A stretch of DNA of 64,000 nucleotides from Eledone cirrhosa (lineage: Eukaryota), in the NCBI GenBank assembly GCA_964016885.1, contig OZ024764.1:20770001-20834000 (forward strand), in the 5' to 3' direction. Position 1 is the stretch's first letter; each line of letters begins with the position of its first letter. Positions 1 to 64,000 of this stretch are shown one piece after another. The notes under the pieces are model-generated. The model made no database searches. It saw only the letters and a list, made by a program, of their open reading frames with translations, and was not told the origin of the DNA. The translations under genes were made by a program, and so were the position numbers.

Positions 1-3000
1 GCCACTAATAACTACTTTTATCAGTCAGTATAATCTAATGTCACTAATAACTACTTTTATCTGTCAGTATAATCTAAAGTCACTAATAACTACTTTTATC
101 AGTCAGTATAATCTAACGTCACTAATAACTACTTTTATCAGTCAGTATAATCTAATCTCACTAATAACTACTTTTATCAGTCAGTTCAATCTAATGTCAC
201 TAATAACTACTTTTATCAGTCAGTATAATCTAATTTCACTAATAACTACTTTTATCAGTCAGTATAATCTAATGTCACTAATAACTACTTTTATCAGTCA
301 GTATAATCTAATGTCACTAATAACTACTTTTATCAGTCAGTATAATCTAATGTCACTAATAACTACTTTTATCAGTCAGTATAATCTAATGTCACTAATA
401 ACTACTTTTATCAGTCAGTATAATCTAATGTCACTAATAACTACTTTTATCAGTCAGTATAATCTAATGTCACTAATAACTACTTTTATCAGTCAGTATA
501 ATCTAAAGTCACTAATAACTACTTTTATCAGTCAGTATAATCTAATGTCACTACTAACTACTTTTATCAGTCAGTATAATCTAATGTCACTAATAACTAC
601 TTTTATCAGTCAGTTTAATCTAATGTCACTAATAACTACTTTTATCAGTCAGTATAATCTAATGTCACTAATAACTACTTTTATCAGTCAGTATAATCTA
701 ATGTCACTAATAACTACTTTTATCAGTCAGTATAATCTAATGTCACTAATAACTACTTTTATCAGTCAGTATAATCTAATGTCACTAATAACTACTTTTA
801 TCAGTCAGTATAATCTAACGTCACTAATAACTACTTTTATCAGTCAGTATAATCTAATCTCACTAATAACTACTTTTATCAGTCAGTTCAATCTAATGTC
901 ACTAATAACTACTTTTATCAGTCAGTATAATCTAATTTCACTAATAACTACTTTTATCAGTCAGTATAATCTAATGTCACTAATAACTACTTTTATCAGT
1001 CAGTATAATCTAATGTCACTAATAACTACTTTTATCAGTCAGTATAATCTAATGTCACTAATAACTACTTTTATCAGTCAGTATAATCTAATGTCACTAA
1101 TAACTACTTTTATCAGTCAGTATAATCTAATGTCACTAATAACTACTTTTATCAGTCAGTATAATCTAATGTCACTAATAACTACTTTTATCAGTCAGTA
1201 TAATCTAAAGTCACTAATAACTACTTTTATCAGTCAGTATAATCTAATGTCACTACTAACTACTTTTATCAGTCAGTATAATCTAATGTCACTAATAACT
1301 ACTTTTATCAGTCAGTTTAATCTAATGCCACTAATAACTACTTTTATCAGTCAGTATAATCTAATGTCACTAATAACTACTTTTATCTGTCAGTATAATC
1401 TAAAGTCACTAATAACTACTTTTATCAGTCAGTATAATCTAATGTCACTAATAACTACTTTTATCAGTCAGTTTAATCTAATCTCACTAATAACTACTTT
1501 TATCAGTCAGTTTAATCTAATGTCACTAATAACTACTTTTACCAGTCAGTTTAATCTAATGTCACTAATAACTACTTTTATCAGTCAGTTTAATCTAATG
1601 TCACTAATAACTACTTTTATCAGTCAGTTTAATCTAATCTCACTAATAACTACTTTTATCAGTCAGTATAATCTAATGTCACTAATAACTACTTTTATCA
1701 GTCAGTATAATCTAATGTCACTAATAACTACTTTTATCAGTCAGTTTAATCTAATGTCACTAATAACTACTTTTATCAGTCAGTTTAATCTAATGTCACT
1801 AATAACTACTTTTACCAGTCAGTTTAATCTAATGTCACTAATAACTACTTTTATCAGTCAGTATAATCTAATGTCACTAATAACTACTTTTATCAGTCAG
1901 TTTAATCTAATGTCACTAATAACTACTTTTATCAGTCAGTTTAATCTAATCTCACTAATAACTACTTTTATCAGTCAGTTTAATCTAATGTCACTAATAA
2001 CTACTTTTATCAGTCAGTTTAATCTAATCTCACTAATAACTACTTTTATCAGTCAGTTTAATCTAATGTCACTAATAACTACTTTTATCAGTCAGTTTAA
2101 TCTAATCTCACTAATAACTACTTTTATCAGTGAGTATAATCTAATGTCACTAATAACTACTTTTATCAGTCAGTTTAATCTAATCTCACTAATAACTACT
2201 TTTATTAGTCAGTTTAATATAATGTCACTAATAACTACTTTTATCAGTCAGTATAATCTAATCTCACTAATAACTACTTTTATCAGTCAGTATAATCTAA
2301 TGTCACTAATAACTACTTTTATCAGTCAGTTTAATCTAATGTCACTAATAACTACTTTTATTAGTCAGTTTAATATAATGTCACTAATAACTACTTTTAT
2401 CAGTCAGTTTAATCTAATCTCACTAATAACTACTTTTATTAGTCAGTTTAATATAATGTCACTAATAACTACTTTTATCAGTCAGTTTAATCTAATCTCA
2501 CTAATAACTACTTTTATTTGTCAGTTTAATATAATCTCACTAATAACTACTTTTATCAGTCAGTATAATCTAATGTCACTAATAACTACTTTTATCAGTC
2601 AGTATAATCTAATGTCACTAATAACTACTTTTATCAGTCAGTATAATCTAATGTCACTAATAACTACTTTTATCAGTCAGTTTAATCTAATGTCACTAAT
2701 AACTACTTTTATCAGTCAGTATAATCTAATGTCACTAATAACTACTTTTATCAGTCAGTATAATCTAATGTCACTAATAACTACTTTTATCAGTCAGTAT
2801 AATCTAATGTCACTAATAACTACTTTTATCAGTCAGTATAATCTAATGTCACTAATAACTACTTTTATCAGTCAGTATAATCTAATGTCACTAATAACTA
2901 CTTTTATCAGTCAGTATAATCTAATGTCACTAATAACTACTTTTATCAGTCAGTATAATCTAATGTCACTAATAACTACTTTTATCAGTCAGTATAATCT

Positions 3001-6000
3001 AATGTCACTAATAACTACTTTTATCAGTCAGTATAATCTAATGTCACTAATAACTACTTTTATCAGTCAGTATAATCTAATGTCACTAATAACTACTTTT
3101 ATCAGTCAGTATAATCTAATGTCACTAATAACTACTTTTATCAGTCAGTATAATCTAACGTCACTAATAACTACTTTTATCAGTCAGTATAATCTAATCT
3201 CACTAATAACTACTTTTATCAGTCAGTTCAATCTAATGTCACTAATAACTACTTTTATCAGTCAGTATAATCTAATTTCACTAATAACTACTTTTATCAG
3301 TCAGTATAATCTAATGTCACTAATAACTACTTTTATCAGTCAGTATAATCTAATGTCACTAATAACTACTTTTATCAGTCAGTATAATCTAATGTCACTA
3401 ATAACTACTTTTATCAGTCAGTTTAATCTAATCTCACTAATAACTACTTTTATCAGTCAGTTTAATCTAATCTCACTAATAACTACTTTTATCAGTCAGT
3501 TTAATCTAATCTCACTAATAACTACTTTTATCAGTCAGTATAATCTAATCTCACTAATAACTACTTTTATCAGTCAGTATAATCTAATGTCACTAATAAC
3601 TACTTTTATCAGTCAGTTTAATCTAATCTCACTAATAACTACTTTTATCAGTCAGTTTAATCTAATCTCACTAATAACTACTTTTATCAGTCAGTTCAAT
3701 CTAATGTCACTAATAACTACTTTTATCAGTCAGTATAATCTAATTTCACTAATAACTACTTTTATCAGTCAGTATAATCTAATGTCACTAATAACTACTT
3801 TTATCAGTCAGTATAATCTAATGTCACTAATAACTACTTTTATCAGTAAGTATAATCTAATCTCACTAATAACTACTTTTATCAGTCAGTTCAATCTAAT
3901 GTCACTAATAACTACTTTTATCAGTCAGTATAATCTAATTTCATTAATAACTACTTTTATCAGTCAGTATAATCTAATGTCACTAATAACTACTTTTATC
4001 AGTCAGTATAATCTAATGTCACTAATAACTACTTTTATCAGTCAGTTTAATCTAATCTCACTAATAACTACTTTTATCAGTCAGTATAATCTAATCTCAC
4101 TAATAACTACTTTTATCAGTCAGTATAATCTAATGTCACTAATAACTACTTTTATCAGTCAGTTTAATCTAATCTCACTAATAACTTCTTTTATCAGTCA
4201 GTTTAATCTAATGTAACTAATAACTACTTTTATCAGTCAGTATAATCTAATCTCACTAATAACTACTTTTATCAGTCAGTTTAATCTAATCTCACTAATA
4301 ACTACTTTTATCTGTCAGTTTAATCTAATATAACTAATAACTACTTTTATCAGTTAGTTTAATCTAATCTCACTAATTACTTTTATCAGTCAGTTTAATC
4401 TAATCTCACTAATAACTACTTTTATCAGTCAGTATAATCTAATGTCACTAATAACTACTTTTATCAGTCAGTATAATCTAATCTCACTAATAACTACTTT
4501 TATCAGTCAGTATAATCTAAAGTCACTAATAACTACTTTTATCAGTCAGTATAATCTAATGTCACTAATAACTACTTTTATCAGTCAGTTTAATCTAAAG
4601 TCACTAATAACTACTTTTATCAGTCAATATAATCTAATGTCACTAATAACTACTTTTATCAGTCAGTATAATCTAATGTCACTAATAACTACTTTTATCT
4701 GTCAGTATAATCTAAAGTCACTAATAACTACTTTTATCAGTCAATATAATCTAATGTCACTAATAACTACTTTTATCAGTCAGTTTAATCTAAAGTCACT
4801 AATAACTACTTTTATCAGTCAATATAATCTAATGTCACTAATAACTACTTTTATCAGTCAGTTTAATCTAATGTCACTAATAACTACTTTTATCAGTCAA
4901 TATAATCTAATGTCACTAATAACTACTTTTATCAGTCAGTTTAATCTAAAGTCACTAATAACTACTTTTATCAGTCAGTATAATCTAATGTCACTAATAA
5001 CTACTTTTATCAGTCAATATAATCTAATGTCACTAATAACTACTTTTATCAGTCAGTATAATCTAATGTCACTAATAACTACTTTTATCTGTCAGTATAA
5101 TCTAAAGTCACTAATAACTACTTTTATCAGTCAATATAATCTAATGTCACTAATAACTACTTTTATCAGTCAGTATAATCTAATGTCACTAATAACTACT
5201 TTTATCAGTCAATATAATCTAATGTCACTAATAACTACTTTTATCAGTCAGTTTAATCTAATGTCACTAATAACTACTTTTATCAGTCAATATAATCTAA
5301 TGTCACTAATAACTACTTTTATCAGTCAGTATAATCTAATGTCACTAATAACTACTTTTATCTGTCAGTATAATCTAAAGTCACTAATAACTACTTTTAT
5401 CAGTCAATATAATCTAATGTCACTAATAACTACTTTTATCAGTCAGTTTAATCTAATGCCACTAATAACTACTTTTATCAGTCAGTATAATCTAATGTCA
5501 CTAATAACTACTTTTATCTGTCAGTATAATCTAAAGTCACTAATAACTACTTTTATCAGTCAGTATAATCTAATGTCACTAATAACTACTTTTATCAGTC
5601 AGTTTAATCTAATGCCACTAATAACTACTTTTATCAGTCAGTTTAATCTAATGTCACTAATAACTACTTTTATCAGTCAGTTTAATCTAATGTCACTAAT
5701 AACTACTTTTATCAGTCAGTTTAATCTAATGTAGCTAATAACTACTTTTATCAGTCAGTTTAATCTAATCTCACTAATAACTACTTTTATCAGTCAGTTT
5801 AATCTAATGTCACTAATAACTACTTTTATCAGTCAGTTTAATCTAATCTCACTAATAACTACTTTTATCAGTCAGTTTAATCTAATGTCACTAATAACTA
5901 CTTTTATCAGTCAGTTTAATCTAATCTCACTAATAACTACTTTTATCAGTCAGTTTAATCTAATGTCACTAATAACTACTTTTATCAGTCAGTTTAATCT

Positions 6001-9000
6001 CATCTCACTAATAACTACTTTTATTAGTCAGTTTAATATAATGTCACTAATAACTACTTTTATCAGTCAGTTTAATCTAATCTCACTAATAACTACTTTT
6101 ATTAGTCAGTTTAATATAATGTCACTAATAACTACTTTTATCAGTCAGTATAATCTAATCTCACTAATAACTACTTTTATCAGTGAGTATAATCTAATGT
6201 CACTAATAACTACTTTTATCAGTCAGTATAATCTAATCTCACTAATAACTACTTTTATCAGTCAGTATAATCTAATGTCACTAATAACTACTTTTATCAG
6301 TCAGTTTAATCTAATGTCACTAATAACTACTTTTATTAGTCAGTTTAATATAATGTCACTAATAACTACTTTTATCAGTCAGTTTAATCTAATCTCACTA
6401 ATAACTACTTTTATTAGTCAGTTTAATATAATGTCACTAATAACTACTTTTATCAGTCAGTTTAATCTAATCTCACTAATAACTACTTTTATTAGTCAGT
6501 TTAATATAATGTCACTAATAACTACTTTTATCAGTCAGTATAATCTAATGTCACTAATAACTACTTTTATCAGTCAGTATAATCTAATGTCACTAATAAC
6601 TACTTTTATCAGTCAGTATAATCTAATGTCACTAATAACTACTTTTATCAGTCAGTATAATCTAATGTCACTAATAACTACTTTTATCAGTCAGTATAAT
6701 CTAATGTCACTAATAACTACTTTTATCAGTCAGTATAATCTAACGTCACTAATAACTACTTTTATCAGTCAGTATAATCTAATCTCACTAATAACTACTT
6801 TTATCAGTCAGTTCAATCTAATGTCACTAATAACTACTTTTATCAGTCAGTATAATCTAATTTCACTAATAACTACTTTTATCAGTCAGTATAATCTAAT
6901 GTCACTAATAACTACTTTTATCAGTCAGTATAATCTAATGTCACTAATAACTACTTTTATCAGTCAGTATAATCTAATGTCACTAATAACTACTTTTATC
7001 AGTCAGTATAATCTAATGTCACTAATAACTACTTTTATCAGTCAGTATAATCTAATGTCACTAATAACTACTTTTATCAGTCAGTATAATCTAATGTCAC
7101 TAATAACTACTTTTATCAGTCAGTATAATCTAATGTCACTAATAACTACTTTTATCAGTCAGTATAATCTAATGTCACTAATAACTACTTTTATCAGTCA
7201 GTATAATCTAACGTCACTAATAACTACTTTTATCAGTCAGTATAATCTAATCTCACTAATAACTACTTTTATCAGTCAGTTCAATCTAATGTCACTAATA
7301 ACTACTTTTATCAGTCAGTATAATCTAATTTCACTAATAACTACTTTTATCAGTCAGTATAATCTAATGTCACTAATAACTACTTTTATCAGTCAGTATA
7401 ATCTAATGTCACTAATAACTACTTTTATCAGTCAGTATAATCTAATGTCACTAATAACTACTTTTATCAGTCAGTTTAATCTAATCTCACTAATAACTAC
7501 TTTTATCAGTCAGTATAATCTAATCTCACTAATAACTACTTTTATCAGTCAGTATAATCTAATGTCACTAATAACTACTTTTATCAGTCAGTTTAATCTA
7601 ATCTCACTAATAACTACTTTTATCAGTCAGTTTAATCTAATGTAACTAATAACTACTTTTATCAGTCAGTATAATCTAATCTCACTAATAACTACTTTTA
7701 TCAGTCAGTTTAATCTAATCTCACTAATAACTACTTTTATCAGTCAGTTTAATCTAATCTCACTAATAACTACTTTTATCAGTCAGTATAATCTAATCTC
7801 ACTAATAACTACTTTTATCAGTCAGTATAATCTAATGTCACTAATAACTACTTTTATCAGTCAGTTTAATCTAATCTCACTAATAACTACTTTTATCAGT
7901 CAGTTTAATCTAATCTCACTAATAACTACTTTTATCAGTCAGTTCAATCTAATGTCACTAATAACTACTTTTATCAGTCAGTATAATCTAATTTCACTAA
8001 TAACTACTTTTATCAGTCAGTATAATCTAATGTCACTAATAACTACTTTTATCAGTCAGTATAATCTAATGTCACTAATAACTACTTTTATCAGTAAGTA
8101 TAATCTAATCTCACTAATAACTACTTTTATCAGTCAGTTCAATCTAATGTCACTAATAACTACTTTTATCAGTCAGTATAATCTAATTTCACTAATAACT
8201 ACTTTTATCAGTCAGTATAATCTAATGTCACTAATAACTACTTTTATCAGTCAGTATAATCTAATGTCACTAATAACTACTTTTATCAGTCAGTTTAATC
8301 TAATCTCACTAATAACTACTTTTATCAGTCAGTATAATCTAATCTCACTAATAACTACTTTTATCAGTCAGTATAATCTAATGTCACTAATAACTACTTT
8401 TATCAGTCAGTTTAATCTAATCTCACTAATAACTTCTTTTATCAGTCAGTTTAATCTAATGTAACTAATAACTACTTTTATCAGTCAGTATAATCTAATC
8501 TCACTAATAACTACTTTTATCAGTCAGTTTAATCTAAAGTCACTAATAACTACTTTTATCAGTCAATATAATCTAATGTCACTAATAACTACTTTTATCA
8601 GTCAGTATAATCTAATGTCACTAATAACTACTTTTATCTGTCAGTATAATCTAAAGTCACTAATAACTACTTTTATCAGTCAATATAATCTAATGTCACT
8701 AATAACTACTTTTATCAGTCAGTATAATCTAATGTCACTAATAACTACTTTTATCAGTCAATATAATCTAATGTCACTAATAACTACTTTTATCAGTCAG
8801 TTTAATCTAATGTCACTAATAACTACTTTTATCAGTCAATATAATCTAATCTCACTAATAACTACTTTTATTAGTCAGTTTAATATAATGTCACTAATAA
8901 CTACTTTTATCAGTCAGTTTAATCTAATCTCACTAATAACTACTTTTATCAGTCAGTATAATCTAATCTCACTAATAACTACTTTTATCAGTGAGTATAA

Positions 9001-12000
9001 TCTAATGTCACTAATAACTACTTTTATCAGTCAGTTTAATCTAATCTCACTAATAACTACTTTTATTAGTCAGTTTAATATAATGTCACTAATAACTACT
9101 TTTATCAGTCAGTATAATCTAATCTCACTAATAACTACTTTTATCAGTCAGTATAATCTAATGTCACTAATAACTACTTTTATCAGTCAGTTTAATCTAA
9201 TGTCACTAATAACTACTTTTATTAGTCAGTTTAATATAATGTCACTAATAACTACTTTTATCAGTCAGTTTAATCTAAAGTCACTAATAACTACTTTTAT
9301 CAGTCAGTATAATCTAATCTCACTAATAACTACTTTTATCAGTCAGTTTAATCTAATCTCACTAATAACTACTTTTATCTGTCAGTTTAATCTAATGTCA
9401 CTAATAACTACTTTTATCAGTCAGTATAATCTAATCTCACTAATAACTACTTTTATCAGTCAGTATAATCTAAAGTCACTAATAACTACTTTTATCAGTC
9501 AGTATAATCTAATGTCACTAATAACTACTTTTATCAGTCAGTATAATCTAATCTCACTAATAACTACTTTTATCAGTCAGTATAATCTAATGTCACTAAT
9601 AACTACTTTTATCAGTCAGTTTAATCTAATCTCACTAATAACTACTTTTATCAGTCAGTTTAATCTAATCTCACTAATAACTACTTTTATCAGTCAGTTC
9701 AATCTAATGTCACTAATAACTACTTTTATCAGTCAGTATAATCTAATGTCACTAATAACTACTTTTATCAGTCAGTATAATCTAATGTCACTAATAACTA
9801 CTTTTATCAGTAAGTATAATCTAATCTCACTAATAACTACTTTTATCAGTCAGTTCAATCTAATGTCACTAATAACTACTTTTATCAGTCAGTATAATCT
9901 AATTTCACTAATAACTACTTTTATCAGTCAGTATAATCTAATGTCACTAATAACTACTTTTATCAGTCAGTATAATCTAATGTCACTAATAACTACTTTT
10001 ATCAGTCAGTATAATCTAATGTCACTAATAACTACTTTTATCAGTCAGTTTAATCTAATCTCACTAATAAATACTTTTATCAGTCAGTATAATCTAATCT
10101 CACTAATAACTACTTTTATCAGTCAGTGTAATCTAATGTCACTAATAACTACTTTTATCAGTCAGTTTAATCTAATCTCACTAATAACTTCTTTTATCAG
10201 TCAGTTTAATCTAATGTAACTAATAACTACTTTTATCAGTCAGTATAATCTAATCTCACTAATAACTACTTTTATCAGTCAGTTTAATCTAATCTCACTA
10301 ATAACTACTTTTATCTGTCAGTTTAATCTAATGTCACTAATAACTACTTTTATCAGTCAGTATAATCTAATCTCACTAATAACTACTTTTATCAGTCAGT
10401 ATAATCTAAAGTCACTAATAACTACTTTTATCAGTCAGTATAATCTAATGTCACTAATAACTACTTTTATCAGTCAGTTTAATCTAAAGTCACTAATAAC
10501 TACTTTTATCAGTCAATATAATCTAATGTCACTAATAACTACTTTTATCAGTCAGTATAATCTAATGTCACTAATAACTACTTTTATCTGTCAGTATAAT
10601 CTAAAGTCACTAATAACTACTTTTATCAGTCAATATAATCTAATGTCACTAATAACTACTTTTATCAGTCAGTATAATCTAATGTCACTAATAACTACTT
10701 TTATCAGTCAATATAATCTAATGTCACTAATAACTACTTTTATCAGTCAGTTTAATCTAATGTCACTAATAACTACTTTTATCAGTCAATATAATCTAAT
10801 GTCACTAATAACTACTTTTATCAGTCAGTTTAATCTAAAGTCACTAATAACTACTTTTATCAGTCAGTATAATCTAATGTCACTAATAACTACTTTTATC
10901 AGTCAGTATAATCTAATGTCACTAATAACTACTTTTATCAGTCAGTATAATCTAATGTCACTAATAACTACTTTTATCAGTCAATATAATCTAATGTCAC
11001 TAATAACTACTTTTATCAGTCAGTTTAATCTAAAGTCACTAATAACTACTTTTATCAGTCAGTATAATCTAATGTCACTAATAACTACTTTTATCAGTCA
11101 ATATAATCTAATGTCACTAATAACTACTTTTATCAGTCAGTATAATCTAATGTCACTAATAACTACTTTTATCTGTCAGTATAATCTAAAGTCACTAATA
11201 ACTACTTTTATCAGTCAATATAATCTAATGTCACTAATAACTACTTTTATCAGTCAGTATAATCTAATGTCACTAATAACTACTTTTATCAGTCAATATA
11301 ATCTAATGTCACTAATAACTACTTTTATCAGTCAGTTTAATCTAATGTCACTAATAACTACTTTTATCAGTCAATATAATCTAATGTCACTAATAACTAC
11401 TTTTATCAGTCAGTATAATCTAATGTCACTAATAACTACTTTTATCTGTCAGTATAATCTAAAGTCACTAATAACTACTTTTATCAGTCAATATAATCTA
11501 ATGTCACTAATAACTACTTTTATCAGTCAGTTTAATCTAATGTCACTAATAACTACTTTTATCAGTCAGTATAATCTAATGTCACTAATAACTACTTTTA
11601 TCAGTCAGTTTAATCTAATGCCACTAATAACTACTTTTATCAGTCAGTATAATCTAATGTCACTAATAACTACTTTTATCTGTCAGTATAATCTAAAGTC
11701 ACTAATAACTACTTTTATCAGTCAGTATAATCTAATGTCACTACTAACTACTTTTATCAGTCAGTATAATCTAATGTCACTAATAACTACTTTTATCAGT
11801 CAGTTTAATCTAATGCCACTAATAACTACTTTTATCAGTCAGTATAATCTAATGTCACTAATAACTACTTTTATCTGTCAGTATAATCTAAAGTCACTAA
11901 TAACTACTTTTATCAGTCAGTATAATCTAATGTCACTAATAACTACTTTTATCAGTCAGTTTAATCTAATGCCACTAATAACTACTTTTATCAGTCAGTT

Positions 12001-15000
12001 TAATCTAATGTCACTAATAACTACTTTTATCAGTCAGTTTAATCTAATGTCACTAATAACTACTTTTATCAGTCAGTTTAATCTAATGTAGCTAATAACT
12101 ACTTTTATCAGTCAGTTTAATCTAATCTCACTAATAACTACTTTTATCAGTCAGTTTAATCTAATGTCACTAATAACTACTTTTATCAGTCAGTTTAATC
12201 TAATCTCACTAATAACTACTTTTATCAGTCAGTTTAATCTAATGTCACTAATAACTACTTTTATCAGTCAGTTTAATCTAATCTCACTAATAACTACTTT
12301 TATCAGTCAGTTTAATCTAATGTCACTAATAACTACTTTTATCAGTCAGTTTAATCTCATCTCACTAATAACTACTTTTATTAGTCAGTTTAATATAATG
12401 TCACTAATAACTACTTTTATCAGTCAGTTTAATCTAATCTCACTAATAACTACTTTTATTAGTCAGTTTAATATAATGTCACTAATAACTACTTTTATCA
12501 GTCAGTATAATCTAATCTCACTAATAACTACTTTTATCAGTGAGTATAATCTAATGTCACTAATAACTACTTTTATCAGTCAGTATAATCTAATCTCACT
12601 AATAACTACTTTTATCAGTCAGTATAATCTAATGTCACTAATAACTACTTTTATCAGTCAGTTTAATCTAATGTCACTAATAACTACTTTTATTAGTCAG
12701 TTTAATATAATGTCACTAATAACTACTTTTATCAGTCAGTTTAATCTAATCTCACTAATAACTACTTTTATTAGTCAGTTTAATATAATGTCACTAATAA
12801 CTACTTTTATCAGTCAGTTTAATCTAATCTCACTAATAACTACTTTTATTAGTCAGTTTAATATAATGTCACTAATAACTACTTTTATCAGTCAGTATAA
12901 TCTAATGTCACTAATAACTACTTTTATCAGTCAGTATAATCTAATGTCACTAATAACTACTTTTATCAGTCAGTATAATCTAATGTCACTAATAACTACT
13001 TTTATCAGTCAGTATAATCTAATGTCACTAATAACTACTTTTATCAGTCAGTATAATCTAATGTCACTAATAACTACTTTTATCAGTCAGTTCAATCTAA
13101 TGTCACTAATAACTACTTTTATCAGTCAGTATAATATAATGTCACTAATAACTACTTTTATCAGTCAGTATAATCTAATGTCACTAATAACTACTTTTAT
13201 CAGTCAGTATAATCTAATGTCACTAATAACTACTTTTATCAGTCAGTATAATCTAATGTCACTAATAACTACTTTTATCAGTCAGTATAATCTAATGTCA
13301 CTAATAACTACTTTTATCAGTCAGTATAATTTAATGTCACTAATAACTACTTTTATCAGTCAGTATAATCTAACGTCACTAATAACTACTTTTATCAGTC
13401 AGTATAATCTAATCTCACTAATAACTACTTTTATCAGTCAGTTCAATCTAATGTCACTAATAACTACTTTTATCAGTCAGTATAATCTAATTTCACTAAT
13501 AACTACTTTTATCAGTCAGTATAATCTAATGTCACTAATAACTACTTTTATCAGTCAGTATAATCTAATGTCACTAATAACTACTTTTATCAGTCAGTAT
13601 AATCTAATGTCACTAATAACTACTTTTATCAGTCAGTATAATCTAATGTCACTAATAACTACTTTTATCAGTCAGTATAATCTAATTTCACTAATAACTA
13701 CTTTTATCAGTCAGTATAATCTAATGTCACTAATAACTACTTTTATCAGTCAGTATAATCTAATCTCACTAATAACTACTTTTATCAGTCAGTATAATCT
13801 AATGTCACTAATAACTACTTTTATCAGTCAGTTTAATCTAATCTCACTAATAACTACTTTTATCAGTCAGTTTAATCTAATCTCACTAATAACTACTTTT
13901 ATCAGTCAGTTCAATCTAATGTCACTAATAACTACTTTTATCAGTCAGTATAATCTAATGTCACTAATAACTACTTTTATCAGTCAGTATAATCTAATGT
14001 CACTAATAACTACTTTTATCAGTAAGTATAATCTAATCTCACTAATAACTACTTTTATCAGTCAGTTCAATCTAATGTCACTAATAACTACTTTTATCAG
14101 TCAGTATAATCTAATTTCACTAATAACTACTTTTATCAGTCAGTATAATCTAATGTCACTAATAACTACTTTTATCAGTCAGTATAATCTAATGTCACTA
14201 ATAACTACTTTTATCAGTCAGTATAATCTAATGTCACTAATAACTACTTTTATCAGTCAGTTTAATCTAATCTCACTAATAAATACTTTTATCAGTCAGT
14301 ATAATCTAATCTCACTAATAACTACTTTTATCAGTCAGTGTAATCTAATGTCACTAATAACTACTTTTATCAGTCAGTTTAATCTAATCTCACTAATAAC
14401 TTCTTTTATCAGTCAGTTTAATCTAATGTAACTAATAACTACTTTTATCAGTCAGTATAATCTAATCTCACTAATAACTACTTTTATCAGTCAGTTTAAT
14501 CTAATCTCACTAATAACTACTTTTATCTGTCAGTTTAATCTAATGTCACTAATAACTACTTTTATCAGTCAGTATAATCTAATCTCACTAATAACTACTT
14601 TTATCAGTCAGTATAATCTAAAGTCACTAATAACTACTTTTATCAGTCAGTATAATCTAATGTCACTAATAACTACTTTTATCAGTCAGTTTAATCTAAA
14701 GTCACTAATAACTACTTTTATCAGTCAATATAATCTAATGTCACTAATAACTACTTTTATCAGTCAGTATAATCTAATGTCACTAATAACTACTTTTATC
14801 TGTCAGTATAATCTAAAGTCACTAATAACTACTTTTATCAGTCAATATAATCTAATGTCACTAATAACTACTTTTATCAGTCAGTATAATCTAATGTCAC
14901 TAATAACTACTTTTATCAGTCAATATAATCTAATGTCACTAATAACTACTTTTATCAGTCAGTTTAATCTAATGTCACTAATAACTACTTTTATCAGTCA

Positions 15001-18000
15001 ATATAATCTAATCTCACTAATAACTACTTTTATTAGTCAGTTTAATATAATGTCACTAATAACTACTTTTATCAGTCAGTTTAATCTAATCTCACTAATA
15101 ACTACTTTTATCAGTCAGTATAATCTAATCTCACTAATAACTACTTTTATCAGTGAGTATAATCTAATGTCACTAATAACTACTTTTATCAGTCAGTTTA
15201 ATCTAATCTCACTAATAACTACTTTTATTAGTCAGTTTAATATAATGTCACTAATAACTACTTTTATCAGTCAGTATAATCTAATCTCACTAATAACTAC
15301 TTTTATCAGTCAGTATAATCTAATGTCACTAATAACTACTTTTATCAGTCAGTTTAATCTAATGTCACTAATAACTACTTTTATCAGTCAGTATAATCTA
15401 ATGTCACTAATAACTACTTTTATCAGTCAGTATAATCTAATGTCACTAATAACTACTTTTATCAGTCAGTATAATCTAATGTCACTAATAACTACTTTTA
15501 TCAGTCAGTATAATCTAATGTCACTAATAACTACTTTTATTAGTCAGTTTAATATAATGTCACTAATAACTACTTTTATCAGTCAGTATAATCTAATGTC
15601 ACTAATAACTACTTTTATCAGTCAGTATAATCTAATGTCACTAATAACTACTTTTATCAGTCAGTATAATCTAATGTCACTAATAACTACTTTTATCAGT
15701 CAGTATAATCTAATGTCACTAATAACTACTTTTATCAGTCAGTATAATCTAATGTCACTAATAACTACTTTTATCAGTCAGTATAATCTAACGTCACTAA
15801 TAACTACTTTTATCAGTCAGTATAATCTAATGTCACTAATAACTACTTTTATCAGTCAGTATAATCTAATGTCACTAATAACTACTTTTATCAGTCAGTT
15901 TAATCTAATCTCACTAATAACTACTTTTATCAGTCAGTTTAATCTAATCTCACTAATAACTACTTTTATCAGTCAGTTCAATCTAATGTCACTAATAACT
16001 ACTTTTATCAGTCAGTATAATCTAATTTCACTAATAACTACTTTTATCAGTCAGTATAATCTAATGTCACTAATAACTACTTTTATCAGTCAGTATAATC
16101 TAATGTCACTAATAACTACTTTTATCAGTAAGTATAATCTAATCTCACTAATAACTACTTTTATCAGTCAGTTCAATCTAATGTCACTAATAACTACTTT
16201 TATCAGTCAGTATAATCTAATTTCACTAATAACTACTTTTATCAGTCAGTATAATCTAATGTCACTAATAACTACTTTTATCAGTCAGTATAATCTAATG
16301 TCACTAATAACTACTTTTATCAGTCAGTATAATCTAATGTCACTAATAACTACTTTTATCAGTCAGTTTAATCTAATCTCACTAATAAATACTTTTATCA
16401 GTCAGTATAATCTAATCTCACTAATAACTACTTTTATCAGTCAGTGTAATCTAATGTCACTAATAACTACTTTTATCAGTCAGTTTAATCTAATCTCACT
16501 AATAACTTCTTTTATCAGTCAGTTTAATCTAATGTAACTAATAACTACTTTTATCAGTCAGTATAATCTAATCTCACTAATAACTACTTTTATCAGTCAG
16601 TTTAATCTAATCTCACTAATAACTACTTTTATCTGTCAGTTTAATCTAATGTCACTAATAACTACTTTTATCAGTCAGTATAATCTAATCTCACTAATAA
16701 CTACTTTTATCAGTCAGTATAATCTAAAGTCACTAATAACTACTTTTATCAGTCAGTATAATCTAATGTCACTAATAACTACTTTTATCAGTCAGTTTAA
16801 TCTAAAGTCACTAATAACTACTTTTATCAGTCAATATAATCTAATGTCACTAATAACTACTTTTATCAGTCAGTATAATCTAATGTCACTAATAACTACT
16901 TTTATCTGTCAGTATAATCTAAAGTCACTAATAACTACTTTTATCAGTCAATATAATCTAATGTCACTAATAACTACTTTTATCAGTCAGTATAATCTAA
17001 TGTCACTAATAACTACTTTTATCAGTCAATATAATCTAATGTCACTAATAACTACTTTTATCAGTCAGTTTAATCTAATGTCACTAATAACTACTTTTAT
17101 CAGTCAATATAATCTAATGTCACTAATAACTACTTTTATCAGTCAGTTTAATCTAAAGTCACTAATAACTACTTTTATCAGTCAGTATAATCTAATGTCA
17201 CTAATAACTACTTTTATCAGTCAGTATAATCTAATGTCACTAATAACTACTTTTATCAGTCAGTATAATCTAATGTCACTAATAACTACTTTTATCAGTC
17301 AGTATAATCTAATATCACTAATAACTACTTTTATCAGTCAGTATAATCTAATGTCACTAATAACTACTTTTATCAGTCAGTATAATCTAATGTCACTAAT
17401 AACTACTTTTATCAGTCAGTATAATCTAATGTCACTAATAACTACTTTTATCAGTCAGTATAATCTAATGTCACTAATAACTACTTTTATCAGTCAGTAT
17501 AATCTAATGTCACTAATAACTACTTTTATCAGTCAGTATAATCTAACGTCACTAATAACTACTTTTATCAGTCAGTATAATCTAATCTCACTAATAACTA
17601 CTTTTATCAGTCAGTTCAATCTAATGTCACTAATAACTACTTTTATCAGTCAGTATAATCTAATTTCACTAATAACTACTTTTATCAGTCAGTATAATCT
17701 AATGTCACTAATAACTACTTTTATCAGTCAGTATAATCTAATGTCACTAATAACTACTTTTATCAGTCAGTATAATCTAATGTCACTAATAACTACTTTT
17801 ATCAGTCAGTTTAATCTAATCTCACTAATAACTACTTTTATCAGTCAGTATAATCTAATCTCACTAATAACTACTTTTATCAGTCAGTATAATCTAATGT
17901 CACTAATAACTACTTTTATCAGTCAGTTTAATCTAATCTCACTAATAACTACTTTTATCAGTCAGTTTAATCTAATGTAACTAATAACTACTTTTATCAG

Positions 18001-18188
18001 TCAGTATAATCTAATCTCACTAATAACTACTTTTATCAGTCAGTTTAATCTAATCTCACTAATAACTACTTTTATCAGTCAGTTTAATCTAATCTCACTA
18101 ATAACTACTTTTATCAGTCAGTATAATCTAATCTCACTAATAACTACTTTTATCAGTCAGTATAATCTAATGTCACTAATAACTACTT
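1..18188. repeat. 39-bp tandem satellite, left arm (consensus TCACTAATAACTACTTTTATCAGTCAGTATAATCTAATG); continues beyond window start
   Basis: Uninterrupted 39-bp periodicity with a few recurrent variant positions and one 36-bp unit (~4370); ~466 units. Confidence 0.99.
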
Positions 18189-19662
18189 CTCTGCTAAAAT
18201 GTACCACTAGAGCTGATTCAAATTTTCCCAGCCAGCCATCCACCTAATCTACGAAGGTATTTTAGCCTACATATTGTCGTTAATATTATGATGTTCCCTG
18301 CTGCATTAGCGTTAAATTTTCCCTGCTGTATTAGCGATAAATTTTCGAGGGTTTCTCTTAGTAGCTTTTTCATGTCGTTAATATTATGATGTTCCCTGCT
18401 GTATTAGCGTTAAATTTTCCCTGCTGTATTAGCGATAAATTTTCGAGGGTTTCTCTTAGTAGCTTTTTCATGTCGTTAATATTATGATGTTCCCTGCTGT
18501 ATTAGCGTTAAATTTTCCCTGCTGTATTAGCGATAAATTTTCGAGGGTTTCTCTTAGTAGCTTTTTTCATGACGTTATTATTGTTAATTTTACTGATGTA
18601 GTATTAACTTATTAACTTGGATATTTACCATGCGGTATTCTAATCCTATTGTATCTCTCTCAGTTATTTACCATGCGACCCTCAGTTCCTACCCCCCCCC
18701 CCCCTCTATGCACTTCTTTAAGGCTTACTACCCTGTCTTTAACCTAATTCATTCAATCTGAAAATATTGAAGAGATAAGACACTTTGCCATTCTTCTCTG
18801 CTAAAATGTACCACTAGAGCTGATTCAAATTTTCCCAGCCAGCCATCCACCTAATCTACGAAGGTATTTTAGCCTACATATTGTCGTTAATATTATGATG
18901 TTCCCTGCTGTATTAGCGTTAAATTTTCCCTGCTGTATTAGCGATAAATTTTCGAGGGTTTCTCTTAGTAGCTTTTTCATGTCGTTAATATTATGATGTT
19001 CCCTGCTGTATTAGCGTTAAATTTTCCCTGCTGTATTAGCGATAAATTTTCGAGGGTTTCTCTTAGTAGCTTTTTTCATGACGTTATTATTGTTAATTTT
19101 ACTGATGTAGTATTAACTTATTAACTTGGATATTTACCATGCGGTATTCTAATCCTATTGTATCTCTCTCAGTTATTTACCATGCGACCCTCAGTTCCTA
19201 CCCCCCCCCCCCCCCTCTATGCACTTCTTTAAGGCTTACTACCCTGTCTTTAACCTAATTCATTCAATCTGAAAATATTGAAGAGATAAGACACTTTGCC
19301 ATTCTTCTCTGCTAAAATGTACCACTAGAGCTGATTCAAATTTTCCCAGCCAGCCATCCACCTAATCTACGAAGGTATTTTAGCCTACATATTGTCGTTA
19401 ATATTATGATGTTCCCTGCTGTATTAGCGTTAAATTTTCCCTGCTGTATTAGCGATAAATTTTCGAGGGTTTCTCTTAGTAGCTTTTTCATGTCGTTAAT
19501 ATTATGATGTTCCCTGCTGTATTAGCGTTAAATTTTCCCTGCTGTATTAGCGATAAATTTTCGAGGGTTTCTCTTAGTAGCTTTTTTCATGACGTTATTA
19601 TTGTTAATTTTACTGATGTAGTATTAACTTGGATATTTACCATGCGACCCTCAGTTCCTACC
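18189..19662 (+). repeat. Tandem monomers in the LINE 5' region (607 bp, 511 bp and a partial third), each containing 98-bp subrepeats
   Basis: CTCTGCTAAAATGTACC starts at 18189, 18796 and 19307. TGTCGTTAATATTATGATG recurs at 18275, 18373 and 18471 (98-bp spacing). Confidence 0.92.
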
Positions 19663-19905
19663 TCACAATTTCCCTCCCCCCCACCCCCACACACCACCAT
19701 AGCCTATTCGACCAATCAAACCTAGCATGCCATTTCCACTGCTGCTGCTGCTACTACCTGCCTAACTAACTCTCTCCTCCTCTGGCGCATCCCAACACAC
19801 CCTGCCATTACCCCACCACCACTGTCCTTCTAGCCCTCAATTTTCCCACCGTTAGGGATGGATGAGCTGGGAATACACGAGCAACTCTGAATCAATAGAT
19901 GAAAT

Positions 19906-22900
19906 ATGAATCTGCGAGCTACCAAGCACCCACGTGAAGCGCCAACCCAGAGACCCTCCCCTACGAGTGTCGACAAATGCCCAAAACTCCGAGTTGGTAC
20001 CATCAATGTAGGCTCAATGAAAGGAAGAGCAGGAGAAATCGTAGAAATGCTAGAGCGAAAGGAAGTTGATGTATGCTGTGTGCAAGAGACTAGATGGAGA
20101 GGAGGGTCTGCTAGAGTCCTTGTAGGAAAAAGCCAGTGCTACAAATTTTTCTGGGTGGGAAATGACGATGGGATGGGTGGTGTAGGTATACTATTAGCTG
20201 ACAAGTGGGTAGATAAAGTAATCTCAGTGTACAGGGTAAATGCAAGAATCATTAAACTCAGACTAGTCCTGAATAAGACAATTACCACAATAATATCAGC
20301 TTACGCACCCCAATCGGGGCTGCCAGACGAACTTAAGGATAGGTTTTACGAGTCCCTAATACACACTACTGCTCTAACAGACGACAAGGACTTCCTAATC
20401 ATTGCAGGAGATTTTAACGGACACGTAGGTAAACACTGCGACGGCTTCAATAGAGTACATGGAGGCCATGGAGTTGGCACAAGGAATGAGGAAGGATTCA
20501 GACTTCTAGAATTCTGCGACGCCAATGACATGTCGATATGTAACACAAACTTTAAAAAACCCGACAACCACCTGATCACCTATAGATCAGGGGAGCACTC
20601 TAGTCAGTTAGATTTTATCCTCATCAGAGGACGTGACAGATGGACGGTCGTAAACACAAAAGCCTTCCCTAGTGAGGAATGTACATCCCAACATAGCTTA
20701 GTTGTCAGCGACCTCACGGTCAGAACTAGACGAGCCCTGAAACAGAGGCCAACCTGGAGAAGAAAGATCTGGAAGCTGAAAGTCCCCTCAACCAGTAACA
20801 GATTTAAAGATATTTTACTCAACGCCTACGACAGTAAAGAAGAACAGATAGAGACATTTAACGTAGAAGAGAACTGGGAGTTCCTAAAAAATAACTTACT
20901 AGAGGCGACGGATGAGGTTTGTGGCTGGAGTAAGACCTCAAGCAGGAGGAGAGTGACTTGGTGGTGGAACAATAAGGTAGATGAAGCAGTCAAGGCCAAG
21001 AGACAGGCATGGAAAGAATGGAAGAACGGGGGGAGCAGGGTACATTACATAGAGACCAAGAGGGAAGCTAGGCGACAAGTATACTTAGCTAGGAGGGAAG
21101 CAGAGGATAGAAAATTCAAGCATGTTTTACAACGTGAGGACCAGAAACAGGAGGTATTCAAGATTGCGAGGCAGTGTGTCAGAGATAGTTGTGATGTCAT
21201 TGGAGAGAAGTGTATCCGGAATGATAAAGGTGAGCTTGCCCTCACAAGTGCTGAGAAGAAAGATGCATGGAAGAGTCATTATGATAGATTACTAAATGAG
21301 GAGAATGCATGGGAAGAAGAGACCCTACCCCACGTAGACCCTATAGAGGGACCAGCAGTACAAGTCAGCGGCAGCGTAGTAAGTAAGGCAATCAGAGATA
21401 TGAAGATAGGGAAGGCAACCGGTCCATCGGGTATAGCTGCCGAGATGCTGAAGGCATCTGGGTCTGTAGGTCACACTATAACCACACGTATCGTTAACCA
21501 GGTAATACTAGAGGGGGCCATACCAAAAGATTGGTGCAGTAGCATCATTGTCAACTGCTACAAAGGTAAAGGCGATGCACTAGATAGAGGAAACTATAGA
21601 GGTATAAAGTTGATGGACCAGGTCATGAAAGTAACAGAAAGAGTTATAGCACAGCTGATTAGGGACCGGGTGAATATAGACGAGATGCAATTTGGGTTTG
21701 TTCCAGGGAAAGGCACCACTGATGCGCTCTTCCTTGTGAGGCAATTACAGGAAAAGTACCTAGCTAAAAGTAAGCCACTCTACTTGGCATTTGTCGACCT
21801 TGAGAAAGCCTTTGACAGAGTTCCACGTGCAGTAATCTGGTGGGCTCTTAGAAAACTAGGAGTAGATGAATGGCTTGTGAAAGCGGTACAAGCCATGTAT
21901 AGGGGAGCAGTCAGCAAAGTTAGGATTGGCAATGAGTATAGCGAGGAATTTAGCGTACAGGTTGGGGTCCACCAGGGCTCTGTTCTTAGCCCTCTCCTGT
22001 TCATCATAGTCCTGCAGGCAATAACGGAGGAGTTTAAGACCGGATGCCCATGGGAACTCCTGTATGCTGATGACCTCGCACTCATAGCTGAATCTATGGT
22101 AGAACTAGAGAATAAATTCCAAACCTGGAAGCAGGGACTAGAGAGAAAGGGCCTCAAAGTCAACATGACAAAGACTAAGGTCCTTATAAGTAGACGAGAA
22201 AACAGAACCCAGATCCCCTCAGGGAAATGGCCTTGCTCAGTATGTAGGAAAGGTGTAGGTAGGAACTCCATTCTTTGCCCCAAATGCAAACAATGGGTAC
22301 ACAAGAGATGTAGCGGGATCTCAGGAAGCTTAATTAAGAATGTAGGATTCACATGCAGCAGCTGTGCTGAAACAGCAAGCAAACAGCCACAGGAAACAAG
22401 TACCACCAATCTCTGGGAGGGCCCTGTAGAAACAGTAGACAGCTTCTGCTACCTAGGTGACCGAATTAGCAATGGAGGTGGGTGCTCAGAAAGTACAATA
22501 ACTAGGGTAAGAACGGGATGGAAGAAGTTTAGGGAACTACTACCACTGCTAGCTGCAAAAGGCTTCTCCCTCAGAATGAAAGGCAGACTGTATGATGCGT
22601 GTATCCGAACAGCGATGTTGCATGGTAGTGAGACCTGGGCGCTGAAGGTGGAAGACTTACGTAGATTAGAGAGAAACGAAGCCTGCATGCTCCGATGGAT
22701 GTGTAACAGTAATATACGTGAACGACAAAGCATAAATGAATTGAGAGAGAGACTGAGCATAAGAGGAATCAAATGCTGCGTGCAGGAGAGGCGGTTACGC
22801 TGGTATGGACATGTGATGCGTATGAAGGATGACAGCTGCATAAAAAGGTGCAGAGCACTAGAAGTTGATGGAAACCGCGGAGTGGGGAGACCCAAGATGA

Positions 22901-23025
22901 CTTGGGATGAGGTGATAAAAGCCGACCTTACCCAACTACACCTCTCAAAGTCAATGACACACGACCGTGACTTCTGGCGTCACGCAGTAATACAGTGTAC
23001 CCGACCTCCCATGGGTACATGCTGA
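19906..23025 (+). CDS. RTE LINE ORF: apurinic endonuclease + reverse transcriptase + PHD-like C4HC3 finger
   Basis: APE motifs GTINVGS, CVQETR, SAYAP, AGDFNGH, QLDFIL. RT motifs [53 protein letters not shown] at 22234-22365. RTE-type C-terminus RLRWYGHV..R..GRP..TW. No stops or frameshifts. Confidence 0.96.
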   Translation: MNLRATKHPREAPTQRPSPTSVDKCPKLRVGTINVGSMKGRAGEIVEMLERKEVDVCCVQETRWRGGSARVLVGKSQCYKFFWVGNDDGMGGVGILLADKWVDKVISVYRVNARIIKLRLVLNKTITTIISAYAPQSGLPDELKDRFYESLIHTTALTDDKDFLIIAGDFNGHVGKHCDGFNRVHGGHGVGTRNEEGFRLLEFCDANDMSICNTNFKKPDNHLITYRSGEHSSQLDFILIRGRDRWTVVNTKAFPSEECTSQHSLVVSDLTVRTRRALKQRPTWRRKIWKLKVPSTSNRFKDILLNAYDSKEEQIETFNVEENWEFLKNNLLEATDEVCGWSKTSSRRRVTWWWNNKVDEAVKAKRQAWKEWKNGGSRVHYIETKREARRQVYLARREAEDRKFKHVLQREDQKQEVFKIARQCVRDSCDVIGEKCIRNDKGELALTSAEKKDAWKSHYDRLLNEENAWEEETLPHVDPIEGPAVQVSGSVVSKAIRDMKIGKATGPSGIAAEMLKASGSVGHTITTRIVNQVILEGAIPKDWCSSIIVNCYKGKGDALDRGNYRGIKLMDQVMKVTERVIAQLIRDRVNIDEMQFGFVPGKGTTDALFLVRQLQEKYLAKSKPLYLAFVDLEKAFDRVPRAVIWWALRKLGVDEWLVKAVQAMYRGAVSKVRIGNEYSEEFSVQVGVHQGSVLSPLLFIIVLQAITEEFKTGCPWELLYADDLALIAESMVELENKFQTWKQGLERKGLKVNMTKTKVLISRRENRTQIPSGKWPCSVCRKGVGRNSILCPKCKQWVHKRCSGISGSLIKNVGFTCSSCAETASKQPQETSTTNLWEGPVETVDSFCYLGDRISNGGGCSESTITRVRTGWKKFRELLPLLAAKGFSLRMKGRLYDACIRTAMLHGSETWALKVEDLRRLERNEACMLRWMCNSNIRERQSINELRERLSIRGIKCCVQERRLRWYGHVMRMKDDSCIKRCRALEVDGNRGVGRPKMTWDEVIKADLTQLHLSKSMTHDRDFWRHAVIQCTRPPMGTC

Positions 23026-23332
23026 AGCATATAAACAATATGCCCCCCCCCCCCCCCCCCACCGCAAGGTGGTCGTGGAGGTGCCACGGCAAAAAAGCAC
23101 CCAGCCCACACTGTAAAGTGGACGTGTAGGCGCCACGAAAAAGCACCCAGCACTCACTGTAAATGAGGTTGGTGTTAGGAAGGGCATCCAGCTGTAGAAA
23201 TCAAGCCAGATCAGTTCCTGTATGAGCAAGGCATGGTCAGCCGACCAGACACTGCCCACAACAGGACAACCCGTCTAACCCATGCTAGCGTGGAAGAACG
23301 GACGTAAAACGGTGATGATGATGATGATGATG

Positions 23333-26300
23333 ATCAGTCAGTTTAATCTAATCTCACTAATAACTACTTTTATCAGTCAGTTTAATCTAATCTCACTAAT
23401 AACTACTTTTATCAGTCAGTTCAATCTAATGTCACTAATAACTACTTTTATCAGTCAGTATAATCTAATTTCACTAATAACTACTTTTATCAGTCAGTAT
23501 AATCTAATGTCACTAATAACTACTTTTATCAGTCAGTATAATCTAATGTCACTAATAACTACTTTTATCAGTAAGTATAATCTAATCTCACTAATAACTA
23601 CTTTTATCAGTCAGTTCAATCTAATGTCACTAATAACTACTTTTATCAGTCAGTATAATCTAATTTCACTAATAACTACTTTTATCAGTCAGTATAATCT
23701 AATGTCACTAATAACTACTTTTATCAGTCAGTATAATCTAATGTCACTAATAACTACTTTTATCAGTCAGTATAATCTAATGTCACTAATAACTACTTTT
23801 ATCAGTCAGTTTAATCTAATCTCACTAATAACTACTTTTATCAGTCAGTATAATCTAATCTCACTAATAACTACTTTTATCAGTCAGTATAATCTAATGT
23901 CACTAATAACTACTTTTATCAGTCAGTTTAATCTAATCTCACTAATAACTTCTTTTATCAGTCAGTTTAATCTAATGTAACTAATAACTACTTTTATCAG
24001 TCAGTATAATCTAATCTCACTAATAACTACTTTTATCAGTCAGTTTAATCTAATCTCACTAATAACTACTTTTATCTGTCAGTTTAATCTAATATAACTA
24101 ATAACTACTTTTATCAGTCAGTTTAATCTAATCTCACTAATTACTTTTATCAGTCAGTTTAATCTAATCTCACTAATAACTACTTTTATCAGTCAGTATA
24201 ATCTAATGTCACTAATAACTACTTTTATCAGTCAGTATAATCTAATCTCACTAATAACTACTTTTATCAGTCAGTATAATCTAAAGTCACTAATAACTAC
24301 TTTTATCAGTCAGTATAATCTAATGTCACTAATAACTACTTTTATCAGTCAGTTTAATCTAAAGTCACTAATAACTACTTTTATCAGTCAATATAATCTA
24401 ATGTCACTAATAACTACTTTTATCAGTCAGTATAATCTAATGTCACTAATAACTACTTTTATCTGTCAGTATAATCTAAAGTCACTAATAACTACTTTTA
24501 TCAGTCAATATAATCTAATGTCACTAATAACTACTTTTATCAGTCAGTATAATCTAATGTCACTAATAACTACTTTTATCAGTCAATATAATCTAATGTC
24601 ACTAATAACTACTTTTATCAGTCAGTTTAATCTAATGTCACTAATAACTACTTTTATCAGTCAATATAATCTAATGTCACTAATAACTACTTTTATCAGT
24701 CAGTATAATCTAATGTCACTAATAACTACTTTTATCTGTCAGTATAATCTAAAGTCACTAATAACTACTTTTATCAGTCAATATAATCTAATGTCACTAA
24801 TAACTACTTTTATCAGTCAGTTTAATCTAATGTCACTAATAACTACTTTTATCAGTCAGTATAATCTAATGTCACTAATAACTACTTTTATCAGTCAGTT
24901 TAATCTAATGCCACTAATAACTACTTTTATCAGTCAGTATAATCTAATGTCACTAATAACTACTTTTATCTGTCAGTATAATCTAAAGTCACTAATAACT
25001 ACTTTTATCAGTCAGTATAATCTAATGTCACTACTAACTACTTTTATCAGTCAGTATAATCTAATGTCACTAATAACTACTTTTATCAGTCAGTTTAATC
25101 TAATGCCACTAATAACTACTTTTATCAGTCAGTATAATCTAATGTCACTAATAACTACTTTTATCTGTCAGTATAATCTAAAGTCACTAATAACTACTTT
25201 TATCAGTCAGTATAATCTAATGTCACTAATAACTACTTTTATCAGTCAGTTTAATCTAATGCCACTAATAACTACTTTTATCAGTCAGTTTAATCTAATC
25301 TCACTAATAACTACTTTTATCAGTCAGTTTAATCTAATGTCACTAATAACTACTTTTATCAGTCAGTTTAATCTAATGTCACTAATAACTACTTTTATCA
25401 GTCAGTTTAATCTAATCTCACTAATAACTACTTTTATCAGTCAGTTTAATCTAATGTCACTAATAACTACTTTTATCAGTCAGTTTAATCTAATCTCACT
25501 AATAACTACTTTTATCAGTCAGTTTAATCTAATGTCACTAATAACTACTTTTATCAGTCAGTTTAATCTAATCTCACTAATAACTACTTTTATCAGTCAG
25601 TTTAATCTAATGTCACTAATAACTACTTTTATCAGTCAGTTTAATCTAATCTCACTAATAACTACTTTTATTAGTCAGTTTAATATAATGTCACTAATAA
25701 CTACTTTTATCAGTCAGTTTAATCTAATCTCACTAATAACTACTTTTATTAGTCAGTTTAATATAATGTCACTAATAACTACTTTTATCAGTCAGTATAA
25801 TCTAATCTCACTAATAACTACTTTTATCAGTGAGTATAATCTAATGTCACTAATAACTACTTTTATCAGTCAGTTTAATCTAATCTCACTAATAAGTACT
25901 TTTATTAGTCAGTTTAATATAATGTCACTAATAACTACTTTTATCAGTCAGTATAATCTAATCTCACTAATAACTACTTTTATCAGTCAGTATAATCTAA
26001 TGTCACTAATAACTACTTTTATCAGTCAGTTTAATCTAATGTCACTAATAGCTACTTTTATTAGTCAGTTTAATATAATGTCACTAATAACTACTTTTAT
26101 CAGTCAGTTTAATCTAATCTCACTAATAACTACTTTTATTAGTCAGTTTAATATAATGTCACTAATAACTACTTTTATCAGTCAGTTTAATCTAATCTCA
26201 CTAATAACTACTTTTATTAGTCAGTTTAATATAATGTCACTAATAACTACTTTTATCAGTCAGTATAATCTAATGTCACTAATAACTACTTTTATCAGTC

Positions 26301-29300
26301 AGTATAATCTAATGTCACTAATAACTACTTTTATCAGTCAGTATAATCTAATGTCACTAATAACTACTTTTATCAGTCAGTATAATCTAATGTCACTAAT
26401 AACTACTTTTATCAGTCAGTATAATCTAATGTCACTAATAACTACTTTTATCAGTCAGTATAATCTAACGTCACTAATAACTACTTTTATCAGTCAGTAT
26501 AATCTAATCTCACTAATAACTACTTTTATCAGTCAGTTCAATCTAATGTCACTAATAACTACTTTTATCAGTCAGTATAATCTAATGCCACTAATAACTA
26601 CTTTTATCAGTCAGTATAATCTAATGTCACTAATAACTACTTTTATCAGTCAGTATAATCTAATGTCACTAATAACTACTTTTATCAGTCAGTATAATCT
26701 AATGTCACTAATAACTACTTTTATCAGTCAGTATAATCTAATGTCACTAATAACTACTTTTATCAGTCAGTTTAATCTAATGTCACTAATAACTACTTTT
26801 ATCAGTCAGTATAATCTAATGTCACTAATAACTACTTTTATCAGTCAGTATAATCTAATCTCACTAATAACTACTTTTATCAGTCAGTATAATGTAATGT
26901 CACTAATAACTACTTTTATCAGTCAGTTTAATCTAATCTCACTAATAACTACTTTTATCAGTCAGTTTAATCTAATGTAACTAATAACTACTTTTATCAG
27001 TCAGTATAATCTAATCTCACTAATAACTACTTTTATCAGTCAGTTTAATCTAATCTCACTAATAACTACTTTTATCAGTCAGTTTAATCTAATCTCACTA
27101 ATAACTACTTTTATCAGTCAGTATAATCTAATCTCACTAATAACTACTTTTATCAGTCAGTATAATCTAATGTCACTAATAACTACTTTTATCAGTCAGT
27201 TTAATCTAATCTCACTAATAACTACTTTTATCAGTCAGTTTAATCTAATCTCACTAGTAACTACTTTTATCAGTCAGTTCAATCTAATGTCACTAATAAC
27301 TACTTTTATCAGTCAGTATAATCTAATTTCACTAATAACTACTTTTATCAGTCAGTATAATCTAATGTCACTAATAACTACTTTTATCAGTCAGTATAAT
27401 CTAATGTCACTAATAACTACTTTTATCAGTAAGTATAATCTAATCTCACTAATAACTACTTTTATCAGTCAGTTCAATCTAATGTCACTAATAACTACTT
27501 TTATCAGTCAGTATAATCTAATTTCACTAATAACTACTTTTATCAGTCAGTATAATCTAATGTCACTAATAACTACTTTTATCAGTCAGTATAATCTAAT
27601 GTCACTAATAACTACTTTTATCAGTCAGTATAATCTAATGTCACTAATAACTACTTTTATCAGTCAGTTTAATCTAATCTCACTAATAAATACTTTTATC
27701 AGTCAGTATAATCTAATCTCACTAATAACTACTTTTATCAGTCAGTATAATCTAATGTCACTAATAACTACTTTTATCAGTCAGTTTAATCTAATCTCAC
27801 TAATAACTTCTTTTATCAGTCAGTTTAATCTAATGTAACTAATAACTACTTTTATCAGTCAGTATAATCTAATCTCACTAATAACTACTTTTATCAGTCA
27901 GTTTAATCTAATCTCACTAATAACTACTTTTATCTGTCAGTTTAATCTAATATAACTAATAACTACTTTTATCAGTCAGTTTAATCTAATCTCACTAATT
28001 ACTTTTATCAGTCAGTTTAATCTAATCTCACTAATAACTACTTTTATCAGTCAGTATAATCTAATGTCACTAATAACTACTTTTATCAGTCAGTATAATC
28101 TAATCTCACTAATAACTACTTTTATCAGTCAGTATAATCTAAAGTCACTAATAACTACTTTTATCAGTCAGTATAATCTAATGTCACTAATAACTACTTT
28201 TATCAGTCAGTTTAATCTAAAGTCACTAATAACTACTTTTATCAGTCAATATAATCTAATGTCACTAATAACTACTTTTATCAGTCAGTATAATCTAATG
28301 TCACTAATAACTACTTTTATCTGTCAGTATAATCTAAAGTCACTAATAACTACTTTTATCAGTCAATATAATCTAATGTCACTAATAACTACTTTTATCA
28401 GTCAGTATAATCTAATGTCACTAATAACTACTTTTATCAGTCAATATAATCTAATGTCACTAATAACTACTTTTATCAGTCAGTTTAATCTAATGTCACT
28501 AATAACTACTTTTATCAGTCAATATAATCTAATGTCACTAATAACTACTTTTATCAGTCAGTTTAATCTAAAGTCACTAATAACTACTTTTATCAGTCAG
28601 TATAATCTAATGTCACTAATAACTACTTTTATCAGTCAATATAATCTAATGTCACTAATAACTACTTTTATCAGTCAGTATAATCTAATGTCACTAATAA
28701 CTACTTTTATCTGTCAGTATAATCTAAAGTCACTAATAACTACTTTTATCAGTCAATATAATCTAATGTCACTAATAACTACTTTTATCAGTCAGTATAA
28801 TCTAATGTCACTAATAACTACTTTTATCAGTCAATATAATCTAATGTCACTAATAACTACTTTTATCAGTCAGTTTAATCTAATGTCACTAATAACTACT
28901 TTTATCAGTCAATATAATCTAATGTCACTAATAACTACTTTTATCAGTCAGTATAATCTAATGTCACTAATAACTACTTTTATCTGTCAGTATAATCTAA
29001 AGTCACTAATAACTACTTTTATCAGTCAATATAATCTAATGTCACTAATAACTACTTTTATCAGTCAGTTTAATCTAATGTCACTAATAACTACTTTTAT
29101 CAGTCAGTATAATCTAATGTCACTAATAACTACTTTTATCAGTCAGTTTAATCTAATGTCACTAATAACTACTTTTATCAGTCAGTATAATCTAATGTCA
29201 CTAATAACTACTTTTATCAGTCAGTTTAATCTAATGTCACTAATAACTACTTTTATCAGTCAGTTTAATCTAATCTCACTAATAACTACTTTTATCAGTC

Positions 29301-32300
29301 AGTTCAATCTAATGTCACTAATAACTACTTTTATCAGTCAGTATAATCTAATTTCACTAATAACTACTTTTATCAGTCAGTATAATCTAATGTCACTAAT
29401 AACTACTTTTATCAGTCAGTATAATCTAATGTCACTAATAACTACTTTTATCAGTAAGTATAATCTAATCTCACTAATAACTACTTTTATCAGTCAGTTC
29501 AATCTAATGTCACTAATAACTACTTTTATCAGTCAGTATAATCTAATTTCACTAATAACTACTTTTATCAGTCAGTATAATCTAATGTCACTAATAACTA
29601 CTTTTATCAGTCAGTATAATCTAATGTCACTAATAACTACTTTTATCAGTCAGTATAATCTAATGTCACTAATAACTACTTTTATCAGTCAGTTTAATCT
29701 AATCTCACTAATAACTACTTTTATCAGTCAGTATAATCTAATCTCACTAATAACTACTTTTATCAGTCAGTATAATCTAATGTCACTAATAACTACTTTT
29801 ATCAGTCAGTTTAATCTAATCTCACTAATAACTTCTTTTATCAGTCAGTTTAATCTAATGTAACTAATAACTACTTTTATCAGTCAGTATAATCTAATCT
29901 CACTAATAACTACTTTTATCAGTCAGTTTAATCTAATCTCACTAATAACTACTTTTATCTGTCAGTTTAATCTAATATAACTAATAACTACTTTTATCAG
30001 TCAGTTTAATCTAATCTCACTAATTACTTTTATCAGTCAGTTTAATCTAATCTCACTAATAACTACTTTTATCAGTCAGTATAATCTAATGTCACTAATA
30101 ACTACTTTTATCAGTCAGTATAATCTAATCTCACTAATAACTACTTTTATCAGTCAGTATAATCTAAAGTCACTAATAACTACTTTTATCAGTCAGTATA
30201 ATCTAATGTCACTAATAACTACTTTTATCAGTCAGTTTAATCTAAAGTCACTAATAACTACTTTTATCAGTCAATATAATCTAATGTCACTAATAACTAC
30301 TTTTATCAGTCAGTATAATCTAATGTCACTAATAACTACTTTTATCTGTCAGTATAATCTAAAGTCACTAATAACTACTTTTATCAGTCAATATAATCTA
30401 ATGTCACTAATAACTACTTTTATCAGTCAGTATAATCTAATGTCACTAATAACTACTTTTATCAGTCAATATAATCTAATGTCACTAATAACTACTTTTA
30501 TCAGTCAGTTTAATCTAATGTCACTAATAACTACTTTTATCAGTCAATATAATCTAATGTCACTAATAACTACTTTTATCAGTCAGTATAATCTAATGTC
30601 ACTAATAACTACTTTTATCTGTCAGTATAATCTAAAGTCACTAATAACTACTTTTATCAGTCAATATAATCTAATGTCACTAATAACTACTTTTATCAGT
30701 CAGTTTAATCTAATGTCACTAATAACTACTTTTATCAGTCAGTATAATCTAATGTCACTAATAACTACTTTTATCAGTCAGTTTAATCTAATGCCACTAA
30801 TAACTACTTTTATCAGTCAGTATAATCTAATGTCACTAATAACTACTTTTATCTGTCAGTATAATCTAAAGTCACTAATAACTACTTTTATCAGTCAGTA
30901 TAATCTAATGTCACTACTAACTACTTTTATCAGTCAGTATAATCTAATGTCACTAATAACTACTTTTATCAGTCAGTTTAATCTAATGCCACTAATAACT
31001 ACTTTTATCAGTCAGTATAATCTAATGTCACTAATAACTACTTTTATCTGTCAGTATAATCTAAAGTCACTAATAACTACTTTTATCAGTCAGTATAATC
31101 TAATGTCACTAATAACTACTTTTATCAGTCAGTTTAATCTAATGCCACTAATAACTACTTTTATCAGTCAGTTTAATCTAATCTCACTAATAACTACTTT
31201 TATCAGTCAGTTTAATCTAATGTCACTAATAACTACTTTTATCAGTCAGTTTAATCTAATGTCACTAATAACTACTTTTATCAGTCAGTTTAATCTAATC
31301 TCACTAATAACTACTTTTATCAGTCAGTTTAATCTAATGTCACTAATAACTACTTTTATCAGTCAGTTTAATCTAATCTCACTAATAACTACTTTTATCA
31401 GTCAGTTTAATCTAATGTCACTAATAACTACTTTTATCAGTCAGTTTAATCTAATCTCACTAATAACTACTTTTATCAGTCAGTTTAATCTAATGTCACT
31501 AATAACTACTTTTATCAGTCAGTTTAATCTAATCTCACTAATAACTACTTTTATTAGTCAGTTTAATATAATGTCACTAATAACTACTTTTATCAGTCAG
31601 TTTAATCTAATCTCACTAATAACTACTTTTATTAGTCAGTTTAATATAATGTCACTAATAACTACTTTTATCAGTCAGTATAATCTAATCTCACTAATAA
31701 CTACTTTTATCAGTGAGTATAATCTAATGTCACTAATAACTACTTTTATCAGTCAGTTTAATCTAATCTCACTAATAAGTACTTTTATTAGTCAGTTTAA
31801 TATAATGTCACTAATAACTACTTTTATCAGTCAGTATAATCTAATCTCACTAATAACTACTTTTATCAGTCAGTATAATCTAATGTCACTAATAACTACT
31901 TTTATCAGTCAGTTTAATCTAATGTCACTAATAACTACTTTTATTAGTCAGTTTAATATAATGTCACTAATAACTACTTTTATCAGTCAGTTTAATCTAA
32001 TCTCACTAATAACTACTTTTATTAGTCAGTTTAATATAATGTCACTAATAACTACTTTTATCAGTCAGTTTAATCTAATCTCACTAATAACTACTTTTAT
32101 TAGTCAGTTTAATATAATGTCACTAATAACTACTTTTATCAGTCAGTATAATCTAATGTCACTAATAACTACTTTTATCAGTCAGTATAATCTAATGTCA
32201 CTAATAACTACTTTTATCAGTCAGTATAATCTAATGTCACTAATAACTACTTTTATCAGTCAGTATAATCTAATGTCACTAATAACTACTTTTATCAGTC

Positions 32301-35300
32301 AGTATAATCTAATGTCACTAATAACTACTTTTATCAGTCAGTATAATCTAACGTGACTAATAACTACTTTTATCAGTCAGTATAATCTAATCTCACTAAT
32401 AACTACTTTTATCAGTCAGTTCAATCTAATGTCACTAATAACTACTTTTATCAGTCAGTATAATCTAATGCCACTAATAACTACTTTTATCAGTCAGTAT
32501 AATCTAATGTCACTAATAACTACTTTTATCAGTCAGTATAATCTAATGTCACTAATAACTACTTTTATCAGTCAGTATAATCTAATGTCACTAATAACTA
32601 CTTTTATCAGTCAGTATAATCTAATGTCACTAATAACTACTTTTATCAGTCAGTTTAATCTAATGTCACTAATAACTACTTTTATCAGTCAGTATAATCT
32701 AATGTCACTAATAACTACTTTTATCAGTCAGTATAATCTAATCTCACTAATAACTACTTTTATCAGTCAGTATAATGTAATGTCACTAATAACTACTTTT
32801 ATCAGTCAGTTTAATCTAATCTCACTAATAACTACTTTTATCAGTCAGTTTAATCTAATGTAACTAATAACTACTTTTATCAGTCAGTATAATCTAATCT
32901 CACTAATAACTACTTTTATCAGTCAGTTTAATCTAATCTCACTAATAACTACTTTTATCAGTCAGTTTAATCTAATCTCACTAATAACTACTTTTATCAG
33001 TCAGTATAATCTAATCTCACTAATAACTACTTTTATCAGTCAGTATAATCTAATGTCACTAATAACTACTTTTATCAGTCAGTTTAATCTAATCTCACTA
33101 ATAACTACTTTTATCAGTCAGTTTAATCTAATCTCACTAGTAACTACTTTTATCAGTCAGTTCAATCTAATGTCACTAATAACTACTTTTATCAGTCAGT
33201 ATAATCTAATTTCACTAATAACTACTTTTATCAGTCAGTATAATCTAATGTCACTAATAACTACTTTTATCAGTCAGTATAATCTAATGTCACTAATAAC
33301 TACTTTTATCAGTAAGTATAATCTAATCTCACTAATAACTACTTTTATCAGTCAGTTCAATCTAATGTCACTAATAACTACTTTTATCAGTCAGTATAAT
33401 CTAATTTCACTAATAACTACTTTTATCAGTCAGTATAATCTAATGTCACTAATAACTACTTTTATCAGTCAGTATAATCTAATGTCACTAATAACTACTT
33501 TTATCAGTCAGTATAATCTAATGTCACTAATAACTACTTTTATCAGTCAGTTTAATCTAATCTCACTAATAAATACTTTTATCAGTCAGTATAATCTAAT
33601 CTCACTAATAACTACTTTTATCAGTCAGTATAATCTAATGTCACTAATAACTACTTTTATCAGTCAGTTTAATCTAATCTCACTAATAACTTCTTTTATC
33701 AGTCAGTTTAATCTAATGTAACTAATAACTACTTTTATCAGTCAGTATAATCTAATCTCACTAATAACTACTTTTATCAGTCAGTTTAATCTAATCTCAC
33801 TAATAACTACTTTTATCTGTCAGTTTAATCTAATATAACTAATAACTACTTTTATCAGTCAGTTTAATCTAATCTCACTAATTACTTTTATCAGTCAGTT
33901 TAATCTAATCTCACTAATAACTACTTTTATCAGTCAGTATAATCTAATGTCACTAATAACTACTTTTATCAGTCAGTATAATCTAATCTCACTAATAACT
34001 ACTTTTATCAGTCAGTATAATCTAAAGTCACTAATAACTACTTTTATCAGTCAGTATAATCTAATGTCACTAATAACTACTTTTATCAGTCAGTTTAATC
34101 TAAAGTCACTAATAACTACTTTTATCAGTCAATATAATCTAATGTCACTAATAACTACTTTTATCAGTCAGTATAATCTAATGTCACTAATAACTACTTT
34201 TATCTGTCAGTATAATCTAAAGTCACTAATAACTACTTTTATCAGTCAATATAATCTAATGTCACTAATAACTACTTTTATCAGTCAGTATAATCTAATG
34301 TCACTAATAACTACTTTTATCAGTCAATATAATCTAATGTCACTAATAACTACTTTTATCAGTCAGTTTAATCTAATGTCACTAATAACTACTTTTATCA
34401 GTCAATATAATCTAATGTCACTAATAACTACTTTTATCAGTCAGTTTAATCTAAAGTCACTAATAACTACTTTTATCAGTCAGTATAATCTAATGTCACT
34501 AATAACTACTTTTATCAGTCAATATAATCTAATGTCACTAATAACTACTTTTATCAGTCAGTATAATCTAATGTCACTAATAACTACTTTTATCTGTCAG
34601 TATAATCTAAAGTCACTAATAACTACTTTTATCAGTCAATATAATCTAATGTCACTAATAACTACTTTTATCAGTCAGTATAATCTAATGTCACTAATAA
34701 CTACTTTTATCAGTCAATATAATCTAATGTCACTAATAACTACTTTTATCAGTCAGTTTAATCTAATGTCACTAATAACTACTTTTATCAGTCAATATAA
34801 TCTAATGTCACTAATAACTACTTTTATCAGTCAGTATAATCTAATGTCACTAATAACTACTTTTATCAGTCAATATAATCTAATGTCACTAATAACTACT
34901 TTTATCAGTCAGTATAATCTAATGTCACTAATAACTACTTTTATCTGTCAGTATAATCTAAAGTCACTAATAACTACTTTTATCAGTCAATATAATCTAA
35001 TGTCACTAATAACTACTTTTATCAGTCAGTTTAATCTAATGTCACTAATAACTACTTTTATCAGTCAGTATAATCTAATGTCACTAATAACTACTTTTAT
35101 CAGTCAGTTTAATCTAATGTCACTAATAACTACTTTTATCAGTCAGTATAATCTAATGTCACTAATAACTACTTTTATCAGTCAGTATAATCTAATGTCA
35201 CTAATAACTACTTTTATCAGTCAGTATAATCTAATGTCACTAATAACTACTTTTATCAGTCAGTATAATCTAAAGTCACTAATAACTACTTTTATCAGTT

Positions 35301-36809
35301 AGTTTAATCTAATGCCACTAATAACTACTTTTATCAGTCAGTTTAATCTAATGTCACTAATAACTACTTTTATCAGTCAGTTTAATCTAATGTCACTAAT
35401 AACTACTTTTATCAGTCAGTTTAATCTAATGTCACTAATAACTACTTTTATCAGTCAGTTTAATCTAATCTCACTAATAACTACTTTTATCAGTCAGTTT
35501 AATCTAATGTCACTAATAACTACTTTTATCAGTCAGTTTAATCTAATCTCACTAATAACTACTTTTATCAGTCAGTATAATCTAATGTCACTAATAACTA
35601 CTTTTATCAGTCAGTTTAATCTAATGTCACTAATAACTACTTTTATCAGTCAGTATAATCTAATGTCACTAATAACTACTTTTATCAGTCAGTTTAATCT
35701 AATGCCACTAATAACTACTTTTATCAGTCAGTATAATCTAATGTCACTAATAACTACTTTTATCAGTCAGTATAATCTAATGTCACTAATAACTACTTTT
35801 ATCAGTCAGTATAATCTAAAGTCACTAATAACTACTTTTATCAGTCAGTTTAATCTAATGCCACTAATAACTACTTTTATCAGTCAGTTTAATCTAATGT
35901 CACTAATAACTACTTTTATCAGTCAGTTTAATCTAAACTCACTAATAACTACTTTTATCAGTCAGTTTAATCTAATGTCACTAATAACTACTTTTATCAG
36001 TCAGTTTAATCTAAACTCACTAATAACTACTTTTATCAGTCAGTTTAATCTAATGTCACTAATAACTACTTTTATCAGTCAGTTTAATCTAATGTCACTA
36101 ATAACTACTTTTATCAGTCAGTTTAATCTAATGTCACTAATAACTACTTTTATCAGTCAGTTTAATCTAATCTCACTAATAACTACTTTTATCAGTCAGT
36201 TTAATCTAATGTCACTAATAACTACTTTTATCAGTCAGTTTAATCTAAACTCACTAATAACTACTTTTATCAGTCAGTATAATCTAATGTCACTAATAAC
36301 TACTTTTATCAGTCAGTTTAATCTAAACTCACTAATAACTACTTTTATCAGTCAGTATAATCTAATCTCACTAATAACTACTTTTATCAGTCAGTATAAT
36401 CTAATGTCACTAATAACTACTTTTATCAGTCAGTTTAATCTAATGTCACTAATAACTACTTTTATTAGTCAGTTTAATATAATGTCACTAATAACTACTT
36501 TTATCAGTCAGTTTAATCTAATCTCACTAATAACTACTTTTATTAGTCAGTTTAATATAATGTCACTAATAACTACTTTTATCAGTCAGTTTAATCTAAT
36601 CTCACTAATAACTACTTTTATTAGTCAGTTTAATATAATGTCACTAATAACTACTTTTATCAGTCAGTATAATCTAATCTCACTAATAACTACTTTTATC
36701 AGTCAGTATAATCTAATGTCACTAATAACTACTTTTATTAGTCAGTATAATCTAATGTCACTAATAACTACTTTTATCAGTCAGTTTAATCTAATGTCAC
36801 TAATAACTA
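23333..36809. repeat. 39-bp tandem satellite, right arm, with a 5883-bp higher-order duplication
   Basis: Same unit as the left arm. Variant patterns repeat at offset 5883 (ORF starts 24206/30089, 27170/33053, 28064/33947). The array ends at ...TAATAACTA|ACCTATG. Confidence 0.99.
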
Positions 36810-36953
36810 ACCTATGTTAGTCAGCACATTCTTCACCAAAGAAGGCCTTAGTATTTATTACAGCCCATTTATCAATATAGAAATATTATATGAAATTTGT
36901 ACTGATGTATTACAAGTTTCTGAGTATCTTATAATGTTCTTTTCTTATTTCAG

Positions 36954-38883
<1,930 letters not shown>

Positions 38884-39460
38884 CTGTATCAATATCAAAC
38901 TCATTACATCATACTACAACAACAACAACAATTGTGTAGATCCATCATCCTTGCTAAAACTGGGGATAACCTTGTAGGTTTTACCTATCACAGGGATCAT
39001 AAACACCAGGTTTCCATTTTTGAAGCAGTGTTTGAAGATTTTGTGTAAATTAAAGTTTTTCACATTAAACTTTGATTTATTATACTTTAACAGGTAAGAT
39101 ATATATTTGTATTTTTAGTAAAGTTGGGAACTTCTGTAATTTAAACCTGCCAATAAAATGAAAACTTCTGTTGTTGCTAGTCTGACATTGATATTAATTC
39201 TATTGTCCTGTACATTGTCTCAAATATCACAGATTAAACAGATTTTAACAATTTTAACAGGTCTTTTAGATTTCAACTTCTACCTACTGTACTATTCCAT
39301 CACCAAGGCAACATTCATCTGGCTGGCAGCTTACATCAACTACAGATCTCATCAGTGGTTCACAACAGGCTGTCTGAAAGAAACTTCCAGATATCTTCTA
39401 TGTCATAGCTATCAATCTCCTCCTCCTTATCATATGTATCATGTAGAACATCTCTGAGTT

Positions 39461-39945
39461 TATATTTAACAGGGAGATCTTTTACTGTCCCTACCCTTTT
39501 CTCTAGGTTGTCTTGTACCTCTCTCACAGTCCCTCTAGATCTTATATTTAACAGGGAGATCTTTTACTATCTCTAGCCTTTTCTCTAGGTTGTCTTGTAC
39601 CAGTCTCACAGTCCCTCTAGATCTTATATTTAACAGGGATATCTTTTACTGTCCCTACCCTTTTCTCTAGGTTGTCTTGAGCCTCTCACAGTCCCTCTAG
39701 ATCTTATATTTAACAGGGAGATATTTTACTATCCCTACCCTTTTCTCTAGGTGGTGTTGTACCTCTCTCACAGTCCCTCTAGATCTTATATTTAACAGGG
39801 AGATGTTTTACTGTCCCTACCCTTTTCTCTAGGTTGTCTTGTACCTCTCACAGTCCCTGTAGATCTTATATTTAACAGGGAGATCTTTTACTCTCCAACC
39901 CTTCTATCTCCAGATAGTCTTGTATCTGTCAGTCCCTCTAGATAT
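39461..39945. repeat. 80-82-bp minisatellite, ~6 copies
   Basis: TATATTTAACAGGGAGAT at 39461, 39543, 39625, 39705, 39787, 39867; only ~1 copy in the paralog (~60990-61090). Confidence 0.9.
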
Positions 39946-40237
39946 TACACCTAGTATCTAGTCTATGTTGAGTGGTACGTCCTTCTCCAGTAAAGGAGTT
40001 AATATTCCCAACCATCTGTCTATCCTGTTTTCTGATGAGAATGAAGTCAATCTAGTTTATCTCTTCACCTGATTGAAGTAACTAGATCAAGTAACTAGAT
40101 GTTTTCCTGTAAGTTAGTGTTGCAGTGTTTGTGTCACCATGTAAAGTTTATATCTATTAATATAGAGATGTAGTAAAGTTTTCACTGTTGTATCTCTATT
40201 TTCTAAATATCTTAATAATGTTTCTCTACTATTTCAG

Positions 40238-40620
40238 AATATCACATGACCTTGACAGAAAAGAGTCTTTTAAAGACAACAGAAAGATGTTACATTCAAG
40301 TGATATAAACTTGTTTAGTCTGTGGTGAATTATGGTGAAATATTTCTTCTGAATTGAGATAAATAACAACATTTTCCTTTTACACTGTGGAATATTTACA
40401 AGATGATTTTACGTTTTGATTAAACTTTGGATATTTACAAAGGAGTTTTCAAAATATTTGGATATTGACAAAGATGACATTTGATAAAATTATGAACAAT
40501 AGAAATATTTACATCAACATAGGAATATTTTCCAGAAGAGATGGGAAAATCATTATACCACTGTAATATTTGTGGTAAAGTATTCTCTCTTCTTTATATG
40601 TAGAACATCTAACTAAACAC
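40238..40620 (+). pseudogene. Relic ZNF exon: acceptor, diverged 5'UTR and one broken finger
   Basis: TTTCAG|AATATCAC acceptor resembles the one at 36953; shared UTR motifs (GAAATATTTCTT, ATATTGACAAAGATGA). ATG 40541 reads MGKSLYHCNICGKVFSLLYM*, with EHLTKH out of frame. Confidence 0.75.
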
Positions 40621-40729
40621 TTTAATTAACAAACTATTGTGCTATAGAATTGACAAACTTGAGGAATGTTTAATAAATGTTACAGATTTCTCCAAACTCA
40701 TTTACTAACTTTAATTTGAAGCTATATTA

Positions 40730-40915
40730 TCTATATACTACTAAAACTCTGTGATTGTGTCTTGTCTGTAATACAGCTAAAACAGTGCATAATGGGGAAA
40801 TACTTTGAAAAGAATAAAACAAGTTTTGTATAAATTGGGGCACAGGTTCCCAAGAGACGGGGTTTTCTGGGTACCTTGATAAATATAGGGAGAGAAAGAG
40901 ATAGTGGTTGTGAGA
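40730..40915 (+). mobile_element. 5' remnant of a non-autonomous Helitron (3' end lost by deletion)
   Basis: A|TCTATATACTACTAAAA start; paralogous to the complete copy at 61874-62266. Confidence 0.6.
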
Positions 40916-41002
40916 GAAGATATTTCAGTAAGAAGGTTCACATCCTGACATCTATAGCTGTTAACAAGGAGGTTGGAATTCATTATTAAACAAATGTTAT
41001 AC

Positions 41003-41900
41003 CATCATCACTGTTTTACATCAGTTTTTCCACGCTGGAATGGGTTAGACGAGTTATCCTGTTGTAAGCAATGCCAGGTCAGGTGACCACGTGTTGCTCC
41101 TACAAAACCAATTTTGGTTTGGTTTCTACAGCTGGATGACCTTCCTAGCACCAACCTTATTTACATTGATTACTGGGTGCTTTTTACTATCTCACCAACT
41201 CGACCACTTCACAGTGTGGGCTGGGTACTTTTTTACTTTTTGTCATGACACCTACATGACCACTTTACAGTGAGTACTGGGTACTTTTTATCGTGACACC
41301 TACATGACCACTTTACAGTGAGTACTGGGTACTTTTTGTTGTGACACCTACATGACCACTTTACAGTGAGTACTGGGTACTTTTTGTTGTGACACCTACA
41401 TGACCACTTTACCGGGTGGACTGGGTACTTTTTGTTGTCACACTTACATGACCACTTTACAGTGTGGACTGGGTACTTTTTGTCATGACACCTATGTGAC
41501 CACTTTACAGTGTGGACTGGGTACTTTTTGTTGTGACACCTACATGAACACTTTACAGTGTCAATTGGGTACTTTTTGTCGTGACACCGACATGACCACT
41601 TTACAGTGTGGATTGGGTACTTTTTGCCATGACACCTACATGACCACTTTACCGTGAGTACTGGGTACTTTTTGTTGTGACACCTACATGACCACTTTAC
41701 CGGGTGGACTGGGTATTTTTGTTGTCACACTTACATGACCACTTTACAGTGTGGACTGGGTACTTTTTGTCATGACACCTATGTGACCACTTTACAGTGT
41801 GGACTGGGTACTTTTTGTTGTGACACCTACATGACCACTTTACAGTGTGGACTGGCTACTTTTTGTCATGACACCTACACAACCTCTTTACAGTGTTGGC
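41003..41900 (-). mobile_element. Non-autonomous RTE-related/SINE-like element containing a 48-bp minisatellite (~14 copies, ~41203-41895)
   Basis: Reverse complement matches the LINE 3'UTR (GCACCCAG...GGTTGGTGCTAGGAAGG.CATCCAGCTGTAGAAA...GTCTAACCCA...(TGA)n). Unit GACACCTACATGACCACTTTACAGTGTGGACTGGGTACTTTTTGTTGT. Confidence 0.75.
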
Positions 41901-41992
41901 AGCGAAATCTAATGCACCAGCTTCAGTAATCAGAAGATACATAATATACATATATACACACACACACACAAACAAAAATATATATATATATT

Positions 41993-44055
41993 CAGTGGTA
42001 CCTTGACTTACAAGTGTCCCAACTAATAAGTTTTTCGAGATACGAGCCCTCTCTCGGCTGATTTTTTGCGTTGAGTTCCAGAGTAAAATTCGGGTTACGA
42101 GTCAGCTTCAGATGCCCCACCACGAGTTGCCATAGTGACCGCCACAGGCAATACCGTAATACCCGCCCAGCATCCCATGGCTTCGAAGAAAGTGAGACGA
42201 AGGACAGTTCTGAGAAGAAGAAGCAGATGATGTGTATTGAATTAAAGAAAGAAATTATAGAAAAACATGACCAAGGTGTGTGTAGAGGACTTGGTGAAGC
42301 AGTACGAGCGTAGCACTTCTACGATATGTACCATACTGAAGTAGAAGGACTTGATAAAGGCTATAACCCCAGCTAAGGGTGGTAAAATAATTTCTAAACA
42401 GCGGACATCTATCCATGAAAATGTGGAAAAGCTGCTGATGGTGTGGTTGACGGAGAAGCAGGTCGCAAGAGATACTGTGATGAAGATTATAATATGTGAG
42501 AAGGCACGAGCTATTTACGCTGATTTGCTGCAGCAGACCCCAGGTACTTCTACGGATGAGCCAGCCACCGGCAAGCCCTTTAATGCCAGTCGGGGTTGGT
42601 TTGAGAATTTTAAAAAGAGGACCGGGATTCACTCAGTTGTCAGGCATGGTGAGGCAGCGAGCGCGGATATGAAGGCAGCTGAGGATTACCTCAAAACCTT
42701 TGTCAGAATTATAGCAGCCAAAGGATACATCCCTCAGCAAGTCTTTAACTGTGATGAAACAGGACTTTTTTGGAAGAAGATACCAAAAAGGACTTATATA
42801 ATGGAAGAGGATGCCTGGCCACAAACCCATGAAGGATACTTTAACCCTCGCACTGTGCCAATGCGAACGGTGACTGTAAGATTAAGCCGCTGCTCGTTTA
42901 TCATTTGGAAAACTTTAAGTCGCATAAGATTCTGAAAGAAAAATTGCAGGTTATGTGGAGGGCAAACCCGAGGTCATGGGTCACCAGCCAGTTCTTTGTG
43001 GAGTGGGTGAATTTGGTCTTTGGTCCTGACGTTAAAAAATATCTCCAGGAAAATAACCTACCCCTGTAAACCCTTCTTGTCCTAGACAGTGCAACTGCTC
43101 ATCCATCTAACCTCGAAGAGTTCAAGTTTATAAAGGTCCTCTACCTTCCACCAAACACCACCCCTATCCTACAGCCCAAGGACCAGCAGGTACCTTCTAA
43201 TTTCAAGAAGCTCTTCACCAAGCACCTGTTCAGTCGCTGCTTTGAAGTGACGGAGAGCACAAACTTCACCCTTGAGAGGTCTGGAAGGACCATTATAACA
43301 TCGTGATATGCCTCAGAATTATCGATATGACCTGGCAGGGTCTTACAAAGAGAACCTTGACCTCTACATGGAAGAAGCTGTGGCCTGAAGTTGTGTCTAA
43401 AACAGACTTTGAAAGACTGGAACCCGAAGCGGCAGTGGTGGAGGAGATTGTACCCCTCGGTAAGTCCATGGGCCTGGACATGGATGAAGGTGACATCAAC
43501 GAGCTCATCGAGGAGCACTCCGAGGAACTGACAACGAAGGAATTAAAGGAGCTACAGACACAGCAACACACGGTTTTTTTGCAGGAAATAGGTGACACAG
43601 AGGAGGTTATCTCAACAAGTGAGATGAAACAAACCTCATTAGACAGGTTCTTATCGAAAATCCCTGCAGATAAAAATGAGGAAAGCGTGGCGAAAAGGGG
43701 CAAAAATCAGCGAATAAGATTCAGTTATTCAGTTCATCCTTTCTCCTCCGTCAACATCCTCAAGTCGTCTGATCTCCAAGATAGATGCTGTACATTATAC
43801 TTAATAAAACCAGTTTATTGTAATACATTCTATTGTATTGTTTTTTATATACAATATTTGTTATTTATAAGTACATTTTTCTTATTTAAAAACACGTAAC
43901 AAAACAAACTGTGGTTTTTTTTTGGGGGGGGGGTCTGGAACGGATTAATGGCATTTTATTTTATTTCAGTGGGGAAAATTGATTTGACATACGAGTAATT
44001 TAAGTTACGAGGTCCTCCACGGAACAAATTAAACTCTTAAGTCAAGGTACAACAG
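41993..44055 (+). mobile_element. Decayed Tigger/pogo-family DNA transposon (CENP-B-like HTH + DDE_1 transposase, frameshifted)
   Basis: TIRs CAGTGGTACCTTGACTTA ... TAAGTCAAGGTACAACAG. ORF pieces IELKKEIIEK, EKLLMVW, FNASRGWFENFKKR, VFNCDETGLFWK, LPPNTT.ILQP.DQ. Flanked by TA/TG microsatellites. Confidence 0.9.
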
Positions 44056-44179
44056 TGTGTGTGTGTATATATATGAAGGAACGATCGACTTTCGTCAAAT
44101 CGGACCGAGGAAGCAATGTTTCCATTGGTCTTTCCAATTGCTAGTACTATCGGTCGCAACTCCAGGTAGAAGGAACAAC

Positions 44180-44247
44180 GTGAAATAAAGTGTCTTGCTC
44201 AAGGTCATAACGCATCGCCTGGTCCAGGAATCGAACTCACAACCTCA
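44180..44247 (-). mobile_element. tRNA-derived SINE fragment
   Basis: Minus strand reads GAGTTCGATTCC (B-box) followed by CCTTGAGCAAGACACTT, a common SINE body motif. Confidence 0.55.
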
Positions 44248-44854
44248 ACATATATATATATATATAAATGAAGAATATAGAAATTATTGTAGCAAAAAGC
44301 CAACAGTATTCCATTTCATTTCATTTGAGTTTGAGTCCATGCTCAGGCCAAGTCGAAGACTCCACCCTCAATCGAAGACTCCACCCATTATATATATATA
44401 TATAGTATAAAAGAGAAAACACAGGTAAGCATTAAGAGAAGGATTTTATCCAGGTATTTACGACCGTTTCATTGGTAAGTGCAACCTTATATTTCTATCC
44501 TGCAAATAGCAGCCACTCAATTATAATTGTTGTTCACAGTCCAAATTTTCAAAATAGTAAGTTACTCTTGAAATAATTCTTAATATATAGAGAAAAACAT
44601 TTATTTGGAATTGTATTTACTAGTATAGAGAGAGAGAGAGGAATCAGAAGGTGAGGGGACAGACGGAATAGTATAGAGAGAGAGGAAGGGGGAAGAGGTA
44701 GGAAGTAGAGTGACAAACTGAGATGGGGGGAGGGGTAGAGGTGGCAGGATTCTTTGGTCAGTTTTGATAGCAGACTTCATGTCGTGGAATGTAGTGAGTT
44801 AAAGAGAATTAAATTGATCATTTTTGGAGGGATGGATATATATATATATATATA

Positions 44855-45008
44855 GTTAAATATTAGACAGGAACAAAAAAACAGAGGCAGTGCAAATGGT
44901 AGTTTATACCGAGAGAGAGACAGACAAACACATCTATACCCCTACTACAGTAAAACATAAAACATATGTAAGGGGAGACAACTCTCGTTACATCGCCCCC
45001 TTCTTTTT
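44855..45008 (-). mobile_element. Possible 3' LTR plus polypurine tract of a second LTR element
   Basis: Minus strand AAAAAGAAGGGGGCGA|TGTAACGAGAG is a typical PPT-TG junction, followed by TATAAA; no partner LTR in the window. Confidence 0.35.
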
Positions 45009-45702
45009 GATATACGTCCTTTAAATACTTTGTTCAATGGAATCTGCTTTATTTTGTGTCCTAAGTAGATTTCTGTTTAAGTATTTACGAGATTCACAAT
45101 GATTCACGGAACCAAGTTACTTACATAGAGATATATTTCACATAGAATCACAACAAATGAAAATATTAAGTCAACACTCTGTCAATCAGTCTCACATCAC
45201 ATGGGGTGCTGGAGTCTCCCTCTAATACTTTCTGAGACAGTCTTACCTCGAGTGATAGCAAGGCTAAGATGTTGGAACTACCAAACACCCTCATATGTAT
45301 CACCTGACACCTCGGTAAGGAGAGCTGCCAACGATAACAAGAACCTCGTTGTCAGGGACCTATCTCCTCCAAACTTCTCCAACACCACAGACTAGAATAT
45401 TCTACTCTTTATTCCCTATCAAATATATTTCAGTCTAGTCATTTATCTTGTATCTTGTATATGTATTTTGAAAACTAACTGTCACATTTGTCAGGGTACT
45501 TAGTTGTTCCGGCAAATTATCCTCCATATAACCCAATCTTACCGAGATACCCGGTGATCTCTGCCAGGGTACTCGATTGATCCAGCACCCTACTATTTCT
45601 ACCAACAGGTTATATCGAGGTATCAAGTGATACTCTTTTCAAGTCAAGACCTCTTCTGCTGTCCTCTGTCTTCCAACTGCCCTGTTATTCTACAGACTCA
45701 CG

Positions 45703-48700
45703 AAAGCTATCTCACCGCTTTTCATAGGCGCCGCTAAATTCCACTGCTGGTCTCTCCTCTCCCACGTGCGTCCAACTCCTTAACACCGGGAGCTGCCAAA
45801 ACTCGCGTCCACACCGTTGCTGGTCACCACTAAGAGGGCCATCTGCTGGCCCTCCCGGTCGAGCATCCTTCCGGTCGAGCACTCCCCCGCTTCCGGCCAC
45901 CGCACGCCACACCATACCCCCCCCCCCCCGATCTCAAGGATCAATTTCCTCCTCGTCCGTCTACATATGAAAGTCTGCTGTCCAGGTTGGTGGTTTACGA
46001 CTTCTTTGCGAGATCCGCAGTGTTGGGGCAGCACTTTGGGTTTCCTCTACCTCGGAGTCCGTTGACACAGTGATTCTACGGACATCCAGGACATGACGTG
46101 GAACTCCGTCCATGGACACATTGTTCTGGGAATTTACGGCCGTCACTGTTCCCCTTCCCCATTGAGATGTGCAACGTGCATCTGGGGGCTTAACCCAGAC
46201 TTCCTCACCCACCTGCACGGGTGCCACCACTCGTATCTGAATACTGCTCTGTGTGGCACCGATTCCTCGACCTGTCCCATCCGAGGGGACATGTTGTACC
46301 AGAACACTGCCTCCATTGGTGAGATATGACCCCGCTCCGCCATTGCCTTGATCGTCTGGTGGTGTCGCTCCACAATTCCATTCCCGCTCGGCATGTGCGC
46401 TGCTCTGAAGAAACGGTCCACCTTCCATCCATCGAGCATCTCCCTCAGCGCCTCCGAGCGGAACGCTGCGCTGTTGTCCATCAGCAGTTCGTCCACAGGG
46501 CCCCGCTCCAAGAACACCTCTCTCAACGTCCGCATGATTTCCTCGGCCGTTCCAGTCTTCATCTCCCTCCATATCGCCTTCCGTCCTGGTCCACAGTCGA
46601 CCATCGAGAGGTATGTTCCCTGTCGGTAGTGCGTTACATCCACCGCCAATCGTTTCCAGTCGCGATCCACTGGGAGGCTTCCCGTTTCGTGTACACCCGG
46701 GGTGGATCAATGGACTGACATCGGATGCAGCCTCTAACCACCCTTTGAACACTGTGACTGTTAACGTCCGAGTCGATTCTCCTGGCTAGGAACAGGCTCC
46801 TATCCACTGCCATGTGGTGCATGTCATGCAACCCTTTCAGATCCGACTCGGTCAGCCGACACACGGCAGCTATCTCATCTTCTACCTCCTCCGGCGCTTC
46901 CATCCAGGCTTTCTTCACCCTAGTTAAGATGTCCGCCCTATTTTTCTCTGAGGGCACGAAAACTACGCTCAGCCTCAGAACGAACTCGGTGGCCAGCTCT
47001 CCTAAAGTTCCCAGGCGGCGCTTTATCAGCATCTCCGCCGCGCCTCTCGTTCGCACTCTCTTCTCACTGGTGAGCACTGATCTCACCCATCCGAGTACAG
47101 TAGCCGAGTCGGTGCGTATCTCGATGGTGCGCAGTCCCCACCTCAGGGCGAGGTTCACCCCTCTCAACACTCCGTCCAGTTCGGCCACATTGATGCATCC
47201 TCGACCTCAACACCTCCTATCTCCAACGTGACACCCAGCGCTATGCTGCTGGCATCGCACCATACGGTCCCGCTCTGTGATTTGGGAACATACCAGCGTC
47301 GCCGCACTGGGTCGTCGGCTTTCACCCTCCCCACGATCTCCTGCATCATGGCCACCGTCCTCTCTCCCACTCGTCTCTTGACATAGCTGCATGCCGTCCG
47401 GAGCCACCCAGCAATCGGGTAGTGACCCACCAACTTTCCACACACCGAGAAAAGCTCCCGCCTACTCATACTTGGGCCCAGTTCTGGAACTTCATTTCCC
47501 CTCTGGAATACCAAGACGCCCGTCCTGTCTCGCCGTAGCCTAAGTCCCAGCGCGGCTCCTCCCTCCAACGCTTCTGACGGCTTCGCAGCCAGTCCATACC
47601 CCTGTAAATGGCTCGTGACCTCCGCCGCCGCCACCACAGACTCGTCCACTAGGATGTCGTCAATATAGGAGTTAGTGGCCCACTTCATCTTGTCGGCCTT
47701 TCCCAGAATGGTCTTGAGGACCGCCGCCATGATCTTCGGTGCGGAGCTCAGCCCGAATCCGAGCTTGGTCAGGCAATATGTCCGGCCCTTATACCTGACC
47801 AGCTGATACTGCCAGAGCTTCTCATCTATATGCAATTGCAAGTATGCCGACTTTAGATCTACGATTGCTGAAACCCCCGTCATGCGTCTCCACTCACGCA
47901 GGGTTTCCCCACAGACATCCGTGACCTCGCCACCCGTGTGGCATGACAGGTGCTCGTTCAGCTCCCGAAATTCCAGCACCGGCCTCACCTTGTTCTTCGT
48001 GGGTTGCGCCACCGCCATTAACGGCAATACTCTGCACTTCACCTCCTCTTTCCAGGGAAGCAGTATGCCCTCCTCAATCCATCTCTCTACCTCGCTCCTA
48101 ATAGTTTCCTTTCAATGTGTGTTGATAGCAGCCCACTTTGGTCTTCAGTGTTGGTGGTTCTCCCTTCCAGTACCACTCAACAACCCATCGAACACGGCCT
48201 TGAAGTCTTTGTCCTGCACAGTGTAAGCGGGGTATTTCTCCTCGTGGGCCTTCTGGTTGTCCTGTCGCGCACTCACAGCGCATACCGATGCAGCGGCGCC
48301 AAACGACACACCGACGCCTCCTAGACGGCCAATTGCGTCCATGCCCATAGCCACGCCGATCCCATCCACCTTACTTTCCTTCCCCGTACCGCTATTTCCA
48401 TCTCGCTGCGATCTCAGCATTCAATTTTCCTGCCGTCGACTGCCCTTACACTGCTCTTCCCTCTCCACCTCTGCGCCATCAGTGTCGTCAAACAGCCCGT
48501 GTCCACGAGTGCTCGCTGTGGCTTTCCCCTCACGAAGACTTCCACCACGGGCAGCGCCTCTACTCGTAAGGGGAAACTACCGGCGCAGTAGTTCCCCTTG
48601 GATTGTTTCCCTGGTCGCAGTTAATACCGGTAGCATATTATTTCCAGCCTTGACTCTCTGCAGGCTCTAGCCATGTGCGGTCCCTGGCACCAAAAACAGC

Positions 48701-49636
48701 GACCCCTAAACGTTCGCGGTTGCCTCCCTTTCACTGCCAGCTGTCTTAAGCCTCTGTAGTTGCTATCGCTGCAACACTCTTCTTGGCATCTTCTGCTATG
48801 ATCCAGGCTTGTTCCACCAGTGAATGCATTTCCATTTCTTTGTAACCCGGGACTTGCTGCAGTTTCACCGCTTTGTCGTCTGGAAATCCATTTAAGAACG
48901 CCAACCGCACCGTGCATTCGCATTCCACCTGATATCCAGCCAACATGGCCAATCGCCGTATTTCCGCTGCGAAAATTTCAACGCGTTCACCGTTCCATCT
49001 AATTCTTGCTAGCTTAGCGAAAGCGGCTAACGGTCCCTCTGCGAACGCTTCCATCATGCGCCTCTCAATCTTTTGCGCATCTCTTTCGCTGTGTTCGTCC
49101 AACTCAAGGAAGAGTACCAACGCGTCCCCCTCGAGGTACAGTGCCATGAGGCCAGCCACATCTTCTATCTTCTGCAAGCTTGCGACCAGCCGGACTTTTC
49201 GCAGCCAAGCGACATCAACTACCCCGGTAAATGCCCTGATAGCTTCGCTTGTTCGTAGTCTTGTCGCCATCTTCTAATTTGTCTTGCGGTACGTGATAAA
49301 AAAAAAACAACAGACTCCTCTTTGTTTTTCCAGTAGCTTTATTTATTTATTTTTTTTCAATCAGATCTCAGTTTCCAGTGCCGAAATAGCTTGTGGTTAG
49401 AAAAAGCTATCTCACCGCTTTTCATAGGCGCCGCTAAATTCCACTGCTGGTCTCTCCTCTCCCACGTGCATCCAACTCCTTAACACCGGGAGATGCCAAA
49501 ACTCGCGTCTACACCGTTGCTGGTCACCACTAGAGAGGGCCATCTGCTGGCCCTTCCGGTCGAGCATCCTTCCGGCCAAGCACCCTTCCGGTCGAGCAAT
49601 CCCCCGCTTCCGGCCACCGCACGCCACACCATACCC
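45703..49636 (-). mobile_element. Degenerate Gypsy/Ty3 LTR retrotransposon (gag, partial protease region, RT, RNase H, integrase)
   Basis: Direct repeats 45703-45919 and 49403-49636; poly-G PPT before the 3' copy. gag ORF 48746-49270, Zn knuckle CFWCQGPHMARAC, RT VDLKSAY/FGLSSAP/YIDD, RNase H WCDAS, integrase LAVDVTH..MDNSAAF..GNGIVER. Multiple frameshifts. Confidence 0.9.
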
Positions 49637-49681
49637 ACGTTTTTATTACAAACTTCACATAATTTAATTCGGTAAAAATAT

Positions 49682-49826
49682 TTACGTCACAAAAAAACTT
49701 GACCTTTGACATTGAAGCATGCGCAGTGATGCAGTTGTCGACTTCCTGTCCACGTGTTAGTCTTCCTACAACATCATTTAGAAAACATTTCTGTAAATAC
49801 TAAACACCTGAGACTATAATGTAAGT
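49682..49826 (+). promoter_or_regulatory. Candidate promoter, non-coding first exon and splice donor of ZNF gene 2
   Basis: Within 75 bp: TTACGTCA (CRE-like, 49682), TGACCTTTGACAT (nuclear-receptor DR1-like, 49700), GCATGCGCA (NRF1-like, 49717), ACTTCCTG (ETS, 49741), CACGTG (E-box, 49751). Then AAT|GTAAGT at 49821. Confidence 0.6.
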
Positions 49827-50451
49827 ATTATGTCTATTAATATTGTAGATTTAAGCTCACTTTTCACATCACAAATATATATTTTCTTGTTTGTTTCATT
49901 ACTGGAAATATAAAATGTTATCGTAATTATCTATATTTTACCTACCTCTAATTAATTAAAGTGAAAACTTTTGTTGTTGCTGAAAAATAAATTAACAAAA
50001 CTAAATATTTAAATATTCTAAAGGTCGTTTTTATATTATGTGATGATATAATTAATATATTTTATTACAATTGTATAAATTTACAGTAGAATAACGTTGT
50101 AAATATGTTTTAAATATATACATAAATAACATAAGTGTGTAAATAACATTATAAATTGCTGGCAATTCCTTGAGAAAGACATTACAAATATATTGTCTAA
50201 ACTGTGTATAATAATATAATTTATTGAACAGTAATGATAAAGGAAAGAAAAACACAGTGGGAGATGGCAATTGACCACCAAGTGTGATAATAGGTCACAC
50301 CTCACACCTTAGGGGTTAACTACACACTTTGAGGCAAGCCAACACACTGGCAGCATTACTAAGGTGTTGAAATAAACAGGTACCCTCACGGGTATCACCT
50401 GGTACCTCGGTAAGGCGAGGCTAATGTGCTGAAATAACCAGGTACCATCAC

Positions 50452-50809
50452 GGAAACGACTAGATTTGTAGAAAAAGTAGGGTGAAAGTATACGAAGAGA
50501 TGTAGTTTCACAGATCTACTCACACCTCACGTTGGGTGGGAAATAATTATTTTTCTTAGATTTTTTTCTAGACCCCTTTTCAATATTTTCTCTGAACCCC
50601 TTAGATACTTGCAATAGACGTTTTATTCGCCAGTATTAGGGTTAGGATTTCCGTTTTCAGGAAGAAAAGTCGATTGCAAACATCTAAGAGGTCGAGAAAT
50701 GAAATTAAGGAAAGATAATTATTTCCCAGCCAACTGGAGAAGTGTGTAGCTCTTCTAAACTCTGATAATCCTGTCTCCCACTTCTTTATCTACAAATCTA
50801 GTCGTTTCC
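50452..50809. mobile_element. Foldback MITE (whole-length imperfect palindrome) with central TAGGGTTAGG
   Basis: GGAAACGACTAGATTTGTAGA ... TCTACAAATCTAGTCGTTTCC; internal pairs TGGGAAATAATTAT/ATAATTATTTCCCA and CTTAGAT..TTGCAAT/ATTGCAA..ATCTAAG. Confidence 0.8.
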
Positions 50810-50949
50810 TGCTACTTTGAAGGCCCTATTTATTGATAACACCACTTGTAAATCTTTGTTAACTTTTCATACGTAAATTGTGAATCAGTTATTTTTAAAC
50901 AAACTATCAAAGAAGTGATCTCACAGTAACTGTGTTTGATTTAATCAAC

Positions 50950-51152
50950 TTATTCCCCCCAAACATTGTCGACCTTGTGTCTAAATCAGAAACTATTATT
51001 AGATCTTAAATCAACCTCGTAAAGATGAAGGGCAAAGCTAACCTCGGCGGGATTTCAACCCTTTATGTTATGAGTTCAAATCCCACCAAAGTTAACTTTG
51101 TCTTTCATTCTAACGGGGTGGATAAATTAAAGTTCCAGTAACCTACTGGGGT
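50950..51152. mobile_element. Cluster of tRNA-derived SINE fragments in both orientations
   Basis: GAGTTCAAATCCCACCAAAGTTAACTTTGTCTTTCAT (+, ~51072) and its inverted relative GATGAAGGGCAAAGCTAACCTCGGCGGGATTTCAAC (-, ~51024); tail-like GAAACTATTATT. Confidence 0.5.
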
Positions 51153-51355
51153 CTGAGATATTAAGGTTTGAGTAGATTCTATCTTTTGTGTTTTTGTATT
51201 TATAATCTTACTAGAACACCTGTGACCTGTTGGGTCACGTTCCCTTTAAAAATAATATTTAAATAATTAAAATATACACAGACGTGTATATAATGTAAAA
51301 TGAAATTATTAGGCCCATATATATATAATTATATATATGCGTGTGTGTGTATATA

Positions 51356-52206
51356 CAGGGTGTGGACGATATTTGTTCGCAATTTTCAACTGTTAAATTT
51401 ATGCAAATTTTTTTTACTTCCGTTGTTACTCTTGTCTTCATAAAAACAGCGACTATATTTTCATTATTTATTTTCCGAATAATTGATTATGAATAATTTT
51501 GAACCTCCAAATTTGTGGAAGAGACAGAGTTCCTCTTGGAATCCGCGCCTGGAGGACAAATAAGGACCAGAAGATCAACTCCCAGAACAACAGGTGGCTC
51601 GCTGTCTCATCCAAAGACCTGCCCAGAGTCATGCAGACAAAGTTTCCAGCGACAGCATTGGTCTTTGGTGTCATCAGCAGTGAAGGTGACGTCAAGCCAC
51701 CTCACTTCTTCCCTGAGGACCTCAAGCTGAACACCGATGGCTACATCCACGTTCTGAGCGAGGTAGTAAAGCCCTGGATCGATCAGGTAGCTGCAGGTAG
51801 GCTGTACGTGTGGCAGCAAGACCCAAGCCTTGCTGTCAGAGAACTTCGTCGACCACACTTCACCTGACATCTGGCCTCCCAGCTCGCCTGACTGCAACCA
51901 CCTCCACTTCTTTTTGTGGGGCGCAGTGGAACGAGACACCAACAGATGTAGCTGCAATACGAAAGACGATCTGAAGGCCAGGATCACAAGTGCCTTTAGG
52001 GGCCTAAGTCGGGGGACAGTGGCAAAGGCCTGTAGCTGGTTCCGAGGCCGTCATCAAAGCCAATGGCGGGTTTATGGAGTGAGATCGAAAGAACAAGTCA
52101 TGAAGACAAACTGACACAAGTTTGATAAATATATCTTAAAAAATAAAACTACTGTCTTATTTTTTCCTAGACAGTAATCTTGCGAACAAATATCGTCCGC
52201 ACCCTG
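51356..52206 (+). mobile_element. Internally deleted Tc1/mariner (maT-like) element
   Basis: TA|CAGGGTGTGGACGATATTTGTTCGCAA ... TTGCGAACAAATATCGTCCGCACCCTG|TA; transposase C-terminal motifs TKFPA..VFGVISSEG, YVWQQD, WPPSSPDCN. Confidence 0.88.
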
Positions 52207-52306
52207 TATATATGTGTGTGTGTCTGTGGCCTTAATACCCTAGTCACAGACATACTCATACACACACACACACAAGTAATAATTTCGTTCAACAACATGA
52301 GGGCGT

Positions 52307-53405
52307 GGGGGCATATTGTCTATATGCTTCAGCTTCAGCTTGTACCCGTGGGGTGGTCGGGTCTTCTGTATTACTGCATGACGCCAAAGGTCACGGTCGT
52401 GTGTCATCGCCTTTGAGAGGTGTAATTGGGTAAGGTCGGCTTTTATCACCTCATCCCAGGTCTTCTTGGGTCTCCCCACTCCACGGCTTCCATCGACTTC
52501 TAGTGCTCTGCACCTTTTTATGCAGCTGTCATCCTTCATACGCATCACATGTCCATACCAACGCAACCGCCTCTCCTGCACACAGCATTTGATTCCTCTT
52601 ATGCTCAGTCTCTCTCTCAATTCGTTTATGCTTTGCCGTTCACGTATATTACTATTACACATCCAACAGAGCATGCAGGCTTCATTTCTTTCTAATCTAC
52701 GTAAGTCTTCCACCTTCAGCACCCAGGTCTCACTACCATGCAACATTGCTGTTTGTATGCACGCATCATACAGTCATGAACTTCTTCCATCCCATTCTTA
52801 CCCTAGTCATTGTACTTTCCGAACACCCACCTCCGCTCCTAATTCGGTCACCTGGGTAGCAGAAGCTGTCTACTGTTTCTACAGAGCCCTCTCAGAGATT
52901 GGTGGTACTTATTTCCTGTGGCTGTTTGCTGCTTGCTGTCCCAGCACAACTGCTACATGTGAAGCATGCTACATTCTTAATTAAGCTTCCTGAGATCCCG
53001 CTACATCTCTTGTGTACCCATTGTTTGTATTTGGGGCAGAGGACGGAGTTCCTACCTACACCTTTCCCACATACTAAGCAAGGCCATTTCCCTGAGGGAT
53101 CTGGGTTCGGCTTTCTCGTCTACTTACAAAGACTTTAGTCTTTGTCAGGTTGACTTTGAGACCCTTTCTTTCTAGTCCCTGCTTCCAAGTTTGGAATTTC
53201 TTCTCTAGTTCTACCATAGAGTCAGCTATAAGTGCAAGGTCATCTGCATACAGGAGTTCCCATGGGCATCCGGTCTTAAACTCCTCCGTTATTGCCTGCA
53301 GAACTATGATGAACAGGAGAGGGCTAAGAACAGAGTCCTCTCTCTAGTCATTGCTAATGCTAACTCTGCTGACTGCTCCCCTATACATGGCTGGTACAGC
53401 TTTCA
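52307..53405 (-). mobile_element. Truncated, internally deleted copy of the same RTE family as 18189-23332
   Basis: MLHGSETW.LKVEDLRRLERNEACM...RLRWYGHVMRMKDDSCIKRC is nearly identical to the intact ORF; homology stops at the poly-C tract of the 3'UTR. Confidence 0.92.
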
Positions 53406-53575
53406 CATTTCGGGGTCAACTTCCTTTCAGGGTCAACTTCCTTTCAAACTATTTTCCCATTATGCCCCGTTTTGGCTGTATTACATTAGAGACAAGACAC
53501 AATCACAGAGTTTTAGGTTTATAATGTTATAGTATCATGATAGGGTAATACAGTTATTTATAGACCTGTGGTAAA

Positions 53576-53706
53576 TGTTGGTTCAGTGCACCCTGGGGGA
53601 TGTTAGTGTTGGTTCAGTCCACTCTGGGGGGTGTTAGTGTTGGTTCAGTCCACCCTGGGGGGTGTAAGTGTTGGTTCAGTCTACCCTGAGGGGTGTCAGT
53701 GTTGGT
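53576..53706. repeat. ~31-bp minisatellite, ~4 copies
   Basis: TGTTGGTTCAGTCCACCCTGGGGGGTGTTAG repeated. Confidence 0.8.
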
Positions 53707-53734
53707 CAATGATAACCTTTATAACTAGAGACCT

Positions 53735-54133
53735 GTTGGTGAGGACAAGCTGGAAGTGGTGACATCTTTCTGCTACCTGTGTGACATGTCAGCTGGAAGT
53801 GGAGCCAAGTTCACTGCCATTGTGCTGTGCCACTCCACAGGTAACAAGTTTAGGCAGCTTCTCCTAGACATGCTGGCTACCATTAGACACCATGGGGCAG
53901 ATTTATAACACCTGTGGGAGAAGTGTGTTGTTTCATGCCAGCGAGACCTGGGCCATGTTATCTGGCTGTCTGAATTGACTCTGAAGAAATGACAGAGCTA
54001 TGATCCACTGGATGTGTAATGTGACCATTGAGGATGATGTCAGCTCAACTGAGCTCTTAAAAGAACTGCTGATCGACAACCTCAAGGATGTGTTTCACAG
54101 GAGACACATGCACTGGTATGGTCATGTTGTGCA
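53735..54133 (+). mobile_element. Old RTE fragment (C-terminal part)
   Basis: LEVVTSFCYL.D, LFHASETWA, RNDRAMIHWMCN, HWYGHV; contains stops. Confidence 0.7.
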
Positions 54134-56390
54134 TTCTCTCTCAACTCATCTATGCTTGGTCGTTGATGCACATTGACATTGCACATCCAACGGAGCATAC
54201 TTGCTTCATTTCTCTCCAGCCATCGCATATCCTCCACAGTTGCTGTCCATGTCTCACTACCATGCAGCATCACACATCTCACGCAGGCATCACCAGCCAT
54301 TCATTCTTAGGGAGAAACCCTTCTTTGTCAACAGAGGAAGCAGCTCCCTAAATGTCTTCCAACCTGTCCTTATTCTAGATACTATGGTCTCACAACACCC
54401 TCCCCCCTTGTGCTAATCTGATCACCTAGGTATCAGAAGCTATCAACCACCTCTGTAGATCCTACCTGCATTTGAAAAATGTGTCTCACTGCAACTTCTA
54501 CTGTCAAATTTCCCTGTACATCTACTGCATATGTAGTTTTGCGTACCTGTTAGTTTGCCTGCTATCCCACTACATTTCTTGTGTACCCAAAATCTGCATT
54601 GTGTACATTATAGAATTTATGCCAGTTCCTTTTCTACATATTGAACAAGGCCATTTCCCTGATGGAATGACAGTTTTGTCCTCTTTTCTATTCATCAACA
54701 CTTTAGTCTTAGCTAGGTTCACTCTCAGTCCTCTTGATTCCAACTGCTGTTGCAATAGCCAGAATTTATTCTCTAGCTCCTCTCCTGATTCTGCTATAAG
54801 AACCATATCGTCAGCATAGAGAAGTTCCCATGGGCACCTAGTCTTAAACTCCTCTGTTATGACTTGGAGGACTATAATGAACAAGAGCGGGCTGAGGACC
54901 GAAACCTGATGTACTCCTGCATCTGTAATTCCTCACTAAACTCCATGCCTACCCTCACTTTACTGACAGCACCTCTGTACATAGCTTGCACTGTCTTCAC
55001 AAGCCATTCCTCTACACCTAGTTTCCTTAGGGACCACCAGATGACAGATTGGGGTACTCTATCAAAGGCCTTCTCTAGGTCAACAAAAACTAAGTATAGT
55101 GGTTTTCTTCTCTAAGAACCTCTCTTGTAGTTGTCTCACTAAGAAGAGGGCATCTGTTTGACTCTTTCTCTAAGTTGCGCTAGTATTCTTTCTGTCACTT
55201 TCATAACCTGATCCATCAGTTTTATGCCCTTATAATTACTCCCCTCCAGAACATCCCCTTTACCTTTACCTCAATTTATGAGAATACTGCTGCACCAGTC
55301 TTTGGGTATGACACCACCATATATAGCTTGATTAATGATGCATGCAACCAGTTTAATTCCTACTTCTCTTGATGCCTTCAGCATCTTAGCAACTATCCCC
55401 AACAGTCCAGCGGACTTACCATTTTCATTTCCTTAATTGGACCCTATAGTCGTCAATCTCAATAGCTGGTCCTTCTGTCGGGTCTTCTGAAGGTAGTTTC
55501 TCTCCTATTCATTCTCCACATTCATCAGTCTCTCATAATGACATTTCCAGGCCTCCTTTTTTTTGAGAATCAGTGACACTAAGTGCACCAACATCCTGAT
55601 TTACACTGACACACTGCCTTGCAATGTGGATCACCGCACATCTCTGATCTCCCCATCGCAGGACATTGGCAAACCTTCTACTCTCAGCCTCCCTGCATGT
55701 TAAGTAGGCCTGACATCTAGCTTCTCTCTTAGCGGCTGTGAATCGGTCTCTACCCCTACCATTTTCCAAGCCTTTTGTCTCTAATGGCTCTATCTACCTT
55801 GCTGTTCCACCACCAGGTCACTCTCTGTCTGGTTGGAGCTCTGCTCCAGCCACAGGTTTCAGTAACCTGCAGTAAGTTGTTACGTAAGAAATTCCAGTTA
55901 TCATCTATGTCATACGACTCTAAATCGTCTTCCTTTTAGTCATACACATCTTGAAGGGCTTTCCTGAATTCATATTTTAGTGAAAGGTCTTTTAGTTTCC
56001 AGACCTTCCTTTTTCACACTTTCTTGTATGTCTCACTTTGTCTCTTGCTTACTGAGATGTCACTAACGAATTACCTATGTTGGGGGGGTTACACTGTTCC
56101 TTGGGATATGCCTTAGTATTTGGCACCATCTGTCTCTCTTACTACCTAACTAGGACGAAGTCAATCTGTCTCATGTGCACACCTGATTGGTAGGTAATTA
56201 GGTGGTTGGTAGGTTTCTTTAAGTATTGCAAATGGTTAGTTCACTTGCATCACAAAATACAAGAAGCCTCACTCCTTCTTCATTTCTTGAGCCATAACCA
56301 TGACCACCATGTACCCCAGTGTATCCATCCTGGAGCTGTCCAACATGACCATTGAAGTCCCCTGCTATTATAACTAGGTCTCTGTCATTG
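54134..56390 (-). mobile_element. Degraded RTE LINE of a related subfamily (APE-RT-PHD region)
   Basis: Minus strand: [57 protein letters not shown]; many frameshifts. Confidence 0.85.
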
Positions 56391-56419
56391 AGGTTATCTC
56401 TACTTATTCTTTTTCTACA

Positions 56420-56723
56420 TATGGAGCAGGGCTACTTTCCTGAAGGGGTCAGGGTCTTCTCTCCTATCCATTAGCACTTTAGTTTTGGCTAAGTATATTC
56501 TCAGAACTTACCATTTCAAATTCTATATCTATAGTTGGTCATCTACATAGAGAAGTTTCCATAGACAGCCAGTCTTAAACCTCTCTGTTATGGCTTGGAG
56601 AACTATGATGAACAACAGTGGGCTAAGAACTAAACCATGATGAACTCCTACCTGTACCTTCAATTCTTCACTAGACACTTTACTGACAGCTTCTCACAAC
56701 CCATTCTTCTACACCTAATTTCT
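56420..56723 (-). mobile_element. Further degraded RTE RT fragment
   Basis: Minus strand [38 protein letters not shown]. Confidence 0.75.
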
Positions 56724-56727
56724 TTAA

Positions 56728-56935
56728 CCTTTTAGTATATAAACTGGCCATATCTGGCCAGAATTCTCTCACATCTTTCTGTTCAAACTGGCTGTAACTG
56801 GTCACTTATACTTATGTTAAGGTATTGTTCTCAAAATAAGTAACATCAAAATCTCATAGATTTGATATTATGTGAGATAAAGCATTTACTGTGAAAATAT
56901 AATAGTAAATATAGAGTAATGTGAATACTAAAGGG
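56728..56935. mobile_element. piggyBac-like MITE with TTAA target duplication
   Basis: TTAA|CCTTTTAGTAT ... ATACTAAAGGG|TTAA. Confidence 0.75.
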
Positions 56936-56945
56936 TTAATCTGAG

Positions 56946-57895
56946 GTCACTAATAACTACTTTTATCAGTCAGTTTAATCTACTGCCACTAATAACTACT
57001 TTTATCAGTCACTTTAATCTAATGTCACTAATAACTACTTTTATCAGTCAGTTTAATCTAATGTCACTAATAACTACTTTTATCAGTCAGTTTAATCTAA
57101 TCTCACTAATAACTACTTTTATCAGTCAGTCTAATCTAATGTCACTAATAACTACTTTTATCAGTCAGTTTAATCTACTGCCACTAATAACTACTTTTAT
57201 CAGTCACTTTAATCTACTGTCACTAATAACTACTTTTATCAGTCAGTTTAATCTAATGTCACTAATAACTACTTTTATCAGTCAGTATAATCTAATGTCA
57301 CTAATAACTACTTTTATCAGTCAGTATAATCTAATGTCACTAATAACTACTTTTATCAGTCAGTATAATCTAATGTCACTAATAACTACTTTTATCAGTC
57401 AGTTTAATCTAAAGTCACTAATAACTACTTTTATCAGTCAGTATAATCTAATGTCACTAATAACTACTTTTATCAGTCAGTATAATCTAATGTCACTAAT
57501 AACTACTTTTATCAGTCAGTTTAATCTAATGTCACTAATAACTACTTTTATCAGTCAGTATAATCTAAAGCCACTAATAACTACTTTTATCAGTCAGTAT
57601 AATCTAAAGTCACTAATAACTACTTTTATCAGTCAGTTTAATCTAATGTCACTAATAACTACTTTTATCAGTCAGTATAATCTAAAGTCACTAATAACTA
57701 CTTTTATCAGTCAGTTTAATCTAATGTCACTAATAACTACTTTTATCAGTCAGTATAATCTAATGTCACTAATAACTACTTTTATCAGTCAGTATAATCT
57801 AACGTCACTAATAACTACTTTTATCAGTCAGTTCAATCTAATGTCACTAATAACTACTTTTATCAGTCAGTTTAATCTAATGTCACTAATAACTA
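56946..57895. repeat. Short array (~24 units) of the same 39-bp repeat
   Basis: Same consensus and the same right junction (TAATAACTA|ACCTATG) as at 36809. Confidence 0.98.
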
Positions 57896-58039
57896 ACCTA
57901 TGTTAGGCAGCACATTCTTCACCAAAGAAGGCCTTAGTATTTATTAGAGTCCATTTATCAATATAGAAATATTATATGACATTTGTACTGATGTATTACA
58001 AGTTTCTGAGTATCTTATAATGTTCTTTTATTATTTCAG

Positions 58040-58851
58040 AATACCAGAGGACATTGGCATTAAAGAGCACGTTACATCAGACATATCCTCAATATTTACC
58101 ATTTCTAAAATATTACCCATCATTTTCAAATAATTTTGAAAACACTCAACACTTTGAAGGGATTTAATAATATAACTAAATTTCTCAGTATTAAGCTGCT
58201 ATTTGGAACATAACTTTGCACAATTTCATGAAGTTACAATGGAAAGTTTTTAGATAAATATAAAGACTGGTATGAAAATGATAAAACACTTTTATATCAG
58301 TTGTTTCATCAACACCATTATTTAAAGACTAAAGGAAGCTGTTATACAGAACAGATACAACCTTGTTTATATAAATCTATGGGAGAAATACTGGGAAATA
58401 TTTCTTGTAAACTCAATAACACTTCTATTCTTTGCTGTCTGGAATATGTAGAAGATACAAAATAAAGCAGAAGAAATTTACACATGATTTTGTAAGATCT
58501 TCATATATTGACAAAGATGATAGTTGATGGAACTACAGGAGTAGAAATATTTCCATTATTACAGGAATAACTAATCAAATAAAAACCAAAAAAATTAGAT
58601 TCTTCACTGTCTGGAAAATGTACAAGATGATTTTATATGTATATTAAACTTGAAGAGATCTACAAAACAGTTCGTATCATCTTTAAATATAAAGAAAGAC
58701 CAAGTTGATGGAAATATATCTGGAGGAATATGTTTTAGGAATAACATTATAAACATAAAGAAGAAAAATATCCATATATTGACAGAAGAAAAATATTAAA
58801 ACTGTGAATTATGTGTGAAACTGAGGTGATTGATATCTTTTAGTAGGAGTT
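58040..58851 (+). other. Putative 5'UTR part of the ZNF gene 2 coding exon
   Basis: TTCTTTTATTATTTCAG|AATACC at 58039; paralog of 36954-37770. Confidence 0.6.
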
Positions 58852-60303
58852 ATGTCGAAAAATATAGTAAAATCACCATTCCACTGTGATATCTGTGGCA
58901 AATCATTCTCTCGTAGTAATCAGCTAACTACTCACAAACGTATTCATACAGGAGAGAAGCCTTATAAGTGTGATATCTGTAACAAATCATTCAGTCACAG
59001 TAGTAGCGTCAGAGTTCACAAACAAATTCATACAGGAGAGAAGCCATATCACTGTGACATCTGCGGTAATTCATTCTCTCAGAGTAATCACCTAACTACT
59101 CACAAATATATTCATACAGGAGAGAAACCATATCACTGTGACATCTGTGGTAAATCATTCTCTCATAGTCATCACCTAACTACTCACAAACATATTCATA
59201 CAGGAGAGAAGCCATATCACTGTGACATCTGTGGTAAATCATTCTCTCAGAGTCAGCACCTAACTACTCACAAACGTATTCATACAGGAGAGAAACCATA
59301 TCATTGTGACATCTGTGGTAAATCATTCTCTCATAGTAATCACCTAACTACTCACAAACGTATTCATACAGGAGAGAAGCCTTATAAGTGTGATATCTGT
59401 AACAAATCATTCAGTCACAGTAGTAGCGTCAGAGTTCACAAACAAATTCATACAGGAGAGAAGCCATATCACTGTGACATCTGCGGTAAATCATTCTCTG
59501 ACAGAAGTAGCTTTGTTAAACACCATCGTATTCATACAGGAGAGAAACCATATCACTGTGACATCTGTAGTAAATCATTCTCCTACAGAAGTAGCTTTGT
59601 TAAACACCATCGTATTCATACAGGAGAGAAGCCATATCACTGTGACATCTGTGGTAAATCATTCTCTCAGAGTCATCACCTAACTACTCACAAACGTATT
59701 CATACAGGAGAGAAGCCATATCATTGTGACATCTGTGGTAAATCATTTTCTCGTAGTCACCTAACTACTCACAAACGTATTCATACAGGAGAGAAGCCAT
59801 ATCACTGTGATATCTGTGATAAATCATTCTCTCATAGTAAAACCTTATCTACCCACAAATGTACTCATACAGGAGGGAGGCCATATCACTGTGATGTCTG
59901 TGATAAATCATTCTCTCAGCATAAAACCTTAACTATCCACAAACGTACTCATACAGGAGAGAAGCCATATCACTGTGACATCTGTGGTAAATCATTCTCT
60001 CATAGTAATACCTTAGCTATCCACAAACGTACTCATACAGGAGAGAAGCCATATCATTGTGACATCTGTGGTAAATCATTCGCTGACAGAACTAGCTTAG
60101 CTACCCACAAACGTACTCATACAGGAGAGAAGCCATATCACTGTGACATCTGTGGTAAATCATTCTCTCATAGTAATACCTTAGCTACCCACAAACGTAC
60201 TCATACAGGCGAGAAGCCATATCCCTGTGACATCTGTGGTAAATCATTCAGTCACCGTAGTAACTTAACTACCCACAAACGTACTCATACAGGAGTACTC
60301 TGA
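58852..60303 (+). CDS. C2H2 zinc-finger protein, 17 tandem fingers
   Basis: Intact 483-aa ORF with TGEKP-linked fingers; same N-terminus [15 protein letters not shown] as gene 1. Confidence 0.93.
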   Translation: MSKNIVKSPFHCDICGKSFSRSNQLTTHKRIHTGEKPYKCDICNKSFSHSSSVRVHKQIHTGEKPYHCDICGNSFSQSNHLTTHKYIHTGEKPYHCDICGKSFSHSHHLTTHKHIHTGEKPYHCDICGKSFSQSQHLTTHKRIHTGEKPYHCDICGKSFSHSNHLTTHKRIHTGEKPYKCDICNKSFSHSSSVRVHKQIHTGEKPYHCDICGKSFSDRSSFVKHHRIHTGEKPYHCDICSKSFSYRSSFVKHHRIHTGEKPYHCDICGKSFSQSHHLTTHKRIHTGEKPYHCDICGKSFSRSHLTTHKRIHTGEKPYHCDICDKSFSHSKTLSTHKCTHTGGRPYHCDVCDKSFSQHKTLTIHKRTHTGEKPYHCDICGKSFSHSNTLAIHKRTHTGEKPYHCDICGKSFADRTSLATHKRTHTGEKPYHCDICGKSFSHSNTLATHKRTHTGEKPYPCDICGKSFSHRSNLTTHKRTHTGVL

Positions 60304-61377
60304 CAGTAGTACCTTAACCAAGCATGTGTGTATTCATACAGAAGTTTAGCTGTATCAATATCAAACTCATTACATCATACTACAACAACAACAACAATTG
60401 TGTAGATCCATCATCCTGGCTAAAACTGGGGTCAACCTTGTAGGTTTTACCTAGGACAGGGATCATAAACACCAGGTTTCCATTTTTGAAGCGGTGTTTG
60501 AAGATTTTGTGTAAATTAAAGTTTTTCACATTAAACTTTGATTTATTATACTTTAACAGGTAAGATATATATTTGTATTTTTAGTAAAGGTTGGGAACTT
60601 CTGTAATTTAAACCTGCCAATAAAATGAAAACTTTTGTTGTTGCTAGTCTGACATTGATATTAATTCTATTGTCCTGTACATTGTCTCAAATATCACAGA
60701 TTAAACAGATTTTAACAATAACAACAGAAATCAATAACTTGTAAGCCTAATATCTAGCTTCCATTTTAACTATTTGATATTGTTGTTCCTCTCCTATCTC
60801 TTCAGGTCTTTTAGATTTCAACTTCTATCTACTGTACTATTCCATCACCAAGGCAACATTCATTTTGCTGGCAGCTTACATCAACTACAGATCTCATCAG
60901 TGGTTCACAACAGGCTGTCTGAAAGAAACTTGCAGATATCTTCTATATCATAGCTATCAATCTCCTCCTCCTTATCATATGTACCACTCTCACAGTCCCT
61001 CTAGATCTTATATTTAACAGGGAGATCTTTTACTCTCCAACCCTTCTATCTCCAGATTGTCTTGTATCTGTCAGTCCCTCTAGATCTTACACCTAGTATC
61101 TAGTCTATGTTGAGTGGTACGTCCTTCTCCAGTAAAGGAGTTAATATTCCCAACCATCTGTCTATCCTGTTTTCTGATGAGAATGAAGTGAATCTAGTTT
61201 ATCTCTTCACCTGATTGAAGTAACTAGATCAAGTAACTAGATGGTTTCCTGTAAGTTAGTGTTGCAGTGTTTGTGTCCACATGTAAGGTTTATATCTATT
61301 TTATATAGAGATGTAGTAAAGTTTTCACTGTTGTATCTCTATTTTCTAAATATCTAAATTTTTCTCTACTATTTCAG

Positions 61378-61765
61378 AATATCACAGGACCTTGACAGAA
61401 AAGAGTCTTTTAAAGACAACAGACAGATGTTACATACATGTGATATAAACTTGTTTAGTCTGTGGTGAATTATGGTGAAATATTTCTTCTGAATTGTGAT
61501 AAATAACAACATTTTCCTTTTTCACTGTCTGGAATATTTACAAGATGATTTTACATTCTCATTAAACTTTGTATATCTACAAAGGAGTTTTCAAAATATT
61601 TGGATATTGACAAAGATCACATTTGATAAAGTTATGAACAATAGAAATATTTACATCAACATAGGAATATTTTCCAGAAGAGATGGGAAAATCATTATAC
61701 CACTGTAATATTTGTGGTAAACTATTCTCTCTTCTTTATATGTAGAACATCTAACTAAACACTTT
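61378..61765 (+). pseudogene. Relic ZNF exon (paralog of 40238-40620)
   Basis: Acceptor at 61377; ATG 61683 reads MGKSLYHCNICGKLFSLLYM*. Confidence 0.75.
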
Positions 61766-61873
61766 AACTAACAAACTATTGTGCTATAGAATTGACAAAC
61801 TTGAACAATGTTTAATAAATGTTACAGATTTCTCCAAACTGTCGTTTACTAACTTTAATTTGAAGCTATATTA

Positions 61874-62266
61874 TCTATATACTACTAAAACTCTGTGATT
61901 GTGTCTTGTCCGTAATTTAATACAGCTAAAACAGTGCATAATGGGGAAATACTTTGAAAAGAATAAAACAAGTTTTGTATAAAATGGAGCACAGGTTCCC
62001 AAGATACGGGGTTTTCTGGGTACCTTCATAAATATAGGGAGAGAAAGAGATAGTGGTTGTGAGAGTGAGGAGACAGATGGAAGAGAGAGAGAGAGAGCTG
62101 CTGGTGTTGTTTAATAAAATGTCTGCGTATATATATATACATATGTGTCTATATATATATATATATGTCTGTATATTTTAACTATTTGAACATTATTTTT
62201 AAGTGAACATGATTTTAAAATAATAGTTTTAAGGGAACGTGACCCAACAGGTCGCGAGTGGTCTAG
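61874..62266 (+). mobile_element. Complete non-autonomous Helitron (~393 bp)
   Basis: A|TC...CTAG|T termini, no TSD, subterminal hairpin CGTGACC-CAACA-GGTCGCG, internal GA/TA microsatellites. Confidence 0.75.
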
Positions 62267-62670
62267 TTTGTTACTAAATACTAGATATTAGAGGGTCATG
62301 TTGTTCTAGATGTGCTGGAAGAGCCATTCCATCTTGTGAGGCTCACACCAGCAGCTAGCCACCTCAGCACCTATGGTGGTATATTTATTATATTATTTAT
62401 TCTTTACCATTAACATTAATATAAAAGATAATTATATATTTTTAGAGAAGAACCTCTAATTTCATATAGCTTAGGGCTTCAGTAGGTAAAAGTCTGGCCC
62501 TGCTTGTCCTGTATTTTTTAGGGGAGAAGTTAGGGAATACTGTTATTGTGTGAAAGTTTTCTAAATCTTCAGCCACTAACATGGAGAAGATATTTCAGTA
62601 AGAAGGTTCACATCCTGACATCTATAGCTGTTAACAATGAGATTGGAATTCATTATTAAACAAATGTTAT

Positions 62671-63455
62671 ATCATCATCACTGTTTAACATCAGTTTTTT
62701 CACACTGGCATGGGTTAGACGAGTTATCCTGTTGTAAGCAAGGCCAGGTCAGGTGATCACGTGTTGCTTCTACAGATCAAATTTTGGATTGGTTTCTACA
62801 GCTGGATGCATCAACCTTATTTACATTAAGTACTGGGTGCATTTTACCATTTCACCATCACGACCACTTTACAGTGTGGGCTGGGTGCTTTTTGTTATGA
62901 CAGCTACATGACCACTTTAAAGTGTGCGTTGGGTGCTTTTTGTTGTGACACCTACATGACCACTTTACAGTTTGGACTGGGTACTTTTTGTTGTGACACC
63001 TACATGACCACTTTACAGTGTGGGCTGGGTGCTTTTTGCCGTGACACCTACGCAACCGCTTTACAGTGTGGGCTGGGTGCTTTTTGCCGTGACACCTACG
63101 CAACCGCTTTACAGTGTGGGCTGGTTTCTTTTTGTCATATCACCTACATAACCGCCTTATAGTGTTGGCTGTGTGTTCTTTGCAGTGTGGGTTGGGGGCT
63201 TTTTGTCATATCACCTACATGACCACCTTATAATGTTGACTGTGTGTTCTTTGCAGTGTGGGCTGGTTTCTTTTTGTCATATCACCTACATGACCACCTT
63301 ATAGTGTTGGCTGTGTGTTCTTTGCGGTGTGGGCTGGTTTCTTTTTGTCTTATCACCTACATGACCACCTTATAATGTTGACTGTGTGTTCTTTGCAGTG
63401 TGGGCTGGTTTCTTTTTGTCATATCACCTACCCAACCACTTTGCAGTGTGGGCAG
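62671..63455 (-). mobile_element. RTE-related/SINE-like element with 48-bp units that switch to 71-bp units
   Basis: Paralog of 41003-41900; CATATCACCTAC (one variant) recurs at 63136, 63207, 63278, 63349, 63420. Confidence 0.75.
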
Positions 63456-63489
63456 TGAAATATCAGTAATGCACCAGCTCCAATATTCA

Positions 63490-63995
63490 GTAATCAGAAG
63501 AAGGGAGGTAGGCATAAAAGCCAAACTTGCTGTCTTCAATTAGATTTTTGTGCCAACCCTTACCTATGGTCACATATCTTGGGTAATGACCAAAATAATA
63601 TGATTGGGAATACAAATGGCAGATATGGGATTCCTCTGAAGGGTCTTTGAAGGAACTTTTCTCAATAAAGTGCATAGCTCTGAGATCAGAGAGTCACTCC
63701 AGGTGGAGCTGTTACTTCTCCTAATTGAGAGATCACAGCTGCAATACTATGGCCATGTGGTTAGAATGTCTGAGGAAAGAATCACTGGATAGATTTTACA
63801 GGCAAAACTAACCGGCAGGAGACCCAGGGGTAGACCTGAGCAAGATGGTCACATAACATCCATGAGCTTGGCTGGTCTCTCTGGGAGATCCAGCCAGATC
63901 AGTTGGAGTGGGTTGCTTCTGACAGGACCTGTTGAAGGGAGTGTTTGAGGACTCTGCACCCAAGACCCTTTATTGAATAAGTGGGTTAATAAGAA
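63490..63995 (+). mobile_element. 3' fragment of a different RTE (Rex3/Expander-like) LINE
   Basis: KAKLAVF..IFVPTLTYGH..WVMT, IERSQLQYYGHVVRM, GRRPRGRP; stops and frameshifts. Confidence 0.7.
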
Positions 63996-64000
63996 GAGGT

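What the first reader, a model, noticed from the sequence alone, without database searches (positions are those of the whole stretch)
1..57895. The same intronic 39-bp repeat has ~24 units in one ZNF paralog and >800 units in its neighbour
Seen: both arrays end at an identical junction 144 bp upstream of the same splice acceptor (36809/36953 and 57895/58039). The short array is ~950 bp; the long one is >31 kb with higher-order structure. Inference: a gene-internal minisatellite grew into a satellite block (>30-fold) after a recent duplication, which would turn a ~8-kb 5'UTR intron into a >37-kb one. This gives a natural paired comparison for satellite birth and for repeat-length effects on ZNF expression. 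The short array could instead be a contraction.
Basis: partly seen in the sequence, partly recalled or inferred. Interest (0 to 1): 0.75.

Follow-up and report, generated by a model that had tools for sequence, protein, structure and literature searches.

The report
Runaway intron repeats in zinc-finger cluster
About 200 near-identical zinc-finger genes carry the same 39-base repeat at the same spot in their first intron, in 1 to over 4,000 copies; the repeat likely began inside a decayed jumping gene and likely ballooned on its own three or four times, giving a natural replicated test of how satellite DNA is born.

Summary
Observation confirmed, and larger than reported. The long array runs 27.6 kb beyond the window: 1,518 units plus a young 5.1-kb LINE, making a 70.9-kb intron against 8.2 kb in the neighbour. 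The two genes are not a recent pair. They are two of about 200 paralogous C2H2 modules (95-100% identical) in a 4.7-Mb cluster, and the long-array gene's closest relative lies 2.6 Mb away with 64 units. Of 141 modules measured, the median is 12 units, 137 have 292 or fewer, and four have 1,518-4,234. The four giants fall in three separate clades (one origin rejected) and share no higher-order structure, so expansion was repeated and local. At least 24 bp of the unit and the 3' flank match an antisense LINE endonuclease fragment; a TTAA-flanked MITE caps the 5' end. One contig from an RNA-like run joins the predicted donor and acceptor across the array site (family level only). Each ingredient has precedent; the replicated series was not found in 9 literature searches. 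Read support for array length and effects on expression are untested. The scan noted an intronic minisatellite and ZNF paralogs elsewhere in this genome, not this series.

The parts
3..18188 (+). Long 39-bp array, 5' block (466 units in the window; 1,173 in all, starting at G000:C25:20,742,438 at the same MITE junction as the short array)
18189..23334 (+). Young full-length LINE (RTE-type; label recalled) inserted inside one repeat unit: three ~510-610-bp 5' monomers, one ORF, (GAT)n tail, no target-site duplication seen, microhomology at both ends
   Evidence: 40 of 40 listed genomic matches to a 1,281-bp part are ~100% identical
19903..23025 (+). Open LINE frame, 1,040 codons stop to stop: endonuclease, reverse transcriptase, PHD-like finger
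23335..36809 (+). Long array, 3' block (345 units), with a 5,883-bp (151-unit) near-duplicate differing at 10 positions
36786..36873 (-). Decayed antisense LINE endonuclease fragment running from the unique flank into the last repeat unit: the likely seed of the 39-mer
   Evidence: tblastn 59% over 27 aa, E 1.6e-5 in a small local set; 82% over 74 bp to a dispersed LINE copy (L067)
36954..38883 (+). ZNF1 exon 2: acceptor at 36953/36954, 817-nt 5'UTR, ORF 37771-38883 (370 aa, 13 C2H2 fingers)
   Evidence: acceptor use at family level
45703..49636 (-). Decayed LTR-retrotransposon-like insertion just upstream of the ZNF2 promoter region (terminal repeats 90.6% alike); absent from neighbouring modules
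49690..49820 (+). ZNF2 predicted promoter and non-coding exon 1, donor GT at 49821; homologue of ZNF1 has its donor at C25:20,736,064 (window -33,936)
   Evidence: joint
54135..56720 (-). Decayed antisense LINE fragments shared by many modules
56724..56939 (.). TTAA-flanked MITE with short terminal inverted repeats; its right TTAA is the first TTAA of the array and fixes the 5' edge
   Evidence: dispersed relatives at 78-79%
56936..57895 (+). Short 39-bp array, 24 units
58040..60303 (+). ZNF2 exon 2: acceptor at 58039/58040, ORF 58852-60303 (483 aa, 17 fingers)

Best explanation
The 39-bp repeat sits at the same intron position in about 200 paralogous zinc-finger genes, likely arose by a short tandem duplication inside a decayed antisense LINE fragment, and likely grew into 59-166-kb satellites independently three or four times by repeated local block duplication, with no function required. 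Steps: (1) inferred: a LINE fragment lying 144 bp before the acceptor gave the seed; (2) shown: a TTAA MITE bounds the 5' edge in most modules; (3) shown: the whole module (promoter region, exon 1, LINE scraps, MITE, array, coding exon) was multiplied across 4.7 Mb; (4) shown: short arrays change slowly enough that close paralogs have similar lengths; (5) inferred: in a few copies duplication of multi-kilobase blocks (unequal exchange or replication-based re-copying) took over and multiplied the array 20- to 100-fold in less time than 0.4% flank divergence; (6) shown: a young LINE then landed in this array and has not been duplicated since; (7) inferred: the giant intron is still spliced, since the reading frames and splice sites are intact.
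For: 202 exact 3'-junction hits (8 of the 66 are off-cluster LINE copies) and 156 MITE-array junctions. 141 modules measured: median 12 units, 108 with 25 or fewer, 0 between 293 and 1,517, 4 giants. Giants need at least 3 changes on starred branches; one clade rejected, p-AU 3e-5, 64 rows. Longest identical unit run shared by any two of 9 arrays compared is 11; 0 of 39 informative 6-unit words of the sister array occur in the window giant, 10 of 949 between the two related giants. Window giant is nested among 15 modules of 10-64 units. Block duplication: exact runs of 79, 69, 63 units at offsets 120-151; another module has a 3,068-bp tandem duplication that carried a LINE scrap and four inverted units along. 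LINE seed: all 8 off-cluster junction hits lie in LINE endonuclease homology. Sister-length similarity: 20 reciprocal pairs, p 0.002; 12 non-giant, non-identical pairs, p 0.009. GT..AG joint in run X4, absent from X1-X3. All four giant genes have open frames of 315-703 aa.
Against: The closest relative of the 2,124-unit giant has 12 units, so giants do not always come from lineages with longer arrays; the other two giant clades have 64- and 80-unit sisters. Two giants (1,551 and 4,234) are close relatives, so one shared giant ancestor plus a contraction to 80 units is possible there. The tree rests on 981 bp from 64 of about 200 modules, chosen partly for long arrays, 22 of 58 inner branches are open, and gene conversion could mislead it. 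Only about 24 of the 39 bp are clearly LINE-like. The splice joint has 30 letters on its short side (the tool asks for 31), comes from one contig of a run whose kind is not on record, and was laid on a 1-unit paralog. No promoter homologue was found within 13 kb upstream of the 1,551-unit array. Neutrality is a default, not a result.
Confidence: 0.7

Rival explanations
1. Array length is functional: long arrays nucleate heterochromatin or delay transcription and so switch or time individual ZNF paralogs, and selection keeps some giants.
For: Precedent: VNTR length correlates with ZNF558 repression (10.1101/2020.08.18.255562, passages); satellite-filled introns are transcribed and need dedicated RNA-binding proteins in Drosophila (PMC6508621, abstract). 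All four giant genes keep open frames. No measured module lacks the repeat altogether (minimum 1 unit).
Against: No expression or chromatin data. Frames would stay open for a while without selection given how young the expansions are. Lengths vary freely from 1 to 292 among near-identical genes; several arrays are interrupted by transposons. Modules were found through the repeat junction or the flank, so repeat-free ones could be missed.
Confidence: 0.15
2. Long arrays are ancestral and most paralogs contracted by deletion.
For: In the 1,551/80/4,234 clade one gain plus one loss is as short a history as two gains. Fitch counts cannot tell gain from loss.
Against: 137 of 141 measured arrays have 292 units or fewer; giants share no higher-order words with each other or with their short sisters; the window giant is nested among 10-64-unit modules.
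Confidence: 0.07
3. The giants are assembly artefacts (false duplication), or short arrays are collapsed.
For: No spanning reads were examined. The 5,883-bp tandem block is 99.8% identical.
Against: The window array has 74 distinct unit types, 28 seen once, and no exact internal repeat longer than 79 units (3.1 kb); in the 4,234-unit array the longest is 125 units. The four giants have different variant spectra. The LINE splits one recurring unit motif cleanly. No N in the fetched blocks. Short arrays are heterogeneous and under 1 kb.
Confidence: 0.08

Closest known systems
Tandem repeats derived from LINE coding sequence (PROsat from L1 ORF2, chicken HinfI from CR1 ORF2, cetacean common satellite; review PMC9659126, passages and table)
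   Same: Repeat unit matches part of a LINE reading frame.
   Different: Here the seed is still in place with both boundaries, in an intron, and all stages from 1 unit to 4,234 units coexist at paralogous sites.
Beta-satellite blocks in the human 19p12 zinc-finger cluster (Eichler et al. 1998; only the title seen in reference lists; content recalled)
   Same: A tandem repeat multiplied together with a C2H2 gene cluster.
   Different: Recalled as blocks between genes; here the array is inside the first intron at a fixed distance from the acceptor and its length varies over 4,000-fold.
ZNF558 VNTR (10.1101/2020.08.18.255562, passages)
   Same: Copy-number-variable tandem repeat at a zinc-finger gene, a model for length-dependent silencing.
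   Different: 7,460-bp unit, downstream, one locus, compared between species; here 39-bp unit, intronic, about 200 loci in one genome; no expression effect shown.
Drosophila intron gigantism, kl-3 and kl-5 (PMC6508621, abstract and outline)
   Same: Satellite DNA inflates an intron of a coding gene.
   Different: Megabases of simple repeats on the Y; here 71-172 kb from promoter to exon 2, a 39-bp unit, and short-intron paralogs as controls.
Cephalopod C2H2 clusters (PMC9068888, PMC9795677, passages)
   Same: Large chromosomal clusters of C2H2 genes; the octopod identity of this genome is inferred, not established here.
   Different: The passages returned describe cluster size and position and no intronic repeat. 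Albertin et al. 2015 is recalled as reporting a 70-90-bp tandem repeat enriched near octopus C2H2 genes; it was not held, so an overlap with this repeat (78 bp = two units) could not be checked.
Euchromatic 1.688 and Rsp-like arrays in Drosophila (PMC7919458, passages)
   Same: Small and large arrays of one repeat family coexist and turn over fast.
   Different: Those spread to new sites; this repeat stays in its gene module, with one 1.7-unit orphan seen on another contig.

Membership tests
Minisatellite / VNTR | Head-to-tail unit of 10-100 bp with interspersed variant units | tested here: met
   39-bp unit, 12-150 variant types per array
Minisatellite / VNTR | Copy number varies between individuals | not testable with these tools
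   Only variation between paralogs in one assembly was measured
Satellite DNA | Arrays of tens to hundreds of kb with higher-order blocks | tested here: met
   59-166 kb; nested 90-190-unit blocks
Satellite DNA | Heterochromatic packaging | not testable with these tools
   No chromatin data
Transposon-derived tandem repeat | Unit and flank are homologous to a transposon | tested here: met
   Flank plus about 24 bp of the unit match antisense LINE endonuclease sequence
Transposon-derived tandem repeat | The whole unit traces to the element | tested here: inconclusive
   About 15 bp show no clear match in the 8 LINE copies examined
ZNF cluster with co-expanded satellite (19p12 type) | Repeat is duplicated as part of the gene module | tested here: met
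   Same 5' and 3' junctions at 156 and about 194 sites in one cluster
ZNF cluster with co-expanded satellite (19p12 type) | Repeat blocks lie between genes (feature recalled) | tested here: not met
   Array lies between the predicted donor and acceptor
Intron gigantism (Y-loop type) | Megabase satellite introns | tested here: not met
   70.9 kb for this gene; largest promoter-to-exon distance 172 kb
Intron gigantism (Y-loop type) | The satellite intron is transcribed and spliced out | tested here: inconclusive
   One GT..AG joint at family level; nothing specific to a giant gene
Length-dependent silencing VNTR (ZNF558 type) | Expression falls with repeat length | not testable with these tools
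   Only contigs available; depth does not rank paralogs
RTE-clade LINE (the insertion) | Single ORF with AP endonuclease and reverse transcriptase, short-repeat 3' tail | tested here: met
   Pfam Exo_endo_phos and RVT_1; (GAT)n tail
RTE-clade LINE (the insertion) | Groups with RTE elements in a reverse-transcriptase tree | not tested
   Label is recalled from the anatomy; PMC9115989 (passages) reports a finger-bearing RTE element in Octopus

The most novel reading that the evidence does not exclude
The cluster records a two-state switch in tandem-repeat evolution, replicated about 200 times from one seed: arrays drift as minisatellites below about 300 units, and any that tip into kilobase block duplication jump quickly to more than 1,500 units. 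The resulting 70-170-kb introns silence or delay individual zinc-finger paralogs, so that intron satellite length diversifies expression across a family that shares one promoter. The empty 293-1,517 range is unlikely under one power-law tail (P 0.003-0.016, post hoc). Each unit also holds a branch-point-like ACTAAY followed by a T-rich run and CAG (motif meaning recalled), so a giant intron could bind many splicing factors.
Probability: 0.2. Interest if true: 0.8.

Novelty: new variant of a known kind. Interest (0 to 1): 0.6.

Why it matters
How a short repeat becomes a satellite block is usually inferred from end states, because the birthplace is lost or there is only one. Here the seed, both boundaries and the host gene are held constant across about 200 sites, lengths span 1 to 4,234 units, and the jump to satellite size happened at least three times. 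That makes length-dependent growth models, a possible threshold, and the cost of a satellite intron to transcription and splicing directly testable with long reads and paralog-resolved RNA. It also corrects the control: compare each giant with its true sister, not its neighbour.

Tried and rejected
Neighbour as sister paralog: rejected. 'Every giant has a mid-sized sister', suggested by the 54-row tree: rejected when a genome search found a closer 12-unit relative. Giants as copies of one giant: rejected. Long frames on the array's + strand are a by-product of a 39-bp unit without stops in one frame; not treated as genes. The 605-bp CT..AC skip looked like an antisense intron but occurs in the DNA-like runs and in 14 of 84 junction sites as a deletion at a 3-bp microhomology. 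Read depth: the repeat bin was about 370 times deeper than a unique module contig in X1-X3, but the tool's figure is no copy number and cannot separate 4,000 from 13,000 units; not used. No RNA holder was listed. Other organisms: contigs of organism E (X8) match the unit at 95-100% and run on as repeat, and B, C and D have cover there, but shares were 0.04-0.07 and these runs may hold this species' DNA, so no outgroup inference was drawn. Array length was not tested with reads. Cluster edges: beyond 23.88 Mb only more diverged ZNF genes (about 80%) without this flank; no pre-repeat ancestor found. Sixteen modules with under 500 aligned flank bases were left out of the trees. Literature: 9 searches; none returned this repeat or a comparable paralog series; one search returned 0 papers. 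Albertin 2015 was not held and Eichler 1998 was seen only as a title; supplements of cephalopod genome papers were not read and could describe this repeat. Earlier-findings look-ups by sequence, near place and words returned nothing.

Full report
Observation. Tandem Repeats Finder reports a 39-bp array at 3-36809 and another at 56936-57895. Counting units directly gives 466 + 345 in the long array and 24 in the short one. The long array is split by a 5,146-bp insertion at 18189-23334. Both arrays end at the same junction 144 bp before an AG, and the following 1.2 kb is about 95% identical between the genes. Both genes have open C2H2 frames, 370 aa with 13 fingers and 483 aa with 17. The finding is accurate as far as the window shows.

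Beyond the window. The window is G000:C25:20,770,001-20,834,000 of a 3.0-Gb genome. The array starts at 20,742,438, giving 1,173 + 345 = 1,518 units, and begins at the same junction as the short array. A conserved segment with a GT donor lies upstream in every module where enough sequence was fetched, bar one noted below. It gives an intron of 8,219 bp for ZNF2 and 70,889 bp for ZNF1. Contigs of run X4 (kind not on record; depth enriched over the predicted exons) laid on a one-unit paralog show one joint that skips 4,166 bases with GT..AG ends, exactly at this donor and acceptor; runs X1-X3 do not show it. It has 30 letters on the short side and is not specific to either window gene. An octopod origin is inferred from the finger style, genome size and earlier scan notes; it was not established.

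Not a pair but a cluster. The 951-bp flank has 40 of 40 listed matches at 96-100% on the same contig. Exact junction patterns give 202 3' hits, of which 8 seen are off-cluster, and 156 5' hits; listed positions span about 19.13-23.88 Mb. Pairing listed junctions and reading fetched stretches gave lengths for 141 modules: median 12 units, 108 with 25 or fewer, 18 with 26-59, 11 with 60-300, none from 293 to 1,517, and four giants of 1,518, 1,551, 2,124 and 4,234 units. Some short lengths come from junction distance only and could include small insertions. The giants hold 7,665 of the 11,257 exact genome-wide hits to the unit's first 20 bases, leaving no room for a fifth giant.

History. In a tree of 64 flanks the four giants need at least three changes on starred branches, and one clade is rejected (p-AU 3e-5; also with 27 rows). 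ZNF1's sister is at 23,392,321 with 64 units, 8 differences in 981 bases; the neighbour differs by 4.1% and ranks 29th of 53. ZNF1 lies in a starred 16-row clade whose other members have 10-64 units, which favours expansion. Arrays share common single-unit variants but not their order: the longest shared identical run among 9 arrays is 11 units. Close paralogs have similar lengths (20 pairs, p 0.002). Against a simple ladder: the 2,124-unit giant's closest relative has 12 units. The sample was enriched for long arrays, 16 short-flank modules were dropped, and gene conversion is not excluded.

Growth mechanism. The unit string shows nested, imperfect blocks of 90-160 units; the longest exact internal repeat is 79 units and the youngest 5,883-bp pair differs at 10 positions. 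Another module has a 3,068-bp tandem duplication that includes a LINE scrap and four inverted units. This points to multi-kilobase block duplication in place; whether by unequal exchange or replication re-copying cannot be told. Only 28 of 1,518 units are unique types, so most units were copied recently relative to the split from the sister (inference). The inserted LINE has a 1,040-codon frame with endonuclease and reverse transcriptase, matches 40 of 40 listed copies at about 100%, is single in the array and is in the gene's sense orientation; it could supply a promoter or a premature end (untested). The size gap is unlikely under one power-law tail (P 0.003-0.016), but the test was chosen after seeing the data and about 60 modules are unmeasured.

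Origin of the unit. The minus strand of the 3' flank and the end of the last unit translates to a 27-residue match to the end of the LINE endonuclease domain (59%, E 1.6e-5 in a small local set), and a dispersed LINE copy matches 74 bp at 82%, reaching into the unit. All 8 off-cluster junction hits sit in the same LINE region. About 24 bp of the unit are thus LINE-like; the other 15 are unresolved. The 5' edge is a 216-bp element with TTAA ends whose right TTAA belongs to the first unit, with dispersed relatives; the piggyBac-like reading of these ends is recalled. Three related modules have a different 5' junction. The pre-repeat state was not found.

Artefact check. No spanning reads were available. 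Heterogeneity, distinct variant spectra in each giant, absence of N, and a LINE splitting a recurring motif make invention by an assembler unlikely; exact lengths could still be off by a block or two.

Comparison. LINE-derived satellites are known (PMC9659126, passages), as are a satellite co-expanded with a human ZNF cluster (Eichler 1998, title only), a VNTR tied to ZNF558 expression (bioRxiv 2020.08.18.255562, passages), satellite-filled giant introns (PMC6508621, abstract) and cephalopod C2H2 clusters (PMC9068888, PMC9795677, passages; PMC10547256, passages on ZNF clusters and repeats; PMC9115989, passages on an octopus RTE). Nine searches returned no report of this repeat or of such a paralog series; Albertin 2015 could not be read and may touch it. 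The case works like a transposon-born minisatellite turning into satellite; it is not a Y-loop-type or ZNF558-type system on the features tested.

Verdict. Real, richer than reported, and a new variant of known kinds. Best reading: LINE-seeded repeat carried by a duplicating gene module, with repeated local runaway and no function required (0.7). Interest 0.6, for the replicated natural experiment; a regulatory role would raise it but has no data.

Noticed in passing
window 18189-23334: Full-length LINE with an open 1,040-codon frame, three tandem 5' monomers each holding a 98-bp subrepeat, and at least 40 near-identical genomic copies: a very young family.
   Followed up: partly
window 45703-49636: Decayed LTR-type element inserted about 50 bp upstream of the conserved promoter-like segment of ZNF2 only.
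   Followed up: no
window 37115-37720 (L085 7778-8384): A 605-bp deletion at a 3-bp microhomology shortens the 817-nt 5'UTR exon part (17 upstream ATGs in ZNF1) in 14 of 84 junction sites examined; a similar jump appears in a contig of organism B.
   Followed up: partly
window 37015-37190: Part of the 5'UTR matches a very abundant TTAA-type element in other organisms' contigs: a second MITE remnant, inside the exon.
   Followed up: no
L044 (C25:20,626,142-20,630,173): Four inverted repeat units plus a LINE scrap inside a 152-unit array, duplicated as a 3,068-bp block; would form hairpins in the intron RNA.
   Followed up: partly
L073 (C3, near 262,364,970): An orphan of about 1.7 repeat units far from the cluster: a possible templated insertion and the only dispersal seen.
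   Followed up: partly
L013 (C25:20,740,361-20,742,300), also L090, L084, L107: A 1.9-kb fragment of another LINE family (543-codon reverse-transcriptase frame) inside ZNF1's MITE, shared with some relatives and inserted at other sites, including inside two arrays at TAA runs.
   Followed up: partly
L062 (C25:19,900,001-19,910,000): An unrelated complex AT-rich satellite with telomere-like subrepeats inside the cluster.
   Followed up: no
window 39460-39947, 41234-41896, 62833-63431: Further minisatellites (82, 48 and 71 bp) in the 3' part of the module also differ in copy number between paralogs; the 48-bp one matches the LINE's 3' end in antisense, a second LINE-born repeat.
   Followed up: no
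C25:20,487,001-20,500,000 (L130, L057): No promoter-like segment found within 13 kb upstream of the 1,551-unit array.
   Followed up: partly
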